This document shows, in pieces, positions 1 through 64,000 of a stretch of DNA of 64,000 nucleotides (positions are counted from its first letter, which is position 1; the number at the start of each line of letters is the position of its first letter). A model generated the notes under the pieces. That model did no database searches. It saw only the letters and a list, made by a program, of their open reading frames with translations, and was not told the DNA's origin. Position numbers and translations under genes: made by a program. The DNA is from Amoebophrya sp. A120 (lineage: Eukaryota; Protista; Dinoflagellata). The stretch lies in the NCBI GenBank assembly GCA_905178155.1, contig CAJINV010000004.1:6364828-6428827 (forward strand). Reading direction: 5' to 3'.

Positions 1-1591
1 GCTGCAAGGAACGAAGAGGAGCAGGGTGCGTGTGTCTGTTATTTTCACCCGCGGCCCGAGTTGCAGCTGCGTTGTTCCCGATGTCGCTCCTGCTGCTTCG
101 TCTCGCTGACTCATCAAACCTGTAATTCTGGTTGAACCAGGGATGCCTGCGTCCAAACCGCACCTGGACGAAAGATCTATGGTGGTACAGATGATCGTGG
201 TGACTGCTTCTCTTCCTCGTGCTGCTTCGCAGGTTGTAAAGAACCAGCGGATTGTGGTTAGGCCGGTAGCGGTAGTGGCGAACACCCCGTCTGGAACCAC
301 GCGCGCGCGCATTTCTACCGCCGCGATGAAACCAGGAATGCGGCCGACGAAGCGGAAATCTTGTGTCGTCGTACGAAGAAAGCAGTGCGCGGCGGCTATT
401 TCCGTGTCGTACCGGAAATGTTGACCGGTGAAGATGGAAAGATCGCCCTCTATTTCTCCTTCCGCGGCGATGAAAAAGGCTTGCGAAGCTGGTTCTTTTT
501 CTGTGGGAAAAACGCCGCCGATTTTTCCCACGCGGGCGGAGCGCCGGGTGGTAAATGTCTTCGTTTTCCGCAGTACCCTCGCCCAGCTTCTCGACGACGT
601 CGATGTCGTCTTTGAAAGGAAAGTGCTCCTTTTCGCGACCAACGTCCTTGCGACGCGGGAAGGTTTTTGTTGTACTTGCGGCTGTAGTTTTCTCTACAAC
701 TACACCTTCGTGACCGTTTCCTTGCAACAGAAGTTTTTGTTTTCTTTCTGGGGTAGAAGTGGTGCCGTTGACATCGGGGGAATGATCCCTCGACTTTGAA
801 CGACGTTTTAAAGATGACTTTCTCGTCCTTTTCGATGAACCTTCCGTCGAAGAAGCAGTTTTTCTGCACTTTTTCACCGCCACGTGAAGTTGCTGCAATG
901 CCGCAGAATCCGTCTTCGCCACCGGCAGCCCCAGTTTCTCTGGACAGGACGCCTTCAGCACCTCCGTGGTCATTTCCGCCTCCTGTTCAGCGTCTTTCAG
1001 TTCCTTCCGCAATTCCTCGCTCTTCTTGCTGCATTCCACTCTTCCCCTCGCGGCTTCGTCCTCGGTGCGCGCGAGCTCGCGCTCCTTTTGGGCCTTGTCC
1101 CCCTGCGTTTCGAGCAGCGACGCGGTGGCGCGGGCAAGTTTGGTCTGTGTGTCCTGCACGACTACGTCCAGCTGTCGCAGCTTCTCCGCGGTCTGTTGCG
1201 CGTTCTGTTTGCAATCCGTTTTGCGCGCGGTGAATTCCTCCCAACTATTCGATAACATCTTGTTCAACGAGTTGAGCCCGGACAAATCGACCGCTTGGTT
1301 TTCTTGCTCCATGCTGCTATTCTCCCCTTGGAGATAGTTCAATTTGTTGCGCTTGTGGTGCCTGTGCTGGTGGTCATGGTGAAACCGGAGCTTCGCGGGG
1401 AAGCCAGTTACTACTACACAACGACTTTGAAGCAGGGAGAGAAGCAGTCCCGTAGTTGCTGGACGAGCACGGGAGAAGGACCACCTCATCTGTCGCGAGG
1501 TCATGCTGTTCAACGCATCCATGTTACGTGCGGTCCCAGTGGCAAGGCCCGGACCCGGCAAATCGCCGCTCGCGGTGCCTCCACCCAGCAT
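1..1591 (-). CDS. Hypothetical protein, 5' part, runs off the window edge; coiled-coil region followed by an Arg/His-rich region
   Basis: Hand translation gives a stop-free minus frame from about 1591 to 1 (MRWSFSRARPATTGLLLSLL..., EQENQAVDLSG..., AEKLRQLDVVVQDTQTKLARATASLLETQGDK). It is absent from the ORF track, presumably because it has no stop in the window. Start codon uncertain. Confidence 0.6.
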   Translation of the reverse strand, partial: MLGGGTASGDLPGPGLATGTARNMDALNSMTSRQMRWSFSRARPATTGLLLSLLQSRCVVVTGFPAKLRFHHDHQHRHHKRNKLNYLQGENSSMEQENQAVDLSGLNSLNKMLSNSWEEFTARKTDCKQNAQQTAEKLRQLDVVVQDTQTKLARATASLLETQGDKAQKERELARTEDEAARGRVECSKKSEELRKELKDAEQEAEMTTEVLKASCPEKLGLPVAKTDSAALQQLHVAVKKCRKTASSTEGSSKRTRKSSLKRRSKSRDHSPDVNGTTSTPERKQKLLLQGNGHEGVVVEKTTAASTTKTFPRRKDVGREKEHFPFKDDIDVVEKLGEGTAENEDIYHPALRPRGKNRRRFSHRKRTSFASLFHRRGRRNRGRSFHLHRSTFPVRHGNSRRALLSSYDDTRFPLRRPHSWFHRGGRNARARGSRRGVRHYRYRPNHNPLVLYNLRSSTRKRSSHHDHLYHHRSFVQVRFGRRHPWFNQNYRFDESARRSSRSDIGNNAAATRAAGENNRHTHPAPLRSLQ

Positions 1592-2063
1592 GCTGGTGAG
1601 CGCGACCACCGCGCGCTCGAAATTTCGGTTGACTTCTCACATGCAGTGACGGTGTTCTCGGGCGGTCGACTCTTCCATGGTGAAAACGTACCTCTATTAT
1701 TTTCCCTAAATAGGTGGCATTGTGCTTTGATACATCCTTTCGTCCAGTGATCCCAGATGACGAAGACAACCTTTCACAAGATGTTTTGAACAAAGGCAGG
1801 CCTCTCATCAGTTGCACCATTCTCGCTCCTCGTGCCTGCAGTACAGAGACACTCAAGAACAAAACAGCGTCTGCACACCGAGCGCAGAGGCTGCACACGA
1901 GGACGTGGCCGAAGAAAATTATGCTGAAGTTCGTTTTCATCTTCTAGAAGTCGTGTGATTCTTTGCTATCTCGATCGTCCGGGGCTCTTTCTAGTATTGT
2001 ACGCTAGCATCATGAATGTCGCATGTGGAAACGTGGTGCGCTGTACCTGCGTACATCAGATCT

Positions 2064-4821
2064 TCATGCCATTGCCACCACCTCAAGCATCCGCTCATTA
2101 AAATCGGCTCCATTCGGAATGTACTCAAGAAAAGAGGACCGACATGTTCCTGCGCCGTTCTCCGCCTCAGAAGCGGAGGAAGCGCTGCTACAGGAAGCGT
2201 GCAACGCTGGCGGGGGGAGCGCAGCTTCTCTCGAGGACGTCGCTCCTCTTTCGAAGTACTTGCGCAGCACGGAAAAAATCGAGTCGTGGGCCAAGACCAG
2301 CACCGGCCGCATTTCCTGTTCGATCTCAATCAGCGTCGTGGTGAGCAGCTGGGCCGTATTGTTCGTAGTTATCTGGTATTTATTTTCCGAAGATCTTTGT
2401 CGCGTCAGTTGCGGACTGGACGGTTGTTCTGTTGACGGATTTGTCTTTATCGCTGACGCTGTTGTAGTTGTTCCAGCACTGCTGTAGTAGTAGCCCAACG
2501 CCGGGCGGATCCGCACACCAAAATCCTCGTAAAAACACGATCCTGAACTAAATTCTAGTGCAGTAGAAGCGGAGAGGGATAAGCTTTGCATCTGGTCTTT
2601 TGCTGTTGTTTCCGCGGACGAAAGGGTAGCAGCTTCCTCGTGGTCTTTAGCACCGCCACTTGTTTCCTGTTCTACAACCTCCTCAGAACCGCTTGTCAGA
2701 CCGTCCAGCATGATCTGCAGCACCATCTCCTGGTCCGAGTTTAACAAGGGGCTGAAAATGACTAGATCTTCCGCGGACAACACCTCTTGGTCGTCAACAG
2801 CGTCTTCAGTATAAAAATCAAGCCCCTGCCTCGCAGAGCAGAACGCCGTACTTCCCCGGACGAACCTGCACAGTGCTTCCGCCCGCGCAACGGTCGAGCA
2901 CGCATCTACAGACGCTAGAAAGACCGGCCGCCGGGACACGTGTATGGAAGCGTCGGAATTGAAATCGTCAAAGTTAAAATAGTTTGTGATGCATAAAATG
3001 CTAGACGCAAAGTGCCTGTCTTGCAGAGCAGCCAACTGAAGCCGATTATAATCCTGTTTGGGGTGTGAGACAGAGCTGCTAAAATAGCATGGCAAAAGCT
3101 GTTTTCCCTGCCCAAACAGCGTGACAAACTGGATTTCCATGCTGCCTAAATTTGTCATGCGCCACTTGCAAACTGGGCTCCAGCTGGTATCGCTTTTTTG
3201 CATTACAGATTCTTTCAACTTTGACGATTTCGATCCTGACATCCACATAACGTGCAAGGCCATCAGATACGGGAGAATGGTAACGGCCGCGCGGCCGAAG
3301 ATGTTGTGTGCCGTAACGTGGGAGGAGAGATTCAGCAGTTTTATGTAGGACACCGCGACATGCTCGTAGTTCGGGGAACTGCTCGTGCGGTGCAGCGACC
3401 GGCGGAAAGAACCTCCGGGCTTGGCAGAAGCTGGTGTTGTACCAATTGCAGCGTCCGTAGTAGTTGGACAAAAACTTGTTATACTCTCCTCGCTACTTTT
3501 CGATACTGCTCCAGAAGTTCTTTCTAATGTTGCGCACGAGTCCTCACCAGTCCTATGATCCGCTGTTCCTTGTTCTAGTACCTGTGGTAGTTGTATCTCT
3601 TCCTTTCCGATTTCTGTTCTCCACACAAATGACCTCCTCTTCAAGCGGCTCGTACACTTGTTCGTAGTGGAGGATCCGTTGCACCAGATCTTCGCGCGCC
3701 TTCCCCCGGTCCAAGCCCGCGTAGTCCGGGCTTTTCTCCAGTTTGATGTTCAGATTCGCGTTCAAGACCTCCGGCTCGTTGCACGTCGACTCCAGAAACA
3801 CAACCCCCACGTGGGCGCCCAAGCGGTCGTACAGCTTTTGCGCGACGCGTTTCCGCCGGTCGCGGGTCGTATTGGTCGCGTCGAAAATCGCACATTTTAA
3901 CCTCTGATATTGCAGCTCCTCAGGGATTTCATGGGGCTGTTGAACTGCACCCGAAGTAGTTGCGCGTTGTGGAGATGATGAGCCTGTGTTTGGAGTCGTG
4001 CTGCCTCCTGGTGCTCCTGTTGGTGTAAGTACACAGGTGGAACTTCTGGGCTTTGACCTGGTTCTCCTCCTAACATGATCCTGCGAGGTCGTAGCAGATG
4101 AAAGCCAGTCCGCGACGTGGTCTAGGACTAGCATGGCCAGCTCCTCGCGTCGGTTTTTCCGCGACGTGTTGGCAGAATCGAAATAGCTGCTGTCCTGCAC
4201 CCCGGTTTCCGTTTCCCGGCGGAAATTCCCCACGTTGAACACCTTTGTTTCGATGTTCAGCCAGTTCAGAAACCGCTGCAGCCGCAACGCGATGAAGCTT
4301 TTCCCGCGCGCGGGCAGGCCGACCATCACGAACACCAATTTTTCCGCGTCCGGGGTGTGGGAGAACCGCGCGACCAGGGAGCGCACGCGGGCCAACTCGG
4401 TGGGAACCGCCGGAACGCTGTCTCGCCGCTCCTGTTTGAGAAGGTTCGGATCTTCGACTCCGGCTTGCAGGTGCGGTGGTCTCAGGGTGGGCGAGGGCGA
4501 GGCCGCGGAGGCTGGATTTGGCTCAACACCCGTAGCGGCCGTCTCGGTGGTTGTGCAACCCCGATGCCCGACCTCCGGGGAGGAACCTCGACTGGGCGGC
4601 GCGGTCATAATTTCAGGCACGATTTCTTGTGCTACAGATAAGTTGCAACAGGTCTCCGGATACAGGTTTCTTTTCTTGCAAGAGCAGGAGTTTAGACGAG
4701 GAAATAAAACCGATCGAAGAAAACAAGAGGGTGCAGCCTGTGGATCAGAAAGAACTGCTGGATCTTCTTGAACTTCGATGCGGTGGGAATGGCCCAACAT
4801 AGGCCCTGCCTTTTGTCTCAT
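2064..4821 (-). CDS. PFKFB: 6-phosphofructo-2-kinase/fructose-2,6-bisphosphatase family protein; phosphatase half degenerate
   Basis: Kinase motifs VMVGLPARGKS, VFNVGNFRR, AIFDATNTTRDRR, FLESTC, KSPDY and SYIKL. ORFs 3553..4839 and 2064..3644 join through a plausible GT-AG intron at 3582-3633, plus the introner at 2946-3246. Confidence 0.85.
2946..3246. mobile_element. Introner family B (non-canonical intron with terminal inverted repeats)
   Basis: IR ggaagcgtcggaattgaaatcgtcaaagtt / aactttgacgatttcgatcctgacatccac, flanked tAT...ATa. Homologous along its length to 12231-12533. Excision gives LHVIHVSRRPVFL. Confidence 0.85.
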
Positions 4822-5049
4822 GATCAATTCCCTCAACAAGAAAAAGTCCGGAGAGCCGGTGGAGCCAGGACACGGGTAGGTAGGAGCAAAGCCAAAGGCT
4901 CACTCGCACTCGTACGTGCCAAAAGTAAAAAAACCGTTAAATAAACCTAAGACACTCCTGCATGAGCGAACCTATTCTTGTGCGGGCCAGCAAGTCACAT
5001 AACCCGTAAAAAGCTTCTGTAAGAGGGCAGCAACCTGTTCGACTGTATT

Positions 5050-7330
5050 CCCATTTCGCAACACTAGGAACGCCTGTAGAAGTTCGCTATTGTCGCTCAG
5101 GGAAACGCAACGCGGCTGCTGTCGTGTGGTCATGATGGTATCTATAGATATACACAGTCGCGCCAGCCCCCAAGCTGCGCGATTTGGTCAGCCTCCCATG
5201 CTACCGGCCCCGCGCGACATGCCCCTAGCCGGGGTTGCGCGCCCGGTGAATTTCTTGCAACATTCCCGCAACAAGAGCGCGCCCCTATTGCAGAACAGCC
5301 CGCGGCGCCGCCGGGCGATGCACTCCGGCCGGCGCCGGCCGCTGAAGCCAATTCACCGGGGCGGGCGCCCCGCGGGATGCGGGGCCGCCCGAGGCGCGCG
5401 CGCCCCGCCGCGCTGCGGGTTCGGGAGCCCAGTACGCGGGCCCGGCCAACAATGCGGGGCCGGCCTGGCGCGCGGCGCAATTAGCCAGGCCGCAGCGCGC
5501 GCCGCACCCGCGCGGGCAACCACCCTAAGGGCGGGCGGAGGCGCCGGCGGCCGGGCGGGGCCAGGCCAAACCAAAGGGGCCGGCCCGACGCCAGCCGGTG
5601 GCGTCGTGCTTCCTCGCTGGGCGTGCTGCGCTGCGTTGTAAGGCTGGCCCGGGGCTGGGTTTCAACAAGAGGCGCGCCACTTCGTTTGTTTTGCGTCCTG
5701 CCTTCTCAAAATTATACTTTTCTGCTTCTCTGGCACTTGGTTTGATTTCGGGGCGATGGCCTTCGGCGGGCTTGGCAGCGGGCCGGCCTGGCCACCGGCT
5801 GGCGGGGCGAACCCCGCACGGCCCCTCCCGCCTTGGTCGTCTAGGTTGCGAGCTTTCCGGAGTCGCGGCAAATTTGCCGCGATGCTGCTGCGACGTTTCC
5901 GGGGGGGGCCTTCGCCCGCAAGCGTTTGGAATTTGGCGGCCGTGCTTGCCCCCTGGAAGTGCCCGGCAACCGCCCCCCCCCGCCCCGGCGCCTTCCTGCT
6001 AAATCCCCCCGGAAGCACAGCGGCCCGCGCGGTTTTTTTTTGTCCAGCAGGAGCGGGCCGAAGTGCCGCGCGGCCGTGTTTTTCGCCGCTGCTAGCAGCC
6101 CGGGGCCGCGCAGCCCTTTTCGCTCCCGCGCGGCTCGCTTGGCCTCCTTCGCCAAGTCTGCCCGCCGTCCTGGGGCCGGCAAACAGTTGCCGCGGCCTCT
6201 GCTACCCTCCAGCGCAACAACGAACATGTGAGAACAGCGGGACGCCCGTATCGAGCGCGCTCCCCAGAATTGAGTAAATCGGGCCGCAGACGCAAAGCCC
6301 GGACGCAAGGCCCGCGGCGTACAAATAGATAGGCCCCCGCCATCTGGACAGAGGCAAACGGCCCCCGGAGTCCGGCAGGGCTACCGCCAGGAAAGAGGCG
6401 CCGCAAACCCACGGCCGCCGCGCGTCCCGTAGCCGCGCACAGCAGCGCACACGCCCCGCCATTGAGGCACGCCCCTCCCCTTGCGCGGGTTCCGCGGGAG
6501 ACGGCAGCCATCCCCCCCGGGGGGAGATGCCTATGCTGGGGCCCATGCCTATGCTGGCTGCCTTGCTAGTTTCGCCATTTGTTCATAGGGCAGAGCGCTT
6601 TCCAAGACAGCGCAACTCAGAAAACTAATGGGCCCCAGGTCCGCCGTGTGCGCGCCCCGGGTATAAGGGTGGTCGGCGCACTTCCCACGCAACCACGCGG
6701 CGCACACATGCGTCCTCTGCTTCTTAGGCTTCGGAACCTTGGGGGCCGGGGCCGGGGTGGGTCGCAGCCGGACGCGGCGCCACCGGTTCCCGGGGGGCCG
6801 CCGCGGGGCGCTTGTTTGAACCTTGCTACCTAGCCTATACCTTTTTCAGCTCCACCGCCAAATCATGGAAGCCCTTCGCCACCTCGTTGCGGGCCTGTTT
6901 GGTTTGGCTGGCGCCTTGAACCGCAGTGGCAAAGAGACCGGGCAAATTGACTACCGCTGCGGCCTTCTTGAACCGAGCCTGTCCTGCGCCGATTCTGGGA
7001 GGCCCCCGGAATCGGCCTTGGTCAAACTCCAGACCCGGCCGGGCGTCTTGCCGCCCGCGGCAGGGCAAGGGCTTCCGGTAAGGCCAGGCGGCCAGGCTTC
7101 TCACCCAACAGCGCCCGAAACATTCGCCCGACCTGCCCGCGTTGCCTTGCACCAGCGCCGCCCCGCCACTTCCGGCAAAATCTCTGCGGGCCCTTGGAGC
7201 ACAGGCACGGGACGCGCCTGCGCGGCGTTTGAACGGGGCACGCCACCCCCCAGACAATGCATGGGCTGCGGGGCCTACATTTTGTGAGCCCCGTGGTCAC
7301 CACTGAATCTCTCGAAGCAATGCAGTGTAG
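5050..7330. other. Very GC-rich island without a convincing gene; possible decayed repeat or TE relic
   Basis: Abrupt compositional shift. Only Ala/Arg/Gly/Pro-rich overlapping ORFs on both strands. Boundaries approximate. Confidence 0.45.
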
Positions 7331-7479
7331 CACTTCATACGAACATCATCAGCATGCAGCTGCCAAAACTCAGCAGCATCAGAGCGAGAGCTGGCGCCTA
7401 CAATGTATAAAATTCTCGTCGCGCTTAGACCATGAGACCCTCATTTCACTTTGACAACAGCAGGGAAGCAAAAGCATCT

Positions 7480-9066
7480 TTACGACTGCGAAGTCACAAC
7501 AACATGGAGATATTGGTCAAGGTAACTGCAATGGAGCGCCAACCAATGTAGGGGCGTGTCGAGCGACACATCAAGACCTTGAACCAGGAAGCGACAAGCA
7601 GCATTGTACGCCCTGCGCTGGAAGTAGTGTCTGTGTTGTGCCGCCTCTGTGGAAAAAAGTCCTTCGTTGCTACTTCCTACACCTGCTCTGCTTTCCGTTT
7701 GCAAAATACTTGTTCCGTCTCCGTTGTCACCTTTCTCATCTTCGCGTGACTGTGACACGACCGACATCACTTTTCTTCTTTCGTAACAAAGGAAAGGCAG
7801 CTTCTCGCAGACCACGTCTCCTAGCAAAATCGGTTCGTTCGTATCTTCGGAAAACACCTCGGAGGAAGTGAGCAGCGCCGGGCAACTGGAGCTCGTTTTC
7901 GCCAGCGGAAGGTCGTTGGGATCGGTGTAGGAGTTTCTATTTGCAGTTTGCCTCCCTGGAGGAGATGAGCCCGCACCCTCCACCTGTGCCGAAAGCTCCT
8001 GCTGTGACCGGACGACGAAATGAAACTTGATCGCGATTCTCCTCCAGTCTCTCCAGGTCTTGGGGTACTGCAGCTGCGTTTGCAGCAAAAACGCGTACTG
8101 CGCAAAATTGGGGAGGCCGGGGTTCGTGACCGTATCTAACAAATCCAGCTGCGACTTCATCGGCAGTCGCATGAACGCGTTGGCGCTGCCGTACCACAGA
8201 AAGACCGCTTTGCGCAGCGCATTCAGGTAGCAGGTGTGGAACCGCTTCTCATCCGTCAGCGCCACGTCGGCAAACGACTCCTGCACCTCCTGCGACGCCA
8301 GCATTACCTCGCTCGGAGCGCGGAAGTGCACCGTAAGTTCCCAGATCGTGTCGCCCGTTGCGGCGGAATTTTCGACGAAGTCTAAGACGGATGATGCCTC
8401 TTCTCCTGTTTCCTTTTCATCTTGTGCGGTGTCTGCAGTTTTTCTCTCTTCACTGCAGAAAAGCTGCCGGCGCATTTTCAATTCGCGCGGATGGGAGGTG
8501 GAGGTTGTAGCTTCGAATGTCGTGGTATTTCCACCGCGTGCTGCAGCTTTATTTGTGGAGGTCTTCACGACACCCGAGTCGCCAGCACGGGCTGAAACCG
8601 TACTTCGACCCAGCTCCGTCAGCGAGTTAGTACCACCACGGGAATAAACATCACGCGGTTGACCTCCCGGGCTGTTGATGCCTTGCGTCGCAGAGAGACC
8701 ACACGTCGACGTCCCGCTGGTACCGAACAGAATGTCCCGGGTTACGCCGACCGGCAACCGCCAGTCGAGCACCGCGCCGCTGCTGTGGCTGGACTCGAGC
8801 CAAACTTCCGCTAACGGCGAGGCCTGGCTGCCGAACCGGGGTGCGAGAAACGCACGAAACCGCGCGTGCAGGGATGGGTACAGCGACGGCCAGTAACTGA
8901 GACGGGAGACGAGGGCGTAGTACGGTGATGGGACCGACGAGTCCGCCACCTCATCGGACGATACCCGGAAGCAACACAAAATGCACGAGGTTCCAAACAA
9001 GCGCCCACGGAAATCCTCTTCGAGAAGCTCGCGGGGAGCGCAACCCGCTGCGTCGAAACCTCCCAT
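7480..9066 (-). CDS. ATG5: Autophagy protein 5
   Basis: Motifs SRLSYWP, VWLE, LDWRLPVGVTRDIL, WELTVHF, YLNALRKAVFLWYGS and VQGLDVSLDTPLHWLALHCSYLDQYLHVVV. First in-frame ATG is at 9066; the ORF stays open to 9132. Confidence 0.9.
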   Translation of the reverse strand: MGGFDAAGCAPRELLEEDFRGRLFGTSCILCCFRVSSDEVADSSVPSPYYALVSRLSYWPSLYPSLHARFRAFLAPRFGSQASPLAEVWLESSHSSGAVLDWRLPVGVTRDILFGTSGTSTCGLSATQGINSPGGQPRDVYSRGGTNSLTELGRSTVSARAGDSGVVKTSTNKAAARGGNTTTFEATTSTSHPRELKMRRQLFCSEERKTADTAQDEKETGEEASSVLDFVENSAATGDTIWELTVHFRAPSEVMLASQEVQESFADVALTDEKRFHTCYLNALRKAVFLWYGSANAFMRLPMKSQLDLLDTVTNPGLPNFAQYAFLLQTQLQYPKTWRDWRRIAIKFHFVVRSQQELSAQVEGAGSSPPGRQTANRNSYTDPNDLPLAKTSSSCPALLTSSEVFSEDTNEPILLGDVVCEKLPFLCYERRKVMSVVSQSREDEKGDNGDGTSILQTESRAGVGSSNEGLFSTEAAQHRHYFQRRAYNAACRFLVQGLDVSLDTPLHWLALHCSYLDQYLHVVVTSQS

Positions 9067-9565
9067 GATAATGGCACTGCTGGATGTTGCGACTAGTGAT
9101 CCCCAAATGGAATTCAAAAAGTGTGTTTTCACGACCCACGGCGGCTTTTATTTCATGATAGCTCGTAGTTGTATCCGCGGCTTTCGGTCCTTTGCGCATT
9201 TGACTGTGGCAACTGACCGCCTCGACTCAACATCTCCAGACACAGTAATATCAGAGCAGATCACTCCCGCCGCACCCATGTAGTAAACGAAGAGACGCAA
9301 AATGCGAACGATACAGCGGAACACCAAATGTATATTGCAATTTAGTGTGCTTCTGCACGACTACTTACTGCTGCATTCACAGCAATATTAGAGGTGGTTT
9401 TTGTCGCTTGTAGGTGTCGCTGGTAGGGTGATTTTCACAGTACAACTTCTGCTGACCAAATAATCGTCAACATCAGTTGAGTCTTCACATTTTTACACTG
9501 GATGAATATGCTGGTGTTGTAAGTAGTCTTCGTCCTTCCCAACAAGAAGAAGAAAATGACCTTCA

Positions 9566-10656
9566 TCACGACAAGTCCACCGCCCCGTCGTCTTCTTCCC
9601 CACCCAGATCTTCCTGGCCCGGCAGCGGATGTCTCGCGTGCTTGCCAATGCCGAAAAAGTTTTCCTTCACGGTCGTTAAATGGGTGACGAACCAGGGCTC
9701 CAGCGGTTTTGTGTCGTTGTAATCGCCTAAGACTTCTGTGAAGTCGTCCTCTTTGTCCGCTTCGAGCGCATCCACTATTTTCGCGAACAACTGCCCCTCC
9801 ATGGACTTCTCAAACCGGGGGTCCTCCTGGCAGTAGCGGTCGCGGGCAATCTTGATGGTCACCATGTCGCCCATTACAAGGTGGAGGACGCCGGCCTGAT
9901 AAAATTTATCTTGCATGTCAGATCCCGATCTTGTGGATGAAAAATTCATAAACCTCAGAATTTAAGATGAACTTCTCACTACTGTCCGCTAATAAAACCA
10001 GGCACATGCAAGAAACCTTGCCAACAAGTAAAGTTTAAGTTTTCCTATACCTGCCAGAAGTAGTCCTTTGCGCTGTACTGCCTCAGATTGTTGCTCAAAC
10101 ATGCTCTCGCCTCCGATTCAAAAACGTCGATCGCCTTTTTATGTTCCCCATTCGCCGCGGCGTACTCCGCGAGCTTCAGTCGGCACGCGGACAGTTGCGC
10201 CTTCCCGTAATCGTCCATTTCGAACATGTCGCACGCTCGGCTGTAGTACTTCTCGATGAGTTGCGTGTTGTCGGACCCGAGAGACTCCTCGCTCAACTGC
10301 TCGGCGATCGACTTCATCAGCTTGCCCGCCTGCATGTATTTCCCGTCCTGCCCCCACAGCGTAATGGCGTCCTCGAACGCCTGCAACGCCGCGAGCGTGC
10401 CGGTTAGTTTCTGCAGGCACTTCCCCCCCTCGACAAAGTAGTTCGCGCGCTGGAACCGCGGGGCGGAGTTCTTCTCGGCGACGTAGGGAAGCTTCTGCAG
10501 GTACACTTCCGCGGCGACCTGGAAATTCTTCTCCATCTTCAGCTGGTTACAAGCCTGCTCGTACAGGTCCTGGATTTCGTCGTACGGGGGGCCGCTAAAG
10601 AAACTCATCAGACCGCCCCCCTGGAGCTTCTTGTCCGCTTTCAGGATCAGGTCCAT
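9566..10656 (-). CDS. SEC17: Alpha-soluble NSF attachment protein (alpha-SNAP/Sec17), 2 exons
   Basis: Motifs KADKKL, DLYEQACNQLKM, AGKLMKSIAE, LRQYSAKDYFWQ|AGVLHL and RYCQEDPRF. GT-AG intron 9896-10050 joins the two ORFs in frame. Confidence 0.9.
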
Positions 10657-12090
10657 GGCTACTCGATCAGGATTTATTTTTCAAGATGTCTCGTGAAACA
10701 GAAGTTGTTCATCCGGCAAATCGACGTTAATATAGTGCAGTGGTTTCGAAAGAAATCACCTTGATGGCAACATGTTGTTGGAGAGGGTCGTGGCCAGAGA
10801 ATTCGAGACCAAAGTGAAGGCAAAGAGCGAGACCAAAGTGAAGACTAAGAAAAATTAAACAGTTACTTTTAGTGAGTATTGAAAGCGAAAGAGGCACTTA
10901 TTGTTTCTCTAAAAGATTACCTAGACGTTGCTGCCAGCTCTCTCCTGATATCGAAAAAATAACTCGTAACTTTGATAAAACCTTCGCCAAACATCCATTT
11001 CAAGGATGAATCGGGATCCATTTTTTTTTTCTCTTCTATTTCTTTCGTCTTGATCCTTTTTTTTCTGATGAGAGCGGAACACGCACACAGCCATGCGAAA
11101 CGGGCTATCATTTATTTCCCAAACGGCATTACAAGCAGGAGCGCTAGCGCGGTCCAGATGTGTCAGCACTTCTTCAGTTTTTTGCATGTACTTCCTCGGA
11201 GAGGTTCCTGCGCTAGTGCGCAGAAACCATCTTCCCGGCCAGAATACTTAAACCCGGTAGTGCAAATCTACTTTTCGTTTTTCTTTCTGGCAATAAAGTT
11301 TCATGATCCCGACCGCATCAGATCGATGAATCCGACGCGATTTGAATCCATTAGTCACTTTCCGCCTTCCAGAGTTAGTCAGTAACTTGGTGGCGCTAGT
11401 AGGCACGTAGTAGCTGCGACCGCGGACGACCCGCAGGCGCAGACTACGTTGAAATAAAGAACCTGCTGTGCATCATGTCTTCCACAACGGGGGCTGCGGC
11501 TGTTACATTGATGTTCATGAAGTAGACTTCGATAGGCTATAGGGTCTTCAATAAAAGCTCTTATCACCATCTTCGTCGTGCATGCCCGAACTATTGTACA
11601 CGGCCCAGAGTGTAGTTGTCTGTTCGTGCACACACGACGAACATGCTCCACTTTTTATAATCAGTCCGAATTGCGTCTTTACTTACACTTGCAAGCCTGC
11701 GTCGTACGGACTGGTTTAGGGTCATTTCGAAGACGAGAGAAATTAATATCTTCGGAAGGTTCTTTTCACAGAGGCAGTAAAGAACTACAAGGGTAGAAAT
11801 ATACTGAGGAGGTAGACTAGCTGCAGCAAACCAAGACATAAAACGCCAGAGGTTTTCTTGCAGGTACTAGAATTATTATACCAGGGGGTACAACTTACTT
11901 CTCGTGTGCACCATACATGTGTACATCAGCAGGGGAATAGTTTAAGTTTTGGTACAATCTTGGGTCCAAAATAATAATAAAGCCCAACCGGTTGTGAATA
12001 AAATTGTACATGAGCCGCGCCCGTTTAACAAGCTACAAGAGTCTGTCGATCCTCGATTACATATTCAACACTGATCAATCAATCTGAAAC

Positions 12091-15000
12091 TCACGGCGAC
12101 TTCGGATTCGAGGCCCAGTCGAAGACCGCGAAGAAGAAGCTGACGCGGCCCTTCCGCAAAAACTCCTCCGTCTTCCAGGGTCCTTGGTGGATGGCCGCGC
12201 GGCACAGCGATCCCGGCCGCTCGTGTTTATGGAAGCGTCAGGATCGAAATTGACAAAATCGAAAAATTTGTGATGCATGAAATGAATGACGCGAAATACG
12301 TGTGTTGCAGAGCAGGCAAGTGAGGCCGATTGTGAGCCTGTTTGGGGTTCTAGCTAGAGCTGCTAAAGCAGCATGAGAGAATCAGTCCTCTTTGCCTAAA
12401 CAGCATTACAAACTGGATTTAGCAGGCACCACCAGAATTTGTGATGCGCCACTTAGAAACTGGGTTCGAACTGGAATCCATTTTATGCATGACAAATTAT
12501 TTCGATTTTGTCAATTTCGATTCTGACACTTCCATAGTGCTCCCCGCCAAAGTACATCGCGAAGTCGCGCCCCGTATCAAATGCAAAAATGTCTGGGTCT
12601 GGAAGATTGGAAGACTTGTCATGCACATTTTGCACGACCCATGACGCCTGTAATGCATGATCCAGCATCACAGATTTTGTGACGGCTTTTTGATGCCTAT
12701 ACCGCATGAGGAATACCCCCTCCGCGTAGCAGAAACTGGACTCCTCTCGCTGCTTACGCAGTACAGATTTTCTTCGAATCCAAAGACAGCATGACAAGTT
12801 GCATCCTTCCAGACCCAGACATTTTTGCATTTGATACCCCGGCCGCGGGGCGATCACGCGCTTCGCCTCGGTTTGCTGCAGTTTCGGGTACTTCGAAAAC
12901 CGTTTCTCCGTGAGTTCCCTCGGCCTGCCGATGGTGTGCTCCTTGACCGCGAACTTTCGAATCGGCGCCCACCGGTCGTATCGCGGGTCTAGCGTAGCGG
13001 GTTCTACTACTACGTCCTCGCGTGTCTCGTTTTTCATCGGCACAGTAGTGGAATCATTTGTTGCAGTTCCCTGAAGATGTTCCTCCTCGACAAAAGCAGC
13101 AGCGGCAGGAACAGCAGCTCCACCTGTAGTACCCGGAGCTGGGACGCCGCTGATGAACTCCATCCCCTCGAGCAGGCGGCCGTCTCCCGCAGATGGACGG
13201 GGGGAGGCGGAGGGCGGAAGGTTTATTTGCTCTTCTCCCTCCTTTTCCCCGTCCGCACAAACTTCATTGTCCGGGTGCTGGTGCTCGGGCGGCACGACGT
13301 GATCCGCGAACTTTTCTTCTGCGAGAACTGCTCCGCCCTGGCACTCCCGCACCTCGTCGCGGATGTCCACGAGTTCAGTCGTGCAGGAAAGAAAAGAGAT
13401 CACGCCGTGCAGGTAGTAGAAGTGCTCGTCGATGTGCCACGGCGGCCCGTCCGAGCACTTCTCGTCGTCCGGGGACCGGACGATGCACTGCGCCATCCAC
13501 ACCAGCCGGTTCTCGTCCCGTTCCGGGCGGAGCATCTCCTTCGCGCACTCCGGCACCAGCAGCCACTGCTCCGCCAGGTACTTCGCCAAGTCGCACAGCC
13601 CCTTCGACAGCGTTTGGGCGAGGTCCAGGGAGATGCTCGGCTCCTCCTCCTGCTCGGAGGTTTCTTCATCATCATGCATCTTCTCTGGAGCTGCTTCTTG
13701 TACAACTTTTGGTCCATCTTCTTGAAGAACCGTCGCTGTTGGCCTACTTGTACCAGAACCTCCTTCATCTTCATCAGCCTGAACAATTTCTTCCTGGCTC
13801 TGCTCCGCTTCCTCCACGACATCTAAAAGGCGACTTTTAGCAACAAGTCCTGCTGGAGTAGACGCGGGGGCTCCACCAGAACCATTCTTGCTGTCAGTGT
13901 CATCATGATCCTCCTTCTTCTCGTCGTCCTCCTCGCCCAGTGGTTCTTGTGTGAAGAACCCGTTACTATTTCCACCCGGTGCTGCGCTAAAGGAAAAGGT
14001 CTTCATCTTGCGCAGCTGCTTATCGGTGGAGAACTTCCGGGGTGGAGGTCGGGAAGAAGCTGAAGCTGGTGCTGGAAGTTGTACAACTTCTTCTACTCCT
14101 GGAGCTTCCTTTTTCTCGTCCGCCCATGTTGAACGTGCTTCTGCTCCTTCGTGCAAAGTCGTCGCAATTGCGGTACGCAGTGGAGGAACGACCTTCGTGC
14201 CTTCGCTGTTCTTCTGCGTTTCAACATAATTATTCCCTGCTCCTTGTTCCAAAGAGCCGCCAACTACGGCCGGTGATGTTGAGGAGGCGCTAGTACTACT
14301 ACAGGGGTTATTTCTACCGCCAGAAGCAGCGCTGCACGTCTTTTGTTGACAAGAACTACTGCCAACAAAAGCAGCCTCCTGCTTGTTCTTCACACCCCGC
14401 GTCAAACTGCAGCGCAGACTTTCCGCGATCTCCTTTTCCGCGTTCTCCCACTCCTTATCGCTTAATTTCTCGTGATATGGATTGCAAAAATGTCTGGGTC
14501 TGGAAGGAAGTAACTTGTGATGCTGCATTTGGATTCCAAAAAAATCTGTATTGCATGAGCAGCAAGAGAAGTCCAGTTTGGTTTACGCGGAGAGGGGATT
14601 TCTCATGCGGAATAGGCATCAGGAAGGCCTCTAAAAATATGTGATGCTAGATCATGCATTGCAGGCCTCATGGGTCATGGAAAACCTGCATGACAAATCT
14701 CGCAGTCTTCCAGACCCAGACATATTTGCAATTCATACGTGAAGCTTTCGGCAATCAAACACCGAGGACAGCGGGAAGCTGTCGCCCGTCTTCCCGCCGC
14801 TGGCCGCGATCCGGTTGGCGCGCTTTTTCACACGCAGTAAGTCGTCGTTGTTGAACGCGTCCAGCATTTTTCGCACCGTGTCCGGCAACTGCCATTTCCC
14901 CGTACTTTGCTCCAGCTCAAAAAAGTCCTGCGCCACAACGGTCGCCGGGTAGGAGTAAGGGGACAGCGGCTTCGAATTTGCGTTTGACTGTTGTTGTATC

Positions 15001-18000
15001 CGGTTGTTCGGGGTGGCTGCACCGTTGTTACTGTAAAGAGTCGCGCTGCTTTTGTTCCTCCCCCGGGTGGTTGATGATGTAGCACAACCATGATGCTGCT
15101 GCTGTAGTTGGAGCATCTTGTGTAGCTGACTGTACTGCTGGGATGAGAACAAAGCCGCGTTATTTGGTGTAGCCGACGAGGAGTTTGGTCGGGTACAACT
15201 ACTACTAGCGTTGGTTGGCGTGGCCACCTGCTGCTCCGTGAGCCCGGAAAACCCGGGCTGCAGCGGCTGCAGTCGCGCCATGTAGTGCTGGTCAGCACCG
15301 TTGGACGTTGTCAAGAGGTTATGTGTCACCGATGGATAGTACCCGCTGCACGGCCGGGAGGGATACATCTGCACCTGGCTGTTAATCATCTCGGGAAACG
15401 CACTCACCCGCCCGGGCCGGGCCGGCGTCAAGTCGTCCGGCGAGGTGAACTGCGAAATGCGAGGGAGCGTACTAGAATTCATCGGTTGATGCGCGGCCAG
15501 CGCAGCAGTGGTCCCCGCAGCCGGGTATTGAAGACCATATTGATTATGACTGTGCCCGCTGTTGCTGTTGTTCAGGTTGTTCCCGATCTTGTTCTCTCTA
15601 TTTGTTCCCGTATAATAATTTGCGTTGCTGATTATATTTGTTCCGGCCGTAGGTGTCTCTGAGCTGAAGCTTTCCGCCCCCGCACTCTGCGGGCCGAGCG
15701 AATTCAGCGCGGATGGCGCCGGGGAGTAAGCCGGGATGGGCAGAAGCCCGGGGGTCGTCATCGAAAGAACGGTTTGGTGCGAATTGCTAGTTAACAGCTG
15801 GTTGCCGCCAGGAGCTGCATTCGAAGGATAAGAATTGCTGTTGTAGAAGAGATGCGAAGAGAACTTCCGTTCTAAAGACGTCGGGTTTAGTATTGCTGTG
15901 CCACTAGTACTGCTATTGACCTGCAGGTTCGAGGAGGACAGGTTCGAGGTGCAGCTCTGTTGATTCATGATTTGAACCCGGGGGGCAGCTGCTACAACTC
16001 CCGGTTGTTGTACTACTGCCCCAAATTCTCTACTTCTGGTCCGCCGGATAGCGTCACGGAAGAACGTCGTGCCGGAACTGCTGTAGTTCTCTACTTCGTC
16101 GCGCAGCTGGTGGCTCGAGCTGGTTCTCCTGCCCATTGTCGATGTTGTCGCTGCAGTATTTGTTCCACCTCCAAGGTGCAGAGACCGCAACACACTCTCG
16201 TCAAATTTCAAACTCGGAATGGTCCGCGTACGCGCCAGAGGAGGTTCTTGAACGTGGACGACATGCTGCACCTGGCAGTAGGAACTGTCGGATTCGCACG
16301 ACTGCCGCCGGTGGTCCTCCTCTTCGTCGTCGTGATAGTTGTATTGACTATTACTAGCATAATTCTCAACATCAACATCTTCATTCGGCTTACTATTTGT
16401 GCTGCTTTTCTGATGTTCTTGACCGGGTGGGGGAACTGCGCCTACTCCAACGCTCGAGCAACTGGACGACGGGGGCTGGTGATCGAAAAAGGCAGGAGCT
16501 GCTTTGGAAAAACTAGCCATCCTGGAACTGGTAGTACGGGTTTTAGTATTGCGATTGTCGTCTTCTACCAGCAAAACCGACGACCTCCCGCGATCCAGCT
16601 CGTGCGCCAACACCGGCACAACCGGCGCTGGTGGCATTTCTTGAAGATGATGCTGCTGCACTTGTTCCCTCGAATCGACATTGATGCTCATGCTATCGTA
16701 GTGCGCCGGCGGTGTTTCTGCGGAGTCGTAATTCACGGCCGTGGAGTTGCAGTTGTTGGAATTGTTCGTGGCTGCACCACCGTAGACAGGCGCATTTTTA
16801 CCATAGACCACATCAGCTCGACTGCTCACGTTGATCTGGGTTCTTGTCACATCACATCCACTGCTGGTGTACACCGGCTCTGCAGAGGACTGTTGCTGCT
16901 CTAGCGAAGTTATTGTTGTACTGCCCCCGAGAACCGCTCCGGTTTGCAGCGCGGCCTTATTTGTGGTCCGAAAGTTGTTTGTTGCAGGAACGACGCCTGC
17001 CTGCCCGGTGGTTGTTATGGTCGCGCCGATATGATTCGATTGATTGTTATTCGCGACCCCGGAGGAGGTTGAGGACAGGAAGCCCAAGCCCCCATCTCCG
17101 ACTGGTCGATTCGCATAGGAAAAATTCGACGGTTGGTTGTTGAAAAAGAAACCCTGGGACGACGAGGACAGACCCTCGTCGCGGTGGCCGGCCCAGGCTG
17201 CAGCAACATCTTCTACCGCTTCCTTTTTTTCGACATAATCCACCTCGGCTACCTCTCCATCCTCCCCCACCGGCACTACCTGCTCCACCCAGTTGCCGCA
17301 GGCGTCAAACGTGAACTGCCGCACGTGCCGGCCGCCCGGCGTCAACCCCACATCTTCCGAGACTTCTGTGCGACTGGTCCTGGCACTTCTAGGGGATTCA
17401 TTTGGCGCGCCCGCTTGTCCCGTTTGTTCCCCCCCGGGGAGCAGATCACCTCCTTCACTCGGGAAGAACGGCACCACCGTGCTGCTCGCCCCCGTGGTCT
17501 GCCGATACTGCTGCATGGGCGTGGTTGTCGTGTTCGTCAGGAAGCGGACCGAGGGCAGACTGCCCGTGTGCATACTGGCCGTGTGCGTCACGTTGCCGGG
17601 AATCTGCATCGCGGTCCCGCCCGCCGTAAGGAAGCTCCGAACCGACCGGGAATCTTCCGCATCGTGATGTCCTTCCGCGATTACATTCTCCGGAATGTGG
17701 AGAAAGCAATTTGGCTGCGCCTGATGATGATCTAGTGCAAGAACAGCTCCTGGATGGTTTTCGTGATTTTTGACGTTGTTGTAGTTCACAGCGATGCTAT
17801 TTGCCCCTTCCATTGTACCACGACGAGTAACAGCACCTTGAGTAGTTGTACAACTAGAGTTCGTCACGCAGCTAGCCTCCACGTCGATGAGGCATAAATT
17901 TGTTTCCCCCTCGCGGTCCAGCAGGCCGCGCAGCGCCCGGGCTCCGGTGGCCCGCTCAAACCGCAGCATCTTCGCTGCGCACGAGCTAAAGGTCATCAGA

Positions 18001-19040
18001 TCGGAGGGTAAAGGGTGCATCACCGGGGCCTCGTGTTCTTGAGGCTGTGATCTACTTGCGGGAGAAGAGGACGAGGACGAAGGAGGCTGGAGCAATTCGC
18101 CGCCGTGGTTCATCTGCTGTGGCGAAACAAAGTCGCTGTTACCCAACTCCAACTTTTCTTCGGCGGAGACCAAAAATTCCTTGCCGGTTTGTCGGTCTTG
18201 CACTTGCTTTTGCTCGTCCAGCGGATTAGGATTTTTGCCATTGTAGTTCTCTTCGGAATCGTTCAGCTGTGAATAATTCGGCTCGTCTCCATTTTGTTCC
18301 CCCTCGTCGAAAAAGCTGTTGCGAGGGCGGTCACGCCCAACATCCGCATGGTCGTCTTCACCAGCATTGTTATCGCTTTCTATTTTCTCTTCTGGCGACT
18401 TTCTTTCCGATAGTAGTAAAATTTGCTGAATATTATCCCCTTCCGGGTCGTTCGTGGCTGAGAGGTTCGGGCTGGTCGATTCTTGTATCAAATGTAAAAA
18501 TGTCTGGGTCTGGAAGAATGCGCGATTTGTCATGCAGCTTTTCCATGACCCATGAGGTCTGGAATGCAGGACCTAGCATGACAGATTCTGCGCGATCTCT
18601 CTCATGCCTATCCTGCATGAGAAACTCCCTCGCGACTTGGTCAAAACTGGACGACTTTTGGTAATCATGCAAAACAGATTTTTGCATGCTTCAGATTTAG
18701 CATGACAAGTTGCATTTTTCCAGACCCAGACATTTTTACATTTGATATCTTGGCTGGGTGTCGTGGGCAAAACGGTTTCTTGGTTATCGGAAATCGAGTT
18801 CTCGCTGCCTTTCCGCTGCGTTTTTGCATCTTCGGGAGTGCTTGTTGACGACGTCCTGGGTAGTAGTTCTTGTAGCTGGGCGGGACGAGTGTCTTGATTT
18901 TTGCAAAGAATAATGTTGTCATTCATTTTGCAGGACAGATTTTCACTGTGTTCTCCGCCGGTCTGTTCTTGGGGGTCCCCGCTATTTTTCCCCGGGTTTG
19001 GGATCGCGGCCGAGTTTGGAGACGCAGTAGACTTTGGCAT
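12091..19040 (-). CDS. ~1956-aa protein: long low-complexity region plus C-terminal putative 2OG-Fe(II) oxygenase/cupin-like domain
   Basis: Removing 4 introners joins exons 19040-18745, 18486-14735, 14476-12834, 12575-12534 and 12228-12091 (5871 nt) with no stop. The C-terminus has PWHIDE...AIHQGP...GRVSFFF (HxD...H...R pattern). Confidence 0.7.
12231..12533. mobile_element. Introner family B
   Basis: IR ggaagcgtcaggatcgaaattgacaaaatcgaaa / tttcgattttgtcaatttcgattctgacacttcc, flanked tAT...ATa. Excision gives GEHYKHERP. Confidence 0.9.
12578..12833. mobile_element. Introner family A (256 bp)
   Basis: Perfect IR caaatgcaaaaatgtctgggtctggaag / cttccagacccagacatttttgcatttg, flanked tAT...ATa. 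Excision gives RPGYTGRDF. Confidence 0.92.
14479..14734. mobile_element. Introner family A (256 bp), opposite orientation to 12578
   Basis: IR ggattgcaaaaatgtctgggtctggaag / cttccagacccagacatatttgcaattc. Excision gives KLHVYHEKL. Confidence 0.92.
18489..18744. mobile_element. Introner family A (256 bp)
   Basis: IR caaatgtaaaaatgtctgggtctggaa / ttccagacccagacatttttacatttg. Excision gives SQDIQEST. Confidence 0.92.
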
Positions 19041-19685
19041 TTTTTCGGTTTGGGGAATCTACTCGCAAGCGAGTAGTAATAGCTTTTCTGTTCCTTTTAC
19101 ACTACTTTATCATACTCTACGCTGCAATTTGGGAGTCAGTGGGTATCTCTTTTTAGAGTATGTTGGAAACATAGAGCAAGGTTATAGAGGTAATATTTGT
19201 GCTCTTGCTAACGCGAAAATGGTAAACATAAAACTTCAACAAAACAACCAGATTCACACTGTGATTTGAAAAAAAAAATGAACGTGCTCACAATTCGTCC
19301 TCGTATTGGAACTTCCACTAGATTTTGCGAAGATCTTCAAGAAACTCGAGACAGTTCGAGTACTTTTTTCTTTCAGACCGTCTCTCCTGTTGAGGACATT
19401 GCGATCGTATTTTCGTGCGGCTTCATTTAGTTTTTCAAACACGTATTTGGATTTGCTTGTGCGTTCAAACGCTGATCCATGATTCCAAATTGACGTTGAT
19501 CTCAGTCATTTTCACATCATACGGAGCGCGCTCGGTGCGGAACAAACCGGAGCTATGACTAACAAACTTGGTGTCCTCCAGCTCTCGTGAATTTGTGCTG
19601 CTATAATTTTTGTCACTATATCCTTATTTCCTTTGGCTTCGATTCGATTTGCTCAACTCATTTCGATTTCGTATCATCATACATT

Positions 19686-19835
19686 TGTATCGTTACGTCA
19701 GAAGTAGTATATTGCCTGGAGCCCGCACGTCAAACTAGCCCCCAACTACAGCCGATATGCTCGTGAAGGATCGCGGGCGAAAATGTTGATCTTTTGCCGG
19801 ATCTTACGAGAGTCGAGAGCGCAGAGCTTTGCCAT
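19686..19835 (-). repeat. Split direct repeat B2 (3' terminus of the element)
   Basis: 19686-19820 is identical to 20246-20380 (135 bp); homology extends to tttgccat after a 7-nt insertion. Confidence 0.95.
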
Positions 19836-20009
19836 AGAGAGAAGGGGGCTAGGTGACGCCTGGGAGTGTGAGTGAAGTTGGAGTGAACTCTAACAAATGA
19901 TCACGAAGTTGAAATGAACAGGGCAAACCACGCACTTGTATCCCGCCCGAGGAGGCGGCGGATGAGTACGTGGGCCTGTGGCCTGGAATGAGAAGGGTGA
20001 GGAGGGTGG

Positions 20010-20245
20010 GAAAGGAAAAACAGATCGTTCTCCGTCCGCTAGGTCTGAGAATGAGGTGAATGGAGTGAGAGTGAAGTGATGGAATGAAGCGGATCACGTT
20101 TCGTTTAGCGTGGATGCGTGTCCATACCCCACGGAATGCAAACGAGCTGCCACGAGCGGCTTTACAGCCAATAACCTACTTCCGACTTCGCTCACACAAA
20201 TTGGATTCCAGACGTACTACTTCGTACTACTAAGGATCCATAATC
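20010..20245 (-). repeat. Split direct repeat A2
   Basis: 236 bp matching 33113-33348 with one mismatch seen (gtttAgcg vs gtttCgcg). Confidence 0.95.
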
Positions 20246-20388
20246 TGTATCGTTACGTCAGAAGTAGTATATTGCCTGGAGCCCGCACGTCAAACTAGCC
20301 CCCAACTACAGCCGATATGCTCGTGAAGGATCGCGGGCGAAAATGTTGATCTTTTGCCGGATCTTACGAGAGTCGAGAGCTTTGCCAT
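20246..20388 (-). repeat. Split direct repeat B1, directly abutting A2
   Basis: Copy of 19686-19835. The junction ...cataatc|tgtatcg... equals the two element termini joined together. Confidence 0.95.
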
Positions 20389-20494
20389 TTTACCACAATA
20401 GAACAGGCGGGGCGAGACGCGAGCGAGGCCGGCTATGAGAGCGCGAGCGTCTCGCAACGGGAACCAGGAATTTGTATGAAGTGTAAACTCATGC

Positions 20495-23400
20495 TCATCG
20501 GGTGACAGGTGGAAGATACAGGCTTACTTTGACACTCATTTTTTTGCATTTCGTTTTGAAATCATACACAGCACGACCGTAATCGAACTTGCACCCGCCC
20601 GCGGAGCCAGTGCCGATGTTCATCGGTATGGCGATTGTGCGGCACTTTGGTGTGAGTGACTTTTTGTTCTCTTCCTTGATGTAATTGTAGATGTTGTTCA
20701 TGTTGTGACGAAACAGGGATAGACGCGCTTCTTTCCCATCATCGGTTGCGTGGCCGTCCCAAATTGTCTTGAACGAATTTGGTTCAGCAGCCGGTGGGTT
20801 TCCCTTGCGAAACATTGTGTAAATGTTGCAAACACGTCCTGAAATCTCAAATGAACCGCATGGCTTGTCTTTGGCTGGTAAATGATATTTCGAAGCGGAA
20901 GGGAAGATAGCATACAAATCCTTTGCGATGCCCTTTGCTTGGGTGATCGGGGATGTGCATGCAATGTGCAAAAACAAATCTTCGTTGCCATGACCAAACT
21001 GACCTCTTGTGGCGCCGTGTAGAAGGTCTAGCTGAAACTTGAACTTCGCGCCCTCTTTCAGCTTCGTCACCTGCGGGCGCAGGTCCAACTTCGGGAATCT
21101 TTCCTGGGACCACATGCTGATCGGGACGGAAGAGTAGATGATGTAATCGTCGTCGGCGGTCAAGTCTTGCCCGTTGGGGAGTGCGAAGCACTGCGACCCG
21201 AACTGAAACTTGGACACCTGGTGCAGGGGTTGCAACAACTGAGCGAATTTGCCGCCGAGGCTCTGTACCACTACCGCGATTCTTGGTCTCGCGGTTTCCG
21301 GCGTCCCTCGTAGCAGCTTGTGGAGGTACTTGAGCGCTGGGAACAGCACCGTGGTGGGCGGGAGCCACCAACTGCGCTTTTCCACGAACTCGTCGTAGTT
21401 GACGAAGATTTGATCCGAGTGGTGAAACTTCTTTCCCAGTCTGGCGAAGTTGTCGGAGCTACTACTACAGAAAGCCTCTACTGATAATCCGGGCAGCCTG
21501 TTGGAGATGATGCCCCATGATCTTTTGTTGAAACGCTTTTCGGGGTTGTTGTCGTACAGGCTGCAAAGCTTGTCACGAAACCCCTCCTTGAGATCGTTGA
21601 AGTTTACTGCTTTTTTCTTGCAGAACCGCTGATCGCGCTGCTTTTTTTCGTCGGAACGCACATCGGGGCTGTCGCGTGAGTGTACGTCAGCGACTGTGTT
21701 TTCATCACCGTAGCACTTTGCCGCCACGAGTTCTATGCGCAGTTTGTCGATCATGTCGGCAATGTTGAGTGACGCAGCATGTAAATCCGGTGAGGCGCAG
21801 CTGCCTTTGTTGCACAGCCGCTTCGCGCACGGGTTGTCGGTGTAGTACAACACGAGTTTATCAGTGAAGTCGACATCACCGCACCCGCTGGCTTCGTGGA
21901 TGATGAAGAACGGCGCCAGTGATTCCAGGCCGTTGATGTCGCAGTCGCGAAACTGCTCGGGCCACGTGCCCTTGTACGCGATGCCGTTGACCGTCCCGCC
22001 CCAGCCCGCCGTGGTGGCGGCATCACCGTAGACGACCACGAGGATGTCAGGGTCGATCGACCTGATGAATACATCCCCGAACTCGAGTACTTCGGCGCGC
22101 CAAAGAAACGAAGCGTGGCCATTGTAGTAAACTTTCGCGTACGGTTTTCGGGCGAGAACGTCGCGCCACCACCGCACTTCCTCGAATGAAGCCCAGCTGA
22201 CTTCGATCCAGGGGTTGTGCTTCGGGTTGTTCTGCCACACCTTGTACACCCCACTGCTGTTAAGGTCGTACTGAATGGCGTGCAGTGGGCCGCGATTCAC
22301 TACGAAAGTGATGCTCTGCAGCTTGCCAGCGCATTTTGCGAGGTCTTTTGCCTTGCAGCGGTAGTTGGATTCGGGGGACTTGAGGTAGTCCATGAATTCG
22401 CACAAGTAATCGTGGTACTTCACCCGTCGTTCCTCTTCGACGTACAGCCGCATGGTGTCGGTGTGGAGTTCGAACCCCAGCCACGGCATGTGTCGGGTTG
22501 GTTTGATGAGTTTCCCCGCGACGACATGTAGATCGAAGCCAAGATTAGACAGGAAGTAGAACTGCCGGCTCAAATCGTCCTCAGCGGCTTGGAAGGACAA
22601 CGGGTCGGATGTGACTATGTTTCTTATGTCATCGACATAATCGAAACGCTTCGCCAGAATTCCCGACTGTACTCCCAGTTCCAAGGCGTGTTTGACCATA
22701 CTGCGGGGTGGAGTTTGTGAGGTGATTACAAAGATGACTTGCATGAATTTTGAAAGATGATGCGAGGTATGAATCGAGTTTGTCATGCTAACGAAAATCA
22801 AAACTGTACCGATCATTGATGCCCGGGGCAGGGCCTACGCCAAACGGAACATATAAGTGTGTTCCGATTTCGCCCGTCGTGTCGTCGCCTGTGTAGCAGC
22901 CCAACAGTCGTCGGCACGATGCGGCAATCATGTAGTGGCTGAAACAATCTTTCAGGTCGATTCCCGTGAGGTAGCAGTTGGGAGTGACGTGCTCGAGCAG
23001 CTGCCACCAGCCGCTGTAGTCCACTGGCTCGCTGTAAATGGACTGACTCACGCGCGAGACTTTGTTCGACCAGTCGGTGACTAACCGTGCTTTCGTGCCG
23101 CCCTTCTGCATGAGTACGGTGGACGGTGCCCGCGTGAGATCCGCTGGGTAGATGACTTGTTGTTTTTTGAAGTCCCAGACTAGATTCTTCTGGTCCTGCC
23201 GTAGCTCGTTGTAGTCGTACAACACCAGCTTATTCGCAGTTTTGAACCGATAGATTTCGTTCAAAAACTGTTCGCGGTTATCTTCCGCACCGGAGTAATT
23301 GTTTTGCTGCGTCGGTTGAAATTCCGTGTCGGTGAAAGTGAAAGACACGCCCGAGAACCACTCCCGGACCACATCTGGGCTTACACCCCAGCGGATAGCG

Positions 23401-23642
23401 TTGTAGATGTTGAATGTTAAACCATCAAGCGCATGCTGGTCTTCTTGTTCGCGCCACGGGTCGGTTGGGCCGGGCTGGGACTTGAGGAACCCTGGGAGGT
23501 CCTCCGGACATGTCGGGAGGCCTGCTGCAAGGTAATCTTCAAAGGTGTACCTTGGTGCGGGTGTCAAGCCTAACCTCTTCTCATGCGCTGTGTGCTCGAG
23601 GTGCGCCGGAAGCGCCCGCGTCAGGCATGAGCGGAATGGCAT
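20495..23642 (-). CDS. Pol: reverse transcriptase, RNase H, degenerate adenine-methyltransferase-like domain and Macro domain; 2 exons
   Basis: RT: ARLVTDWS, IDLKDCFSH, VPFGVGPAP, YVDD, WLG. RNase H: YGDAA..GWG, INGLE, YTDN, NTVADVHSR. MT-like: VEAFCS..SWWLPP..IAVVV. Macro: AKGIAKDLYAIFP..IAIPMNIGTGSAGG. GT-AG intron 22701-22809 joins INDR|MVKH. Confidence 0.92.
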
Positions 23643-23938
23643 TCTGAGATCTTTTTGCTGTGAGTTTCACAAATGAAGATGAGGGATTGGCGCGGTGGGT
23701 TTTGATGGGAGTACTCGTTGTTTTTTCCCGACCTACACTCGAAACGCTCGCTGAATTGAGGTCGCTCAGATGCGGCTGTTGAAAAGACGTCACTCAGAGA
23801 AAGCGCTCGGCCGTTGACGTGGCAACAACAGAGAGAACAGGTTAAACGACGACGACGCCGGTAACTACTGTCCTCCGAGCAGTGGCATGACCACGGTGAA
23901 TCGTTTTCATTTGAAAAAAGGATACGAAGAAATAATGT

Positions 23939-26900
23939 TCACTTGCGCACCGCAGATGGATTCAGTCCGAGTTTCTTTGCAACGCGAGGAAATGCGAAGA
24001 AATTGACTTCGCCCGTGTTCAACTGGTTTGCGAGTTTCGGTGCGTACTTCAGAATGTCGTTGCTAGTGAAGTATTCTTCTTGCAGACTGTTATGTAGCTG
24101 AGTAGGCTGCTTAATTTTCTCGCGAGCATCGCGGGGTAGCGCCCACACCCGCTCAAGCTGTTGTAGCGTGGTGATTGCTCTGGCGTGTTGTACTTCTTTT
24201 TCGACGAAGCTGTCCACGATTTTGTGGAGCTGCAACGGTTCGATGGGAGCATATCTCTGATCGAGCATGTCCGCATTTCTCCAGCCACCCTGGAGATATG
24301 CTATTTTCCCGATAGCATCATGCTGTCGATAGAAAGTGGCGCCGCCGTGACGCAGCGACACTGAACCTTCGAAATTAGCTTTCCGGTGATTCACGAAGGC
24401 GCTTTTCGTGTCCAGTCGCACGCGGTCCTTCCCAAGCCTCTCGCCGCGGGTCGGGATTCTGTTCAAGCCGATGGTCACGAAGAACGGATGACTTTCGGCG
24501 TACGCGGTCGATTTGTGATGCAGAATGAGCGCCGTACTGAATTTCGTCCACTTCTGTATGAGCGACGCCATGCTCTTCGGCACGACGCAAAAACTACCCC
24601 GACCGTACTTGTCGTTTTTTGCGAACCTGAACAAAATGATAGTGGTATTGTGAATTTCAGTGCGCAGTACGATGAGGATGCGTTATGAATTTTTGCATGA
24701 TAAATGACAAAGTTGCACCTGATGTGGAAGGTTGGTATCCCGTCTTTCATAGAGAAGTCGTTCCGGTTGAACTGGCGGAGTTCGTCGTTTCTTCTCACGC
24801 CGAAATAACCGACGCAAATGATGACGGCTACTTGCAACTTGATCGCCGCTGCAAGAAAGTTGCGTTTGTCAAAATGCTGATGACAGATCCACTTGGGGTT
24901 GTCCCAATTGTCGACTTCCCCCGCGAATGCAGCGTCGAACTCCTTCTGCAGGTTTCTGATGATTACTGAAATCTCGAAGAAATCCGGGATCACCTTCTTT
25001 GCTGCGACAGCGTGATAAGCGTTCAGCTTCAATCCCCGCCATGCGCGATAGAAAAATTTTGATTTGTCAGAACAACTGTACGACGACAAGTGCGGGCGGC
25101 TACTGTTGAAAATGTTTATCGCTGCGGATAACGTGAGGCACGCGCCCCATCGCACTTTGCCGTCCGTTTCTTTGATGGCCGGGCTGTTTTCTTCTTTCTT
25201 CATGATTTTGGTGAAAGCGCAGAAGAAGGTGATGCACTCCATCTCGTTCTGCACCGGCCACAACACGCGACCAACGAAGTCGCAAATTAGTGGTACGTAG
25301 CGGCTCAGCGCCTGCTGATATGATTTCGCGGTTGACGCTGCGATTGACGAGTTGTTCACCATGACCAACTCTTCTGCTAGCTCATCGCGCACCTTGTTGT
25401 CCACTGGTAGCGAGTCGAAGAAGTCGGAGGCAGCGGGAAATAGTACCAAATCTAGGGATGATGAATCACCTGAGTATTTGTCCCATTTGTCTGCCTTTCG
25501 GTGAAGTTTAATTTGGTTGGCGGTCGACAGGGATGAATTCCCGAGAATTTCCTGCACCGTTTTTTGAATGTCGTCTGTGTCGGAGTTCTCCGCGGACGAA
25601 TGAAATTCCGATCCGACGGCACTGTCAGAAGTGAAGCCGTCGTCGCTTCCATCGCTGTGGTCGCTGAGAGCGATGACACCACGACTGACGTACTCGTCCA
25701 CGTCGACGAGATCGTCGCCATCATCGTGAGCCTCCTCGTCATGCGCTGCGTCGCGGCGGTAGTGCATGATTTCAATTTGCGAGCGGACCGCTTGCCTTTC
25801 TTCGAGTTGCTTCTTGTTCAGCTCGACGAGAGCGGAGTCAAGAGCGGCCTCCAGAATCTCGTCGTCGGACGTTCGTGCAAACGAAGATGAAGAGGACTGC
25901 GCGCCTGCTTCGCGCTTGGACTTCTTTGCGGCTGGTGAGGCAGCAGCGGCTTTCTTCCTAGCATCTGCTTTGCCCTTCAGGTAGGCTTCCCTCGCGACCG
26001 CCTCGACGTCTACGAACGGTTGTTGTTGCTTTGGCTCCTCTGCCGCACTGCTTTGGTTCAAGAAATCGAACATGTCACTCTGAACCGGCTGCTTCGCGGT
26101 TTGTGAAGCGACAGCAGCGGCCAGCTTTGCGTCTGAGCGCTGCGCCGCTGGTAGATCCTGACGGAGTCGATCCTTCAACTCCGGCCTGCGGAAGAACATG
26201 CTAGGATCGAACATCTCTCTTCGATCGTTTTGATGATGGTTCGGACTGCTCGCTGTTAGTTTCGCGAATTCGTCGCTGTTCAGCCAGGTTGCATACAGCC
26301 CGGTGGACCACTTGTAGCTGATCGGCCTGAGAGAGGGTGGGGAGTCCGTTGCACTGGTTGTTTCCCCCGGTGGTGCCCAGTACGATGGTGGCGGGATTGC
26401 CGAGGACGGGGTCTCTTGGTCCCAGCAGCTGTGGCGCAGCACCAGCAGTGCTGCTGCTAGCTGAGCTTGACGAAGCACCCGCACTTTGTCTTGCGCTGCG
26501 TGAAGATGATGAAGCAGCTGACGATGACGCAGAATTTAATGATGATGAGTTTGTGATTATGAGGTCGTGTGTGAAGTGTAGTTGATTCACTTCCTGCAAC
26601 GAATTCGCAGTCGATTCCACGAGTGCGATGTTGGCGGCCTGTCGCAGCGGGGCTGCAGCTTCCGCTGCCGCGTGCGCACGCCGCTGCTCTTCTTCCGCCC
26701 GCTGTAACACGCGAGCTTCGAAGGCCTCTGCGTCGCGGCGAATCCGATCGAGATCTGGCCCTACAACGACACTGGGCGAAAAGCTGGAAGTTGTTTTTGC
26801 GAGCTGGATACTTTCTGCTCGCGCTCGGTGTTGTAGTCGCGATTATTCCTGACGAGGTACTCGCGATAAACACCGTTGCGGAGATACCACCTCTCGACTC

Positions 26901-27248
26901 TGAGTGTGCCCCGGAGTGCGTTGAGCTTGGCGATGCTCCGCACTTCGTATCGCGATGTCGAAGGAGTTTCACCCGTGCCGCCGCTGGCGTCGTACGTGCC
27001 GGCTACCAAGGATTTGGCTACTTGGAAGCTGCCGCAGCTGACTAATTTTTGTTGTCCGGGCAGCACTCTGTCCACACTGTGACGCCGCGCTCAGCGGCAG
27101 ACGAGCCGGTGTCTGGCTGTATTGTGACACTAGCAACGGTGGCTTCTCTGCATGGGGTATAATTGAAAACAGCCTTCACGAAATCGTAAGTTTTGCTTGA
27201 TAGCTTATGCTTTCTTTCGCTCAAGAATTGCTCCACATTCTCGCTCAT
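23939..27248 (-). CDS. Tyrosine recombinase with a long N-terminal extension, multi-exon
   Basis: Motifs STAKSYQ, GYFGVRRNDEL (R), HIR|FAKND (K), VSLRHGGAT (R) and GGWRNADMLDQRY (W, Y). GT-AG intron 24627-24718. Exons upstream of 26484 (ORFs 26201, 26761, 27042) are unresolved, so the start is tentative. Confidence 0.85.
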
Positions 27249-27796
27249 TTTGCATTTTGCTATGGCAAGAATAGGAGCGGAAACACGACGACCAGTGCGT
27301 ACGAGACACGTTTGTACGAATGAAAAAGAAACATGACAACGAATGAAAATGAAAACATGAAGACGGCAGAACATCCGGATGAAATGACGGCACGACGCGT
27401 TCAAGAAACTGACAAAAGTTTCAAGGCGCGAAGGTACTAAAGTGATGCTTTCCGAGGCGTTTTAAAATGGGACGCACTGTGCATTTCTTTCTTCAAAGAC
27501 AGTGTTAAAGTAAATTGCTATTTTTGTCGACTAAGAAACTGCTCATGCATTTCATCGTCGACCGTGCGACGTGAAATCGAGACGCAGCTTGCAGCTGCGA
27601 AACACGTGTTCACTCAAATCTGTGATGCTGTACAGCTGGGTAAAATGAAGGCGAGGCTTGTTATTGAGCTGTTGTAAATTTTTTCTGTAATCTCTGATAA
27701 TAATCCCTTGACTTTAGTGCAAGTTTTTTGATTCAGATGATGAAGCCAAATGAAGCTTATTGTCTGAAAATGTCATAAGATTTCGTGTAAATTTGT

Positions 27797-30284
27797 TTAC
27801 GTGCGGGGCCGCTTGTTGGTGCGGTAGTTTGAGTCTTTGAACTCACACTGCTCGCGCCAGTGGTATTGTCCTGAACGACCACGCTCCTTACAAATTTCAC
27901 ACTCCACAACACGTTCATTCTTCGCGGCGATACAGTGACTGTAACCACTTTGATGCGTAGCGTATCCTCTGCCAGCTAAAAAACAGCTCTTACACTTGTT
28001 CGCTCCCCCCGCAAGCCATTTGCTGGTCGCTTTTTCGTCTTTGTTGTAGCACTGCTGCAGCGCTGCTTGCGCAGCCTGGGCATCTTGTTTTAAGATTGCC
28101 GTGGTGAGGATCGAATCGATTTCCTTGTTCGTGTGGCGGTCCACACCGACGTACGACGGAGCCTGTGCGGCGCCACCTTGGTGGCCACCCTTTCCGCCCT
28201 GGTGCGTGTTCGCGATGCCGCCACCGCCGCCTCCACCCTTGTTCTTGCTACCTGAGGGCGGTTGCAATGACAAGACTTTGCGGCGCAAGGCGAGATGTAT
28301 CAGAATGAAGAGCGTGTTTTGCATGACAAACATGACGGCGCGTTTCGCCTGAAAATATGAATTTGTGACGCAAGCAAGAATGAAAGTGATTCGAAGGTGG
28401 TTGATAGTGATACCCTTGTTGGTCTTTTCGCCATGCGAAGACGCGCCGCCGCTGCCGGAATTGGCGGTCTTGTTGGGTTTGTCGTTCTTGTTTTCGTGGA
28501 ACACCATGGATTTTAACTGCCTGGCTGTGGCGATATTGCTCGCCGCGCACATGAGATAGCGCGGGGCAAACTCTAAATTCCAGAGCGCACGCTTGGCCGG
28601 AGTTATGGTGCCCCTGAATTTCACCTCCTTACAAAAACTCCTGTATTGTGAGGCGAAATGAATTTGAGTGAAGAACTTTTATGCGAAATGAAATGAAATG
28701 AGAATCATGAGTACGCATTACAAATTGCATAACTTATCAACCAGAAAACTACCTGATTGTCGAGTAGCAGGCGAAGCTGATGTTTGCCGGTAAGGTGATC
28801 ATGGTGGTCTTCCCGTGGAGTTTTTCGGATTTGGGTGCAGCCATATTATGGCACTCTAATAAGTACTCAATGGCAAATTTAAATTTTGCCGCGAGCAAAC
28901 TGCACGCTTCGTCCTCCCCGTAGCACAAAATGACTTTGTCCAGGTAGTCCTTGCAGGTCTGCAGCGAGCCACCGTTGGTCGGCAAAATCAGACTCTACAA
29001 CAATTTTTGCATGAAGATTTTCATGTTGAATTCCCGATGAAATTTGACATGCACCTCGAAAAAATTGATAGCAGACATCCTGACGATTACCGAAATGGAG
29101 GTAAGCAAATGCTGTACCTTCCATTTGTAATGGGTATTCGCTTTCCGTTGCAAGTCCGAGATCGCGATGCGGGTCGACGCGGACACCGTACCCGACGCTT
29201 CGACCTGCGCCGCCGCGAGCACCGTCTGTGGGTCCATCCGGGTGGTGTGATCGGTGTTTTCAAAATTCGGCCGCTTCAAAACCTGAAACAAGGGTTGAAA
29301 ACGACGAATGGATAAATGAGGTGAGTTTGTGATGTGTGTGAACATGCATCAGTGATGAAAGTGAAAATGAAGGGCACAGCTTTACCTTCAATCCCGCCAC
29401 TAGTTCTTTGGGGTCGAGCGCGGACAGTTTGGCGCACCACTTCACTTCGGACACGATCAACGGGATCACGCTTGCATCACCGCTGCTTTCCGCCAAATTC
29501 TTTTTGACTACCCCCGCGAGGTCCTGGGCGTCCTGAACGTTACACACCGCGCAAATGTTCTGGGTCTCGTCGAGGCTGTGGTGAAGTTTTACACGTGTTT
29601 GAAACTTGTGATGCGTATTTCCGTGGTGCAAAAATGAAAAGCACTGTCATGGTGTGGGGTGAAAATGACATGATTTTAATCGGAGTACATGTTGAATTTT
29701 GACATCCAGGACGAAAAGGCTCCCACTCCGCTTTTCTTCACGCAGTCGTAGCAGGCCGCCGCGGTGCACCCTTGGCGCCGCAGGCAGCAGAACTGAATGC
29801 CCTTCTCCGGTTTTTCGGTCCGGCAAAAAGCGCATGGGTAGTCGGCCAACCGCGTGTTGGCTGCGGCGGGACCCCCTACTGCGGCTGCCATCTTGTCTAC
29901 TTCCGGGTAATCGATACCAAGCAGATCGAAGAACTCTTTACAAATGCGTTGGTGATTGTGCAGCTCTAAAACGAAATGGATGTGGTGTAAGATGATTTCG
30001 AGTTTGTCTTCCAGATAGTGCAACAACCAAATACTGATGTGGTCACGCGAGAACTGGCCGATCGGATTGATCAGCAGGTCGATGAATGGATTGCGGTCCG
30101 AGTGCTGGTGGAAGAAAGCAAGCGACTCAGGCGTGATATAGCGACTGTGGTACGGATTATTGGTTTCTTGAACATCAGTGCTCACCCACACAATTTCTTC
30201 TACTTCTTCTTCTCCAATGCTGTTTATTGTAGAATCCGTATCGCTAACCACAGTGACATCAAAGTTTTTCTTAACCCAAGACAT
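27797..30284 (-). CDS. Gag-like protein, ~624 aa: N-terminal RING/PHD-like Cys cluster and two C-terminal CxxC..H..C fingers; 6 exons
   Basis: GT-AG introns 29576-29688, 29283-29385, 28995-29117, 28641-28752 and 28252-28413 give one 1875-nt ORF. Cys motifs CAFC..CC..C..CYDC..CAVC, CKSC-x8-H-x6-C and CEIC-x9-H-x4-C. Confidence 0.75.
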
Positions 30285-30444
30285 GTTGAAGCACAACTTC
30301 AGATAATTGGTCGCTGTTAGAATCGAATTTTTTTCGTACTGAAATGATTGCTTTTTCCTTTTCAAAACTGCTCCTTCGAATTGAAATGAGTACGGAGCTG
30401 AAGTGTTCTAATGGTGAATGGAGAGTGACAACCGTCTAGCAGTT

Positions 30445-31136
30445 TCAGTTCAACGCCACGCGTGGCGCAGTCGCGATCACTGCTTGCGTCTGCGGCATTC
30501 CGTCGATTGTGTGGCCGATCAAGGTGGTCCACCCTGTCGGCAGTCCCAGACCGATGGCCGTGACATCGGTCATGCTCCGCACGAAGAACTTGAAACTCGC
30601 GCACGGGGGCATGAGGATCACGTTGAACTCCATCAACATGTGCCGCATCCGCAAATTCGCCGGGGCTCCTTGCAGCGTGTGTTGGATGAACCCATCCAAC
30701 TGCTCGCTCATGAGATTGAACGCTTCGATGCGGATGTGCGGCTCCACGCGGGAGCGCACGAACTGCTCGCAGACGTCCCCGATATTCACCAACGTGGCCG
30801 CTCCGAACACTAAAGCGCTGCACACCTGGCGTGAGTTGGTGTTTGGTACATGCTTGAAGTGTTGAGCTGTGTGAATATTTGACCATGCATGAATCTTTTT
30901 TGAAAATGATAAGAAAACGAGACCTTGAAATCCATCTGATTGGTAATTCCCGACAAAGTTTTGATTTTTTGCAGCAGCAGCAACTCGCTCGAAGTGCACT
31001 TCGTATCATACTCCAAAACTGCATAGCGCAAACCCGCGGGTAACTCGGGCATGATGACCTCGTTTTCCTTCGGGCAGCGCGGGCAGCGTGCGGGGGCCGT
31101 TGTAACGCCACGCACAGCCACCGAGTTTTCAGTCAT
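30445..31136 (-). CDS. Retroelement accessory gene (hypothetical, N-terminal CxxC), probably 2 exons
   Basis: Exon MTENSV..CPRC plus exon VCSALVFG..RVALN after a cag acceptor; donor site unresolved. Confidence 0.45.
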
Positions 31137-31138
31137 TT

Positions 31139-31513
31139 TTACTTGTGTTCGCCTTCGAAAATTTTCTTGTGATCTTTGCACGAAGACGCGGAAGCTGAGC
31201 TAGAAGAAGAAGAGGGTGCCTGCTTGTCGCGCAATTTTTTGATCTTGTTCAACTCTTTGACATGATTCAACCAGCAGGGCAGTGTGCTCACACACTCCTT
31301 CCTCGGGTACGCGGACAAAAAGCAGTTCTTGCACGGAGTCTCGTGCTTTTTGAAGAACTCTTCGCGCGCTTTTTTCTTCTCCAGCGTGTCTTTGTCGGAC
31401 GCATTGATAGCATTAAGAAGGAGAGAAGCTCTGTTGTCGACATCGGAAATGTGACACAGGCGGCCCAGCATGTTGGCCATTTCTTTATCAACTTTCTCGC
31501 TTTGTTGTGACAT
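31139..31513 (-). CDS. Retroelement accessory gene, 124 aa, putative Zn-binding (CKNC..C..C..H)
   Basis: ATG-initiated ORF with PCKNCFLSAYPRKECVSTLPCWLNH, which resembles the Gag-like CKSCFLAG finger. Confidence 0.55.
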   Translation of the reverse strand: MSQQSEKVDKEMANMLGRLCHISDVDNRASLLLNAINASDKDTLEKKKAREEFFKKHETPCKNCFLSAYPRKECVSTLPCWLNHVKELNKIKKLRDKQAPSSSSSSASASSCKDHKKIFEGEHK

Positions 31514-31690
31514 TTTGATCTGAAACTGCAGGTGAAAGTGAGTAGGTAGTCTAAAGAATTGCTAAGCTGATAGGCGAGCAATAAATTTAGAACGCATAAT
31601 GATAGTGAAGTGAAAACCATGAAAGAAATGATAATTGTAGATTGAAGATCATGAGCACTTTGGCGCTAGCGAATGAAAGCACCCGACGCC

Positions 31691-32519
31691 TTAGTAGAAC
31701 AATTTTTCTTGTTCGGTGGTGTTCCGCGTGGTGACAGCTGTCACACCATCTTCGGTGATTTCTTCCGTCACGGTGTTGCGGTCACGCGAGAAAATTTTCT
31801 TCATGGTACGCGTGCGACCATCCGCCGACTTTTCGCCCGAGCACCTCACCAAGGACTGCTGGACCTTTTGAAGTGAATGTTTTTTAATCGCATGAAAATT
31901 CTTCTAGCGCAGTGGTGTCATGTTCGATCCACGGGTTCGTGTGCAACACAATTCCCAACAGACGACACTGATTATACACCTTGCGTTCGTACACTTCTCC
32001 GATGACTTTCGCCGTGTCTGCGATGACCTTCGCCGGCTGTAACAGCTTCGTGAACAGCTCGACGATCGAGCGCAGCTGCACGAAAATCTTTTTTGTGTTG
32101 CTCATTCCCCCTTGGGCGCGCCTGTTGCTCTCCGCTCCCTGCATGAGCGCGTAAAAAGCGAACCCGGTGAGCAGGGCCTCGCACCAGGTCAACTGGAACG
32201 TGAAGCGAAAGATGCAGGGGAAGGTGAAGATCCTGCGATTAATTTTTGAGATGAATCTGTGTGAAGTGACAATGAATGAAAACATGATCACTGTGAATGA
32301 CATGAAGTGAAGTCTGAAAGTATGATACCGATACGCCGAGGACGCGTAGAAAACGCAGATTCCCACATAGTGTTCGCGTTCCACGAAAACGCGCTTCACC
32401 CATCCAGAGAGCACCAGAATGGTGGCTAGCCCCACGAGAAATGGGGTGAGGATTTCGTCCTGCAGCATGAACAAGATCAACTTGTCCGCTGGGGCAAGGT
32501 CCGGCGTCGGTGGTGACAT
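31691..32519 (-). CDS. Retroelement accessory gene: small multi-pass membrane protein, 3 exons
   Basis: GT-AG introns 32233-32334 and 31865-31979 give a clean ORF. Hydrophobic segments ILTPFLVGLATILVLSGWV, YVGICVFYASSAIFTFPCIF and WCEALLTGFAFYALM. Confidence 0.6.
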
Positions 32520-32558
32520 TTTGATGTGAGACAATGAAATGAGAACAGGAAGTCGAAG

Positions 32559-32861
32559 CTAATTTTTCTTTTGCTTCTTCGGCGCGGGCTCGGTCTCCAC
32601 CTCGTCTTTTGGAATAGCCAGCTGTTGATGTTCGTCGCTGAAAATCAGAAAGCCGCTCGGCATGGGTCTAACTTTCTTTCCCAGAACTGTTATGTCATTG
32701 CTGTGCGTTCCAAAATACAAAGGATAAGCGGAGACAAACGGCTCAGTGGTGCCGTCCCATTTCGTTAGAGTGAAATGCGTTTGGCCCGGGCCAAATTGAA
32801 AATATACCGCCCGCAAGTCAGCAGGCATTTTGTTAGTTGACGAAGCTACAGGTGAATTCAT
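32559..32861 (-). CDS. Retroelement accessory gene, 100 aa, with C-terminal NLS-like PAPKKQKK
   Basis: ATG-initiated ORF of normal complexity; first gene after repeat A1. Confidence 0.55.
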   Translation of the reverse strand: MNSPVASSTNKMPADLRAVYFQFGPGQTHFTLTKWDGTTEPFVSAYPLYFGTHSNDITVLGKKVRPMPSGFLIFSDEHQQLAIPKDEVETEPAPKKQKKN

Positions 32862-33112
32862 TGAGGTTGAATTCGTAAGCTTGATCGCAGCATGTAACCG
32901 TACTCAAAGATCAGATTCCAGGTTCTTGAGTGCTCCTGATTGACGCTGCTCCCACTCTCTGTCTCAGTACTCCAGAACAACAACGAAAAACTGTTTCTAT
33001 CCATCCTGATCAGCGGTCAGCGTTCTAAACAGCATCTTTTTATCTGTGTTCAAGTTCAAGCGTTCACGATTACGAAAATGAGATGTTGAGTGACATCGGT
33101 ACAGACGAGCAA

Positions 33113-33348
33113 GAAAGGAAAAACAGATCGTTCTCCGTCCGCTAGGTCTGAGAATGAGGTGAATGGAGTGAGAGTGAAGTGATGGAATGAAGCGGATCAC
33201 GTTTCGTTTCGCGTGGATGCGTGTCCATACCCCACGGAATGCAAACGAGCTGCCACGAGCGGCTTTACAGCCAATAACCTACTTCCGACTTCGCTCACAC
33301 AAATTGGATTCCAGACGTACTACTTCGTACTACTAAGGATCCATAATC
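33113..33348 (-). repeat. Split direct repeat A1 (5' terminus of the element)
   Basis: Near-identical to 20010-20245. Confidence 0.95.
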
Positions 33349-33478
33349 GCATCGGGCCGAAATCGAGCCAACTGCGAAGAAAATAAACATCATCAGGTCG
33401 ACATCACAGCGACACAAAGTAGAAGCAATCCATTTTTCTACCTTCAGAACGCAACATGGCAACGAAGGTACATCCCCT

Positions 33479-34885
33479 TTAAGGCATCGCCAACGCTGAG
33501 CTAGTGCGGAATGTTACTAGGCACTGATACGTGTTCCAAAACAGCCCGACTCCGGCGTCCCAAGTGGCGCGAAAATGCGGGGAAAACAGACGCTGAATGA
33601 GCGTGAAGTTTAAAAAATCCGAGATCGGCCAGACCCACCAGCTGGTAAGGTAGATCTCCCAAAAATTCTCCCGAAAACGGAACTGGGACAGCCAAAAAAC
33701 TGTGCGAACCGCCTCTGCGAAAGAAATCTGGTGTCCTTGTGCTGCAAGGTGTGAATCAACAGAAGCATCGACTGCGGTCTTGTGAATTGTACTCCGACTG
33801 CTCTTACCGCCTTCGAGGTTCTGCGCTGCGGCAAGCGCTGCACAAACAGAAACAGTGACTACAACCTCCTCTCCGGCTGAGGCCCTCGAGCGTACTAGCG
33901 CAGCCTCGTCGTCGTCACCTTCTGCTAAAGATCTGGACGTCGTTTCGCCCGACATCGATGGCCTTGCGCGACAGACTGGGGTCGCGGCACCAAACAGTTT
34001 CGCCAAGTCAGCCTCTAGCCGTGAAAGCTCGCGGGCGTTCATGAAGGTGGCTACTTGCGGTTGCAGTTGCAGACCCACATGATCGTACGGGTCGTCGTCC
34101 ACTGGGGCGCCGCGCGGAATGTGGCCACTGGTTCTCTTGCCATCAACATCCTCCTCGCCGTCCTCTTGGTCCACACCTCGTTCTTCAACCCCAAAGCCAG
34201 AAGTTGCATGAACTTTCTGTAAACACGCCGGCGTTCTTGCCGCGGGCGTGACAGCGTTTCGCAGTGCCGCGCGTCCAGCCGAGCTTGTGGGAAAAAGCGC
34301 GAGGTATTTGGGCCACAAAAACCTCTCCCAGATCACCTCCCAGGTGAGGTGCGCGGTCGTGCTACAGGTCACGAACAGCCAAATGCTCAAAGGAGTCCAC
34401 GCGAGCTGCATAAACAAAACCTTCTTTCCCAGAACACGAAAGTCCACGGATTTTGCACTTGATCTTACACGACGGCTGCTGGTGCTGCTCCCGGCCGCCG
34501 CGTCCGTCGCTGAAGTAGATGCCGCAGGCGGTGCCGTGACGTGTTTATTTGTGTTCATCCCATGTAGAAGTTGTTCTTGAGGCGTATTGCGTGCAACAGC
34601 CGTCGCGCCCATCGTGCGACGGTCTTGCAGGCCACTTGTGACGTCGAATAGGCGATCGGCTAGTCGGTAGGCCTGCACGAGACATCCCGTGCAAACAGGC
34701 GCGGCGCTCATCACGCCAAGGGTGCGGCACGGGTTCCAAGGCTTGTCGTGCATGAACAGGTGCTCGAGACGGTTGGCCGCGACGTCCGTAACACCGTATA
34801 ACCCCACACCCAAGAGCAGCGGCGCACCATTTGGGTGGTTCTCGTAGAAAGACGCGACGCGCGCACGAAAAGCAGACAGCCGCAT
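33479..34885 (-). CDS. Mpv17/PMP22 family membrane protein
   Basis: Motifs GLYGVTDVAAN, WNPCRT, KKVLFMQLAWTP, FWEIYLTSWWVWPISDFLNF and VGLFWNTY. Confidence 0.85.
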   Translation of the reverse strand: MRLSAFRARVASFYENHPNGAPLLLGVGLYGVTDVAANRLEHLFMHDKPWNPCRTLGVMSAAPVCTGCLVQAYRLADRLFDVTSGLQDRRTMGATAVARNTPQEQLLHGMNTNKHVTAPPAASTSATDAAAGSSTSSRRVRSSAKSVDFRVLGKKVLFMQLAWTPLSIWLFVTCSTTAHLTWEVIWERFLWPKYLALFPTSSAGRAALRNAVTPAARTPACLQKVHATSGFGVEERGVDQEDGEEDVDGKRTSGHIPRGAPVDDDPYDHVGLQLQPQVATFMNARELSRLEADLAKLFGAATPVCRARPSMSGETTSRSLAEGDDDEAALVRSRASAGEEVVVTVSVCAALAAAQNLEGGKSSRSTIHKTAVDASVDSHLAAQGHQISFAEAVRTVFWLSQFRFRENFWEIYLTSWWVWPISDFLNFTLIQRLFSPHFRATWDAGVGLFWNTYQCLVTFRTSSALAMP

Positions 34886-35099
34886 GTTGGGAGGTAGTAT
34901 TTAGTGCGGAGTAAGAACTTGACACGGGCAGGCAGTTTTTCATGTAAAAAAGCAAGGACGCCCCCGCCCATGCGTTTTGTATCAAAGACAACAACTATTG
35001 GAGTTGTAAGCTCCAGGGGAGCATAGCTACGATGAGGGCGATTCGGGTCAGTCGCTTTTGCCTTCGCCCTAATCATGCGGCCTGGGGAAGCACTGGAAA

Positions 35100-37000
35100 A
35101 ACGGATGCGGAGCCCTGCCACCAAACAGTCGCAGCTCGTCTGAAATGTGCAAAACCGTTTTCCTAATGAACACTTGAGGCCCGCGCAATGCAGGCTGGCC
35201 GTGGTGCCCCGGGCTAATATTTGACGCGCCTAGATTATTTATGAACTGAGCTTCTTAAGAAGGCGAAGGCCCATCGCATATTACTACGAAGCCGCGGCAC
35301 GCGTGCAAGGCCGGCCCGAAACACGGGGGGCGGCCTCACGCTGCAACGGCAGCCCGGCGCACGGGGCAGCCTGCCCAAGCCCAGCCTAGGGAATGCAGCG
35401 GGCCTGTACCTGTTAGAGCGCGCACCCGCAGGCGCCCCGCCCCAAGGGCTAAGGCGGGCGCGCGGGCCGGGCGGGCGCGGACGGGCGAAACCGCGAGCCC
35501 GCCGCGCACGTGGGCAAATGACTATCCGTAGCCGCCCGCCGCGAAGGGCCTGCGAAGGGATGATCTGGGCGGGCGCGCGGCCATAAGGCTGGCTGCCCGC
35601 GGCGCTGCGGCCCGAAGGCGCGGCCGGCCCGGTCAGTCTCCCAACGTTCCGCGGCCCCCGTTTCCCCTGTATCCCCTTCCCTTTCGCCGCGCTCCTGCCT
35701 TGGCTGTGGCTCTCGGCCCCACCGGATTCCCGACCGCTCCACCGATTTTCGGCCCCAGGCCCGGGGCTGCCCCGGCCGCGCGCTGCGTCGCCGCCGTCTG
35801 TTGCCGCGGCGACCTGTTCACGCCCGTACTGGGCTACTAACTCCCACGACTCGCGGGCGGGCTAGTCTGCTAAGCGTAGCCCGTGCTCTTCGATCGTGCG
35901 CGCAATAAATCCGCGAGCATTACCGCCGCCCCAGCTGTGGCAAGTGGTGGCCGGTTCCCCACGCCGCCCGTCTTCCTTCTCTACTATTCTCGTCACAGGA
36001 ACGCACTGAGTGGGAACGGACGAAAAAGCACGACGCGCGCGACCTTTTTGGCGAGCATTTCTGGAAGCCCCTGGCGGGTCTGCAGCCTGCGCGCCGCGCC
36101 AAGCAGGGGCGCGGCCAAGCGGCGCCCGCGCGGGCCCCCGCCTGGGCGGCCCAAAGTGGGGCGCCGCTGGCCATGTTCTTCGCGCCCGTCGCGCAACGCG
36201 AGCCAGGCGCCGCTCGGCCTTCGCGTTTAGCCCAAGCGAGTTGCATCCGAGAGCTGCACGAGCACGGCACTGGCCCAGTATTATTGCGACAGTGCGACTC
36301 CTGCACGGAGGCCACTCCTCTGGGGGGCTCTTGATAAGAGCACTTCCGACAAAGGTGACAACGCCGACGCCCCCGCATTCCCTTTCGCAGTTGAAATGAT
36401 ACCACCCCGCACGCTCGTAGTCGGTTAGAGTAAAGAAAAAGCCAGCACTTTCTGGCGGTGTTCTACTTTCTGGAAAAAACCGCCGATCCGGCGCGGCTGC
36501 GCAAGCCGGTGCCGCCGGCCTGCCACCCCAGCGGCGCGCGGCCGCGCGCTTCGCCTAATGCGAAAAACACACAGCAGCAGCGATACCCTGGAACTCCGCG
36601 CACGCTGTCTGCCGTCGTTTGTACAGCTGCAACCGAGAAAAGGGCGCGGGGGCTTCCAGGTTTGTCAAGTTGCTGGCGCCAGGCGAAACGCGCGGCCCTC
36701 GACATGCGCGCGAACCTTCGCGAGCCCGGCCCCGCCGAAGCTCGCCGCCTCTTTCCAATCATAGCCGCAGGCGGTCGCGCGGCGCTGCTGCGCGCTGTCC
36801 GGCATGATGGCAGTAATTCCGCACGACGAGGAGGCAGCGGGGCCGCAGCGCTTTGAAACGCGCGCGCGCAGAATAGTGGCGCGCTCTGTGTTGCACTTGC
36901 AGCTGACTAGGAGGCATTGTTGTGGTCTGCGCAAGATTCCCGGCAGGGCCGCAAAGGCTACAAGACCATCGCGAACACATTCTTCGTGCCTTCATCAATG
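35100..37000. other. Second very GC-rich island without a convincing gene
   Basis: Same compositional character as 5050-7330. Boundaries approximate. Confidence 0.45.
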
Positions 37001-37487
37001 TTGCACTTTATTTTCATAGCAGCAAACGCCACAGCTAGGACATAGCGGCTGTGGTACTATCGCAAGCGATCCTCTATGTTGCGACAGCCTGACAACTGCA
37101 ACCTCAGCGATTCTCCTTTTTCTCAATCAACAATGGATCCAGGGATTTGTGCCAGGTTAAATGTACAAGTCGTGGCAGAAGTTGTTGCAGAACGTCCGCT
37201 TTCAAATGTCACACCTAGCTGTCTGCGTTAATTTCTTGGTGCAACAGCACAAATTCAACTTGATAGAGATGAAGTGTAGTGCACAGTAAAAAACTAATCA
37301 AATTGAAACTTCGCTTTCGCTTTCCTCAAAAATCAAATACAACGTCAACAAAAGCAGGTGGCAGATAGATAAAAACCTTGTACAGCAACACACTATTAAG
37401 CGAAACAATCTTTATCCGTAAAAAACGCACTTGTTTATTCCTCTTCGCACCCACGTTCTGGTTCTTCTCCTCCCCAACGGCCCAGAT

Positions 37488-38658
37488 CTACGCACTGCCC
37501 TCCGGCCTCACACGCCCGTTCCTCTCCTCGCCCGTCTTCTCCTCCGCCTTCGTCTCGGTCTCCCCGTCCGTCTTCACCTCGGTAGAAGCGGGTGTCGTGG
37601 TGGTCGTGATTGTCGCGTCTTCATCCGCAACCGTATGCATTCCAAATATGTCTGGGTCTGGAAAGATGCAAGGTTTGTCATGTTTGGCTAACACGACTCT
37701 TTAGTCTGTTATGCGCGTGACCCAAGCCCCCTCACTTTTCTCTCATGCGGAAGCTCACTTTATCATGCATAATAGACAAGACTGTAGCAACCCCAAAGCT
37801 TGTCATGCTTGGCAGTAAAGTGAGGTTTTCTCGTCTTTCTCAACCAGCATCACAAGTTTCCAGACCCAGACATTTTTGCATTTGATAATCCGCCGTGGTC
37901 GTGGTTGTCGTGACAGTGGAGTTTGTCGTTTCCTCCGGGACCTCAAAGCTGTGCGGGTCGCAAGCGCCGCAAGAAATTCCGGCCGAGTATGAAGGGAAAA
38001 AAACAATAAACGCACCAGCAGCTTTGTCGTGGTGCTTGTTCATCGTCGTTTTGGTTTTCATCGTTTATGATTCTGGTGTAATTACAAGCTGTGGAATTCA
38101 TGCAGATAAGTCCCGGAAGCTGTTGCTGTATGAGCTGCCTACACATGTCACTTGAATGCATGGTGAAAAAATGCATTGCCCATGCTTGTGAAACCGCGAA
38201 CGACCACGGACTAGGCGCTATGCCGAAGTGGAAAGTATGTATCTCATACACCGAACTGGTTGGCCATCGCTTTTTGGAACCCGTTGCGCGAGTCTGTGTG
38301 CTCCGGGGCAGCTGAAGAGGATGGTGGGCAATAAGTAGAACATGGTTAGAGGAGATTCAGATTATAGAGGTGTTTTCTATGAATAAAGCATCAAGGTTGT
38401 TAACTTCATTATTTTTCATGTGTGAAGATTCCAAAAAAAAACTTCTATACCGTCGTAGCTGAACCACTTGTTGTCTTCAGAGCTTTTCAAGTTTTCGCCG
38501 GATGCCTTTGCCATGTCTTCCTCAAACGCCGCCTTCTCCGAGCGCCAGTCGTCGTCGTCCTTCACCTTCTTGCTGTTACGCAGGTGCTTCGCCTCGTCAA
38601 TCACGACCTGCGTGACAAAGACAGCCAAGCACAAGGATCTACTCGAGCAGGAACGCAT
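37488..38658 (-). CDS. Hypothetical, probably secreted protein with a Thr-rich C-terminus; internal exons unresolved
   Basis: First exon has a hydrophobic N-terminus. The last two exons join across an introner (TTTADY|TVADEDAT). Confidence 0.45.
37637..37884. mobile_element. Introner family A (248 bp)
   Basis: IR caaatatgtctgggtctggaaa / tttccagacccagacatttttg, flanked tAT...ATa. Excision restores the frame. Confidence 0.88.
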
Positions 38659-39543
38659 TTTTCAAGTTGCTCCCGATTTTTTTTTGTCCAGAGAAGACTG
38701 TAGAAGCGGAAGCAGGTTTGGTTTTGCGATTCGTTGCTTATGCTTTGCTGCAATAATGCGTTTCGAAAAAAAAAACTCTTGTGAAGATTATTCTTGTGTG
38801 TGATACAGAAATATTAAAGGCAGCAAGCATTGTTTTTGACTGTAAAGACACCGAGCCCGAAAAAGATATTTCAGTGACAGACGATCCAAGCAATAAGTTT
38901 TTTGACGACACCAGTGTTTACGTCACGATAGCTGCACGAAACTATGGTTAGAGCGGGGTGTAGTTGCTTATGCATCAGCTTCTCAGCACTACCAGCAGTA
39001 GAGCATAACGACACACAACGATCTTCGCGGGCCCACGATTATCAGACGAGTTGTTGAGAAAGGACCGAACGATTTCATCTAAGACACAAGTTTACAATTT
39101 TTCTTTCTCGATTGAAAACCATGGCAGATTCACCCCCTGCCACTGTTTCGGCCGGTAGCGGTACTAGAAACGATAACTTCTTGTACCCAGTACATTCTGC
39201 GTCGCTCGTCGCTTTTCTGAAAATCAAATGAAATGGGTTTGCTAATACTTACTCGTCGTCGAATTACTAACTTACTTCAAACATGAAGATTTTTCCGGGG
39301 CTATTTACTGACTCTTTAGTTTATCTTCTTCGAAGTTTCTGTCCCAGCTAAATACAGTATGTGTCGAAGAAGTGCTTCTTTGTATGATGATGTAAATCTA
39401 TTCGAGGTAGTCCCCTTAGATTATCCTCTTCCATCCCCTTAGATTATCCTCTTCAGTGCTTCTTTGCATATATTGAAGTATTGTTTTTTCCTTCTCTATC
39501 CTATTATTTTGGTCTGCGTGGGAGGACCAGAGGTTTCCTCTTC

Positions 39544-40507
39544 TCAGGCCTTCACAAACTCATACACCCCGTTCTCCTCGTCAATGTCCAGGTCGCAGTC
39601 GAACGCCTTGCACATTTCGAACAGCAATTGCCGCGAGCCTTTCTTCTCCACGTCGTCCGTGAACACGGAGTAAGCCTTATCCCGTGTAAAACCGTCCCCA
39701 ACCCAGAGTTATTGGATGCCTAAAATGTTTCTCATGCGCAAACCCATGAGGAGCGTTTTCTAGTCGTGTTTTGAGATTTGTCATGCTCGAATCAGCATGA
39801 TAAGCCCGAGCTGTGATGCTGCTTCACTAGCTAAAGTTACGACTGCATTAAATGCTGAAATTTGTCATGCGCAGCACCCAAAGCTTTTTGATTTGTCTAG
39901 CAGATTTCCCACATTGACTCTGGGGAAGTGGGCACGTTTTTACTCAGCATACGTCTCCCCTTCCACAAGCGAGGCCAGGTTCATTTCCAGGTCCAGTTTC
40001 CAATCCTCGCGGATTTGCTTGTCAGGGTCAAGTATCAACGGTAAATATCCCTGGATGTCTGGCAGACTGTAAACTTGTCATGCAGGTTTTCCATGACCCC
40101 TGAGTTCTGGAATGCGGGGACTAGCATGCCAGACTCTGCTTGGTCTCTATCATGCCTATCCTGCATGAGAAACTCCCTCCCAACGTGGTCGAAAGTGGAC
40201 ACCAGCTTTTGGCACTCATGCAACACAGATTTTTGCATGATTCGAATTTAGCATGACAAGTTGCGATCTTCCAGACCCAGACATATTTGCAATCCATATC
40301 GAGCGACTTGCTGTCGAAATTCGCCTTCGCATCGTACGCGAAGTCGTATTCCTCCTCCCGATCTGTATTCGTACTGCCTGCTGCAGCTGCTCCGAGGGGC
40401 GGATTTGTTTGCTGTGGGAGGAGGAATTGCTGGGTGGAGGTGGTCATCTGTCGCTGATTTACATGACTTTCAGGTTGTACTATATGTCCAGAAGTCGCCC
40501 CGCCCAC
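39544..40507 (-). CDS. Hypothetical protein, 3 exons
   Basis: Exons ..YDFAYDAKANFDSKSLD / LPDIQGYLPLILDPDK..GETY / KAYSVFTDD..YEFVKA*, separated by two introners. Confidence 0.55.
39681..39948. mobile_element. Introner family C
   Basis: Imperfect IR gtaaaaccgtccccaacccagagttattg / cattgactctggggaagtgggcacgtttttac, flanked tAT...ATa. Excision gives GETY|KAYS. Confidence 0.75.
40049..40295. mobile_element. Introner family A with one decayed IR
   Basis: Interior is closely similar to 18489-18744. Right IR intact, left IR degenerate. Confidence 0.8.
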
Positions 40508-40704
40508 TTGCTGCGGATAATTTGGTGCAAATTTGCTCGTCTGTGGCTGCGCAGGTGGCGGCTCTGTTTTTGATTTTATTTTACTAATTATGCGGAGTGT
40601 GGAATAATTCTCAGTACAAGAATGCGCCCTCTACGCAGCTTCGCAAGCCTACGCTACCGCGACAAAATCACAGAATCAACATGAAAAGACTCAGAGTCGG
40701 TGTA

Positions 40705-43700
40705 TCAAAATTCAGTACGTGCTGCCGTCTCCCTCTTATTCAAAAACGCACTTGTGCCGGTCAACACCAGCTCCTGAATCGCGGTGGCGCACTCTAACCG
40801 CGCCTCCTCCGTCCCCCCCGAGATTTCGCAGGTCTGCTGCTTCTCGCGCAGCTTGATCTCGGTCACTTGGAAGTGCTGCTTCAACTGCTTCATCATTTTG
40901 CCCTGCTTGCCAATAATCACCGCATGCTTGTCCTTCGGACAATCGATCTTCAACTTGTTATTTGTTGTGCTATTACTTGTCGTCGCTTGCTGCTGACCCA
41001 GGACATGATCGACGCTATGATCTCCGAAAAGCTGTGCCGGCAACTGACTGTTCCTAGAGGGTAATGTTGTCGTAGTGCCACCTGCCGCGGGGGCCACTGC
41101 GGACGAGGACGGTCTGCTATTTGTTCTACCGTTGTGAAGTAGAGAAGAGGATTTTGATGCGCGGCTACTGTTTTCCTGCTGCATCGCAATCCTCTGCTGT
41201 TGTAGCACTTCCTGCCGACGCCGCTCCTCCTCCTCCTGCTGCTGCCGCAAGATCTCCGCGCTTTCAATTCGGTGTCTTTCATGATCTTCTCGTTCTCTTT
41301 GTCTTTCACGATCTTCTCTCCTTCGCCTTTCCTCCTCCTCCCTCTCTAGTTGCTCCTGCTCTCTCCGCAATTTTTCCTGGCGTTCCACTTCCTGGAGCTC
41401 TTCCCGCAACTTCCTTTCTACCTCTGACTGCCGCTCTTTCCTCTCGGCGCTTTCCCGCCGCTTCTGCAGTATTTCCGCTTCCCGCATTTTACGTTCCTCC
41501 TCGTCGGCGAGCGCGTTGTCAATCACCTGCTCGATGTACATCTGACACTGTTGCCGGTCCTTCAGGCAATTCCCGCCGATTACGGTGATCACGCCGCTCT
41601 CGTCCACTTTCAAATCCTCTAAATGAAAATCCTCCACAATCTGCCGGGCCGTGGCGCCCCCGCGCCCGAGCACGGTGTTGCGCAGCGAGGGCGGAATTTC
41701 AAACTGCAGAATCTCCACGTTCTGGTGTTGCTGCTGGTTCATCATGGAATTGTTGAAAAATGTTGACATGTTTCTGCTTTTTGAGGAGCTGCTGTTCTTG
41801 TGCTTGTTCAGAAGATGGACACTTGCAGCTCCTGGCTGATTCTCGTCCACCTCCATGTCCACATTTCTAGTTCCCTGCTGCTCGTTATAATTTTCATCAA
41901 CTACCACTGCCTGCCCTAAAGAAGCTCTACCACCGCCGGGGGGCAACAAGCCCCCGCCTTTAATCATACTCGCAGTCGGCGATCGCACAGTTGTGCCACG
42001 GAGTAGAGACTCCTGCAAGGACTGCTGCTTTTGCAAGTAGTCCCGGTGACCGCCGATGGTTTGGATCCGGGCATTCGGCACGTCGTCCTGGTCATGAAAG
42101 TGTTGGTGTTGCCCTCCTTGCAGATGTTGCTGTTGGTCCCCACCACCGCCTCTCTCGTTCACGCTGTCCACGTTCGCCGAGCGACAGGCGTCTAAAATCA
42201 CCAATTTCGCCGTCTCCACCATCTCCTCGCTTCTTCCCAAAATTTCCACATTGATGACCTCCGCATTCTGGTCCATGAAATTCAGCGTGATCAAATCAAA
42301 CTCCTGCTCCAGTTTCCGCAAGTTGCTACCCCCAGGGCCGATCACGCGCCCCTTGCACTCCGCGGGAATCTTGAACCGAATCAGTTTCGGCACGTGGTCA
42401 GCTAAAGTGCCGGCGGGAGGGGCCTGGTCGGTTATCGCAATCGACATCTCGTCTAACAAGTGCAGCCGGGCGGCCTTCGCTTGAAACAACGCGGCGGACA
42501 AACAGTTGATGTCCACACCTGTGGTAAGGAATTTTTTCAGTTTGGATCGTATATCGATGTATGGCTCGTATGGCTACAAATCAATGTAGTTGAAAATGAA
42601 AATCATGATCGAAGCGATTCAAGAAAGAACTCCATGAAAACAAGAAACCTTCACTTAAATCACCGCGACAACTACAGCAAATGCAAGTCATAATCTTCCG
42701 CATCAAAATATAATACTTCAGTATCTGTACCAGAGTTCTTTGCGTCCAGTTGCACCGCGGAGATTCCGGTTCTGCTCCCGGCGACTTTCAGATCCATCAG
42801 TCCGAGATACTTTTCCAAGTCCGTCACGTCTGTTAGAATGATCTGCGCTTCCTCCCCGACAAAATACGCCGGAAGCGGAAATTCCGGATTAAACAGACTC
42901 GGGGATAAGGAGCTGGAGTTGTAGTTCGCTCTGTCCATCTCTACTAACTTCGCAAAATCAATCTTCCCGGCGTCCAGGAGCCCGAGCTTCACGGAGGCGA
43001 TCGGGGTCTTGACCGGGACGCCCGCGTCCGCCAGGGCGAGCGAACCGCCGCAGACAGACGCCATGCTCGTCCCCCCGCAGTTCTCCGTGATAAACGACTC
43101 CACCCGGATGGTGTAGGGGAATTCTTCTTCGTCTGGAAGAGAAGGCTTCAGGGCCCGCTCCGCGAAGTTCCCGTGCCCGATCTCCCGCTTCTGGTTTTTT
43201 TGTTTTGTTTCCCGGGTTGTGGTACTGTTCAACATCCGTTTCGCCGCGTCGGAAGAGGAGATCATTGCCGGGTAAGAGCACTGCATGTAGAACCGCCGGG
43301 CTGTTGATGATGAGCTACTAGAAGAAGAAGAAGAAGAGCCACCAAATTGCTGCTGCGCTGTTGCATTCGGATTTGCGTTGTTCACGCCCCCGCCGTCTTG
43401 CAAAGGTCCGTTTTCAATTCTTAGCATGCCACTGCTGTCCGCTAGAGTCGTCGTGGCGAACGTCTGCGTATCGCCGTTCGTGAAGACCGCGCTGCCGTGC
43501 GGGCCGGGTAGATATTTTAAATCCATGGAAACCTCCCGCACCTCGTGGATCTGCCGTCCGCAAATCCGCTTCCGCGTCAGTTTCACGTAGGCCGCCATCG
43601 CCTCGCCGCAAACCAACTCAAACGCCTTTTGGATCAGGGATTCCGGAAACGCGTGCAGCCACGCCGGACGGATGTGGAGCTTGAAGAGTTCGTCGAGTAA

Positions 43701-45864
43701 CGCCAGATGTTTTGTCGGCTTGTGCTTCGACAAGTGGTTCAGAAAGTAGTGCTCGGTGATCACTTTCAAATTCTTCAATCGCATCTGTCCTACCAACGTA
43801 TCCTGTGCAAAAGTATCGTACTCGTAGCCGTAGTAATTGCAATCATGCATCACATTTTTTTTTCTCAAGCTAAATCCGCATTACAAATTTCATTTCTCAT
43901 GCTAAAAAAATTTGTAATGCATTTATACGAGTACGATACTTTTGCGGTTCATACAACGTCTGCAACAGCATCTCGTCGCTGTCCATCGTGAGGGCGGAGA
44001 TCGACGGTTGCTCTTGCTTCTTTTTCCCCTTCCGCTCGCCGAGTTTCAGGAAGCTGTGGCAGAGAAAGGTGATGGAGTTTTGCGCCAACGTCATGGCGTA
44101 CACGAGTTCCGCCTCTGTGCAAAAGTCCGCGTTCACCTCCAAGACCTGCAGAGCCGTTTTCGTTCCCACACAATAGACCACCAAATCAGCATTTTTCTTC
44201 TCTTCGTAACTCGGGAACAGAATGAACTCCATCTTCATATTTTGTTCCCACTTTCCCATACTCTGTTTCTCGATATCCGACAAGGTTTCCAACTCGCCCT
44301 CAACCATCGGGCGGTAGAAGCCCGCGACCAGACAGCCCGCCACCGGCTCGTCCATGGGGATGTCTGAAAGCCACAGCGCGCACGCCCCGGCGTTCAAGGC
44401 CAAGGGTTGCGGTAGGTGATCCTTATCCGCGGACAGACAGGTCAGCAGCACCTGCGTTTCCTGCTTCCACCAGAGCGCCAACCGTTGGCGAAACGGGGAC
44501 TCCGTGAGCCGGGACACCAACAGCTCGTGGTTTTCCAAAAACTGCGCGTTTCGGTTCCCCGCGCGGTCTTTCACCAGGGTTTTCCCTAGAGCGGAGGAGC
44601 GTTCCTTGTATTCCACTGTGAGGTTGGAAAAATTCGAATCGCCGGCACCCGACGTCGCTCCTGACGCGGTCGCGGTGCCGAGCACAAAGGTGCCGCCCAT
44701 CCCGCAAAACGCCGCCCCGTTGGCCTGTCGGGCGATGTGCCCGGTCTCGAAAACCAGCACGCGGTCAGCCGCGACCCGGCACTTCATAATCGTTTTCTCC
44801 GGGTATTTGGGGTCCTGCGACATCCGGATCTCGTGGTAAAACTGCACCGGGGCCAGACCGGCGGACACTTCCTCCTCGCTCGGTTGATAATTGGGCATCA
44901 CATTCATCGGCTGCGATGGGTGTAGCTGCGTAGTTCCCCCTGCTCCCGGTGGACTACCGGTAGTTAACCCCGGAGTGACCAGACGGTGACTGACTGCCCT
45001 CGAGACCACCTCTGGTTGCAGCTGTTGCGCCAGAACACCTTCTTGCTGGTGTCCAGCTCCGGCGGAGTTGTTGTCAGTATTGTCATTCTGCGAAAAGGAC
45101 GGGGATATGATGTTGTCCTCGTCGTCATCCGCCTGCGGCCCCTTTATTCCGTGACCACTGTCACTGACACTCATGCGCTGTTCTTGTTGGTCCTCATTCT
45201 TCTGCCGGTCGTGCTCTACCAGTTGTACTTCTCGTCGGCCCTGTCCAACATCCTGTCGCGCCGCGCTCCTCCGCTTGGAGGAGGACGCTGCTTGTTCTAT
45301 TTGTGCGTTTAAATCCACAACATTCTCGTCTTCGTCCACCGAAATCAGGTCGTCATCGTCCTCGTCCTCCGGATTAGAAATATCTACTTGTTCATTCCCA
45401 TTTCGGTTTTCCTCGCCTGGACCTGGAGCTCCACCGCTGCGGGGAGACGATAACACCTTACTTCCGCCACGTGGTCTACTGCTGCTCCGAACTTCTTCTG
45501 CTACTACCCGGGGAGAGGAGGGCGCGGCTGCTCTCTTAAAAACTCCTCGCCGCGCCTCTTCCCTCGCAGGCTGACTACCGCCACGCAGAGGTTCTTGTCC
45601 CGCCGCCAGCTCTTGCGCACCGCTTTTACTTGTGCCATTTCTGACCGGCGTTCCGGGCGTTCGGTCCTCGGAGAGAACCGGCCCGGCGCTACGACTTCCC
45701 TCATTTTCACCCGAATCAAAATCTTCCTCATCGTCCTCGCTGATCGGGTTCAGGGGGAGTTCTTGATCTACTAGTTGTGCCTCTTGATCAACTGCTGCGG
45801 GGCCCTGTTGTTGTTGGCCATGGCCGCCCGGCTGCCGCAGCGTTATGTGTTGGTCCTGCGCCAC
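40705..45864 (-). CDS. pnp: Polynucleotide phosphorylase-like protein (two RNase PH domains plus three KH domains, no S1 seen)
   Basis: Motifs FETGHIARQANGA, LTVEYKER, RICGRQIHEVR, HGSAVFTNGDTQ, REIGHGNFAERAL, FPYTIRV, SMASVCGGSLALADAGVP and MDLKVAGS. GxxG KH loops GPGG, GRGG and GKQG. Introner 43802-43950 and GT-AG intron 42519-42730. 5' end unclear; possibly fused to the upstream gene. Confidence 0.88.
43802..43950. mobile_element. Introner family D (149 bp)
   Basis: IR gcaaaagtatcgtactcgta / tacgagtacgatacttttgc, flanked tAT...ATa. Excision gives QTLY|TLVG. Confidence 0.9.
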
Positions 45865-45931
45865 CCGGCTGCCGTCACTGGAGACGCTCTCGTAAGATCC
45901 GGCCTCGCTTGGTCGGCTCTCCCCGGGTTAT

Positions 45932-46075
45932 GCATTGCAAAAGTATCGCACTAGTATGAATTGCAATACAAATTTCCTCAGCGTGACAAATAAAATTTGT
46001 AATGCGGATTTAACTTGAGAAAGAAATTTGTAATGCGTGAATGGGATTAGTACGAGTACGATACTTTTGCACAGG
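45932..46075. mobile_element. Introner family D (144 bp), opposite orientation to 43802
   Basis: IR tgcaaaagtatcgcactagta / tacgagtacgatacttttgca, flanked tAT...ATa. Confidence 0.88.
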
Positions 46076-48678
46076 ATACGGGTGGTGCAGCGATGTTGAT
46101 AGTGCTCGTCCCTGGCTCATTTTGGTCGGTAGAAAGGATTTCTGCATTCGCCAGATCCGCCTCGTTTTCATCTTGCTCGGCGAGGACAGATATTTCCTTG
46201 TCCTCATCTCCGCCCACAGAAAGCACCGGCTGTTGTATAATGTCCTCTTCGCCAAGAACCTCTTCTTCACCAGCATCTTCGGAACTACCGCTACTACTAC
46301 CCTGCTCCGACGCTTGGTCCTCGTCTTCCCCGCTGATATCCAGCTCTTCGTTCATGTCGTCCGTCACGTATTTCAGCATCTCCCGCCGCATCGTGCTGTC
46401 AAAGGGCACCCCGGTCTGCATACAAAACTCCTCGGGAAACCGGGGAAGACAAAACTCGTCCACAAAGGGGTTCTTCGTGGCGTCTTCTAACCCCTTTTGC
46501 AGGTGCGTCAGGGAGGCCTGTGGAGTTGTTTTCGACCGATTACGAATTTAGAAAAAGTAAAAGAATGAGAATCCGAAAGCGAAACATTTTCTAAAGTCTG
46601 CAAAAATCTTTATCCAAAAAGAGAAAACCTATCCATTACGTTCAGGACGGTGTCCTTGAGCTGTATTGCGTGCATCCCTTTGTAAGCCCCCTCTACGTTA
46701 TGCCGCCCCTTCTTCCCCCCGAACGCCAGCCCGACCGACTGGACGACGTGGCGGCCGTCGCTGGACATAAAGGGTTTCCGCCGGTAGCACTTGTCGGTGC
46801 CCGTGGCCCAAAAGTGCCACCGCGGTTTTAACGCCCGGATCAACTCGCTCACCGCGGGAGAGGCGTTGAATTCGTAATTTTGCGGCAAAAAGTCCCGGTC
46901 CCGATGCAACTCCTCGGCGGGAACCAGGCTGTTTTTTTATTTGGCTTTTGATGATGTTCTGGTGGTGGTGACCGACCAGCATGGTTCATGTGGTTGCAGC
47001 ACAAAGTAAAGATGTAGTAAGTTGCGCCAGCACTAATATGCTGTCCAAATTCGGACACTCCTGGTTGTACACTCCTGGTTGTAAAAACGTTGCATATATT
47101 TTCTTATGAGTACCTTGTCAGCCCGCAGGGTCCCTCGGAGGTCAAGAGCAAATCTACCGGTTTTCCGTCTGCCAACTCATATGGATTGCAACTATGTCTG
47201 GGTCTGGAAGGTCGCAACTTGTCATGCTGTTTTTGGTTTCTAGGGAAATTTGTATTGCATGACCAGCAAGAGGGGTCCAGTTTGTGCTGTGCAGACAATG
47301 GACTTCTCATGCGGAAGGCGCATCAGGAAGCCCTCTAAAAGTCTGTGATGCTCGGCCATGCACTACAGCCATCATGGGTCATAAGAAATATGCATGACAA
47401 GTCTTGCACTCTTCCAGACCCAGACATATTTGCATTTGATAACTCAATAATGTGTTCGATGATCGGGCGGTTGTAAGCCAGGCCCGGGCTGCCGTCGGCC
47501 TGCGCCCGAAAATTACACCGGCAAAATTGCAGCGTTTTGTCAACCTCCTCCAATGGCTGGCCCACCCCCCACCCGTTGAACGTGAACCAGTCGATCTGCC
47601 CGTGGCAGATGTTGTCCTTATCCGGGTGCACAATCCGCGGAATGGTTCCGGACAGGTAGGCCACGCGCATGCCCTGGATCTCCTTGATGCCGCACCCGCC
47701 AATGTAGTGCAGGTTGTCGGTCACCTTCATCCCGTCGCTGAAGCCCTTCTTGGACATGTGTGGCTTGTGAAACGCGGTGGAATCCTGGTCCAGGAAAAAC
47801 AGGGGGATGTCGCACTTAATGCTGCCGTTCTGTGGTATGTGATAAATCAAATTTTTCTTTCTTGTTCACAAAGAACAGCGAGCTTGTTGAGCTGCCAGAG
47901 AAAGTGAAGAAGCAGCCTTGAGGACAAAAGTCGCGCTTATCGAGATCCATGCAACGTGCACGCGCACGCGTGCAACAAAAAATGTTTTCCATGACGAATA
48001 CACTGCCCTATGAAAAAATAAACGAATACCGCCATGAAGGGGGCCATCCGCGCGGCATTGGTGTCCGACATGAACTTCCCAACGCAGAAACAAACATCCA
48101 GCGGCCCCTTGCTTTTGTGCACAGCCGCAATTCGAGTGTACAGCGGTTGCAGATCGCCGTCGCACGTTCCCGCGAACAGAAGGCGGCGAACAAACGGCTT
48201 CGGTTTCGGAGGTCCTCGCTGGTTGCTTGCAATTATAGTACTGCTTGACGTCGCTGGTTGATGTTCAACTTCGACTTTCTGTTTTTTCTGCAGCGGTGGC
48301 TGCGACACTGGCTCCTCACGGTCGAAGGGGTCGTCTATGCGAGTGCACAAACCCCCTTCCCCGTTATTTGTCATGCAAAATGCAAAATCCAGTTGCTGCC
48401 TTGTGGCACTGTTTGCATGACGAAATCATCTGGAGGCCCAAATACTACTAAAATCAACGCATGAGCTTGTCATGCACAGCCTTCACGCGTGCTGGTGTTT
48501 CTATCGCTGTTCACGCCGTACAATTTATTACAAATGAGGGGGAGAGGGAGTTGTGCACCACTCTCGTATCATCGCTCCGCCGCTTGGTCTTCCGGCTCGC
48601 TGCGGGATCGATACTGCTGTTTCCTGCCGACGCCATGTTGTCGCTGCTTGTGGGCGGGGGCGGCGGCGGTGGGGGCAT
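46076..48678 (-). CDS. CWF19L1: CWF19-like 1/Drn1 N-terminal metallophosphoesterase-like domain protein; CwfJ C-terminal domains not seen
   Basis: Motifs LLFAGTCDG, VHKSKGPLDVCFCVGKF, NLHYIGGCG, RVAYLSG, VDLLLTSE, VSELIRALKPRWHF and YRRKPF. GT-AG introns 47830-48029, 46929-47113 and 46518-46639, plus introners at 48339 and 47183. Confidence 0.8.
47183..47438. mobile_element. Introner family A (256 bp), same orientation as 14479
   Basis: IR atgtctgggtctggaag / cttccagacccagacat. Excision gives IIELYELADGK. Confidence 0.92.
48339..48565. mobile_element. Introner, E-like family
   Basis: IR gtgcacaaacccccttccccgttatttgt / acaaatgagggggagagggagttgtgcac, flanked tAT...GTa (one repeat diverged). 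Excision joins RRSDD to DDPF in frame. Confidence 0.75.
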
Positions 48679-51448
48679 TCGGCAAGGCTTGTACTTGTAG
48701 TACTGCTGGGAAAGCTGCCGCTCGTCTCAAAATCTTATTCACGTGCTCTTACCAAAGCATTCAGCGGGCCATTTTATTTTCATGATCATCGACGTGGTAC
48801 GATTTACGCACTATATTTCTTTCATCTGTTGATGTTTCTTCAACGTAGTTATAGAAGTACTGTTGTATCTATCTAAAATCCAGATCGTGGCGCGGTCACA
48901 GAGGACAAATGACTCCAGAAAAATTTGTACTCGGCAAACTGAAAAAAGAACTACGTCCACGATCCAAAAAATTGCACGTGGATCCCTTCCCTCCTCTTCC
49001 TTCGTGCCTGATGTAGGTGTTCGGTAAAAATCAAAAACTTAGAGTTGCGACGTGTACGTCGCGCTAACAAGAAGAAACGCCAACGATTCAGGTGGACGGC
49101 ACTCAACATAATTTACTTACACGCTTCTCTTTATTTGTGAACCAATCTATCGGCAAAACCGTGACTCACAATGAGATCTTGTGGCAGCACATTAGTATGA
49201 TTTTATGAGTATGGGATCATCAACAAATCGGGATCGTCACTCGCAAGCTTCTGTCGTACACCATCAGTTGCACCATGATCGTCCTCTTGAACACTGCGTG
49301 TGTGTGGTAGACACGACGGACACGAAAAAGCTTTGTCCGTTGTTCCCATTGCCTTGACATCGAGGACAGCACATGCGATAGATATTGGACGAAACCTCTA
49401 ATATGATTCAAACAACGAAGTCGAATATCTTATTGTGGTTAGTACCAAAGTGAGCTCCGTTCGGCTCTAGAAACCCACGGTGAAAATATTTCTTGCTGGA
49501 AAAATAAAAAATGACGAATTAAACTCGGAAAATTAACTGGTTAAAAACACGGAGACCGCACACTAAAGCTAAAAAAGTTTTCTTAAAAATTTCAGGTACA
49601 AAAAACCTAGGAGAAAGCAGTCCTTCTCCTTCCAAACCCTGCTACGCATTATTTCGCAGCGCAGAGCCAAAAATTCTTAAAATTTCAGAACGCCATAGTT
49701 CTTGTCGTCGTGCCTGTCTCTTTCAGTCGCCTTCTTTTTTTCTGTAAACACCAAAACCGTCGTGGTCCACAACATCCACCCTGGATGGCTCTTTTGTTGC
49801 TATGACGAGTGCTGGGAAGAATGGGCGGGTCCAAGATGATACATCAACTCCGTACCAGCTGCACTAGCTCCCCGCCGTGCAAAGCCACACGAGGACCCTG
49901 GCTTCCCTTCCTCCCGAAAGCCTCCTAACACGACCTCCGGAAGTAGGACCTGCACACGCTCCTCCGTGTCGTCCACCAGCTCTCGACCACGTATTCTGCT
50001 CGGCCAGGACATGATCCTGACGTGGTTGCGACCTGCACCGACCTTGTCGTGCTGCTGGGGTCGGTCCTTTGTTCACTCTGCTGCACAACGAGTGCCTCCG
50101 CAACAACTCCGGCCGTCGTGCGACCTTGATGTTCCGTTTGTCCTACTCCTGCTGGTCCTCGTCACACAAACTTCAGCTCAAAGAAGACGATGCAAAAAAT
50201 GATGACCGCAATGAGGAAGAAGGTGAAAATCAAATTCAGGTACAGTTCGTTCATCTTGAGGTAGAAGCTGGTGGCTGTTGTTGTAGAAACAAATTCACTT
50301 AAAAGTTCAAAGTCTGGCTGTCAACAAAATTCAAATTACTAGTGGGGCTAAATATGAAGAGGATGAGAGAATATATGAAGTCGTGCAAAAATGATGGGAA
50401 TTTCATGCGGTTCTGAGGGTGAGGTCCTGTTTGATGAAATATGGCAAAGGAGTTGTAGTACATGCGACTTTCATAGTACCTTCTTTTACACGCACAGATG
50501 AATACTAGTGGACGCTGCGCAGGCACAGCACATCTTTCTTTACGACGAATAAAAATCCTGTACGAGTGCGAGTCTAGGTTTCACGAACGAATTCAAATAG
50601 TTTGCAGTACGAGGTCGACGAGTGGCGCATTGATTTGGTGCCTCTTTTATCCGCCATTTTTATTTCCGATATGGCTTCTATTGCATAGCATTCATTGTTA
50701 TACCGATCTGTTCTATCAACGACAGACCGACCTCCTGAATACTGCGAAAAGAATACACGTGGACGAATCGTGAGACGTTCTTCCAGTGACCGAAGATTCC
50801 TGTTTGACTTTGCTGCCGGAGCAGTCAGAGGCTCATGTGAATGATAGGATCAAAACATGCCGGACAAAGACCTGAAACACAAAAAGTACATGCTGGACTC
50901 CATCATGCCCAGTGGCAGTGCCGCACAGCAGGGCCTGGGAAGATTGCGCGCTCTGTGTCGCACTCAATTTGCGTTTTCTTCTTTTCTTTTTACAGACAAC
51001 ACATTGTCTCTCCGAACATATACTTAGTTATACAGCTGCTTTATTCCTGGTGTTGAAGACGCGTTTTGCATTTTTAGCCTACCGCCTGTAACACAGCTAC
51101 CGGCGCGGTGAGCCTCTATACAGTCATTCTTGAATCAGACAAAAGCCACATTCATGCACGGCAAAGGGAAATCAAATGAAAAGCAAAAGCATTTATGCAA
51201 AAAAGAAACGACGCCTCTATTTCAAATATTCGCATTATGCAGGCAGAGCTGATTGGCAAATGCTCGCTTATGCTTGATTTCGTTCGGTTCCTTCGTGAAA
51301 CAGTTTTCGCCGCAATTTTTCGTACTTAATATCGGCAAAAGCTATCCATCTTTCTCGTTCGTTTCTCTCAACATCAAAATAAGTCGTGCATTGCTCTGCA
51401 AAAAAGAAACATGTAGAATAAAAGGTCCAAAAACAAAAAAAATCACTC

Positions 51449-54400
51449 TCACAGGGAAAAAATCAAACTGCCGTCCAGCCAGCGCATCGCCCGGAGGTCG
51501 TACATACCCCATGGCGGACAGACCACCAGCGCGTTCGCCCATGCATTCCGCGTCACGTGCTCCGCGTACTGGCGCATCCCACTTTCCGAAAGTAAATCAA
51601 AGGGATACCGCTCCGACACATCCTCGCAAACCCGCGCTAGCAGCGCCAACTGGTCTTCCCGCGAAGAAAGTTCGAGCTGCAGATGGTAAACACGCGCGCG
51701 CAACGTGGTCAAATTGGCGACTGTAGCCGGATCGATTGATGTGACAGCCGGAGATGTAGTTGTGGTTCCTCCGGAGGAGCTCCTGCGCGTCAAACCGGCA
51801 CGAAGAGGTGGTAGTGTGGGTGTCGATGCCGGATGAGCTGCTCCTGCACTGGTTGTCGATTGTCCCGGCTGCTGATCAAGTAACCCTGGGGACGACCTTT
51901 CTCTACTCGTTGTGCCAACATTTTGATGCTGCTGCAACAATCCGAGACGACGTTGCTGAGGCTGAAACGGGTGTTGTTCATTATGATGTTCGTTTTGAAG
52001 ATCATAATTTTCGAACCCACTAGAAGTCCTCCTCCCTCTGCTCCGGAGCCGCTGCAGCCACCCTTCGAGCTGGTTTGCAGCGTTCACAGACGGGAATGGT
52101 CCGAACAGAATTGGCATTCGTTCTCCTCCCGTTGAAGACGGAGATGATGGGTCGCGCGAGGTCATCGGAGACTCGAGCTGTGAAAAATTAATGATGACTG
52201 TCTTTTTTTTTCAAAACTTCACCGCAGCCGATATTTCATATTTTCAACATGTCAAACCAAAGACAAAAATACGTGATCCAAGACTCGCTGCTGTTCTGCT
52301 TGTTGCGGCCCGGCGGACCCTTGTTCCATCGCCGGAACTAGCCCCGGCCCGGCCATCACCTCGCGCAGTCCATTTGCTTCTGCTTGCGATGCGTAGGAGG
52401 ACGGCTGCCTTAGGAGCTGTGCCAAGCGCAACATCGAGCCGAAAGATGATCCCATTGCAGGAGCCCCTATTTCCCCTCCTCCCATGGGAACAAATGGCTG
52501 GAACTGCGGCTCTGTAACCTGCTCTTCAAAACCCGGTGCCGCCGCCATGCCTGATGGTGAAGATGCCGTCTCGTTGTTACAATACCGCAGGTTGAAGATG
52601 TGCGGCGGGTGCATAGCTAGACTGCAAGAACCTGAAGTAGACCACGAGGGTGGAGCTGCTGTGTCAGTGCCACTTATCTCTATTGGTGTTGTTCCTGTCG
52701 CACCACGATGACCCTCAAGAAAAGCTCTTCGATGTTCATTCTCTGGCGGCCAGCACGACACATGAACCGGAAGGTGCTCCGGGACCAGCCCCTGTTCAGC
52801 ATGATCATTATCCGTTCTGTCCTGCAACGTAGTAGCTGCCATACTCATCTCCTCGGACTGCATTCTCTCAAACCACGGCTCGGCATCCAGCCCCTGCTCT
52901 CGAAGCCGGTCTACTTGCACTGGAAGCAAGGCGTTAGGGATCGGCGGAGTGGGCGGCCGCCGGAACAAATCTTCTACTGCCTGCTGTTCTCTGGGAAAAC
53001 GAAAATTATTGACAGCAATATTATCCCTACTTCCATCAGTCGTGCTGCGAGCCGAAACGTTACCAAGCTGAAGTATTTGCCGGCAAAGCTCGGTGGCGGT
53101 TGGCTGTTGATACGGAGGACCATTAGGATGCCTCTCCTGCCGGAGATGATTCTGATTTGCGGCCCCGGAATAAGATGAGGATGGTGATGATGATAAAAAC
53201 GGTCCTTTCGTGGTCTCCCCTATACCGAACGAGTGTTCTTTACTCGTCCCCGGAGTTGTAGGAGGTCCCATTTTGATCAGTTTCCGGTTCTTCAACCTGG
53301 CGCGACCACTGCCCGTTGCTGCCGATGGTGCACTGCTGCAGTTGTTATCTACTACTTCGCAACCAACCTCTGTGTTTGTCGAAGCCTCGCAAGAGCTCGA
53401 ACTTGCAAGCGGAGTTGATGTCAACATTTGGGGAGCTGTTACAGTCGACGCTGGGCCACCAGCAGGAAGCAGTTCTTCTTCTTCGACAGCGACGGGACCG
53501 TTGCGGTTGTACAAGGGTCGGTAATATGATGTCTCATCTACAGACATTTCCCTATAATTCCCCTGCTCTGTCCGCTGGTTCTTGGCATGCGAACATGACG
53601 AGGAGCTACTCGTCGTCTCTGTCGCGCGACCCTTAGTACTTCTACACGATATTGCGCGGTGCTGAAGCTGCCGCTGCACAAACCAATCCGTCACGTTCAA
53701 AGTAGGCACTGTGTTTCTTGTAACACAACTTCCGCTGCTAAGGTGTGCAGGAAGTACATCTCCGGAACAACTAGGAAGCGAGGACTATGAGCGTGAGAAA
53801 GTATTCATTTCAAAAATATTCACAGGGCCGAAAAAAATTTTTTTTGCGCAATTAGTGAACGCCCAGAAAAAAGGCTCAGCGACATGCGCGCGCGAGAGCT
53901 TCGCTGCGGCGCTTCATGTAGAAATCCTGGGCCAGAAAGCGCACGAAACGCGTTCGGCGACTTGCAGGGCCGAGAGATATCAAGGCCTACGCCTCAAGTG
54001 TGGTCCTTCCTCTCTAAAGAAAACGATGTGGCGCGCGCTTTGGCGGATTGCTTGCTAGGTAGCTGGGCGCCCTCGCTCCTTTGCGGGGACCCCGCGAAGT
54101 TTTTCTGCAGAAGCTGGAAAGGCCCACTTCGCCCAGGCGCAAGCGCTACTCCTCTAAAGGCCAAGGCTGAACTGAAATGCGCCACAGCGCCGGCAATGGC
54201 TGTTTTGCACCAAGGCGGACACCTCTCGCCCGCTTCGCTTCTCAATATTCATTTTCGAATCACGACGACACTGCGTTTCCGTTTTTATTAGCAGAAGCTA
54301 CTCCCACTTGATTTATCTAATATTCATCTGCGCAATTTGCGACAGCGAAAAACGCCAAAAAAGTGCGCACTTTCTGGGAAAAACAGGCGTTTTTTGGGGA

Positions 54401-55674
54401 GGTGAATACTTTCGCGTATCCCACTGCTATGCTCCTTCCAGACCAGCCCAAAAAGTAAAAATATTCATACCTCCTCTGAGGACGTCAAAAAAGTGCTTCT
54501 TTTCTGCTTGCAACCTTTGCGGCTTTTGGCAGCACACAAAGTTGCCGAGCTTGTCTATAGACTTGGCCAGCAGAAGCATCCTGGTAAAGGCCAGGCGACC
54601 CCGTCTTTTGCAGGGGTTTGCGCCTCGGCAAAGTGTGGCCGTCTAGAGCAACTGCTCTAATGCCCGCCACTTACCAGGATGTGCTCGAGCCCAGTCGGGA
54701 TCGAGCAACGCCTGTAGGGGCAAGGCAGCGCAGAGTGGCAGCTTCTTCAAAGCTTTGAGACCGTGATCTGCCGCCTGAATGCTACGAATGCTGCCACTTG
54801 TGGAAGTTGGCTTTGCATGTCGCCGGCGTGCAGGCCGTCCCCTGTGTGTTTGAAGGATCTGACTCTCGAGCGCCATCGACCGACTGGGCTCAGCAAGCGA
54901 CTTCCAGGTAGTACCTGCGTCGGGGCATCGCAGGCGCGTTAGCGCTCTGCAATGCCTCACGCACTTCGCCCCGGCACACCGGCTAAGGTGTGCAGGAAGT
55001 ACATCTCCGGAACAACTAGGAAGCGAGGACTGCGGCCCTGGTTCCAGCGTCGAAACGCCACTTGCATAGAAGTTGCTAGTATCGCCTTGCTCTTCTCTCG
55101 CCGACCGAGTGAAAGGTCTACCGAGGTCGCCAGCTGGTGGATAAAAATTGTTCACTCCCATGTGGGTGGACGACGATGTTGTTGTTTCAGAAGAAGCCCT
55201 CTGTAGAAGTGGTGGTAGTGGTAGTCCTCCTGGCAGTACTAAACCCGGCGTCAGTGCGAATCTTGTCGCACCACCAGCAACTCCAGGGTTGTAGTGCGCA
55301 TGATATGCGCTCGAACTCGCATAATTTGAAGAAGATGCTCCTGCACCTCCCGCGTTTCTACTTCTCCTGTTTGGTCGATTACGATCTCGTGTTCTAGGAA
55401 CTAGGCCTTGCCGTCCAGCAGCGAGTGGAGAGGGACCCATATTAGAGGACTGAAACCCAGAGTTGTACCCTGTCGCTACTACACCTTCATTCCCATACTG
55501 TTGTAGATCATCTTCTACCCGGTTGCCCTGTCCTGCTGCCGCTGAGTCGCAGAAGAAAAGCAAGCAGGCGAAAGAAACTAGCACGGGGCGACGCCGGCAG
55601 CTCACTGAGTAGCTGCGACGCACCGGGATAAACTGAGGGAGCGACCCTGGTGCTCGTCCCAGCCCGCCCGCCAT
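51449..55674 (-). CDS. Hypothetical secreted low-complexity protein interrupted by a 1.2-kb insert (intron or disruption)
   Basis: Signal-like VLVSFACLLFFCDSAAAG. SSLPSCSGDVLPAHLS is encoded twice, and the second copy is in frame with ORF 52252..53709. GT-AG intron 52178-52272 joins LDH|LESPM. Confidence 0.55.
53737..55031. repeat. Identical 50-bp direct repeats (53737-53786 and 54982-55031) flanking a 1195-bp insert
   Basis: gctaaggtgtgcaggaagtacatctccggaacaactaggaagcgaggact occurs at both positions. Confidence 0.9.
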
Positions 55675-56402
55675 AATTTTCGAATCTTTTTTAATTCTAA
55701 TAGTGCAATTTCTCTACATAAAATTGATCACTTTCAAATTCAAAAACTAAAACATGCCTCAAGCCCTCGGCTACCAAAAAAATAAATGTCCTTGTCCTCG
55801 TGCCTTTGTCGTAAAACTAAATTAGTACCTATGGCCGCCGCACCCTCCAACAAAATCATGGCAGCCATATCTCATCAATTGAAATTGTGAGAGAAACAAC
55901 ACATCAAAGGCAAAGCTTGCGAAATGTAGTATTGCACGATGCACACAAACGAGTCGGAGTGAACATCCTGGCAAACATAGCCCTTCACAAAGTGTAAGCG
56001 CGCTCGCACCGCAGTTCATTCCCGAGCGAGAGATATTCATATTCCAAATTGAATCTGTCAACAGATAAACAAAAAATCCAGTGGATTTTCCCGCATGAAG
56101 AGAGGGCCCTGTCTCTCGCACCGTAATTTTTTCCCTCCCGCTTTGCAAATAATAGGAACTGTGTCCAGCACCTCTTGCCAAAATTTGAGCTGCTTCTATA
56201 TCGTGTGAGTAGTGCGATTGAGAATTTTTATTACGAGGATGTAACATAAGCATAACAACCATCCGCGAGCTCAAAATTAAGTATTCCAACGGGCGGACAG
56301 CAGCTGCAGGTGTCCGAAAAAAATTTCAAAGTCGCCAAAATTCGCAGTTTTTCATAGATGTTGGCACTGCCCACGTTTGTTCGTTTTATAAACCTTTGAC
56401 GT

Positions 56403-58519
56403 TCACACCGTCCAGCGGTAATCGTCGCGAAACCATTTCTCGTTGGTTCTCAAATCCACGGTCAGTGTGTAAAGGAAATCCGAGTCTGGCCGGGAGGTCG
56501 TGCCAGGAAGTAGATGAAGTCCGACCGGGAAACTAACCACCACCGTGTCCGCCGCATATCCAGAGTATTCCCCGGGCTGGAACTTCCGGCAGTCGATGTC
56601 CAAAAGCGGCTGCATGGCCATGAATTTATCAAATGCAAAAATGTCGGGGTCTAGAAGATTACCAGGTTTGTCATGCATATTTTGAATGACCCATGATGTC
56701 TGCGATGCATGCCCTAGCATCACAAATTTTTAGAGGACTTTGTGATGCCTCTGCCGCATGAGAAATGCCCTCTCCGCGTAGCACAAATTGGAGTTCTCCT
56801 GCTGGTCATGCTGCATGACTTGTATTGCGCATGTATTGCATTGCAATACAAATTTTTTCAGAATCCAGAGACAGCATATACAAGTTTAGAACCTTCCAGA
56901 CCCAGACATTTTTGAATTTGATAGAATTTAAACAGCCGCAACTCCAGCTTTGGGTTTTTCAAGTCGAGGGCAATTGATTTCAGGAGGATAAAATTCCGTT
57001 CATACTCCATTTCTGAAACGGTCGATTCGTAATTCGCCATTTTCCTGTCCAGCGCCTGCATTAAGGCCGGTTGCTTTTTGTACTCATCGACGAAATCCCG
57101 CAGCGCTATCAAAATGAAAAATCCCCCCTCCCCATATCAAAACGGAAATTTGTGATGCTGATTTGTGGTCACAAATCGTCTTTGTCTTGCCTGCAGGCTC
57201 ATAGGAGCCATTTGACGTCGCATTTCAGAGCGAGTCTGTCATGCGCTTTCGACTACTACAAACCTGTTTGCCATGCGCAATTGCTAGCCTTCTGCATACC
57301 CAAACAGGGTCAGAAAATGCCACCAAGCACTTTCTGCAAGACAGATCTGATATGTGTACGCAAATCCAGCATCAGAAACTTCGTTGCGATATGGGGAGGG
57401 GGAATTTTTCCTCTCAATAAGCGCCGCGCCCGCTTCTAGCGAGAGAACCGTGTCTCTGGCTTCGTCGCACTTCATTTTGGAGGGGCCACTAGAACTAGTA
57501 CCAGCGACGTCGCTGCGGCCAGCTGTACAAATAGTAGAATCGCCGCAACGGAATTTAGCATCACGGTTTAACTTGTTGTTGTTTCCGCGGAATTTATTAC
57601 CGCGACTCGGCCACTTCGGGCCTCGCGGCCCAGTGCTGTAGTGCTGGCACTCCTGTGGATCACGGTCACCGAACGACCCCTGTGGCCGATAGTGGTCGTG
57701 CTGGAACACATAATCGGGCAAGGCCGCGGCTTCCGCCGCCGGTGGCAAAGATGTTGATGCACCACTGCTTCCTCGTGTCTCCTGCCGAGGGAAGTTGTGC
57801 TGCGCGATTACTACAGGACCATCTGACGATGAAGGAGGAGGACCACGTGGCAAAAAAACAGGACGTGGCACGACACTGCTGCAGCTTCCGGCAGTTGTAG
57901 CAGTGACTCCCCCCGCGAAATACGCTGGCTGGTCCGGATCGAAGGCGTTGGAAGTAGAATGCGCACGGTGTTCTTGTACATCGTCCTCTTGGCACGTCGT
58001 GGTCATAATGTCCTCGTTGGAAAGATTGCAATACTCGCGGACCAGGCGGTCATACGTGGGTAATATTAAACCATGTTCATCTACTACTCCGTGGTCAACA
58101 TCTGCTGCTCCCAGGTCATCATGACCTGAGGAAAGTGAATGGTCATCTGGTTCCAACGCCGGCGTTGCGTGGGCCTCTAGTCGTGCTGCCGTAGTCGTTT
58201 CATCCCGAAGAAAAGCGTTCCGCACCCGCTCTCGTTGCGTCTGCCGCTCCAAGGTGTCCACGTAAGGCTCCCTGCTGCTGCTGGCATTGCTATCGTAATT
58301 GTACGGAACTGAACCACGGCTGTTGTACGTGTACCCTGGGATTTCAACATCTCGCGGATGATGTTCTGGGGGCTGCAAAAACGCCCTCAAACCTCTGCTC
58401 ATGTTATTATACCGAAACATCTGCATCTGCAGTGCCATCGTGTTTGTCACGCGCCAGGCAGCAAGCAGCAACAGGGCCGCTGCGAGAGGTGGCGTCTTCG
58501 TTGCTGTAGCCTTTGCCAT
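56403..58519 (-). CDS. Hypothetical secreted protein, 3 exons
   Basis: Signal-like LAAALLLLAAW. Introner excisions give AALI|ALRDF and FKFY|KFMAM. Confidence 0.7.
56630..56920. mobile_element. Introner family A (291 bp)
   Basis: IR caaatgcaaaaatgtcggggtctagaag / cttccagacccagacatttttgaatttg, flanked tAT...ATa. Confidence 0.9.
57110..57416. mobile_element. Introner family E
   Basis: IR gaaaaatcccccctccccatatc / gatatggggagggggaatttttc, flanked tAT...ATa. Confidence 0.88.
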
Positions 58520-59678
58520 TCTGACGATTAAAATTTTGCTTCTGGTGTGGTGTGTGTTTTTTTGCTACCTTTTTCTACCGTGCTGATAAGTGAGTAGCTG
58601 TTCAAACTGTTAAAAGCAAAACAACAGATTCTGACCTAGGACAGACATAAACAAGACAAAATGCTTCTCTTTTGCAGGACCTCCAGGAGCAGCTCCACAG
58701 TAAATGCAATTGTAACTCGATCTAAACCATTAAAAAATGCAAGAGTAATATCCTGTGCCACACATACTTATCTTGCGATAGATTGACTACCATGTACAGC
58801 ATTTTACGAATTCAAAAAAAAATGCGCGGAGCCACAAACGCAAGATCTGATTTCCGCCTACAAACGCTTGCTAGAGAGCATAGGCAGCTTCCGATCGGAC
58901 GCTGCAAAAGAAAAAAATAATACTTAATTGTGATCTTTTTTGCTTGCTGGTTGCAAAGCTGGCGGAGAAAACTCTTTCATGTCAAAAAAGCTGAGGAACG
59001 CCGCCTTGTGATAGGAACCAACGAACACGGCGGTTGGAGGTGCAATTGATTCGTGGCTTCAGGACTGTTTAGTTCTCGACGCAGCTGGTGTCCTCTTGCT
59101 ATCGTTTTGGAGGTTTTTGTTTTTCTCAATTTTCTTCACATAAAATAAGCGCCAATTTTGTCTTCTTGTTTTCCACATTCATTCTACACAAGCACATTTT
59201 CTCGTGTGGGAAACTGTCTTCGGTTTTTCGTTTTCTGCGAAGCGCTCTTGCAAAAATCACAATGCTCCGAGAGAAGAGAAAGACAGAGCTGAAACACAAA
59301 CATGCAATGCTACTTCTTATTTCCACCTCAGAAGTCGTCCGGCGTGAAAATTATGTGTATCAATAAACTTGTAGTTCAGAGTACAGAATTTTTCAAGTGC
59401 AATCTTTCTAATCAGGGCGTGCTTTGCGCGTCGACTAGTTGCTGACATTCTTCGATGAATGCTCCGGGTCTACAATACCAGACGACCGCAAGAGGCAGCA
59501 CTTATAGCAATACGTAGTGGGCCACTCTTATTCCAACAAATACAATTTCTCTCCTGTCGCCGCTGGCATGCCGGATCAGTTCTTCTCCACTGAATTCTAG
59601 TGCGTCTGAAGACGTACATCATACAAATGCAAAGAAACTAAAGAACTACGCTAGAAAATAAATAAATCGCACACCACG

Positions 59679-62600
59679 TTACGGACGAACCTCCCCATGG
59701 TCCTCGCGGAAAAAACCCCGCCTGGGGGTAAAGTGCCGTTTCCCGGTTTTGAAGTCTACCGTTAGCTCGTAGTGCGCTTTGCAGTTACCTCCCAGCGGAA
59801 GCTCGACGGGCACCGTGACCTTCTTCCCCTTGAGATCGACCGACTCGCCTTTGCCGAGGCTAATGCTGCAAGCGAGAAAATTAACCAGCTCGTGATACAA
59901 CTGGCGAATATTGTGACGAAAAATCCCCCCTCCCCGTACCAAAGCGGGATACTTCTGAAAATTTGTGGTGCTGATTGAGACCGCCAATCGTCTCTCGATA
60001 TTGCAAGAAGGCAAATCCAAAAACCTGGCCGCTTTATTCTGCAGGTAATTTGTCATGCTGCACGGCCTGCGGAGGACGTGCCTGCCTTGCTAGGCGCCTA
60101 CAGCAAAACGCCCCTACTCCCGCTTTGTACCTGCCTGCACTCCTCTACTGCAAGACAAAGCCGATTTGCGTACACAAATCCCGCATCACAGATTTTCATT
60201 TCGATATGGGGAGGGGGGATTTTTCCTTTTGATAGCGAAACTGGGAGGTTTTCTTGTCCTCGTACTCTCCCACGCGCACTCCATTCTCCCGTGCCCAACC
60301 GAGCAGCATTTTCTTCCAACTTTTAGCGCTGTCCGTTTCTATCTCCCCGCTCTTTGTTGCGCAGTTCAAGATGGTCGTGCATGGCTCCTCGTTGGGAGGA
60401 GATAAGGTGTCGGAGGTTTGTTCGCAAACTCGACTCGGACGCCTTGATTGGTGGGGCCGGACCACCTGCCGTAGTGCGCGCTCCAATTTACCATGCGGAA
60501 AGATCTCAGCCGCAGAGACAACGAACGGGGAAGAATCTTTACACTTTGCTGTCGCGCCGTGTGGTCCTGCACGATCTGAAGGGAAGTAGCTTTTCGTGTC
60601 CTGATCATGCCCGGTTGCAGCAAAAGTGGTCGTCGCACCACTCGATTTTTGCCACAGCATCTCTTTTGTTTTTTCCGGCAAATTATTGTTTTCCACTGTT
60701 AGCAGATACGGAACTGTTTGCGTGACCCCCCTGTCCTGGTCTACACTGAGCCGCAAGGGCACCAAAATCTGTAACCCGCGGGTGGTGTCCGATAGCAATT
60801 CTAGCGGCATATGCATCAGGGCCGAACTCCCGAGATCCTTCGTGAGCACAATGTAGTTCAACACGGCATTGAACTGAACATCAACCGGAGATGAACTACT
60901 TCTACTTCCCGTAAAAGAAGTTCCTACATGATCCGAGGTAGTTGTACTAAGCGTCTTTATTTCCACAGCTCGCGCGTTATACAGCCCGAGTTTTTCCGCC
61001 CACGCAGACAGTGCGTTTTTCTGCTCCCCAGCAATGGGCAGGCGGAAAAAGTCCGCTTTGTCGTATCCGTTCACCAGGTCGGCCAACGCTTGCTCCAATT
61101 GCTTCTGCGGCGCGCCGCAAAATTCTTTTTGATGTTTCCCAGTGTTGCAAAGATCTTCGACAAGGTGGCATTCCGCCGAGCTGGAGGCACTTGAACTACT
61201 ACGCTGTTGACCGCTGCACAGAGGTAGTTCTTGCGGAAAGAGCAATTCGTCCCCCCACTGCTCACTCGCTGCCGTAGTTTCAGGCTGAAGTAGTCCTTTA
61301 TCAAGGCTGGTACGAGGACAGCTTGATGCTGTACACTCCTGAGAGGCTCCTGCAGTAGAAGATGCAGAGGCCACGCTATACGGTGTGGGCAAAAGACCTG
61401 GGTGCAGCCAGGTAGAAGATTGGCACGAGTCGCACTTACAACCAGGATGATAGGTTTTTTTCCTATCGCACCCAAGAAGACCAGCGACATCGACGCCCCC
61501 AGGATATAGTAGTAGTTCTTCCCCACTTTCTTCGCTGATTTTAGCCAATTGACGATGTTGTGCAGCTGGTGCACCGCAGGTGTGCGAGGACGTGCTCCGG
61601 TTTTCGACGACACGGTGGAACTTGTAGAAAACCGCCTCCTGCTCTTCTTCGTCCTGGTCGGAAGTACAACTAGGACCGCGCACGCCAACATTTTGACCGC
61701 TCTTACTGCTGCTGCTGCCTCCCCGCCCGCGCGGCACGCGCGATGAGTCCCAATTTAGATTTTCCTGTCGTGGCAAAAAACGGATATCTCCCAAACCGAC
61801 ACCCGAATGGACGTCATAGTCCAGAAAAGTAGTCGGCGGTTCGGGGACGCCAAACTTCTCCTTAAGCCGAGCGATGGTGACGGAAGGCGGACTCTTGTTT
61901 CCCTTTTTTTCTTGCTCGGCACGTCGTTCCTTGTCGAGAATCCTTGCTAAAAGCTCTTGCTCTCGTAGAGATGGTGCGGTACTACCCTGTTGGTCCTCAA
62001 GCGGCACTGGTGCTCCTTCTTGCGTGCTGACGGCGCCCGCGGTACTAGCTGCGGCATCACCAGGTCGGCTCGCCCAGACCTCCGGACCGCTGGCCCGTCG
62101 GTCGCCGGCTTCCTGACGTGGTTTTTGTTGATAATGATAGGCGGCCTGGTGGCGGGGTTGGCTGTAATTATTGCTATACCCGTGTTGATGAAAATGAAAA
62201 TCCAGCCCGTGTGAAGGTTCAGGTTGTGTAGTTGTACTCTGCAGCCCGGAGGCATTGATGTGGTGCCATGGAACAGGTGCAACATCCTGTCCTCCTTGTT
62301 CCGGCCAGCCGTGGGCGGCGCCACTGGTGCTACCCGCATCATGGCCGCTCCAACTATGCCACCCCGCTGCCGCTGGCAAGGATCCCGTGCTTCCCGCATG
62401 AGCCGATGGTGCCGGGTGGTCATTTTGAAGATCCTCGCCTCTTTCAAATGCTCTTCTCCGACTCACATAATCATCATAGTGCCAGCCCCGCGGAGCCTCC
62501 TCGTGCCCGTGCGTCTGCCTGGTCTGCCTCTGCGGAAAGGTCGTCCAACTGTTGCTCGCGCTTCTGGGCGCCAGACTGGGGCGCCAGTTGCTCCCCCGAC

Positions 62601-62811
62601 TCGTCCTGGGCGCTTGTTCTCTCTTATCTACTGGGCGCCACCGCAAGACTAAATCCCTGCCTCTTCTACCAGCGCTCCCCGTTTGTTCACCCTGACGACC
62701 AGGTGGATTGTACACGGCTGCTCCTTCCCCTAAAAGGGTGCGTTGCAGTCCCACCAATGCCAAAAGTGCGCAACCTCGGGTTATAGAGGTTTTTCGTCGT
62801 GAAGAAAACAT
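59679..62811 (-). CDS. Hypothetical secreted protein, 2 exons; probable distant paralogue of 56403-58519
   Basis: Signal-like GCALLALVGL. Introner excision gives QFRY|IRQLY. C-terminal YELTVDFKTGKRHF resembles YTLTVDLRTNEKWF. Confidence 0.7.
59912..60231. mobile_element. Introner family E, opposite orientation to 57110
   Basis: IR gaaaaatcccccctcccc / ggggaggggggatttttc, flanked tAT...ATa. Confidence 0.88.
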
Positions 62812-64000
62812 TTTGAGTTTCGTTAGTGGTGCGTCAAGTACAGAAAATTACAAGTTTGCAAATCAAATTGGTACAGATTTGGAGATGTATACTCCTTGAA
62901 ATTCGGTGACAATACTTTATGAGAAAACGCAAAACACAGACCAAAAAAAGGTCATGCAGCCTGTGATTAAACCAATTTGTCAATAATCAAAGCGTCGTGG
63001 GTAACAAGAACAACTCCCACCTGATGTTGTATGGCCCTTCCTGTTTTACTCCTGAAACCTCCACTCATAAAGATCATCTCGCACAGAGCTCATCATCTCC
63101 CTCATGAACCAGACCCGGTGCGCTTGATTTGTAGCATTTATAAGAGCAGCAACACTCTGTTACTGAGCCGGAGGAGGATCCAATTGATCGAAGAAGTCTG
63201 TTCTGTCGTTTCATCTGATTTTTCCAGTGCACGGTTTTCGCTGTATTTCTCTCGATCTAATTCCGCCATCCGTCGTCCCTCATTTACATCTTCCAGATGA
63301 ACATAATCGCCGTCCTTTGACAGCACAAGTTGTAGCAGGTCTGCATTTGATCTCTGCACGGAGCCGCTAATTCGGCCGCTTAAAATCTTCTGTTTCGAAA
63401 ATAAATCTGAAGAAGAGTGCTGTCGCTAGATTTTCATCGTTTCATCTACCGGTGATTCATTCTGCCATCGTACAGGAAACCTGAATTGTGCTGAACGAAG
63501 TTGCTTTCATCTCGAGGACATGTCGTTCAAGAACGCTGTCGTGCTGTCGCTGTATGTTTTTTCTTCGCGGTGAGCATCCATCTGTCGGTTACAGGTCTGG
63601 TAACATGCATCAAGCAGAACGATTGTATTATCCTCCTACAGTTCCTTCCTACTTGTAGCGGTGCTCGTAAGGATCTTGCCAAGTCACACTGTATCTATAC
63701 TTGTTGTACCTAAAACTTTCGAACCACAACTACCAGATTCACTCGTAACTCGTCGTCGATTCGTTTTTACAACTGCCGATTTCAGGTGGTAGTCAGCCAA
63801 GATTTGAAGCTTTTTTGAAACCGTATCATTTGAGAAACTCAAGTTTTTCGAAAGTTATCTGAACCGCACGACTTTTACTTTTTCTACTGCCAGCACACAC
63901 CGTAGGCTTCGTTCCGCACACACGTCATAGGGTGTAGTCAATCGCTAGTACCGCGGCTCTACTACTACTTACAACGCTCTACTTACCGCATCTCACAGCT

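Follow-up and report, generated by a model that had tools for sequence, protein, structure and literature searches.

We found that the 15 inverted-repeat elements of the window, which is the whole 64,000-nucleotide stretch of Amoebophrya sp. A120 DNA analysed here, shared one strict geometry across families, with TAT...ATA ends (TAT...GTA in one element) and a 5-bp direct repeat outside them. At the sites that were checked the junction was precise, in that the element and one copy of the repeat were lost. The core of this layout has been in print for Amoebophrya A120 since 2021; here and below, statements on published work refer to the parts of each source that were available. As described in Farhat 2021 (PMC7789003), A120 introner elements have inverted ends composed of TAT, seven variable bases and then As, their direct repeats of 3-5 nt overlap the junctions, and the legend of Fig. 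S19 describes direct repeats of 5 bp together with terminal inverted repeats. The available text reported no clear splice signature, ruled out general transposase mobilisation and left the mechanism open. The window elements agree with these introners in organism, TAT ends, repeats of 3-5 nt, repetition in the genome and removal that is not GT-AG.

All 15 elements were located inside genes and fell into five similarity groups. Family A comprised the elements at 12575..12836, 14476..14737, 18486..18747 and 47180..47441 (262 nt each, repeat exact), 56627..56923 (297 nt, exact) and 40033..40298 (266 nt, one mismatch), together with an A-ended element at 37634..37887 (254 nt, one mismatch, at sense position 4); those at 14476 and 47180 were inverted relative to 12575. 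Family B was found at 2943..3249 (307 nt, exact) and 12228..12536 (309 nt, one mismatch), and family C at 39678..39951 (274 nt, two mismatches, at sense positions 3 and 5). The two family D elements, 43799..43953 (155 nt) and 45929..46078 (150 nt), had exact repeats and lay in opposite orientations in one PNPase-like gene. Family E was found at 57107..57419 (313 nt) and 59909..60234 (326 nt), both with exact repeats, and an E-like element at 48336..48568 (233 nt, one mismatch). The start at 40033, which the preliminary description had placed at 40049, agreed with the family end and with an 88%-identical copy spanning 40033-40299 in L123; a repeat-blind inverted-repeat scan returned both 40046-40285 and 40033-40298 at this site. 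Two annotated A120 proteins, P0121 and P0241, were encoded in the window. P0121 (39547..46768, minus strand; match 100% identical) is PNPase-like with RNase PH and KH domains, and its gene held four elements as well as canonical introns, such as the GT-AG intron 42519-42730. A retained element produced a host-frame stop in 13/15 cases; the unspliced reading stayed open and in frame at 2943..3249, whose host is a 6PF2K/FBPase-like gene on the minus strand, and 12575..12836 also gave in-frame readthrough. A homologue search found no homologues of the gene at 47180, and an Rfam search of the window gave no match. Each element had 4-109 copies in at least 128 loci of public contigs, and its depth in the DNA-like run X1 was far above single copy.

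The preliminary description was right in recognising Amoebophrya introners with one end geometry, in five families with differing inverted repeats, and in counting 14 tAT...ATa flanks and one tAT...GTa, the exception being 48336. TAT and ATA proved to be the inverted termini of the elements themselves, with the left AT and the right AT both inside, and TA...TA termini were present in 15/15. The claimed 2-bp AT duplication was not borne out, since the duplication was 5 bp long and lay outside the termini. Its sequence differed at each site; it was exact in 10/15 elements and matched at 69/75 positions, compared with 7/30 for k=2 and match fractions of 0.20-0.33 for k=3, 4 and 6-10. In 100,000 flank shuffles, 5-bp matches averaged 21 and never exceeded 49. 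The wider catalogue, in which at least 128 public-contig loci were found by one family-A end pattern and the 80 listed loci carried one common assembly prefix, showed the same layout. From it, 247 elements in eight named groups were assembled without using the repeat; among the matches listed, the 5-bp repeat was exact in 194/247 and had at most one mismatch in 224/247, as against exact 6-bp duplications in 0/247, and repeats of 2, 4 and 6 bp were at chance level. Also among the matches listed, 88/107 closed family-A copies had an exact repeat (23 unclosed copies omitted), and 211/333 k=5 pairs from a terminus-free scan were bounded by TAT..ATA. The end logo reproduced the inverted TAT, seven variable bases and As, with family B lacking the A run. 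Positions 1-3 at the far ends of the listed copies were only 1-2% divergent, and the listed repeats mismatched at 12/485 positions (2.5%), about twice that rate, which weakly suggests that repeat identity is not under selection.

The insertion target was random, with no sequence preference. Among the matches listed, the 224 repeats comprised 196 distinct 5-mers with a flat logo, and none of the 224 reconstructed empty sites contained TATA. The TATA target proposed earlier therefore has to be abandoned, and flanks at the at least 128 public-contig loci likewise showed the 5-bp repeat instead of TATA. On the same diversity of listed repeats, a fixed TA or TATA target of the Tc1/mariner or IES type was rejected. 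No empty-site orthologues were seen among the matches listed, in which no locus had the flanks of the window.

Evidence on the junction came from assembled contigs and from proteins. RNA-like contigs, whose RNA status is guessed, covered 3/15 elements in one sample with rare variants dropped; the raw-read run X9 contributed no aligned reads. Record 9 of X3 joined 43793 to 43954, skipping 160 nt that correspond to element 43799 plus one repeat. At 45929, record 16 of X6 and record 10 of X3 bracketed 45924-46078 (ending at 45923 and starting at 46079), and at 56627, X3 record 13 and X6 record 19 broke at 56621, the edge expected for precise removal, with one side seen. Both runs also skipped the canonical GT-AG introns 42519-42730 and 52178-52272. 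We additionally observed a 1,245-nt skip (53737-54981) between 50-bp repeats in the window. In annotated A120 proteins, 5/5 junctions were precise and 0/5 followed TATA, although these proteins are not independent of cDNA because they derive from A120's own transcript alignments. A PFK profile of 72 homologue segments scored the precise junction at 25.5 bits without gaps and the TATA junction at 19.9 bits with a 3-residue insertion, and the PNPase profile (119.4 versus 117.1 bits) hardly separated the two. Independent frame calls on both flanks gave offset 0 in 31/31 cases among the matches listed, after 122 short, 65 ambiguous and 6 strand-conflicting copies of the 224 were set aside. In a looser open-frame test of 160 listed copies, 111 were open after precise removal, 101 under TATA, 90 at +1, 95 at +2 and 5 unspliced, a spread that likewise scarcely told the precise and TATA junctions apart.

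These results displaced the claim that the junction returns to TATA, since the RNA-like contigs at 43799 and 45929 were off the predicted TATA joins. We reproduced the reported frame-keeping at 13/15 elements, and with corrected ends the frame was kept in 14/15; a TATA junction leaves 9 nt more than precise removal does, which explains why the frame was kept 13 times. Of the two exceptions reported earlier, 40049 reflected the misplaced end, and the stop at 45932 (the element at 45929) arose under the TATA junction only, which also created stops in 38/139 other coding insertions among the matches listed.

Removal operated in both orientations within one gene, as the two opposed D elements were both absent from RNA-like contigs; among the matches listed, family A was oriented 25 versus 14 relative to its hosts, with 12 uncalled. 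The position of the cut within the repeat was indicated by two mismatched sites. P0241 retained the upstream repeat letter at sense position 4 of 37634, and P0121 retained it at sense position 3 of 39678, which suggests that the cut retains 4-5 upstream letters. On these two informative sites, one cut probably lies directly at the first T or a single base ahead of it, and the other 4-5 bases beyond the last A. The elements with mismatched repeats were all among the 12/15 without an RNA-like junction, and these contigs are blind to lariats, circles and strand. Mismatches along the repeat (7, 4, 5, 5 and 7 by position, among the matches listed) did not localise the cut.

We found no selection for GT/AG, and the earlier statement that the ends lack GT-AG held in full. 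GT-AG or GC-AG occurred in 0/15 window elements in the six precise-removal registers, which excludes the canonical U2 intron class. Among the matches listed, such pairs appeared in some register on either strand in 19/224 copies, and no register showed an excess of G first or AG last in 136 oriented copies. Cryptic in-frame GT/GC-AG pairs were present near 8/15 elements, and the RNA-like contigs excluded them only at 45929.

On balance, we lean towards the view that the elements are MITEs of an integrase-like DDE transposase and that, as in Euglena, a ruler guided by the hairpin takes them out of the RNA. A short non-coding element would insert through a 5-bp staggered cut that duplicates host sequence; the element and one repeat copy would later be cut from the RNA at distances measured from the hairpin base rather than at GT-AG. 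Removal is very probably at the RNA level. As for the chemistry, a dedicated endonuclease and ligase, by analogy with the proposal for Euglena nonconventional introns, might well be responsible, and a hairpin-guided spliceosome is a slightly weaker candidate. Hairpins were predicted with z-scores of -7.0 at 43799 and -10.2 at 12575. All families shared a subterminal motif, TTGTVATGC, present at least once in each of the 15 elements, and 31/37 window matches lay inside elements (null mean 0.3). Among the matches listed, it occurred mostly 30-50 nt inward from each end and was strand-symmetric (96 sense, 95 antisense). Whether it is a transposase binding site, its putative role, we judge to be evenly balanced. 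Common termini, duplication length and subterminal motif make it plausible from the sequences that a single transposase family mobilises every group, as in this part of the shared machinery proposed earlier; its identity with the excising machinery found no support, as insertion resembles staggered-cut DNA transposition and removal was seen only in RNA-like contigs.

Several known systems resembled the A120 elements without matching them. IS3EU/GingerRoot elements share TA...TA termini, terminal inverted repeats and, in the available parts of the sources, no target motif (PMC10045372, PMC6839031), but they usually duplicate 6 bp rather than 5 bp, and we found no transposase here. From the TA...TA ends, there is about an even case that the 5-bp staggered cut is made by a transposase with kinship to IS3EU/GingerRoot or to retro-integrases; an integrase-related DDE enzyme of this sort would be consistent with the report of copia-like homology in A120 family 38 (PMC12130899). 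Neither a transposase nor a long autonomous copy was found among the matches listed, and visual inspection of ten copies that were long or unclosed revealed no intact long element. The literature matches listed contained no printed link between Amoebophrya and IS3EU/GingerRoot, Dataset S2 of Gozashti 2025, whose classification of A120 families may bear on that link, gave 0 matches to the organism name, to an assembly accession or to the family-A motif, and literature searches found neither direct-RNA work nor a newer mechanism paper. Euglena nonconventional introns are alike in MITE-like origin, paired ends, junction repeats and lack of GT-AG in the parts available (PMC12501133, PMC11282704, PMC12621601), and in a short terminal pair set at fixed, unequal distances from the cuts (N3-CDG...CHG-N5-6), and they too occur alongside canonical introns. 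Their paired triplet is CAG/CTG, in contrast to TAT/ATA here, where the spacers are probably 0-1 and 4-5 and the stems are long and family-specific. The N3-CDG...CHG-N5-6|R signature was absent, so the A120 elements may work like the Euglena type but are not members of it. Introners of Micromonas, Aureococcus and Symbiodinium are likewise non-autonomous TIR elements with a target duplication that yield an intron with no net mRNA change (PMC9860276, PMC11282704); those spliceosomal introners carry or co-opt GY/AG, which the A120 elements do not in any register.

A U2-type spliceosome working without U1 is a serious but less probable explanation, which shares the transposon origin and precise junction with our preferred model. 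The hairpin would join the ends, with N-UAU acting as 5' site and distance fixing the 3' site. Including one repeat base indeed gives an intron start N-U-A-U, a 5' splice site without G, and 9/9 top A120 non-canonical starts in Table S4 of Farhat 2021 are NT (PMC7789003); together these favour a spliceosome, although aligner bias may contribute. The k=4-5 registers fit the two informative junctions, canonical introns occur in the same gene, the available part of Farhat 2021 reports most spliceosome parts with U1 not detected, and Fritillaria offers a precedent (PMC11282704). Against it, neither G nor AG was enriched in any register among the matches listed, the NT starts of Table S4 are mixed with AN ends, which is impossible for one register, and both working orientations and the symmetric motif leave no evident directional branch signal.

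Programmed excision from DNA in a transcribing nucleus, similar to ciliate IESs, is very unlikely. The short TA-bounded elements and precise loss with one repeat would suit it, and RNA-like contigs are uninformative on where the loss happened, but single-copy-depth contigs of X1, possibly the source of the window and representing one life stage at most, continued unbroken from flank into element. We know of no separate somatic nucleus in the Amoebophrya parasite. Still more improbable is that the elements stay in the mRNA, with cDNA joins being reverse-transcriptase skips and ribosomes bypassing the hairpin. A hairpin between short repeats is a template that reverse transcriptase can skip (available part of PMC2923612), any 5-nt repeat contains one whole in-frame codon and thus offers matched codons, and mismatches among the matches listed fell at codon positions 1-2 in 7/30 (12 expected) and at position 3 in 10 (6 expected). 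However, protein selection on the retained copy predicts the same skew, seven listed copies as well as 37634 and 39678 encode different amino acids in their two repeats, and thousands of sites per genome would require efficient bypass. A tyrosine recombinase with the 5 bp as its overlap, for example the one belonging to the window's 13-kb split-repeat block, is barely credible. Five of the six window motif matches outside elements fell in this block, and a looser motif occurred 8 times in 12.7 kb versus 7 in 47 kb, but the listed repeats were highly diverse and exactly duplicated, as after a staggered cut; random-target exact duplication fits such a cut and not homology-matched recombination. 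ORFs of the block had no Pfam or PDB match. The rule of a 2-bp AT duplication, a TATA target and a junction back to TATA retains practically no probability, since TAT...RTA in all 15 elements and the kept frame are outweighed by a 5-bp repeat at 92% against chance for 2 bp, by the extra 9 nt with its stops, and by junctions without TATA in contigs and annotated proteins, the contigs refuting it at 43799 and 45929.

The question addressed is by what means non-canonical introns, of which Amoebophrya has tens of thousands, are removed. Beyond the available part of Farhat 2021, our analysis adds the strict 5-bp/TAT...ATA geometry, a random target, removal in both orientations in one gene, no selection for GT/AG, the motif common to all families, a suggested 4-5-letter cut register (two sites) and the TA...TA likeness to IS3EU/GingerRoot. 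A bolder and unlikely version would have a spliceosome-independent RNA "de-transposition" machine, of separate origin from that of Euglena, bind TTGTVATGC or the hairpin base and mend every exon struck by a TA...TA element with a 5-bp duplication, whichever way the element lies, with the elements moved by a new 5-bp-duplicating sister group of IS3EU/GingerRoot; the 1,245-nt skip is a hint that such a machine could also work on further inserts between repeats. With the corrected geometry, the lack of a clear splice signature gives way to a rule open to testing, with fixed TAT...ATA ends. Mismatched 5-bp repeats can locate the cut register genome-wide and TTGTVATGC provides a handle for mutation or pull-down, tests that the TATA rule would have misdirected.

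Repeat and inverted-repeat scans of the window revealed 15 elements that measure 150-326 nt and fall into five groups by similarity, all hosted by minus-strand reading frames; one scan demanded a flanking repeat, and a second without that demand added 39678-39951. All 15 elements started with TAT, 14 ended with ATA and 48336-48568 ended with GTA, which bore out the count and end letters of the preliminary description. Positions 4-7 frequently differed between the two ends of an element, and both elements that were folded (43799..43953 and 12575..12836) gave strong predicted hairpins.

The five bases outside TAT equaled the five outside RTA exactly in 10 of the 15 window elements and at 69 of 75 positions, and other repeat lengths from 2 to 10 matched at only 0.20-0.33. 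In 100,000 shuffles of the flanks among elements, matching positions averaged 21 and never exceeded 49, compared with the 69 observed. One family-A end pattern identified at least 128 loci in public contigs. Among the listed loci, 107 of 130 anchored family-A ends were closed at a fixed spacing, blind to the flanks, and these 107 copies showed an exact 5-bp repeat in 88 cases, a 2-bp repeat in 8 and a 6-bp repeat in none. Compiled blind to the repeat, a catalogue of every inverted TAT...ATA pair in the listed loci comprised 247 members, which formed at least eight groups; the repeat was exact in 194, had one mismatch in 30 and was worse in 23 (several being mispaired ends). Additionally, when these loci were scanned with no terminus assumed, 211 of the 333 k=5 pairs proved to be TAT..ATA. 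The 224 good catalogue copies carried 196 distinct 5-mers, and none of their reconstructed empty sites contained TATA. As evident from these repeat, 5-mer and terminus results, TAT and ATA are the elements' own termini and the duplicated part is 5 bp of random target. The elements are thus confirmed and the TATA rule is refuted, including both its 2-bp AT duplication and its palindromic TATA target; the preliminary description had called for a genome-wide flank logo, and the logo drawn from the listed loci was flat.

At least three further TAT...ATA groups absent from the window (F, G and unclassified; L001-L128) obeyed the same 5-bp rule. Some family-A copies of 399-697 nt (L012:571-1051, L040 and L059:1501-1899) had unrelated internal sequence with intact ends and exact repeats, and 17-nt units that contain palindromes formed an array at L006:2243-2483.

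A repeat + TATA + repeat junction equals precise removal (loss of the element and one 5-bp repeat) plus 9 nt. It therefore keeps the same frame, which is why the TATA deletion had appeared to work. Precise removal was open at 15/15 window sites; the TATA junction added three residues and created a stop at 45929. The supposed exception at 40049 was a misplaced left end. Of the 224 copies examined in the listed loci, 31 were usable for strict frame calls (122 short, 65 ambiguous and 6 strand-conflict cases were left out), and the independently called frames of the flanks fit precise removal in 31/31. The TATA junction would produce a stop in 10/31 strictly called and 38/139 more loosely called coding insertions; a separate, looser open-frame test set only the unspliced model apart from the others. 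A whole in-frame codon at the repeat center was commoner than expected (63, 41 and 35 of 139), which may reflect bias in the frame calls. Against a profile built from 72 PFK homologue segments, precise removal of element 2943 aligned gap-free (25.5 bits) and the TATA junction required a three-residue insertion (19.9); a PNPase profile was almost neutral between the two.

The contigs of runs X3 and X6, whose RNA status was presumed, behave as RNA: they omit the GT-AG introns 42519-42730 and 52178-52272 and have zero depth in some intergenic bins. X3 record 9 ran from 43793 directly into 43954, omitting 160 nt = 155 + 5 (element 43799). X6 record 16 stopped at 45923 and X3 record 10 started at 46079, bracketing 150 + 5 (element 45929), and X3 record 13 and X6 record 19 broke at 56621, the precise-removal edge of element 56627. 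None of these contigs retained the predicted TATA. In-frame cryptic GT/GC-AG pairs were present near 8/15 elements; element 45929 had five such pairs, yet the contigs there showed the precise junction. Two annotated A120 proteins encoded in the window also showed precise removal at 5/5 junctions, which are not independent of cDNA because the annotation is transcript-based. Precisely excised DNA alleles had also been proposed as a test; contigs of the DNA-like run X1 (flat depth ~45) continued unbroken from flank into element, so no abundant empty allele was present in X1, which is possibly the window's own source.

Several features of the host genes were observed. At 40561-40720, annotated protein P0121 fuses the PNPase-like gene with the next short gene, which may be an annotation error because the RNA-like contigs stop at 40719. 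Elements 2943-3249 and 12575-12836 preserve the host frame and carry no stop in it, and retention of either would give a longer, exitron-like protein. The PFK-2-like gene shifts frame at 3480-3560 without an inverted-repeat element (an unrecognized intron or a frameshift), and its phosphatase motif region downstream looks degenerate. X3 record 12 skips 1,245 nt (53737-54981) between two exact 50-bp direct repeats, joining two ORFs in frame. The insert, partly multi-copy in X1, had no inverted ends, and none of its registers offered GT/GC-AG (one gave AT-AG); genuine removal, template switching or a collapsed assembly could each account for the skip. Regions 5000-7300 and 35000-37000 are GC-rich (~62%) and apparently non-coding, between unidirectional gene runs.

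The motif TTGT[ACG]ATGC was found in 15/15 elements, with 31 of 37 window matches inside elements (null 0.3), and in 232/247 catalogue members representing every group in the listed loci. It lay mostly 30-50 nt inward of either terminus and was equally frequent on the two strands; the groups otherwise resembled one another in short matches only. We read it as a putative transposase binding site, and it may also have a role in removal. Five of the six matches outside elements fell in a ~13-kb block (19683-33348) with split direct repeats (19683-19820 = 20243-20380; 20010-20245 = 33113-33348) and no TAT...ATA elements. By eye, its minus-strand ORFs contained DLKDCF, PFG and YVDD, which we take to be reverse-transcriptase-like, and SLRHGG...GGW...RY, presumably tyrosine-recombinase-like, as well as presumed RNase H-like motifs; Pfam and PDB searches with these ORFs gave no match. 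The block is likely a YR retrotransposon of the Ngaro/PAT type that has additional ORFs with introns.

Staggered cuts by transposases generate target duplications, and insertion here would involve a putative DDE enzyme making a 5-bp staggered cut; no such enzyme was found in the sequences analysed. Removal would occur at the RNA level, where pairing of the ends and a set spacing would steer it. Where repeats were mismatched, the annotated proteins retained the base of the upstream copy, at position 4 for 37634 and at position 3 for 39678, so only 4 or 5 upstream letters can be kept; the 5' cut would fall at the first T or one base earlier and the 3' cut 4-5 bases beyond the last A. Repeat mismatch was 2.5% versus 1-2% at invariant end positions, which weakly suggests that repeat identity is unselected, as copies with more than one mismatch had been filtered out. 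Family A occurred in both orientations, and two mutually inverted D elements (global score 191 vs 79) were both removed from the same gene; among 136 oriented copies, neither an initial G nor a terminal AG of the intron was enriched in any register. Removal by a U1-less spliceosome would agree with the N-UAU intron start and with the accessible part of Table S4 of Farhat 2021 (PMC7789003), but orientation independence and the absence of GT/AG selection count against it and place a nuclease-ligase route slightly ahead.

In their accessible parts, sources on Euglena nonconventional introns define these by a terminal 3-bp pair and fixed spacers and describe their exit as circles (PMC11282704), and both nuclease-ligase and spliceosome routes have been proposed in euglenozoans. 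The window elements share the TA...TA ends typical of IS3EU/GingerRoot, but were not filed there because its duplication is usually 6 bp rather than 5 bp, according to the portions available (PMC10045372, PMC6839031). The accessible text of Gozashti 2025 (PMC12130899) describes TIR-bearing A120 introners that show homology to copia-like elements and have no Ginger termini. The random-target logo, cross-family motif, cut register and IS3EU/GingerRoot resemblance were not found in the accessible texts searched, figures aside. The available sections of Farhat 2021 (PMC7789003) describe 29,850 A120 introner copies, inverted ends starting with TAT, 3-5 nt direct repeats over junctions (5 bp in the Fig. 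S19 legend) and undetected U1. As far as these sections go, the corrected finding is this A120 introner system, a known system that is usefully sharpened in places.

Follow-up and report, generated by a model that had tools for sequence, protein, structure and literature searches.

Fifteen inverted-repeat elements of the form TAT...ATA, all inside minus-strand genes, lie within the window (the whole 64-kb stretch of Amoebophrya sp. A120 DNA analyzed here), and it is very probable that they are removed before translation whichever way round they are inserted. They are the published introner elements of this organism (Farhat 2021, PMC7789003), and the named proteins were 100% identical to those of Amoebophrya sp. 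A120. Because of the inverted repeats, an element presents identical end sequences whichever way it lies, so two-way function is by itself compatible with a spliceosome; what suggests an unusual kind of removal is the absence of junction constraint together with the absence of orientation bias. About 65% of Amoebophrya introns lack GT-AG ends.

The element ends are inverted repeats 30 to 45 nt long, with TAT at all 28 ends of 14 elements and A at end positions 11, 12, and 13 in 24, 24, and 26 of these ends (the deviants belong to families B and F). The A120 end pattern (TAT, 7 variable nucleotides, and at least three A's) was found in the window and in 90 to 92 of 92 metagenome copies. Outside TAT...ATA there is a 5-bp target-site duplication (TSD) of variable sequence, exact in 10 of the 15 elements, with one or two mismatches in four and with one mismatch in the 15th (Table 1). 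Like the introners described for A120, the window elements are repeated, non-GT-AG, and, at one direct RNA-type joint and eight gene-model junctions, missing from RNA, with a direct repeat of 3 to 5 nt at the boundary. The AT repeat that an earlier note had proposed as flank and signal was wrong: boundaries placed on it are off by 9 nt, a shift that leaves the frame intact but lengthens the protein by three residues and, at 45929, introduces a stop codon. Both AT-repeat and TA-repeat boundary models were rejected. The elements located earlier do exist, with true ends 3 nt to the left of the positions then given, and all 15 sit in minus-strand reading frames, in agreement with the strand assigned before to the host genes. 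Pfam gave a match above the cutoff for only 2 of 18 pieces; no match was obtained in the PDB, in the viral contigs searched (0 matches), or in a homolog search with exon 47443-47865.

Table 1. Host genes and inverted-repeat elements in the window (A1, A2, D1, and D2, family and orientation)
Feature	Position	Strand	Length	TSD	Remarks
Host gene, P0002	12094..19040	-	1,944 aa		Function not assigned; holds A1, A2, A1, and B elements
Host gene model P0001	39547..46768	-	1,956 aa		RNase PH + KH domains, PNPase-like; possibly fused model; D2, D1, A1, and C elements
B	2943..3249	-	307 nt	Exact	Orientation same as 12228
B	12228..12536	-	309 nt	1 mismatch	314 nt removed in P0002; orthologs gap-free
A, orientation 1	12575..12836	-	262 nt	Exact	In frame, no stop if retained; 267 nt removed in P0002; orthologs gap-free
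A, orientation 2 (flipped)	14476..14737	-	262 nt	Exact	5 stops if retained; 267 nt removed in P0002; orthologs gap-free
A, orientation 1	18486..18747	-	262 nt	Exact	267 nt removed in P0002; junction outside ortholog coverage
A-like (family A ends, other interior)	37634..37887	-	254 nt	1 nonsynonymous mismatch (position 4)
C	39678..39951	-	274 nt	2 mismatches (positions 3, 5)	P0001 residue sets 5' cut 0-2 nt before TAT
A, orientation 1	40033..40298	-	266 nt	1 mismatch	Absent from earlier note; 271 nt removed in P0001
D, orientation 1	43799..43953	-	155 nt	Exact	Between two RNase PH domains (Pfam); removed in P0001
D, orientation 2 (flipped)	45929..46078	-	150 nt	Exact	155 nt removed in P0001
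A, orientation 2	47180..47441	-	262 nt	Exact	Removal restores frame (sequence-based)
F (15th element)	48336..48568	-	233 nt	1 mismatch	Sense ends TAC...ATA
A, orientation 1	56627..56923	-	297 nt	Exact
E	57107..57419	-	313 nt	Exact	RNA-type contig piece stops at 57420
E	59909..60234	-	326 nt	Exact	RNA-type contig piece stops at 59903

Both orientations were confirmed within family A: the elements at 12575, 18486, and 56627, joined now by the one at 40033, face one way, and relative to them those at 14476 and 47180 are reversed. Interior scores ranged from 71 to 237 in the true orientation versus 20 to 36 in the other (z of 8 to 30 for the two pairs tested), and both orientations do occur in a single gene (19040-12094, model P0002), as had been claimed. 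The flip described for family D (43799 versus 45929) also held, with an interior identity of 76.8% flipped versus 54.7% in the same orientation. The one claimed for family E (57107 versus 59909) was not supported: global scores favored the same orientation at six of six trims, the two best blastn hits were same-strand (101 and 79 bits versus 47 and 37), and informative columns were 9 same versus 4 flipped, three of those four within the outer 7 nt, while interior identity was tied at 55.5% both ways. Besides families A and E, for which the earlier note had claimed it, the frame is restored for family D as well once the element-plus-5 boundary is used.

Models P0001 and P0002 drop the element plus 5 nt at all eight of their element junctions, in both orientations of A and D; P0001 also carries three GT-AG introns. 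One RNA-type contig skips 43794-43953 (160 nt), which is to the base the D element at 43799 plus 5 nt, a single direct joint in one orientation, from a run only presumed to be RNA; for the second orientation, the evidence consists of gene models and orthologs. The models were built from transcript alignments with the longest open reading frame kept and yet omit the element at 12575, although it is in frame and stop-free, which counts for real removal. Two orthologs align gap-free across 14476 (A2), 12575 (A1), and 12228 (B). At five sites within the elements, no RNA-type contig showed letters of the element itself, and for the element at 56627 such letters were missing at 56725 and 56892 (a weak result); raw RNA runs X9 and X10 did not reach the host genes. 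At other loci, RNA-type contigs join element ends to flanks. The two TSD copies hold an identical codon in 11 of the 15 elements and a synonymous one in 2 more; in the remaining 2 (37634 and 39678) the amino acids differ; at 39678, P0001 retains the residue of the upstream TSD copy.

The same families were represented by 184 copies in the DNA of a metagenome assembly, with an exact 5-bp TSD in 152 of them and an exact 6-bp repeat in none of the 184. Removing the element plus 5 nt left coding sequence on both sides in one frame in 47 of 169 copies, versus a single copy each for plus 4 and plus 6; 77 of the 169 had no confident coding call. Copies in coding frames were divided almost evenly between reference-like (36) and flipped (38), as were those of family A (20 versus 25; P = 0.55), and 90 of 92 would break the frame if kept. 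TSD bases matched the same-phase exon background, and the sense 5' and 3' ends were equal in composition. Of 73 metagenome copies, 59 were without a canonical splice pair, and the 14 with any canonical-like pair compare with 11.3 expected by chance. Another feature was the presence of 19 of 92 copies in coding frames despite one or two TSD mismatches; 13 of 23 mismatches were at third codon positions, too few to establish a synonymous excess, and no stop codon settles the register.

The possibility that each strand carries its own conventional signals, raised in the earlier note, found no support in the window, where GT-AG, GC-AG, GA-AG, and AT-AC pairs were absent from all 15 elements in six TSD registers on either strand and no branch-like YTRAY was found at a common distance. 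Among the metagenome copies, the would-be first base was not enriched in G (24 versus 23.1 expected). The output of a homemade gene predictor was dropped as a source for the canonical donor logo because of its noise (13 of 36 with A at +3). As for structure, folding z values ranged from -2.1 to -10.7 (28 strands of 14 elements), and terminal stems with 18 to 36 in-register pairs were predicted in all 14 sense strands, with end positions 4 to 9 paired in only 6 to 10 of the 14 copies. G-U oppositions on the sense strand were no more frequent than A-C ones (32 versus 34 in the window and 92 versus 106 in 92 metagenome copies), in a test that inherited mismatches dilute. Since G-U is not favored, selection on RNA pairing is not supported, and transposition fully accounts for the repeats.

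Unbiased two-way use and exon-like target sites rule out directional signals in the interior or the target, so that the signal is confined to the mirror-image ends. Of the symmetric signal proposed in the earlier note, orientation-blind removal and the lack of GT/AG-type ends are upheld, while the AT repeat and IES-like excision are not. The elements are nonautonomous DNA transposons, bounded by TAT...ATA inverted repeats and flanked by a TSD of 5 bp, that are inserted in both orientations in coding genes. In the mechanism that we propose as likely, the element with one TSD copy would be excised from the pre-mRNA by a machinery that recognizes the paired ends. These are predicted to pair into a stem of 20 to 35 bp in either orientation, leaving the two TSD copies as single-stranded arms. 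One residue of P0001 suggests a 5' cut that would precede the stem by 0 to 2 nt and a 3' cut that would follow it by 3 to 5 nt. With such a register, it would be the transcript, rather than the element, that sets the direction. We give nearly an even chance to removal by a spliceosome-independent nuclease plus ligase, for which euglenid nonconventional introns offer a proposed spliceosome-free precedent (PMC3935182, PMC11282704). The more general proposition, a second spliceosome-independent pathway that would remove any TAT...ATA transposon with exactly one TSD copy from any coding position in either orientation, is put forward tentatively, at somewhat less than an even chance.

Against a nuclease plus ligase, transposition alone explains the repeats, the G-U result is null, and A120 has nearly all spliceosomal proteins, including those of U1, as well as U2, U4, U5, and U6. 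A divergent U2-type spliceosome, with signals in both inverted repeats and the 3' site set by distance from the stem, is a serious rival, at somewhat less than an even chance, and this nearly complete machinery speaks for it. In Fritillaria, inverted-repeat introners are indeed handled by the spliceosome. One base into the TSD, the 5' end would read N-TAT, resembling the host GTA(C/A) donors with the first base free; all three model-supported canonical introns begin with GTA, register -1 is among the three compatible with P0001, and the sense 5' end of element F is TAC. The top noncanonical pairs of A120 (Table S4) all have T second, but aligner placement in the repeat could produce that, and this table was set aside as support for register -1 because aligners may slide within the repeat. 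On the other hand, a would-be first base without G enrichment, the lack of AG, of 5'/3' asymmetry, of orientation bias, and of YTRAY at a shared distance, and a predicted stem that would cover both splice regions all speak against splicing of this kind.

The other alternatives dispense with RNA removal altogether. RNA polymerase could skip the element by jumping the DNA hairpin, with the end of the growing transcript annealing again at the second TSD copy. Neither orientation nor junction sequence would matter to such a jump, which should leave the upstream copy in place, as seen at 39678, and a DNA-level structure suits the G-U null. It is nevertheless very improbable, as the contigs joining element ends to flanks at other loci imply that elements are sometimes transcribed, and the TSD-mismatched copies persist in coding frames; we know of no precedent for polymerase skipping of such an element. 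Still less credible is retention in the mRNA, with the joints being reverse transcriptase jumps and ribosomes bypassing the insert (the 5-nt repeat holds one codon in any phase). A hairpin with short direct repeats is a published artifact substrate, all the RNA evidence passed through reverse transcription, and the TSD mostly keeps the codon, but take-off and landing amino acids differ in the two elements named above, a first-strand jump should keep the downstream copy while P0001 has the upstream residue, and interior letters were not seen at the five sites. The least probable reading, at a very small chance, is the IES-like programmed DNA excision before expression suggested earlier. Transposon-type ends, exact target restoration, and the G-U null fit a DNA reaction; however, DNA-type contigs run from the flank 24 to 57 nt into each element at a depth of 39 to 45, equal to that of the flank, no empty-site joint was present among the 15 listed of 460 (contigs drop rare variants), the metagenome DNA holds its 184 copies, and P0005, a gene call in another record, reads into element E (57107) and offers no empty site. 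Ciliate IESs are removed from the expressed DNA, with one copy of a TA repeat kept, whereas here the elements are in DNA-type contigs and the repeat is a variable 5-mer. We know of no separate somatic genome in dinoflagellates.

If the second pathway exists, thousands of insertions would be invisible to the proteome. A system able to erase an insertion exactly, at any site and in both orientations, would account for the explosion of introners and might represent a new RNA-processing activity. Copies with imperfect 5-bp duplications would allow the two cuts to be located directly in RNA reads already available.

Among known systems, IS3EU/GingerRoot transposons (PMC10045372) share the TA..TA termini, but their TSD is usually 6 bp and not 5 bp, and these copies contain no transposase; no autonomous copy with one was found in the 64-kb window, and integrase-like homology has been reported for an A120 introner family. 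Fritillaria borealis introns are also derived from MITEs, with inverted repeats and TSDs, but their ends are mostly fixed (AG-AC and AG-AT) and served by a modified U2 spliceosome, while in the window at least one end is arbitrary in every register. Euglenid nonconventional introns (PMC3935182, PMC11282704) have variable noncanonical ends joined by inverted repeats, TSD-like repeats, and a proposed MITE origin, and are released as circles, possibly without the spliceosome; variable ends joined by a predicted terminal stem are found here too. Lineage and motifs differ, and the Amoebophrya copies form young multicopy families with a fixed 5-bp TSD. The introners of Polarella glacialis and Aureococcus anophagefferens (10.1101/2020.10.14.339549, the preprint by Roy et al. 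that cites Huff 2016) are, like the window elements, DNA transposons with TSDs that act as introns in either orientation. They do so with canonical-type splice sites, G-starting donors and AG acceptors supplied by the element or the TSD, and with bias in classes 6, 8, and 10, whereas neither canonical pairs beyond chance, TSD constraint, nor bias was found here. For Amoebophrya itself, PMC7789003 gives the end motif TAT-N7-AAA and the 5-bp direct repeat (Fig. S19 legend), reports RNA-supported noncanonical junctions, and already proposes a hairpin and an alternative splicing mechanism; in its accessible portion, "orientation" refers to genes and not elements, and two-way use, unbiasedness, exon-background target sites, and the cut register are not among the results. 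Unbiased, signal-free introner removal was not found in the literature searched.

When the window was searched for TAT...ATA pairs whose arms are complementary, 17 candidates emerged, from which 14 elements were retained; two of those dropped were internal sub-pairs and one was a weak pair without a duplication. A relaxed search of the window added a fifteenth element, and element lengths ranged from 150 to 326 nt. Each element lies between two copies of a 5-bp direct repeat whose sequence differs from site to site; the copies agree exactly in 10/14 and have one or two mismatches in 4/14. Such a repeat accompanied only 11 of the 1,162 TAT..ATA pairs spaced 100 to 400 nt apart in the window, 10 of these 11 being retained elements. 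Among the window elements, the ends were complementary in 14/14 at the first three bases, in only 6 to 10 of 14 at positions 4 to 9, and in 11 to 14 of 14 at positions 10 to 26, with predicted folding z-scores of -2.1 to -10.7 (14 elements, both strands). Their end motif is that of the A120 introners in section 11 of Farhat et al. 2021 (PMC7789003), and two window ORFs were 100% identical to named A120 proteins, the gene models P0001 and P0002. The sequence TTGT(C/G/A)ATGC or its complement had 29 of 37 occurrences within the 14 elements, which make up 5.8% of bases, often 40 to 44 nt from either end, and was also found within some apparent canonical introns (22780, 28321, 28715, and 29606); candidate readings are a transposase site, a splicing signal, or decayed elements.

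Coordinates of elements (by left end) and other features in the window
Feature	Coordinates	Length (nt)	Remark
Family A, one orientation	12575, 18486, 40033, 56627
Family A, other orientation	14476, 47180
Family B	2943, 12228
Family C	39678
Family D	43799, 45929
Family E	57107, 59909
Fifteenth element	48336-48568		TAC at one end
Gene with 47180 and 48336	46520-48680
Canonical intron	46518-46639
Canonical intron	42517-42728
Canonical intron	40562-40719
Multi-copy insert	53737-55031	1,245	exact 50-bp direct repeats at flanks
Non-coding direct repeat, 100%	20010-20245 and 33113-33348	236
Non-coding direct repeat, 99%	19683-19820 and 20243-20380	138

Host frames are on the minus strand for every window element, and family A occurs in both orientations (4 versus 2), as the earlier note had read for five of these six copies; the D copies are likewise flipped relative to each other, and family B is 2 versus 0. 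For the flip claimed for family E the signs are mixed: the outer 7 nt favor it, the subterminal arms favor a single shared orientation, and the cores fail to align. A scan of metagenome contigs with a 20-base end motif gave at least 151 loci (80 listed have one assembly prefix) with at least 184 distinct elements. Among the matches listed, the 5-bp repeat was exact in 152/184 and any exact repeat of 3, 4, or 6 to 9 bp was found in at most 2/184, counts with a slight circularity, as candidates were ranked by 5-bp match. Once 6 copies had been set aside for having >2 mismatches and 9 because their flanking sequence was short, 169 of those listed were analyzed with a codon model for strand and frame, which assigned the correct strand in 15/15 window elements. 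Removal of the element plus one copy of its duplication (+5) left both flanks coding in a common frame in 47/169 listed copies at the strict level and 92 at the loose level, versus one copy each for +4 and +6 (strict). These metagenome results are DNA evidence only. Among the copies listed, retention would break the frame in 90/92, and a single strand was assigned at 18/18 multi-element loci. Orientation could be assigned in 74/92 of these listed loose-level copies: family A was 20 versus 25 (P = 0.55), A-like 9 versus 7, C 3 versus 4, D 2 versus 2, and E 2 versus 0, and the four two-way families gave a P value of 0.72. Insertion phase was uneven among the matches listed (whole codon at duplication positions 2 to 4 in 47/92; P = 0.001), and varied by strand; this unevenness was not seen in the window and may be a caller effect. 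Three loci (L047, L048, and L025) had long copies of 457 to 631 nt, which are flanked by exact duplications and may be nested elements.

In the window, +5 removal rejoined long frames of 1,950 codons over four elements, 1,186 across both D copies, and 513 across E and A. Retention would add stops in 11/13 elements checked, 12575 and 2943 being in frame and stop-free. Public models drop the element plus 5 nt at 8/8 element junctions, A and D in both orientations included. According to section 25 of PMC7789003, they were built on transcript alignments with the longest ORF retained; since 12575 is dropped though stop-free, we infer that its omission derives from transcripts. Alignments with an A25 protein and with another ortholog are gap-free over 14476, 12575, and 12228; junction 18486 lies outside them. 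An AT-repeat boundary, part of the signal suggested earlier, was discarded: it would insert three residues at ortholog-aligned junctions and a stop at 45929. In X3, a run whose RNA type is an automatic guess and which skips a GT-AG intron and shows zero depth over 49158-50489, one contig omits 43794-43953, exactly 155+5 nt, and two further pieces stop where the E copies should have their edges (57420 and 59903). The direct RNA evidence is one joint, and removal of flipped copies is upheld by models and orthologs. In raw RNA run X9, 76 reads match only a family A end (47410-47441) with one consistent flank and represent one retained family A copy at another locus.

The elements have transposon anatomy, two-way insertion, exact restoration, and no canonical splice pair. 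Among the metagenome copies listed, a canonical-like pair occurred in 14/73 exact duplications versus 11.3 expected; duplication bases followed the same-phase exon background, and sense 5' and 3' ends were alike in composition. Removal very probably precedes translation; skipping by the polymerase is improbable, and an artefact with ribosome bypass even more so. IES-like DNA excision, raised in the earlier note, is hardly credible: contigs of the DNA-type run X1 enter elements by 24 to 57 nt at flank depth, and an empty-site joint was seen in 0/15 of the joints listed (of 460), although contigs lose rare variants and a minority of excised molecules could escape notice.

A terminal stem is predicted in both orientations, and the symmetric ends probably guide removal from pre-mRNA, tentatively by a putative nuclease plus ligase. 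Against this reading, transposition suffices to explain the inverted repeats, and on the transcribed strand G-U was not favored over A-C oppositions (32 versus 34 in window elements; 92 versus 106 in metagenome coding copies among the matches listed). Removal by a divergent spliceosome is a slightly less likely candidate; the A120 spliceosome is nearly complete, and register -1 (the cut placement within the duplication) reads N-TAT, near the GTA donors of host canonical introns (3/3 model-supported). At 39678, where the duplication copies differ, the P0001 residue is that of the upstream copy, so that only registers -2, -1, and 0 fit, on the basis of one residue of one gene model; the 3' cut would then lie 3 to 5 nt past the stem, in arbitrary sequence. 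The three canonical introns tabulated have A/C-rich 3' ends (...CACAG, ...AACAG), where the pyrimidine tract is scant.

Elsewhere, the multi-copy insert, without TAT...ATA ends, is omitted in an RNA-type contig, and a long frame reappears once it is taken out; it could be another element of intron-like kind, an allelic difference, or a collapse in assembly, the last conceivable because the 50-bp repeat exceeds the word size. P0005 (87% identical overall) runs into the element at 57107-57419 at the same site, with 44 element-encoded residues identical; this is a shared insertion, its conservation exceeding that of the low-complexity exon. The gene carrying 47180 and 48336 presumably resembles a CWF19L1-type metallophosphoesterase-like protein, and homolog, Pfam, and PDB searches gave no match for its 47443 exon.

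For element orientation in Amoebophrya, we found no report in the openly accessible literature covered; Figs. S19 to S25 of PMC7789003 may bear on it. That paper already describes the A120 elements with their 5-bp repeat and non-canonical junctions and puts forward the hairpin idea, and two-way introners are known outside Amoebophrya (10.1101/2020.10.14.339549). Within the literature searched, unbiased two-way use without junction constraint is new, as is, as far as searched, the use of copies with differing duplications to map cuts.

Follow-up and report, generated by a model that had tools for sequence, protein, structure and literature searches.

The 13,663-bp element on the minus strand at 19686..33348 of the window (the whole 64,000-nucleotide stretch of Amoebophrya sp. 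A120 DNA analysed here) is a complete split-repeat retrotransposon of the DIRS order, present as a single copy. It is laid out as A1-genes-B1A2-spacer-B2, and its size is more than double the norm for DIRS-order elements, which PMC6681497, PMC3266345 and PMC8547959 describe as having about three ORFs in 5-7 kb. The features, in the element's own 5' to 3' direction and with the host sequence on either side, are as follows.

33479..34885, minus strand: host Mpv17/PMP22 gene (Pfam PF04117, E 4e-10), outside the element
33113..33348, minus strand: repeat A1, the element's 5' end, with GAT at its start; position 33188 is the counterpart of the start site in A2
32559..32861, minus strand: g1, 100 aa, one exon, with a basic C-terminus resembling a nuclear signal
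31691..32519, minus strand: g2, about 180 aa, a predicted membrane protein with a hydrophobic N-terminal helix
31139..31513, minus strand: g3, 124 aa, Cys-rich, one exon
30445..31136, minus strand: g4, 197 aa, predicted intron 30923-30826
27797..30284, minus strand: g5, gag-like, 624 aa in 6 exons, an open frame once spliced
26201..27248, minus strand: g6, a probable coding block of about 270-290 aa with a provisional exon structure
23939..26214, minus strand: tyrosine recombinase, 727 aa, predicted intron 24718-24627
20495..23642, minus strand: pol, 1012 aa, predicted intron 22809-22701
21120..21570, minus strand: methyltransferase-like domain of Pol, Dam-type, with approximate limits
20520..21030, minus strand: C-terminal macrodomain of Pol, Poa1p/TARG1-type, with approximate limits
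20246..20380, minus strand: repeat B1, between pol and A2
20010..20245, minus strand: repeat A2, with an RNA-like contig start at 20084, in a TCATT motif
19821..20009, minus strand: unique spacer between A2 and B2
19686..19820, minus strand: repeat B2, the element's 3' end; AAT comes next
19606..19685, minus strand: host flank, reaching a poly(A) site at 19606

In the window, A1 and A2 differ by one mismatch in 236 bp (20107/33210), and B1 and B2 by none in 135 bp, which bears out the near-identical split direct repeats of a preliminary description made from the same DNA. Upstream of B1, 13 further bases match B2, beyond a 7-nt insertion in B2. In the short-read assemblies both copies of A collapse into a single 236-nt contig of twice the depth, without any difference, so that A1 equals A2, while at B2 position 19812 the reads of two runs carry A in place of G, so that B1 and B2 differ by one base. 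As the reads disagree with the window in both repeats, its sequence probably contains two consensus errors there. The B1|A2 joint is a copy of the expected circle junction. GAT and AAT are the trinucleotides at the two ends of the element, and a trinucleotide at both ends is a known mark of insertion by a recombinase (PMC3266345, PMC7192593). There is no target site duplication. The insertion lies within the 3' UTR of the host Mpv17 gene, the stop codon of which is 130 bp from A1 and which is covered by contigs of run X3; we infer that 19606..19685 and 33349-33478 are the two parts of this split 3' UTR. No inverted repeat pair was found inside the element among the best 25 (the longest) of 48 pairs, and Rfam gave no match to it.

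In DNA run X1, a contig spanning 20342-33142 agrees with the window without a single difference at a depth of 40.3, as compared with 40.5-46.8 for the flanks, 77.2 for A and 83.5 for B. Since the body is as deep as the flanks and the repeats are about twice as deep, the genome carries this element once, as judged by contig depth and a likeness of at least 90%. The read contigs contained no older relatives at 90% identity or more elsewhere in the genome. A frameshifted dead copy was considered and rejected: the frame changes sit at GT-AG introns and the reads agree with the window. The earlier view of a young, intact element of a distinct lineage is supported by matching reads, open frames and the RT clade described below.

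Run X3, which is RNA by guess only, includes a contig (19606-20084, depth 29.4) that begins inside A2 and runs out into the flank, where it ends polyadenylated: nine loose T precede 19606, and the genome carries on there without an A run. The body of the element is nearly silent in this run (four pieces among those listed, depth 2-4). The raw RNA runs X5 and X6 cover the window's introner and not the host genes, and are uninformative about expression.

Pol has the domain order RT, RNase H, N6-adenine methyltransferase-like domain and macrodomain. All catalytic residues are present (IDLKDCF and YVDD in the RT; D, E, D, D in RNase H), as the preliminary description had stated. Splicing out the predicted pol intron leaves a 21-residue spacing to YVDD, as in 13 of 16 relatives. 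A profile built from 14 closer tails scores the methyltransferase domain at 77.9 bits versus at most 5.7 for shuffles; a first profile, based on distant Dam-positive tails, barely outscored its shuffles (8.0 versus 7.3 bits). The fold of this domain matches phage adenine methyltransferases, and the cytosine-type Pfam DNA_methylase has no match in the element. The sequences nearest to the macrodomain are free-standing Poa1p-type proteins, and its fold resembles both RNA-virus and cellular macrodomains. Because the HQCNC motif of the free-standing relatives reads HIACT here, the macrodomain may be non-catalytic.

The recombinase keeps the motifs R, K, x-x-x-R, W and Y, with Val where His is expected, exactly the one exception recorded at first. 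The same His is missing in 6/6 related recombinases; this clade-wide absence led us to reject decay as its cause. With the predicted intron removed, the motif spacing is 28, versus 29 in 4/4 relatives, and a profile of the relatives scores 11.3 bits versus at most 2.1 for shuffles. This profile found no match among solved structures (PDB), and the exons of the element gave none above the cut-off in Pfam. As the assignment draws on the motifs and the relatives' profile, we hold with moderate confidence that a tyrosine recombinase takes the place of an integrase.

The gag-like g5 carries a RING-like Cys cluster, a Gly-rich stretch and a C-terminal pair of Cys/His knuckles, the latter read off the sequence; its RING is a lead (atlas score 0.80-0.82). 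Its first exon had no match at 0.9 in the ESM atlas, and a likeness to the tail of Prorocentrum P0050 was dismissed as not significant (E 0.41). Between g5 and the recombinase, a codon model is positive in three successive frames, which points to a probable eighth gene, g6. Its stop and the ATG of the recombinase share a 14-nt overlap, and not one of the 504 canonical splice models tried could join the two genes. The minus-strand order of accessory genes, gag-like gene, recombinase and pol is as first claimed. The count of seven genes needs revision: all seven models are free of stops once GT-AG introns are removed, and g6 (27248-26201) is probably to be added.

Seven GT-AG introns are predicted in gag, recombinase and pol, and about 11 in the whole element; all are predictions, with no spliced reads seen. 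Those of g5 lie at 29688-29576, 29385-29283, 29117-28995, 28752-28641 and 28413-28252, and the two of g2 at 32354-32193 (uncertain) and 31979-31856. Since the 11 introns resemble neither one another nor the introner of the window, they do not represent a burst after insertion, and their identification as introners was rejected. In the RT of P0002, a relative, 34 additional residues in frame resemble a read-through intron, at a different site. Repeat identity, by itself and in one copy, leads us to infer that the element may have retrotransposed with its introns. The preliminary description had missed the g6 block, the introns in most genes and the Pol-terminal macrodomain.

The reading that we prefer, and consider likely, is that this complete single-copy element of the DIRS order was copied from unspliced full-length RNA and inserted by its recombinase. 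Transcription of the whole element would start in A1, at the point equivalent to the A2 start. Part of the RNA would be spliced to give about eight proteins, and single-gene messages would probably be cut out by spliced-leader trans-splicing at AG sites ahead of the genes; Farhat et al. found no evidence of polycistronic co-regulation in Amoebophrya. The Gag knuckles would retain unspliced RNA, which RT and RNase H would copy, so that the predicted introns would be kept. During copying, A2 would serve to rebuild the missing 5' part of A1, and B1 to rebuild the end of B2. Both ends would then join in a B|A junction bearing GAT, and the recombinase would cross this junction with a target AAT without creating a duplication. 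Acting at the insertion site or on the element's own proteins, the macrodomain might bind ADP-ribose or take it off.

A single copy with many introns could also be maintained if the element moved mainly as DNA, through a recombinase-excised circle that reinserts and with RT acting rarely, and recombination between the flanking GAT and AAT could restore the junction. However, A1 and A2 are 13 kb apart and yet identical in the reads, as expected from recent RT copying; every RT and RNase H catalytic residue is retained; and an RNA start within A suits a split-repeat RNA route. We therefore regard movement mainly as DNA as improbable.

Genes g1 to g4 have nothing above threshold in Pfam or NCBIfam and nothing in IMG/VR, the IMG/VR scans (of these genes and of RT) being able to detect close relatives only. 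PHROGs likewise gave no relative of g1 or g2; the sole match of g3 is a weak PHROG of unknown function (E 2.4e-4), with nothing in the phage search; and exon 2 of g4 had no relative in the ESM atlas at 0.9. The single-sequence fold of g1 (pLDDT 48) is too poor for use. No match to the four genes exists elsewhere within the window. The virus-like accessory cargo proposed at first is consequently unsupported, and g1-g4 are taken as standing genes of the element, not as viral cargo.

One may instead accept the core (gag, g6, recombinase and pol) as above and regard g1-g4 as a one-time capture from the host that is not a family trait. There is only one copy, no relative shows these genes, and the codon use of g1 falls with host genes (z -2.9). 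On the other hand, the four genes lie inside near-identical repeats and are closely spaced, at intervals of 39, 177 and 2 nt (g4 starts 2 nt past the g3 stop), their introns and spacers are G-poor in the style common to gag and pol, the codon use of g2 falls with the element core (z 3.7), and none of the four has a match elsewhere in the window. Codon use of g3 and g4 falls clearly with neither. Because about 60% of Amoebophrya proteins are without assigned function (PMC7789003), which would suit a capture, the absent matches say little. We consider a one-time capture unlikely, although it is the most probable of the alternatives.

Eight genes in 13.7 kb, the hydrophobic g2, the likeness of the macrodomain to those of RNA viruses as well as cells, and a lone young copy without older relatives at 90% identity or more could also indicate an integrated infectious agent resembling a retrovirus. 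In that case g2 would be its membrane protein for entering or leaving, and host defence would be countered by the macrodomain, the RING-like Gag and the remaining 5' genes. Such an agent seems very improbable: g1-g4 and RT have no viral relative (IMG/VR, phages, and PHROGs beyond the one weak match), g2 is small with no sign of a large ectodomain, and the closest sequences to the macrodomain are the free-standing Poa1p-type proteins. Also improbable is that a giant, eight-gene syndinian lineage has turned virus-like, with a polycistronic RNA that is either packaged unspliced or cis-/trans-spliced for a set of proteins, among them a membrane protein by which it passes from cell to cell and others for counter-defence (macrodomain, RING-like Gag and adenine methyltransferase). 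If true, the DIRS order would gain its first complex and possibly infectious member.

Searches of 1.84 billion proteins returned 139 matches, mostly to RT/RNase H. Among 30 that were looked up, none was named VIPER or TATE and 22 were nameless; no search returned a VIPER/TATE sequence. In a tree without named VIPER, Ngaro, PAT or SymbioDIRS references, the window Pol, on a long branch (1.23), falls in a 12-row clade (98/97), itself part of a 21-row clade (100/99); the DIRS1-like rows (RT-RH-MT-YR order) stand apart. The window Pol shares its supported clade with Amoebophrya and unnamed marine sequences; prasinophyte rows bearing a methyltransferase lie outside it in this tree, which has no named PAT reference. 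A metagenome scan gave 2 loci from 162 candidate stretches, too short to reach the 5' genes; one (L002) has a 154-nt direct repeat pair after pol and no long ORF. Pfam, PHROGs and NCBIfam returned nothing above the cut-off for the element's exons, and an IMG/VR scan for RT was blank. Queried with exon 2 of pol and exon 1 of the recombinase, a word-index protein search gave no match; as relatives exist, that search is too blunt here. Within the literature covered (subscription papers and Repbase being outside its scope), we found neither a tyrosine recombinase retrotransposon with a macro domain nor a description of this 13.7-kb element. No tyrosine-recombinase retrotransposon of Syndiniales was found in the literature either, although Fig. 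S4 of PMC7789003 may list DIRS elements.

With its roughly eight genes, a macrodomain and predicted introns in all core genes, an intact copy would show that the DIRS order is able to carry cargo and to control how its genomic RNA is spliced, in a manner comparable to complex retroviruses. The element also points to an unannotated family across Amoebophrya strains and marine samples. Split-repeat priming, rebuilding of the ends and insertion have been little tested so far. With an intact single-copy element in a culturable protist, a mapped start in A and a His-less clade, these steps could be followed without confusion from paralogues.

The element belongs with the DIRS order by its RT/RNase H catalytic residues, tyrosine recombinase, split direct repeats and lack of a target duplication. 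DIRS1-like elements have inverted terminal repeats and an internal complementary region, whereas this element has split direct repeats and an RT that stands apart. Ngaro-like elements have no methyltransferase and the recombinase as the last ORF; the element fits neither. Penelope-like elements (PMC8557442) also keep introns through retrotransposition, but their RT is of another class, a GIY-YIG nuclease takes the place of the recombinase, their introns are few and their ends are built differently. VIPER/TATE of kinetoplastids (Ribeiro et al. 2019, PMC6681497) share the order gag, recombinase, RT/RH, the A1...B1 A2 B2 layout and a trans-splicing host, and the element's A2-B2 transcript recalls the VIPER-derived SIRE unit; VIPER, however, has three ORFs and no methyltransferase (PMC4157794), whereas the element has a methyltransferase-like domain. 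PAT-like elements (Pat1, Toc3 and Kangaroo, as defined in PMC4157794) resemble it in split direct repeats, a methyltransferase after RNase H and a Gag zinc-finger motif. They differ in carrying the recombinase downstream of pol (here 26214-23939, upstream of pol at 23642-20495), and the element is further set apart by its 13.7 kb, extra genes, introns, macrodomain and the clade-wide absence of the H-x-x-R His.

A further close likeness is SymbioDIRS-Dnmt3, described in Symbiodiniaceae by de Mendoza et al. 2018 (PMC5890265). It too is from dinoflagellates and has A-coding-B-A-B repeats, a separate recombinase ORF, an extra enzyme domain fused to Pol and a divergent RT that Pfam detects poorly; it occurs in two layouts, with the recombinase/Pol order shuffled. 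SymbioDIRS-Dnmt3 elements are intronless and carry a cytosine methyltransferase in Pol, whereas in the present element a Dam-type domain and a macrodomain are found there, introns are predicted at about 11 sites, and the genes number about eight. The traits behind the earlier proposal of VIPER order combined with a DIRS1/PAT methyltransferase are present, but because such a recombinase/Pol order with split repeats was already reported for Symbiodinium (PMC5890265), the hybrid is not new. Nor is the gene order particular to this copy, as Amoebophrya AT5.2 P0008 and P0033 also have the recombinase ahead of RT. Together with P0019 of A120 (RNase H, methyltransferase, macro) and P0006 of A25, these unnamed gene models share the RT clade or the architecture of the element at 23-30% identity. 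The end of P0008 is instead a cupin/JmjC domain, which may reflect a fusion of gene models, and the recombinases of these Amoebophrya relatives are His-less, as in the element.

The element and its two repeat pairs lie as follows; in a repeat search of the window, no near-identical direct pairs were longer than these two.

19686-33348, minus strand, whole element, 13,663 bp, bounded by split direct repeats
33113-33348, minus strand, repeat A1, direct repeat pair with A2
20246-20380, minus strand, repeat B1, direct repeat pair with B2
20010-20245, minus strand, repeat A2, direct repeat pair with A1
19686-19820, minus strand, repeat B2, direct repeat pair with B1

As the preliminary description had counted, the window sequence has one mismatch in the A pair and none in the B pair. 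A single contig from the DNA run (X1) spans 20342-33142 with zero differences from the window at a depth of 40.3, and X1 depths were 40.5-46.8 for flanking contigs, 47.7 for the spacer, 77.2 for A and 83.5 for B. The assembly is therefore sound over the element, which is present as one copy at ≥90% likeness with no solo A-B units; X1 is possibly the run behind the assembly, making this a sequence check and not independent support. A assembles from the reads as a single full-length contig and B breaks at 19812, where both X1 and X3 (a second run, guessed to be RNA) read A; by the reads, then, A1 and A2 are identical and B1 differs from B2 at one base. Positions 20107 and 19812, inside the repeats, are two likely consensus errors of the assembly. 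GAT stands at the element start and at the B1|A2 joint, and AAT opens the 3' flank; no target duplication longer than a trinucleotide was found at the element ends.

Interrupting the long frames are segments of 92-162 nt, poor in G and rich in TCA, that begin with GT and end with AG. When these are removed, stop-free proteins result for g1-g5, the recombinase and Pol, all introns being predictions from sequence.

g1, 100 aa, predicted protein
g2, ~180 aa, predicted protein, its predicted introns the least sure
g3, 124 aa, predicted protein
g4, 197 aa, predicted protein after splicing
g5 (gag-like), 624 aa, five predicted introns
Recombinase, 727 aa, one predicted intron
Pol, 1012 aa, one predicted intron

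With the X1 contig identical to the window and the predicted proteins stop-free, the element is, as first described, intact; it is real and single-copy. The predicted pol splice restores the motif B-to-YVDD spacing of 13 of 16 relatives; of the other three, two have 20 and 22 and one was mis-parsed. The predicted recombinase splice leaves 28 residues from the first Arg motif to the Lys, versus 29 in all four relatives. Seven genes had been proposed, and all seven predicted models are free of stops. Trained on g5, recombinase and pol, a codon model finds coding signal in three successive frames across 27248-26201. Among 504 canonical splice models, not one connected this block to the recombinase, so it is probably an eighth gene. 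Compared with one another, the 11 predicted introns scored no better than shuffles did (28 at best in both cases), and none matched the ~265-bp introner of the window. An intron-like insert is present in the related protein P0002; the pol frame of the metagenome locus L001 is unbroken over 695 aa, so introns are absent from some relatives.

No element exon scored above the Pfam cut-off, which agrees with the poor Pfam fit of Symbiodinium DIRS RTs (PMC5890265, excerpt). A phmmer search of 1.84 billion proteins gave 139 matches (best identity 34%); among 30 pol matches looked up, 8 carried names: Amoebophrya (4), Prorocentrum (1), Pseudoscourfieldia (1) and "hypothetical" (2). RT is intact, as are the four acids of RNase H, in keeping with the motifs reported earlier. 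C-terminal of RNase H lies a Dam-type methyltransferase-like domain (77.9 bits with a profile of 14 relatives' tails; 300 shuffles ≤5.7); the same profile matches all four Pfam-Dam-positive tails, and the predicted fold resembles phage adenine methyltransferases. The last 170 residues of Pol form a macrodomain (61.1 bits with a profile of three free-standing relatives), and among the other collected proteins that profile matches only the window Pol and P0019 of A120. Its alignment profile matches Poa1p and BT1257, and its fold model resembles TARG1, Poa1p and alphavirus macrodomains. The Pol C-terminus seems, from these sequences, to be a modular slot. The Pol of P0008 (Amoebophrya AT5.2) ends in a cupin/JmjC domain, perhaps a gene-model fusion, where P0019 and the window Pol have the macrodomain; P0043 carries cytosine and adenine methyltransferase domains alongside RT. 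In the recombinase, R, K, R, W and Y are conserved and the His position is Val, the one exception already noted. As this position is Val, Ile or Leu in six of six relatives (one from a transcriptome), the His loss is, by this alignment, a clade trait.

RT-RNase H coverage was sufficient in 68 of 143 proteins, and the careful tree held 44 rows after 25 redundant or short ones were removed; the closest match, P0001, lacks half of RT and was left out. In this midpoint-rooted tree, whose rows include no named VIPER, Ngaro, PAT or SymbioDIRS, the window Pol, on a long branch, falls in a 12-row clade (98/97) nested in a 21-row clade (100/99), adjoining a group containing P0008 (92/88); the clade holding a protein with RT-RH-MT-YR order is a separate one. 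The recombinase precedes RT in both P0008 and P0033 (also AT5.2). Behind pol, the metagenome locus L002 has a 154-nt direct repeat pair (2728-2881 and 4232-4385) with no ORF >106 aa, a layout consistent with pol as the last gene. With short tandem repeats between its two copies, this pair is probably the 3' terminus of a further split-repeat element.

Genes g1-g4, on the 5' side, are closely spaced between the repeats, with predicted introns of the same style as in the rest of the element. Synonymous codon use places g2 with the core (z 3.7) and g1 with host genes (z -2.9) and leaves g4 (1.0), g3 (-0.7) and g5 (-0.3) undecided; the test is weak, since g5 is itself a core gene. That g1-g4 are a one-off capture, which would be compatible with our reading of the core, is possible but unlikely. 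No relatives of g1-g4 were found in gene-by-gene subsets of profile, viral, phage and window searches, the viral scans detecting close relatives only; the virus-like cargo proposed at first thus lacks support for a viral origin, and no sign that these genes recur across the family emerged either. An infectious virus-like agent appears very improbable.

The flanking genes are eukaryotic (Mpv17/PMP22, ATG5, 6PF2K and a PNPase-like gene), and nearly all lie on one strand; Amoebophrya is characterised by one-way gene blocks and by introners with inverted repeats (PMC7789003, excerpt). Together with the named pol matches, these features make Amoebophrya the likely host. As the element lies 130 bp past the Mpv17 stop and 80 bp ahead of a poly(A) site, we infer that it sits in the 3' UTR of this gene. 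The X3 Mpv17 contig (33346-34379) reaches 3 nt into A1 and stops there; the insertion may therefore have separated the gene from the poly(A) site it used before. Of the 9,453 X1 records, most fell on the 265-bp inverted-repeat element at 18485-18749 (summed X1 depth in its bin, 376,000). Its family has inverted ends of 36-50 nt, and, like Amoebophrya introners, several members interrupt reading frames of the host; further short families are probably other introners.

~265-bp family: 18485-18749, 12573-12841, 14471-14739, 37631-37892, ~40040-40303, 47177-47446, 56624-56928
Further short inverted-repeat family: 2940-3240 and 12225-12536
Further short inverted-repeat family: 57104-57419 and 59918-60237
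Further short inverted-repeat family: 43822-43933 and 45959-46061

Between the two copies of the last pair (near 43.8 and 46.0 kb) lies an exon of the PNPase-like gene, whose domains are RNase PH and KH. An exact 50-nt direct repeat occurs at 53737-53786 and 54982-55031 (spacing 1,245 bp).

With X3 taken as RNA by guess, its contig 19606-20084 (depth 29.4) carries, ahead of 19606, nine T that the genome lacks; contigs of host genes reached 15.6 and 4.4, and the element body was covered by four listed pieces at depth 2-4. The A2-spacer-B2 unit thus appears as a polyadenylated contig at ~2x host-gene depth, and it folds better than shuffles (z -2.7). The contig opens inside A2, one base past the TCA of a TCATT motif that we take to resemble an initiator, leaving the first 160 nt of A uncovered. 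This places a start inside A, as needed by the split-repeat model, reportedly that of Goodwin and Poulter in 2004. One body piece opens exactly at an AG 31 nt ahead of the g5 ATG, where a leader ending in TCAAG (PMC7789003, excerpt) would join; this is an after-the-fact hint drawn from a single contig. That the element moves as an excised DNA circle is distinctly unlikely. We consider it likely that: unspliced RNA would be the copying template; the element ends would be rebuilt from A2 and from B1; and the recombinase would insert the element at a trinucleotide. A DIRS-1 version of the split-repeat model is also published.

In the accessible parts of the literature searched, core-gene introns, a macrodomain or so many genes were not found reported for the DIRS order; the word "intron" is absent from three surveys of these elements, and the available part of bioRxiv 10.64898/2026.05.21.726589 mentions neither Amoebophrya, introns nor macro. 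Penelope-like elements retain introns (PMC8557442, excerpt), and NADAR domains, which are ADP-ribose-related, occur in Gypsy and Tx1 elements (PMC12477816, excerpt). PAT-like elements work alike, but ours differs in recombinase position, one of their defining features; VIPER-like elements also work alike, but ours has a methyltransferase, the absence of which is among their defining features. Macrodomains occur in some LINEs. The polyadenylated A2-spacer-B2 contig resembles the SIRE unit of VIPER. The combination of VIPER-like order with a methyltransferase, described at first, holds; SymbioDIRS-Dnmt3 of dinoflagellates already unites split repeats with a shuffled ORF order (PMC5890265, excerpt).

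Follow-up and report, generated by a model that had tools for sequence, protein, structure and literature searches.

Predicted spliceosomal introns in a DIRS-order retrotransposon of Amoebophrya sp. A120 and its possible replication from unspliced RNA

The absence of introns is usually taken as a mark of passage through RNA. How, then, might a retrotransposon come to carry ten predicted introns in its genes, one of them in the core of its reverse transcriptase (RT)? Such an element lies in the 64,000-nt stretch of Amoebophrya sp. A120 DNA analyzed here (the window). Splicing would be needed for the enzyme and avoidance of splicing for the genome, ten introns over. Goodwin and Poulter are said to have mentioned spliceosomal introns in some tyrosine-recombinase retrotransposons already in 2004. 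The answer we favor, at a probability of roughly 0.6, is that the template is unspliced full-length RNA, while the proteins come from spliced mRNAs.

The element and its genes

The element is a tyrosine-recombinase (YR) retrotransposon of the order DIRS, 13.66 kb long and with all genes on the minus strand (Table 1); it has an RT-RNase H of the corresponding type, a tyrosine recombinase and a gag-like ORF. Accessory ORFs come first, followed by gag, YR and pol, and catalytic motifs are kept, including PFG...YVDD in RT and D-E-D-D in RNase H. The repeats follow the order A-genes-B-A-B. Over 371 bases the copies of the split direct repeats differ at a single position, which marks the insertion as young, and repeat comparison makes both ends sharp. 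The reconstructed target, CGATGC^AATGTATG, is similar to the junction CGATACA^GATTATG. The element has the same orientation as a block of minus-strand host genes.

The recombinase motifs RRNDEL, FAK, SLRHGG, GGW and RY can be aligned with those in the corresponding part of P0008, and this R, K, xxR, W, Y series identifies the predicted enzyme as tyrosine type instead of a DDE integrase. Pfam gave no match for it, and single-sequence folding of the YR exon reached a pLDDT of only 33. Across all 17 ORF pieces of the element there was no significant Pfam match (for ORF B only TMEM82, below threshold, E 0.012); neither pol nor YR found anything in word-based protein searches, and scans of viral_contigs and genome_contigs found no relatives. 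PF00078 is present in the relatives P0005, P0151 and P0152. The domain 3′ of RNase H, with a WxxPP motif conserved in the element and its relatives, has no Pfam match; its motifs suggest that it may be methyltransferase-like. The gag-like protein has a Cys-rich motif at its N terminus and zinc knuckles at its C terminus. The two unexplained joins in region F may represent damage to the element.

Table 1. Features of the element, listed from its 5′ to its 3′ end in window coordinates
Feature	Position	Strand	Basis or remark
Split direct repeat A1 (element 5′ end)	33113..33348	-	235/236 identical to A2
ORF A, 89 aa, basic C-terminus	32559..32828	-	translation; no Pfam match
ORF B, hydrophobic ("membrane") protein; two predicted introns, 205 aa without them	31691..32519	-	
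Predicted intron mem1, 96 nt, in frame	32233..32328	-	GT-AG, GC 0.34; alternative donor 32334
Predicted intron mem2, 115 nt	31865..31979	-	GT-AG, frame restored
ORF C, 124 aa	31139..31513	-	
ORF D; one predicted intron, 197 aa without it	30445..31136	-	
Predicted intron D1, 98 nt	30826..30923	-	GT-AG, frame restored; score in top 2% of exon windows
gag-like gene; five predicted introns, 624 aa without them	27797..30284	-	colinear with gag of L002, L004, L005, L006
Predicted intron gag1, 113 nt	29576..29688	-	frame break real; homology leaves ends loose
Predicted intron gag2, 103 nt	29283..29385	-	two best of 70 joins use its donor; possible acceptor 29274
Predicted intron gag3, 123 nt, in-frame stop	28995..29117	-	de novo with intronless L004 gag; best of 56 joins
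Predicted intron gag4, 112 nt	28641..28752	-	breaks frame; 112-nt removal de novo, 3 nt slid; ends loose
Predicted intron gag5, 162 nt, in frame, stop-free	28252..28413	-	best of 94 joins
Region F, three overlapping frames	26201..27248	-	two joins required (short introns, frameshifts or damage)
Tyrosine recombinase; one predicted intron, 727 aa without it	23939..26214	-	motifs align with P0008
Predicted intron, recombinase core, 92 nt	24627..24718	-	best of 139 joins, narrow margin: 74 vs 72
pol: RT (YVDD), RNase H, methyltransferase-like domain, C-terminal macrodomain-like domain; one predicted intron, 1012 aa without it	20495..23642	-	141 relatives
Predicted RT intron between PFG and YVDD, 109 nt	22701..22809	-	best of 75 joins; de novo with free ends
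Repeat B1	20246..20380	-	135/135 identical to B2
Repeat A2, adjoining B1	20010..20245	-	internal copy of circle junction
Spacer, A2 to B2, 189 nt	19821..20009	-	
Repeat B2 (element 3′ end)	19686..19820	-	identical to B1 (135/135)

Evidence for the introns

A first-pass annotation of the window had proposed nine GT-AG introns, one in RT, one in YR, five in gag and two in the membrane gene; all recur at or beside the places it gave, and the segment in ORF D brings the set to ten, of 92–162 nt. Its outermost boundary, 32334, is a second in-frame GT of mem1, for which our main call is the donor at 32328. Removing the segments yields clean reading frames, as it had described for its nine, with five frames in all (1012, 727, 624, 205, and 197 aa), although gag5 and mem1 are in frame and stop-free, so that an open frame does not require their removal. 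Around the RT break, where 224 GT/GC-AG pairs were tried, many restored the frame; an open frame alone is therefore weak evidence. Homology settles the RT, gag3 and gag5 introns, the YR intron by a small margin, and the donor of gag2. The best RT join scored 448.8 bits (frameshifts included among the candidates), the next 438.1, and frameshifts at most 433.1; it leaves 37 residues between PFG and YVDD, as in the nearest intronless relatives.

Homology join tests covered the RT, YR, and gag introns; mem1, mem2, and D1 are predicted from GT-AG ends and composition and, for mem2 and D1, from the restored frame. For gag5 the spliced join scored 355 against 332 unspliced, with a weak host-intron score. 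Because the profile behind the gag1–gag5 join scores started from the spliced gag of the window itself, those scores are not fully independent; the de novo gag search with L004 only is independent of that profile. Joins in the relatives' gag, modeled from L004 alone, are unreliable. The spliced aligner also called in-frame protein insertions as introns (two in the window RT and two in the open L002 ORF), and these were excluded from the count.

In composition the segments resemble host introns. Their GC content is 0.39 vs. 0.54 in the exons (0.33 in a host control intron), and the richness in TTCA and TCAT noted in the first reading holds, at 37 and 34 per kb vs. 7 and 5 in exons. A classifier learned from introns and ORFs of the host alone; compared with 734 exon windows, eight of the ten exceeded 98% of the windows; the recombinase intron and mem1 lay above all of them, and mem2, the weakest, was equaled by 6–7%.

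The element also appears free of introners, as had been proposed. Host introners match it over no more than 15 nt, the ten introns have no sequence in common with one another or with host introners, and none folds into a hairpin (z −1.0 to 1.9), compared to three of four RNA-confirmed host introners (z −3.2 to −6.1). With none of the ten folding or repeating, an introner identity was rejected. Introns without common sequence or hairpins, in an element whose repeats are so nearly identical, look far older than the insertion. Homology and host-intron likeness, not RNA, thus give good support to the prediction of the first reading that such segments are spliceosomal introns rather than places of frameshifting.

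RNA runs X3–X5 have no reads on the element (X3 is without sign of the strain). X6–X8 contain the strain, and the sole element piece listed for them is one 226-nt contig in X6, on 31574–31799 in the ORF B region, which crosses no intron; no junction reads over the ten introns were found in these three contig runs, in which the element is nearly silent. A host GT-AG intron of the same make-up (38312–38450) is spliced in all three. The DNA run X1, the only one from which copies elsewhere in the genome were judged, agrees with the element at every base and holds one copy at a likeness of at least 88%.

Replication through unspliced RNA and its alternatives

Eight related metagenome loci bear on how such introns could persist. 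In four (L005–L008, from two families) the RT is broken by 6–8 inserts per locus, hairpin-forming and introner-like, after whose removal it is free of frameshifts and stops; in the other four, and in many related proteins, it is unbroken. Even at 99.7% likeness, related copies differ from one another by entire inserts. The RT is intact and five of six RT coding differences between L006 and L007 are synonymous, which suggests selection on the enzyme in elements that bear introns. Both of these families have the three genes found here, and their many inserts occupy different sites. The relatives have the gene order RT-gag-YR, vs. gag-YR-RT in the window; the ends of L002 and L004–L007 lie outside their contigs, so these loci are only putatively mobile. 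One L005 insert falls within 1 nt of the RT intron site, which chance could explain, and a common site is not claimed.

On the favored reading, the host spliceosome would remove the ten introns from protein-coding messages. A longer transcript would be cut into single-gene messages by cis-splicing or spliced-leader trans-splicing, as suggested by the G-poor tract and AG that precede most of the ORFs. RT would capture unspliced RNA, probably in the nucleus, and the B-A junction would serve as template for a circle, which the recombinase would then insert at a junction-like site. An unspliced template would hand on any intron that the DNA copy had acquired (in the relatives, introners), and with time these could become ordinary introns; with only a single copy seen in X1, passage of the present introns from copy to copy is conjectural. 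In the part of PMC7192593 available, DIRS-1 is described as able to reverse-transcribe RNA with an unspliced marker intron, and new DIRS-1 copies as having lost it, which counts against the proposal.

Could the broken frames reflect frameshifting or plain decay, with no splicing at all? Junction reads are indeed absent, two segments are in frame, and the YR join beats a frameshift by only 2 points. This is nevertheless very improbable: a frameshift would lengthen the stretch from PFG to YVDD by about 36 residues, and its score is lower by at least 15 bits; all ten segments have GT-AG ends, the best eight with host-intron composition, and the base-for-base agreement of X1 speaks against it. The introns might instead bypass RNA if, as the first-pass annotation had suggested, the element moves as DNA, its recombinase excising a chromosomal circle and reinserting it. 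The recombinase motifs, a target similar enough to the junction to make excision chemically possible, and a single copy consistent with cut-and-paste would all fit. We consider this unlikely, because the catalytic residues of RT and RNase H are kept here and both are intact in intron-rich relatives, with mostly synonymous change; pure excision, moreover, would not be expected to maintain the near-identity of A1 with A2 and B1 with B2, and a circle from A1 × A2 recombination could probably not rebuild the split repeats.

Much the same low probability attaches to an old resident or domesticated locus, which gained its introns in place while gene conversion kept its repeats alike. Such a locus might well be single-copy, nearly silent and furnished with extra ORFs; the accessible portions of PMC7789003 and PMC12130899 describe massive intron gain in the host, and L006–L008 are possibly alleles of one locus. 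Against it stand the two near-identical repeat pairs, both sharp ends, the other insert-rich three-gene families with their different sites, and the rarity with which domestication would preserve gag, YR, and pol with complete ends. A little less probable again is a full-length antisense template, whose introns the spliceosome would not see, with sense RNA serving only for proteins. It would keep all ten introns together without a special escape step, but neither antisense RNA, on which contig RNA runs are uninformative, nor a promoter for it was seen, and the element is co-oriented with the minus-strand host genes.

If replication from unspliced RNA is correct, split-repeat DIRS elements, whose replication cycle is poorly studied, select unspliced RNA at some step, with the introns as a built-in marker; ORF-based annotation would miss such elements or call them dead, and introners could ride on retrotransposons. 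More tentatively, and at somewhat less than even odds, a syndinian clade of split-repeat YR retrotransposons may replicate only from unspliced RNA and so resemble a host gene in its dealings with introns, with introners invading, passing on at each jump and turning into ordinary introns as they age. Its members would then spread introners as vehicles and serve as natural reporters of splicing-proof reverse transcription.

Comparison with known elements

The arrangement A1...B1-A2-B2 is PAT-like, here with the A2–B2 spacer. Excerpts of PMC3266345 and PMC3783388 describe the same arrangement, with gag, YR, and RT-RNase H, in PAT-like elements (PAT, TOC, and kangaroo; order DIRS), and place a methyltransferase-like domain after RNase H in these and none in Ngaro and VIPER; such a domain seems present here, which would argue against Ngaro. 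This element differs from PAT-like ones in several ways: it is 13.7 kb long with at least four accessory ORFs, its pol ends in a macrodomain-like tail, and its genes do not overlap and contain the ten predicted introns. A DIRS1-like identity was rejected: its inverted terminal repeats and internal complementary region are lacking, and the ends are direct repeats.

The kinetoplastid VIPER/TATE elements are alike in their A1...B1-A2-B2 repeats, three separate ORFs, and trans-splicing host (PMC6681497, in which the word "intron" is absent) but lack the methyltransferase domain (PMC3266345, in excerpt). SymbioDIRS, from Symbiodiniaceae dinoflagellates, is described in sections of PMC5890265 as A-coding-B-A-B, with a divergent RT matching Pfam poorly and two gene orders side by side, as between the window and its relatives; there SymbioDIRS-Dnmt3 has a cytosine methyltransferase and intronless ORFs, whereas the present element is intron-rich and has no cytosine methyltransferase.

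Penelope-like elements are the documented retroelements that keep introns through retrotransposition (PMC8557442, in part), in agreement with the first-pass annotation, which had named them, with some algal retroelements, as the main known case; they differ in RT and integration enzyme and mostly have one intron, often in the 5′ UTR, vs. ten in coding sequence here. Crypton DNA transposons, including Glomhopper, share an intron-bearing tyrosine recombinase gene (PMC13465315, in extract) but are without RT, gag, or split repeats.

On a quick tree of 59 rows, intron-bearing RTs require three changes, no better than shuffled (68/500). The 21 DIRS1-like rows stand apart from the element's clade on this tree, which is without bootstrap and has no named PAT references; that clade, of 34 rows (SH-aLRT 100), includes four Amoebophrya gene models.

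Predicted introns

The element contains ten GT-AG segments of 92-162 nt each (five in gag, gag1 to gag5; mem1 and mem2 in ORF B; D1 in ORF D; and one each in the RT and YR genes), which differ in composition from the exons (GC 0.39 against 0.54; G 0.14 against 0.27). The first-pass annotation had listed at least nine introns, and these are borne out by sequence and by homology, though not by RNA. Under a 3-mer model trained solely on three canonical host introns and on host ORFs, eight of the ten outscore 98% of 734 overlapping exon windows, and for the weaker two, gag5 and mem2, 5-7% of exon windows score equally high.

After splicing, the RT PFG-to-YVDD spacing is 37 residues, as in all 13 of the best-ranked spanning relatives (33 to 43 across the 54 relatives spanning the motif). 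The RT join is the top of 75 frame-restoring joins, by a profile made without the window, and a free-end spliced aligner recovers this intron (22809-22701) unaided. The spliced gag is colinear with that of four relatives; with the intronless gag of L004, a related metagenome locus, as reference, gag3 is recovered exactly and 112 nt are removed at gag4. Ranking of joins by homology (ORFs B and D have no homologs) puts gag3 at the top of 56, gag5 at the top of 94, and the YR intron at the top of 139 by a narrow margin (74 against 72). For gag2 the donor is firm and the acceptor is either 29283 or 29274, while for gag1 and gag4 it fixes no ends. None of the ten folds as a hairpin, and none matches another element intron or a host introner (a repeated inverted-repeat insert spliced as an intron) over more than 15 nt, in agreement with the earlier statement that the element is free of introners.

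Genes and termini

By its organization the element is a split-repeat tyrosine-recombinase (YR) retrotransposon, PAT-like in its structure. A1 and A2 agree at 235 of 236 bases; B1 and B2 are identical at all 135 bases, and a 7-nt indel lies directly outside the B core. The joined flanks read CGATGC^AATGTATG, similar to the internal B-A junction CGATACA^GATTATG. Tyrosine recombinases can insert a circle at a junction-like site, and this likeness is what such an insertion would be expected to produce.

Features of the element (all on the minus strand; genes in order 5' to 3')
Feature	Position	Size	Remarks
Element	33348 to 19686	13,663 bp	split direct repeats at both ends
Repeat A1	33113-33348		upstream of genes
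ORF A		89 aa	
ORF B		205 aa	hydrophobic
ORF C		124 aa	
ORF D		197 aa	
gag		624 aa	
Three overlapping frames	27248-26201		before YR
YR		727 aa	
pol		1012 aa	
Repeat B1	20246-20380		downstream of genes, before A2
Repeat A2	20010-20245		followed by 189-nt spacer, then B2
Repeat B2	19686-19820		last repeat, after spacer

None of 17 element ORF pieces matched Pfam at its cut-off. The four accessory ORFs (31691-32828 and 30445-31513) have no family match, and the ORF C stop abuts the ORF D start. In the region of overlapping frames, the stop of the last frame overlaps the YR start, and further introns may be present (a 51-nt GT-AG segment at 26761-26811 and, from 26591, a stretch rich in TCA).

With the second pol exon as query, HMMER finds 141 relatives. 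The pol product has RT (YVDD), RNase H, a following domain that, from its motifs, is a putative DIRS methyltransferase-like domain, and a C-terminal tail. The tail (20495-20990) aligns with three small proteins at 24-25% identity, and one of these has matches among solved structures of macrodomain type; the tail is probably a macrodomain-like domain. The same macrodomain-like tail is present at the end of P0019, a gene model from Amoebophrya, and the related protein P0008 instead ends in a cupin/JmjC domain. The recombinase part of P0008 can be aligned with the element's YR over its motifs, and in both of them YR lies upstream of RT.

Expression, copy number and mode of movement

In the DNA run X1, perhaps the source of the window sequence, the element lies in a single contig that agrees with it at every letter, at a depth of 40 against 42 for another contig. 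A search of X1 for an intron-free joint of the element found none, and there is one element copy in this run at a likeness of at least 88%. A look-up of RNA runs containing the element listed none. RNA runs X3-X5 have no reads on the element; X3 covers only one introner-like repeat of the window, at below 95% likeness, and is therefore no test of element splicing. The window strain is present in runs X6-X8, whose host contigs show 0-1 differences from the window and skip the GT-AG intron 38312-38450 (in all three runs) as well as four introners with non-GT-AG ends (37629-37887, 37983-38248, 39674-39952, and 40028-40298). The element RNA listed is one piece (31574-31799, X6, depth 2.4) crossing no intron, with slight unlisted depth at 26393-27059; the element is close to silent in X6-X8.

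Given a young insertion, introns of old appearance and an RT that has been kept intact, we favor a last jump via RNA still carrying its introns, with a probability of roughly 0.6. Single-gene messages may be cut from a longer transcript by cis- or trans-splicing. There is an AG within 17 nt upstream of seven of eight start codons, mostly preceded by a G-poor tract (a count without a null model), which would suit such cutting; trans-splicing of some messages is described for the host group (PMC7789003). In DIRS-1 (PMC7192593), a marker intron was lost from new copies, yet unspliced cDNA was also observed, so that both loss and retention are possible in the DIRS order. Movement by DNA excision is an unlikely alternative to intron-bearing RNA, and a resident copy with repeats homogenised by conversion is equally so; antisense RNA as the template is slightly more doubtful again, and it would be very surprising if the ten segments were never spliced.

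Goodwin and Poulter are said to have mentioned, in 2004, spliceosomal introns for some YR retrotransposons, so that as a bare phenomenon these may be old. The literature search, which covered passages of articles, found no report of intron-rich DIRS-order elements, or of such elements in Amoebophrya; the family may be listed in the supplementary repeat tables of PMC7789003 and PMC12130899. PMC3783388, PMC3266345, PMC6681497, and bioRxiv 10.64898/2026.05.21.726589 nowhere use the word "intron" in their main texts.

Host surroundings and related loci

The flanking genes are eukaryotic (6PF2K, ATG5, SNAP, Mpv17, KH, RNase PH) and are broken by 260-280-nt inverted-repeat elements; introners of this make are known in Amoebophrya (PMC7789003). 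The host region also has an exact 50-nt direct repeat (53737-53786 and 54982-55031, spacing 1245 nt). Among 20 RT relatives looked up, six are gene models from Amoebophrya. Together with the introners, this makes an Amoebophrya-like syndinian the probable host.

One metagenome scan gave eight related loci (L001-L008); in L002 and L004-L007 the ends of the element lie outside the contigs. Their gene order is RT-gag-YR (L004, L005, L006); the same clade includes gag-YR-RT (the window) and YR-RT (P0008). The RT is unbroken in L001, L002, and L004, has one frameshift in L003, and is interrupted in L005-L008 by inserts, mostly of 49-76 nt (8 in L005, 6 in L006, and 7 in L007 as far as its contig reaches), whose removal leaves no frameshift or stop. 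Strong hairpins are formed by 6 of 7 folded inserts in L005 and 6 of 8 in L007 (z -2.9 to -7.7), and these are introner-like; some of the in-frame calls that form no hairpin may instead be insertions in the protein.

L006 and L007 have 9 differences in 3176 aligned bases, and five of six coding differences in RT are synonymous. L007 and L008 share two entire inserts, of 65 and 63 nt (L007 3943-4007 and 5702-5764), that are absent from L006, and a third of L007 (60 nt; L007 2011-2070) is absent from L008; these are hairpin insert sites, in copies 99.7% alike. The pattern reflects either recent introner gain or precise loss via partly spliced RNA. The gag gene is interrupted too in L002, L005, and L006, the last with an additional 121-nt GT-AG intron, and the RT of P0002, seen at the protein level, contains an insert of 34 residues with an intron-like composition.

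A quick tree groups the window RT with L002, L005, L006, and Amoebophrya models, separate from DIRS1-like rows; intron-bearing RTs do not form a single group. One member of the RT clade, P0149, carries a bacterial MAG name, and is probably from a eukaryotic contig in that bin.

Follow-up and report, generated by a model that had tools for sequence, protein, structure and literature searches.

An in-frame fusion of Pol to a macrodomain of predicted ALC1-like class in a likely tyrosine-recombinase retrotransposon of Amoebophrya

In the 64,000-nucleotide stretch of Amoebophrya sp. A120 DNA that was analysed here as a whole (the window), the Pol frame of a retrotransposon ends in a domain that is predicted to be a macrodomain of ALC1-like class. 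The element is about 13.7 kb long, spanning about 19686–33348. In the macrodomain, the outline of the pocket survives and every residue known to act in the ALC1-like class is replaced. The features of the element, in minus-strand order, are:

33113..33348, minus strand: repeat A1, the 5′ end of the element, identical to repeat A2 at 235 of 236 positions
27797..28678, minus strand: gag-like frame with a Cys/His knuckle-like C-terminus, read by eye, in the expected place
23939..26535, minus strand: two frames of a probable tyrosine recombinase, with the motifs RRNDEL, AKND, SLRHGG, GGW and Y
24627..24718, minus strand: inferred 92-nt GT..AG intron in the recombinase; its acceptor is the only one of three tested that keeps the frame open
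22810..23642, minus strand: Pol exon 1, the N-terminal half of the RT (DLKDCFSH..VPFG), with an ATG at 23642; 32.0 bits
22701..22809, minus strand: inferred 109-nt GT..AG intron inside the RT, GC 0.41
21665..22700, minus strand: 5′ part of Pol exon 2, with the C-terminal half of the RT, the tether and RNase H (RH); 80.7 bits
21200..21538, minus strand: probable but weak, degenerate DIRS-type methyltransferase-like (MT) region (EAFCS ... WLPPT)
20498..21046, minus strand: macrodomain of predicted ALC1/SCO6735-like class, residues 597–779 of the ORF (its last 183 codons)
20243..20380, minus strand: repeat B1, which abuts A2 and is 98.6% identical to B2 over 143 nt
20010..20245, minus strand: repeat A2, 236 nt
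19683..19820, minus strand: repeat B2, the element's 3′ end

The macrodomain lies within a 779-codon stop-to-stop frame (window 20495–22834, minus strand), and the motifs quoted in an earlier sequence-only reading of this DNA (DLL..LFLHIACTSPITQAKGIAKDLYAIFP..VCNIYT..IAIPMNIGTGSAGG..DY) were all found within this one frame. That reading had placed the domain at 20495..21030; the domain itself stands, and its start moves 16 nt further upstream, to 21046, as set by the first predicted strand (KFKFQ). The domain ends six residues ahead of the stop codon (20495–20497). Since the frame is free of stops from RNase H to the macrodomain, the fusion holds at the DNA level, in agreement with the earlier placement of the macrodomain at the C-terminus of a tyrosine-recombinase (YR)-type Pol. 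After splicing of the RT intron, a single RT–RH–MT-like–macro protein would arise. It is extremely improbable that the macrodomain is instead a gene of its own or an exon further downstream, outside Pol. Such an arrangement would suit the two or more inferred introns of the element, the drop in GC3 at the domain boundary and the sole contig of the RNA runs over Pol, which falls entirely within the macrodomain; however, the 779 codons run without a stop, the linker has a strong coding character (GC3 0.86), Met is absent at the start of the macrodomain, and the domain is located within the terminal repeats.

Direct searches with the macrodomain against Pfam, PHROG and NCBIfam, and a single-sequence phmmer search of the PDB, gave no match. 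The PF01661 search that had been put forward as a check left the query without a match; only one of 11 relatives matched, below the cut-off, indicating that Pfam is insensitive to this subfamily. Among 1.84 billion representatives, phmmer reported 13 matches at E ≤ 0.001 (best 1.6e-7), 11 of which form one macro-motif family. The other two, P0008 and P0014, are unrelated and were dropped. The 11 relatives have the HQCNC..G[LV][AS]..FP..Y..NL[FY]AQ motifs in common, and ten of them also carry PxxIGCG[LS]AGG, the remaining one (P0012) being cut short; all 11 match PHROG 335. A profile of the query and these 11 relatives (profile A2) matched solved structures in the order Bt1257 (E 2e-9), DarG (5e-9), SCO6735 (1.4e-8), Poa1p and TARG1 (1e-4), followed by alphavirus macros. 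A query-free profile of 78 relatives scored 59.1 bits on the macrodomain and did not report the reversed ORF.

A structural model of the macrodomain built on a 12-row alignment reached a pLDDT of 76.4, and the fold model depends on that alignment, as a single-sequence model failed (pLDDT 32.7). Its best structural match by VIA was DarG (Z 13.7, rmsd 2.6 Å, 136 residues), with Z scores of 13.2 for Poa1p, 12.9 for Bt1257 (2AFC) and 10.8 for TARG1. Foldseek gave a probability of 1.00 for Poa1p, TARG1 and DarG. Its top matches were Poa1p structures, including an H23A mutant, and the best viral fold match was the Marseillevirus UDG-macro protein A0A481YRS7 (E 1.4e-9, TM 0.66). As compared to SCO6735 and Bt1257, the macrodomain has two inserts. 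The profile, Foldseek and VIA thus support the macro fold of TARG1/DarG/phage (ALC1-like) class that had been recognised from the sequence, and both profile and structure searches found matches where the lack of any macro-fold match had been named as grounds for abandoning it.

Within the pocket, H623, G635 and the loop G741-T-G-S-A-G-G are retained. Gly is found at the G635 column in 77 of the 78 relatives and His at the H623 column in 62, and the phosphate loop keeps G741, G743, G746 and G747 (G741-x-G743, A745-G-G). D603 is probably the adenine Asp (Asp at that column in 52 of 78), with an ambiguous register, as it is followed by a nine-residue insert of low confidence and is replaced by Gln in one alignment. 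The position of Gln85/Lys, at which 77 of 78 relatives have Gln and none has Met, is occupied by Met674, and that of the conserved Trp by Lys749 (Trp in 74 of 78). The Asn27 position is Thr627, or, if the other register is taken, Cys626; Asn occurs there in 68 of 78 relatives, a count that, like those for the phosphate loop, is partly circular, because the viral rows (80 kept of 339) were retrieved by two motif patterns covering the IGCGLAGG and HQCNC columns. The Gln and Trp counts are free of this circularity. In 11 rows chosen by similarity alone (ten phmmer matches and P0016, with P0012 excluded), Gln and Trp are each found in 11 of 11 and Asn in 9 of 11.

Thus, the catalytic Lys of TARG1 and DarG is missing, with Met in its place, and the GTGSAGG loop has no acidic residue; the corresponding phosphate loop is where we take Asp125 of TARG1 to sit. 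The reversal of ADP-ribosylation in the manner of TARG1/DarG, as proposed in the sequence-only reading, therefore finds no support in the sequence, given the Met at the Lys/Gln85 position and the Thr or Cys at that of Asn27. Passages of PMC9411070 describe Gln85 of SCO6735 as the equivalent of Lys84 in TARG1 and Lys80 in DarG, and report that Q85A abolishes the activity of SCO6735 and N27S nearly does so.

The nearest sequences are 25–36% identical by phmmer. They are short proteins that stand alone and come from metagenomes and from viral contigs, part of which bear giant-virus genome labels; further kin include a Marseillevirus fusion, the marine-protist transcript P0010 and the Yihiella protein P0016. 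The latter, a dinoflagellate protein of 666 aa, combines a weakly PARP-like domain (Pfam PARP, E 0.017) with the same macro subfamily, has Cys at the Asn27 position and is possibly a writer–eraser fusion. On a viral contig (L002:2909-4456), the same subfamily ends a 515-aa Lys/Pro-repeat protein, and this gene adjoins a capsid gene of giant-virus type, as judged by eye. A quick tree placed the query, on the longest branch, in a group of ten with viral and dinoflagellate kinds (support 81); this group lacks resolution, so it identifies no donor. GC3 is 0.73 ahead of the domain boundary and 0.52 beyond it (96/183 in the macrodomain vs 404/551 in upstream Pol, Fisher p 3.8e-7), as compared to 0.58–0.83 in the other frames and a median of 0.29 in the viral homologues. 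This lower GC3 is compatible with a later capture and is no proof of it.

The survey of other YR elements that had been suggested was carried out on at least 120 metagenome loci, with adjacent DNA for 80; in this small sample, no macrodomain was found near the YR-type RTs. Word-indexed protein searches with residues 595–779 (124 candidates) and 45–779 (7991 scored) gave nothing significant. Among longer proteins, a profile search found one PARP-like/macro fusion in 7998 candidates, which is not a Pol, and the absence of the fusion elsewhere is weakly supported by this result. The macro profile, run over 79 loci with an in-frame RT motif, gave nothing better than E 0.021 among the matches listed, and Pfam Macro, which is insensitive to the subfamily, matched 0 of 32 longer YR-type Pols. 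On the viral side, Pol found no related element in the viral contigs, and no RT/RH was seen within 4 kb of 80 viral macro loci, again a small sample. Of two scans of the viral contigs for RT motifs, one yielded no match and the other five, which are due to chance.

The element itself is a split-direct-repeat, likely tyrosine-recombinase retrotransposon that works like the PAT type, its membership being partly supported. On the minus strand, the repeats are arranged as A1..B1-A2-spacer-B2, as split direct repeats, with A2 and B2 set apart by a unique spacer of about 190 nt. Passages of PMC6681497 ascribe this plan to PAT, Ngaro and VIPER, and take near-identity of the repeats as a sign of recent activity. 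With its near-identical direct repeats, the retrotransposon is young. In run X1, one DNA run that is possibly the source of the window, the element body has a depth of 40, its flanks 41–47 and the repeats are doubled; the flank-like depth of the body together with the doubled repeats indicates that the element is single copy in this run. GATT is common to the left junction (33346–33350) and the internal B1/A2 junction (20243–20246), and the right end (19683–19690) continues with AATG. No target duplication was seen at the element junctions, which is compatible with insertion by a recombinase. The element starts where the RNA contig of an Mpv17/PMP22 host gene ends (33346). Position 19812 is G in the window but A in the contigs of the DNA run and of all three RNA-like runs, and is probably a base error of the window assembly. 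Elsewhere in the window, introner-like inserts of 250–300 nt with inverted ends are repeated (12574–12836, 14474–14739, 18485–18749, 40032–40300, 47179–47441 and 56627–56923), two of which are spliced out in the RNA-like runs (joints 14470–14738 and 18480–18748).

The Pol assignment is based on both exons. Removal of the 109-nt intron yields a 1012-aa Pol that scores 127.5 bits against the DIRS-type profile on which the two exons were scored, and is collinear, without a gap at the junction. Exon 2 carries YVDD (22639), YGDAAT (22030) and NTVADVHSR (21700), and hhalign aligned it with the same profile at 99.0% (E 8e-18). This profile consists of 32 frames that carry YxDD and extend 350 residues or more past the motif, drawn from at least 120 metagenome loci matching the RT motif pattern, with adjacent DNA for 80; Pfam RVT_1 matches 32 of the 32 frames and Dam matches 8. 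For exon 1, the nearest named cluster in the Atlas is RVT_1 (score 0.91, 174 features in common). A quick tree placed the RT/RH with 26 YR-type rows vs three LTR-like rows, on a long branch (2.89) and with support for no subgroup. The RT/RH is at most 25% identical to the sampled kin, and divergence extends throughout the element. In the MT-like region, motif spacing fits and the glocal z is 2.8 (1 of 150 shuffles as high), but HMMER scored it no higher than shuffles, hhalign returned nothing for it, and the ESM Atlas gave no usable match with the RH/MT region. An MT domain after RNase H is present in DIRS/PAT and absent from Ngaro/VIPER, according to part of PMC3266345.

In the recombinase, the alignment places the motifs R, S-x-R, W and Y in order (glocal z 3.2, reached by 0 of 60 shuffles), with Val replacing His ahead of x-x-R; HMMER did not score it above shuffles, and Pfam and PDB searches were non-significant. 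The gag-like frame matched nothing in Pfam or NCBIfam and had weak PHROG matches only. Upstream of it lie about 4.5 kb of additional short frames (28700–33100, minus strand), which have no significant Pfam match and include a Cys-rich, finger-like frame (29676–30407), a hydrophobic one (31884–32558) and one of high GC3 (30445–31005); several look broken by AT-rich stretches. The young retrotransposon has putative introns inside both its RT and its recombinase, which would have had to persist through reverse transcription.

Three RNA-like runs from one sample have host introns spliced and cover the flanking genes; their contigs indicate presence and say nothing of level or absence. Across the 19 bins of the element, run X3 covers one, X8 three and X9 none. 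The X3 contig is 183 nt long, has a depth of 3 and lies inside the macrodomain (20770–20952). No contig of X3, X8 or X9 spans the RT intron or the RNase H–macrodomain fusion, and three raw-read runs of 2026 gave 0, 0 and 3 reads, too few for a test. A contig over the A2–B2 spacer, B2 and the host flank (19570–19950) is present in all three RNA-like runs at depths of 81.8, 14.5 and 12.9, with the element body barely covered; it may be a transcript that reads out of repeat A2, or a small RNA. Rfam gave no match over the 3′ repeats.

As to function, we tentatively favour a captured, likely non-catalytic ADP-ribose binder at the end of Pol that steers or shields the Pol–cDNA complex, which, as read from the sequence, we consider a good possibility, if short of probable. 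Because the cutting residues of characterised relatives are replaced, the macrodomain is likely to bind ADP-ribose and not to take it off. It would have been captured from the giant-virus/dinoflagellate macro subfamily, as its lower GC3 than the rest of Pol may suggest, and its pocket would still accommodate ADP-ribose. Binding might then steer the Pol–cDNA complex toward ADP-ribosylated chromatin, by analogy with the chromodomain of some integrases, or might alternatively shield ADP-ribosylated cDNA or Pol against host readers. The binder is favoured by the completeness of a macrodomain that is about 25% identical to its kin, though one stop could remove a terminal domain, and by the setting of this completeness in an element whose repeats are 98.6–99.6% identical. 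If the capture was recent, as the low GC3 allows, the divergence would stem from the donor and be uninformative on selection in the element, and the odd residues may reflect fast evolution, since the whole element is divergent. Moreover, as Gln85 of SCO6735 touches the distal ribose and is retained also in ALC1 homologues (passages of PMC9411070), Met674 could weaken ADP-ribose binding as well.

In line with the counter-defence module proposed in the sequence-only reading, an active eraser of ADP-ribose, or an O-acetyl-ADP-ribose deacetylase, would protect element RNA, single-stranded cDNA or Pol from host ADP-ribosylation by an altered chemistry. The ALC1-like class has switched its catalytic residues repeatedly (Lys/Asp, Lys alone, Gln plus water), as parts of PMC9411070 set out, His623 is retained, the Poa1p structures lead the Foldseek list, and Thr627 is similar to Ser26 of TARG1. 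Asn is also missing in two probable dinoflagellate relatives, one of them the protein with the weakly PARP-like domain. However, no Lys, Gln or acidic residue stands at any known acting position of the class, and none of the 78 relatives has Met at the Gln column, so that we regard catalysis as unlikely. Rather doubtful, too, is a passenger or decaying capture that lacks a present ADP-ribose function and became fixed in a single lineage of elements. Such a relic would fit the longest terminal branch of the macro tree (2.32), the replacement of multiple conserved positions, the lowest GC3 among the measured frames, the degenerate MT-like region adjacent to it, the single copy of the element and the lack of the fusion in any relative found. 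Yet the frame is intact through the last strand and retains the structural and pocket glycines, and neutral decay this far should have introduced stops or frameshifts.

The binder that we favour differs from each of its known counterparts. SCO6735 (5E3B) and Bt1257 (2FG1, 2AFC) resemble the query in profile match, fold, His, VxN strand and PxxIGxGxAGG loop, but stand alone and have Gln85 and Asn27, whereas the query is fused to Pol and has Met, Thr/Cys and the two inserts. DarG (5M3I) and TARG1 (4J5S) share the fold; the query lacks their catalytic Lys and has no acidic residue in the phosphate loop. The giant-virus, phage and dinoflagellate macros of the HQCNC..IGCGLAGG type (P0003–P0016, L001–L080) are nearest, but keep Gln and Trp. 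The PAT- and VIPER-like YR elements have the A1..B1-A2-B2 repeats, a DIRS-type RT/RH and, given the probable recombinase here, a recombinase frame apart from Pol in common with the present one (parts of PMC6681497 and PMC3266345), which is unlike them in its macrodomain cargo, its 13.7-kb length, many extra 5′ frames, inferred RT and YR introns and A2–B2 spacer. Passages of PMC5890265 already describe a cargo domain in the Pol of a dinoflagellate DIRS element, SymbioDIRS-Dnmt3, the cargo there being Dnmt3 rather than a macrodomain, and part of PMC3537659 describes a DIRS-type element of 9 kb that has additional 5′ frames and whose methylase is inactive.

The sequence-only reading knew of no macrodomain in a DIRS-order Pol, and our literature searches, with subscription papers, Repbase and supplements beyond their scope, found none either. 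The word "macro" is absent from the main text of PMC3537659, PMC5408684 and bioRxiv 10.64898/2026.05.21.726589, and passages of 10.1101/2021.11.30.470311, PMC8120803 and PMC3266345 hold no such Pol–macrodomain fusion. PMC7789003 mentions LTR and non-LTR retrotransposons, its main text being without DIRS, recombinase or macro. For retroelements in general, macrodomains have already been published: epsilon-like fish endogenous retroviruses bear macrodomain frames (a passage of PMC4977317, citing Basta et al. 2009). Those retroviruses are of integrase type and have the macrodomain as an additional reading frame, whereas the present element is of recombinase type and has it fused in frame to Pol. 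A first DIRS-order retrotransposon with a macrodomain, derived from the giant-virus/dinoflagellate kind and converted to reading ADP-ribose or to erasing it by a new chemistry, is a claim that we make with considerable doubt.

The value of the finding is limited by its being a single example, with related elements not found and catalytic residues changed. Single-stranded DNA is the known substrate of DarT-type ADP-ribosylation, which macrodomains of this class reverse. DIRS-order elements replicate via single-stranded cDNA, as the title of PMC7192593 has it. With the macrodomain, which is small and expressible, one could ask if host ADP-ribose marks are read or erased by retroelements. The fusion would carry macro capture beyond retroviruses into another order of retroelements, here in a protist, and, if true, would imply together with the independent integrase-type captures that retroelements throughout the eukaryotes are subject to host ADP-ribosylation.

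What the first reader, a model, noticed from the sequence alone, without database searches (positions are those of the whole stretch)
30445..32861. Four orphan accessory genes at the 5' end of the retroelement, including a multi-pass membrane protein
Seen: co-oriented small genes encoding a 100-aa protein with an NLS-like tail, a ~3-TM protein (31691-32519), a 124-aa Cys/His protein whose CKNCFL motif echoes the Gag finger CKSCFL, and a CxxC protein. Inference: a membrane protein is unexpected in a DIRS-order element and could support membrane-associated assembly, egress or cell-to-cell transfer.
Basis: inference. Interest (0 to 1): 0.7.

Follow-up and report, generated by a model that had tools for sequence, protein, structure and literature searches.

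The report
Large retrotransposon with four extra genes
A 13.7-kb, single-copy jumping gene in what is likely a parasitic dinoflagellate holds four extra gene-like reading frames with no relatives found, one predicted to sit in a membrane; they likely help the element copy itself inside its own cell, and nothing tested here shows that it moves between cells.

Summary
The four ORFs are there and lie inside a 13.67-kb element bounded by split direct repeats (A1…B1-A2-B2; A copies 235/236 identical). By recalled motifs, the element is an intact Gag–tyrosine recombinase–RT/RNase H retrotransposon of the DIRS order, about twice the usual size, single-copy, with at least ten predicted GT-AG introns. 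ORF2–4 have the codon signal of the core genes, and all four starts share an AAAATG context found at 9 of 170 ATGs.

Corrections: ORF1 is probably 89 aa; ORF2 (205 aa) and ORF4 (197 aa) need splicing. ORF2 has one clear and two marginal membrane segments, and the best second segment in the unspliced frame is intron. The ORF3–Gag echo is not significant (p about 0.11). 'Orphan' means little, because RT and recombinase also hit nothing. RNA contigs give one unspliced trace and no splice joints. FAST/sORF2 hallmarks are mostly absent, so cell-to-cell transfer is unsupported.

Verdict: a new, gene-rich variant of a known class; function inferred only. The scan earlier noted intron-rich and 16-kb DIRS-order elements on other DNA, not this sequence.

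The parts
33113..33348 (-). Split direct repeat A1, 5' end of the element
   Evidence: 236 nt, 1 mismatch to A2; depth 77.2 vs 40.3 for the body in DNA run X1
32559..32828 (-). ORF1, 89 aa (100 aa from the upstream ATG at 32861); basic NLS-like tail; weakest coding signal
   Evidence: no hits; model pLDDT 42
31691..32519 (-). ORF2, predicted 205 aa, 3 exons (32519-32329, 32232-31980, 31864-31691); one clear TM at aa 23-41, marginal segments 52-72 and 74-94, amphipathic helix about aa 117-147
   Evidence: no hits; Pfam best E=0.01, below cut-off
31139..31513 (-). ORF3, 124 aa, single exon, basic, C-x2-C-x9-C-x5-C-x3-H cluster
   Evidence: phrog_27283 (unknown function) E=0.00024 over aa 71-114, which runs into the Ser tract
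30445..31136 (-). ORF4, predicted 197 aa, 2 exons (31136-30924, 30825-30445); CPRC at aa 18; ATG two bases after the ORF3 stop
   Evidence: no usable hits for exon 2; model pLDDT 35
27797..30284 (-). Gag-like gene, about 600-630 aa: first exon from 30284 (exact donor uncertain), then exons ending 29386, 29282-29118, 28994-28753, 28640-28414, 28251-27797; Cys-rich N-terminal part, two C-terminal Cys/His fingers
   Evidence: stop-free after four GT-AG introns; the frame is closed upstream by a stop and has no ATG, so it needs the 30284 exon; 'Gag' is by position and fingers, inferred
26215..27248 (-). Further coding-like exons between Gag and the recombinase frame, starting at an AAAATG; either an N-terminal extension of the recombinase or a fifth extra gene; unresolved
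23939..26214 (-). Tyrosine-recombinase-like gene (26214-24719/24626-23939, 727 aa or more)
   Evidence: stop-free after a 92-nt intron; recalled R-K-H-W-Y motif chain in 0 of 20000 shuffles; no database hit
20495..23642 (-). RT-RNase H-like gene (23642-22810/22700-20495, 1012 aa) with a C-terminal extension of about 390 aa
   Evidence: stop-free after a 109-nt intron; recalled RT+RNase H motif chain at aa 228-619 in 0 of 20000 shuffles; no database hit
20243..20380 (-). Repeat B1, abutting A2
20010..20245 (-). Repeat A2
19683..19820 (-). Repeat B2, 3' end of the element, after a spacer of about 190 nt
   Evidence: 137 of 138 identical to B1

Best explanation
The four ORFs lie inside a recently inserted, single-copy, split-direct-repeat element that is likely an intact tyrosine-recombinase retrotransposon, and they are likely its own accessory genes, predicted to serve replication within the cell. 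Shown: their position inside the repeats, codon signal and start context. Inferred: proteins are made from spliced RNAs, while an unspliced A1-to-B2 RNA is the reverse-transcription template (otherwise the introns would be lost); small basic or metal-binding ORF1, ORF3 and ORF4 would act in the nucleus to protect, export or de-repress that RNA; ORF2 would anchor the particle or RNP to the ER or nuclear envelope by one N-terminal helix and an amphipathic helix. I put about 0.8 on 'real element-borne genes' and about 0.3 on this specific division of labour.
For: A1/A2 235 of 236 and B1/B2 137 of 138 identical, a 3-nt GAT/AAT core at the junctions, no target duplication. One 12.8-kb DNA contig at flank depth. 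Gag, YR and RT become stop-free with six GT-AG introns. The three accessory introns have the same form (96-115 nt, G 0.10-0.22) as these and as an RNA-supported host intron (139 nt, G 0.11); their donors rank 2, 6, 8 of 149 GT and acceptors 10, 12, 23 of 161 AG. Synonymous codon score of ORF1-4 pooled +0.007 vs core -0.003 to +0.029 and negative in 14 of 16 host frames; ORF2 +0.074. GC skew is positive from 18 to 33 kb, including the accessory block, and mostly negative elsewhere. AAAATG at all four starts: about 4e-6 by hand, about 5e-4 after allowing for two ORF1 starts and for picking the motif afterwards. No flanking TIRs or LTRs that would mark a nested insertion. TM1 KD 2.09, amphipathic moment 0.59.
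Against: No function is shown for any of the four. No relative was found to test conservation (no related locus). No splice joint is seen inside the element; of three RNA-like contig sets (one sample label, one study), only one unspliced 226-nt contig of depth 2.4 falls in 30445-32861, while the neighbouring host gene is covered at depth 3-16. ORF1's codon use is host-like or unconstrained (-0.112) and its frame signal weak. The RT, RNase H and YR labels rest on recalled motifs written after I had seen the sequence; Pfam, NCBIfam, PHROGs, PDB and my bacterial profiles all missed them. The splice-site model was trained on six sites only.
Confidence: 0.45

Rival explanations
1. The block is captured cargo (host or viral genes picked up once by recombination) that rides in the element with no role in transposition.
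For: Four unrelated proteins (no pair similar); ORF1 has host-like codon use; single copy, so a family-wide presence is not shown; most proteins of such hosts lack functional assignment (PMC7789003, passages).
Against: Tight packing with uniform start context and 2-177-nt spacers; ORF2 is more element-like than the core; none of the inverted-repeat introns that interrupt nearby host genes; predicted introns are present, which argues against capture of spliced mRNA; no spliced-leader relic.
Confidence: 0.2
2. ORF2 is a fusogen-, viroporin- or Env-like protein that lets particles leave the cell or pass between parasite cells or between parasite and host.
For: Layout parallels MDG1-group LTR elements, with a nuclear sORF1 and a membrane sORF2 upstream of gag (PMC11952523, passages); TM1 follows a 22-aa N-terminal segment; amphipathic helix in the tail.
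Against: No N-terminal MG motif; net +1 in the 15 residues after TM1, so no polybasic patch; 205 aa against 63-107 for sORF2-like and 80-200 for FAST proteins; no large ectodomain. One copy per genome gives no sign of infectious spread.
Confidence: 0.12
3. The soluble ORFs are counter-silencing factors (chromatin or small-RNA) and ORF2 is incidental or host-directed.
For: DIRS-order elements of dinoflagellates and other lineages repeatedly gain methyltransferase and chromatin modules (PMC5890265; 10.64898/2026.05.21.726589; passages); NLS-like and Cys/His motifs.
Against: No match to any such domain; the element looks nearly silent in the RNA sets.
Confidence: 0.15
4. Some or all ORFs are chance frames in a long 5' untranslated region.
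For: No homologs, low language-model recognition (1684 and 1845), poor models, almost no RNA.
Against: Frame-specific codon signal and GC3 0.62-0.76 for ORF2-4, start context and ORF excess; the same blanks occur for RT and YR.
Confidence: 0.08

Closest known systems
VIPER-like and TATE tyrosine-recombinase retrotransposons of kinetoplastids (PMC6681497; passages and section 13)
   Same: A1…B1-A2-B2 split direct repeats; Gag-like, YR and RT/RH genes; the Gag-YR-RT order (listed in that order in the paper's tables and legend, otherwise recalled); YR barely detectable by profiles.
   Different: Three ORFs only, no 5' accessory block, no mention of introns in the text; no phylogenetic link tested here.
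SymbioDIRS of Symbiodiniaceae dinoflagellates (PMC5890265; passages)
   Same: Dinoflagellate DIRS-like elements with shuffled YR/Pol order, extra Pol domains and an RT that aligns poorly to Pfam.
   Different: Annotated as intronless, carry Dnmt3; no upstream small ORFs or membrane protein in the passages read.
Ngaro and PAT-like elements (PMC8547959, PMC3783388, PMC3266345; passages)
   Same: Same repeat layout; three core genes.
   Different: About 6-7 kb in Cafeteria (DIRS1-like 4-6.3 kb) with YR as the last ORF; this element is 13.7 kb with YR before RT and four extra genes.
MDG1-group LTR retrotransposons with sORF1/sORF2, and reoviral FAST proteins (PMC11952523; passages)
   Same: Small nuclear protein plus membrane protein upstream of gag.
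   Different: Different order of retroelement; ORF2 is longer, lacks myristoylation motif and polybasic patch, and may have more than one TM.
Ogre LTR elements and Terminons (PMC6431247; passages)
   Same: Large retroelements with extra ORFs of unknown function, in Terminons some with TM domains.
   Different: Integrase-based or Penelope-like, not tyrosine-recombinase elements.

Membership tests
DIRS order, split-direct-repeat type (PAT/Ngaro/VIPER-like) | A1-ORFs-B1-A2-B2 repeats | tested here: met
   a spacer of about 190 nt separates A2 and B2
DIRS order, split-direct-repeat type (PAT/Ngaro/VIPER-like) | RT and RNase H domains | tested here: inconclusive
   Recalled motif chain incl. YVDD present, 0 of 20000 shuffles, but patterns were written after seeing the protein; no profile hit
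DIRS order, split-direct-repeat type (PAT/Ngaro/VIPER-like) | Tyrosine recombinase with catalytic R, K, H, H/W, Y | tested here: inconclusive
   Recalled chain present, 0 of 20000 shuffles; the second Arg of HxxR is not standard; XerC-based profile E=5.9
DIRS order, split-direct-repeat type (PAT/Ngaro/VIPER-like) | Gag-like ORF with Cys/His fingers upstream | tested here: inconclusive
   Stop-free spliced frame with two fingers; no profile hit
DIRS order, split-direct-repeat type (PAT/Ngaro/VIPER-like) | No target-site duplication, short shared core at junctions (recalled feature) | tested here: met
   GAT at the 5' and internal junctions, AAT at the 3' end; empty site not available
DIRS1-like superfamily (narrow sense) | Inverted terminal repeats and internal complementary region | tested here: not met
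   Ends are direct repeats
VIPER-like vs PAT-like vs Ngaro-like | Placement in an RT/RH tree | not testable with these tools
   No eukaryotic reference sequences could be fetched
FAST/sORF2-like fusogens | N-terminal myristoylation motif MGxxxS/T | tested here: not met
   ORF2 begins MSPP; some true members also lack it
FAST/sORF2-like fusogens | Polybasic patch right after the TM | tested here: not met
   Net +1 in aa 42-56
FAST/sORF2-like fusogens | Single TM after a short ectodomain | tested here: inconclusive
   One clear TM at aa 23-41, two marginal segments
FAST/sORF2-like fusogens | Amphipathic helix in the tail | tested here: met
   Hydrophobic moment 0.59 at aa 117-134
FAST/sORF2-like fusogens | Plasma-membrane location and fusion activity | not testable with these tools
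   Needs experiment
Gag nucleocapsid-derived paralogue (ORF3) | Significant similarity to the element's Gag | tested here: inconclusive
   Same C-x2-C-x9 spacing, but score 39 is reached by 2241 of 20000 shuffles and no signal remains with the hexamer masked

The most novel reading that the evidence does not exclude
A virus-like DIRS-order element: a 'complex' tyrosine-recombinase retrotransposon that, like complex retroviruses, uses spliced accessory genes, including a Rev-like nuclear factor and a membrane protein that lets its particles cross a membrane (nuclear envelope, or the parasite-host boundary), giving a route for horizontal spread in a marine intracellular parasite.
Probability: 0.12. 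Interest if true: 0.85.

Novelty: new variant of a known kind. Interest (0 to 1): 0.5.

Why it matters
DIRS-order elements are described as three-gene, roughly 4-7 kb units whose particle biology and spread are poorly known. An intact 13.7-kb copy with many introns and four or five extra genes would show that this order can become as complex as large LTR elements, and it gives defined candidates for two open questions: how a retroelement keeps introns through reverse transcription, and whether any tyrosine-recombinase element uses membranes. Its value is capped for now by one copy, no homologs and no expression proof.

Tried and rejected

Homolog searches with no result: ORF2, ORF4 exon 2, ORF1, RT (19); exact look-up found only the host Mpv17-family protein, 1 of 6 queries. 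Pfam, PHROGs, NCBIfam: nothing above cut-off for the element. Related loci with RT pieces: none in viral (18) or metagenome contigs. PDB and phage tblastn: nothing. Profiles from 67 RNase HI sequences, 2 XerC-like proteins and YmdB did not detect the element's domains above decoys.

Single-sequence AlphaFold2 of ORF4 exon 2 and ORF1 gave pLDDT 35 and 42; no fold search was run on them. No complex was predicted. No run on record as RNA holds the element; raw-read runs X5-X7 gave 0 reads even on host genes, so are no test. The bacterial promoter scan was at chance level and is not suited to this host.

Rejected: ORF3 as a proven Gag duplicate; three firm TM helices; the 30284 ORF as a fifth accessory gene (needed as Gag exon 1); a nested transposon; a spliced-leader relic.

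Literature: eight searches listed no paper whose title or abstract start describes a DIRS-order element with a membrane protein or this element. Goodwin & Poulter 2004, Poulter & Butler 2015, Repbase and all supplements were not seen and may hold such cases.

Full report
SETTING. The finding lies in a mobile element on the minus strand. A 236-nt repeat at 33348-33113 recurs at 20245-20010 with one mismatch, and a 138-nt repeat at 20380-20243 recurs at 19820-19683 with one mismatch. The order is A1-genes-B1-A2-spacer-B2, 13.67 kb in all. This is the layout described for Ngaro, PAT-like and VIPER-like tyrosine-recombinase retrotransposons (PMC8547959, passages; PMC6681497, passages and section 13). 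The 5' and internal junctions share GAT, the 3' end has AAT, and there is no target duplication. In DNA run X1 the body is one 12,801-nt contig at depth 40.3 (flank 46.8, repeat A 77.2), with no other long contig at 85% identity or more: one copy. The host is likely an Amoebophrya-type parasitic dinoflagellate (inference): nearly all long frames of the window are on one strand, and 3 of 4 RNA-supported host introns examined are non-canonical, 259-279 nt long, two of them (37.6 and 39.7 kb) at highly repeated inverted-repeat elements, as described for that genus (PMC7789003, passages).

CORE GENES. With six GT-AG introns of 92-162 nt, three stop-free frames appear: a Gag-like protein with two Cys/His fingers, a 727-aa recombinase-like protein and a 1012-aa RT-RNase H-like protein. 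The Gag frame has no start of its own and needs the 30284 ORF as first exon. Ordered RT/RNase H and recombinase motif chains occur in 0 of 20000 shuffles each; these patterns are recalled and were written after seeing the proteins. No library confirmed them. Symbiodinium DIRS RTs are likewise reported to align poorly to Pfam and to show shuffled YR/Pol order (PMC5890265, passages). Two things follow: the class label is likely but rests on repeats plus motifs, and a blank search for the accessory genes says little.

THE FOUR ORFS. They sit between A1 and Gag. ORF1 is 89 aa from the AAAATG at 32828 (100 aa from 32861). Their three introns look like the core introns and like an RNA-supported canonical host intron in length, low G and ends; donors rank 2, 6 and 8 of 149 and acceptors 10, 12 and 23 of 161 under a model from six sites. 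An alternative in-frame acceptor at 32257 scores best of all and would add 8 aa to ORF2. A 3-periodic model trained on the core genes prefers the annotated frame for all ORF2 exons, ORF3 and ORF4 exon 2 (z 2.5-4.4), weakly for ORF1 and ORF4 exon 1 (z 1.0-1.3); two of the three introns read in frame and one spacer also reached z near 2, so frame contrast and GC3 (0.62-0.76 for ORF2-4) carry the argument. Synonymous codon use of the pooled block is +0.007, beside core -0.003 to +0.029 and 14 of 16 host frames below zero; ORF2 is +0.074 and ORF1 -0.112. Of 170 ATGs on the element's coding strand 9 follow AAA, and four of these are the four starts; ORF2 and ORF3 share 20 of 23 bases around the start. 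No inverted or direct repeats frame the block. I conclude that ORF2-4 are real genes that have long been in the element, and ORF1 probably.

MEMBRANE CLAIM. Spliced ORF2 has one clear segment (aa 23-41, KD 2.09) and two marginal ones (KD 1.23 and 1.04). ORF4 has equally marginal segments, and so does the host Mpv17-family protein, a multi-pass family (recalled), so the count is one to three. In the unspliced frame the best second segment (GES 1.81) is encoded by intron 1. An amphipathic helix follows at about aa 117-147. Against the FAST/sORF2 features in PMC11952523 (passages), ORF2 has a short N-terminal segment and an amphipathic tail but no myristoylation motif, no polybasic patch and greater length.

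GAG ECHO. The hexamer alone is rare in shuffles (29 of 200000) but was chosen after the fact. A fair whole-protein test gives 2241 of 20000, and nothing remains with the hexamer masked. The C-x2-C-x9 spacing is shared, so a remote origin from a Gag finger is possible, not shown.

EXPRESSION. Runs X3, X8 and X9 (one sample label, one study; RNA is a guess on record, but X8 and X9 show spliced host joints) match the window with few or no differences. Inside the element X3 has 4 contigs of 151-210 nt at depth 2.2-4.3, none in the finding; X8 has one unspliced 226-nt contig at 31574-31799 (depth 2.4) and a trace near 26.2-26.9 kb; X9 has none in the finding; no joint is listed in the element (the lists were cut, but depth bins over ORF1, ORF2 exon 1 and ORF4 are zero in X8 and X9). 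The flanking host gene is covered at depth 3-16. The block is therefore at or below detection; contigs cannot prove silence. X5-X7 were no test.

MECHANISM. Shown: position, repeats, codon and start signals. Inferred: the element must keep an unspliced full-length RNA as template while making proteins from spliced RNAs. That creates a need for factors that handle intron-containing RNA and move it across the nuclear envelope. I assign this to the small basic or metal-binding ORF1, ORF3 and ORF4, with ORF2 as an ER or nuclear-envelope anchor. Several starts have an AG acceptor just upstream (31526/31520 rank 2 and 5 of 161), compatible with alternative or trans-splicing; ORF4 could be reached by stop-restart. 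None of this is tested. Rivals are cargo (0.2), counter-silencing (0.15), fusogen or egress (0.12) and chance frames (0.08).

COMPARISON AND NOVELTY. DIRS1-like elements are 4-6.3 kb (PMC3266345, passages) and Cafeteria Ngaro 6-7 kb; known extras are methyltransferase or hydrolase domains (passages). Extra ORFs, some with membrane segments, are known in other retroelement orders (PMC6431247; PMC11952523). PMC9940879 (passages) added nothing on this point. Eight searches listed no report of this element or of a membrane protein in the order; key reviews, Repbase and supplements were not seen. Earlier scan notes describe an intron-rich and a 16-kb DIRS-order element on other DNA (unchecked) and nothing like this sequence.

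VERDICT. Observation partly confirmed, interpretation partly supported. New variant of a known kind; interest 0.5.

Noticed in passing
window 20495-21100 (-): The last 200 aa of the RT protein resemble a macro (ADP-ribose) domain by recalled motifs, preceded by a degenerate adenine-methyltransferase-like stretch; no database or YmdB match.
   Followed up: partly
window 19683-33348 (-): At least ten predicted GT-AG introns in a retroelement that looks intact and recent, and none of the inverted-repeat introns common in the flanking host genes.
   Followed up: partly
window 26215-27248 (-): About 1 kb of further coding-like exons before the recombinase frame, with its own AAAATG and a stretch loosely like a chromodomain (recalled); exon structure unresolved.
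   Followed up: partly
window about 19600-20084 (-): Run X3 has a 488-nt contig at depth 29.4 that starts within repeat A and continues into the A2-B2 spacer, with no matching contig from A1 into ORF1; the 3' repeat module may be transcribed while the 5' one is not.
   Followed up: no
window 33349-34885 (-): The element is inserted 130 nt downstream of the stop of an Mpv17/PMP22-family gene (Pfam E=4e-10), whose RNA contig runs up to A1.
   Followed up: partly
window 12573-12841, 14471-14739, 18480-18749, 37629-37887, 40075-40300, 47179-47441, 56624-56928: A family of about 260-280-nt inverted-repeat elements; the copy at 37629-37887 is spliced out of RNA with non-canonical ends and a short direct repeat.
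   Followed up: partly
window 42672-45927 and 40705-42447 (-): Host frames that read like a polynucleotide-phosphorylase/RNase PH gene and a KH-domain gene (recalled resemblance, not searched).
   Followed up: no
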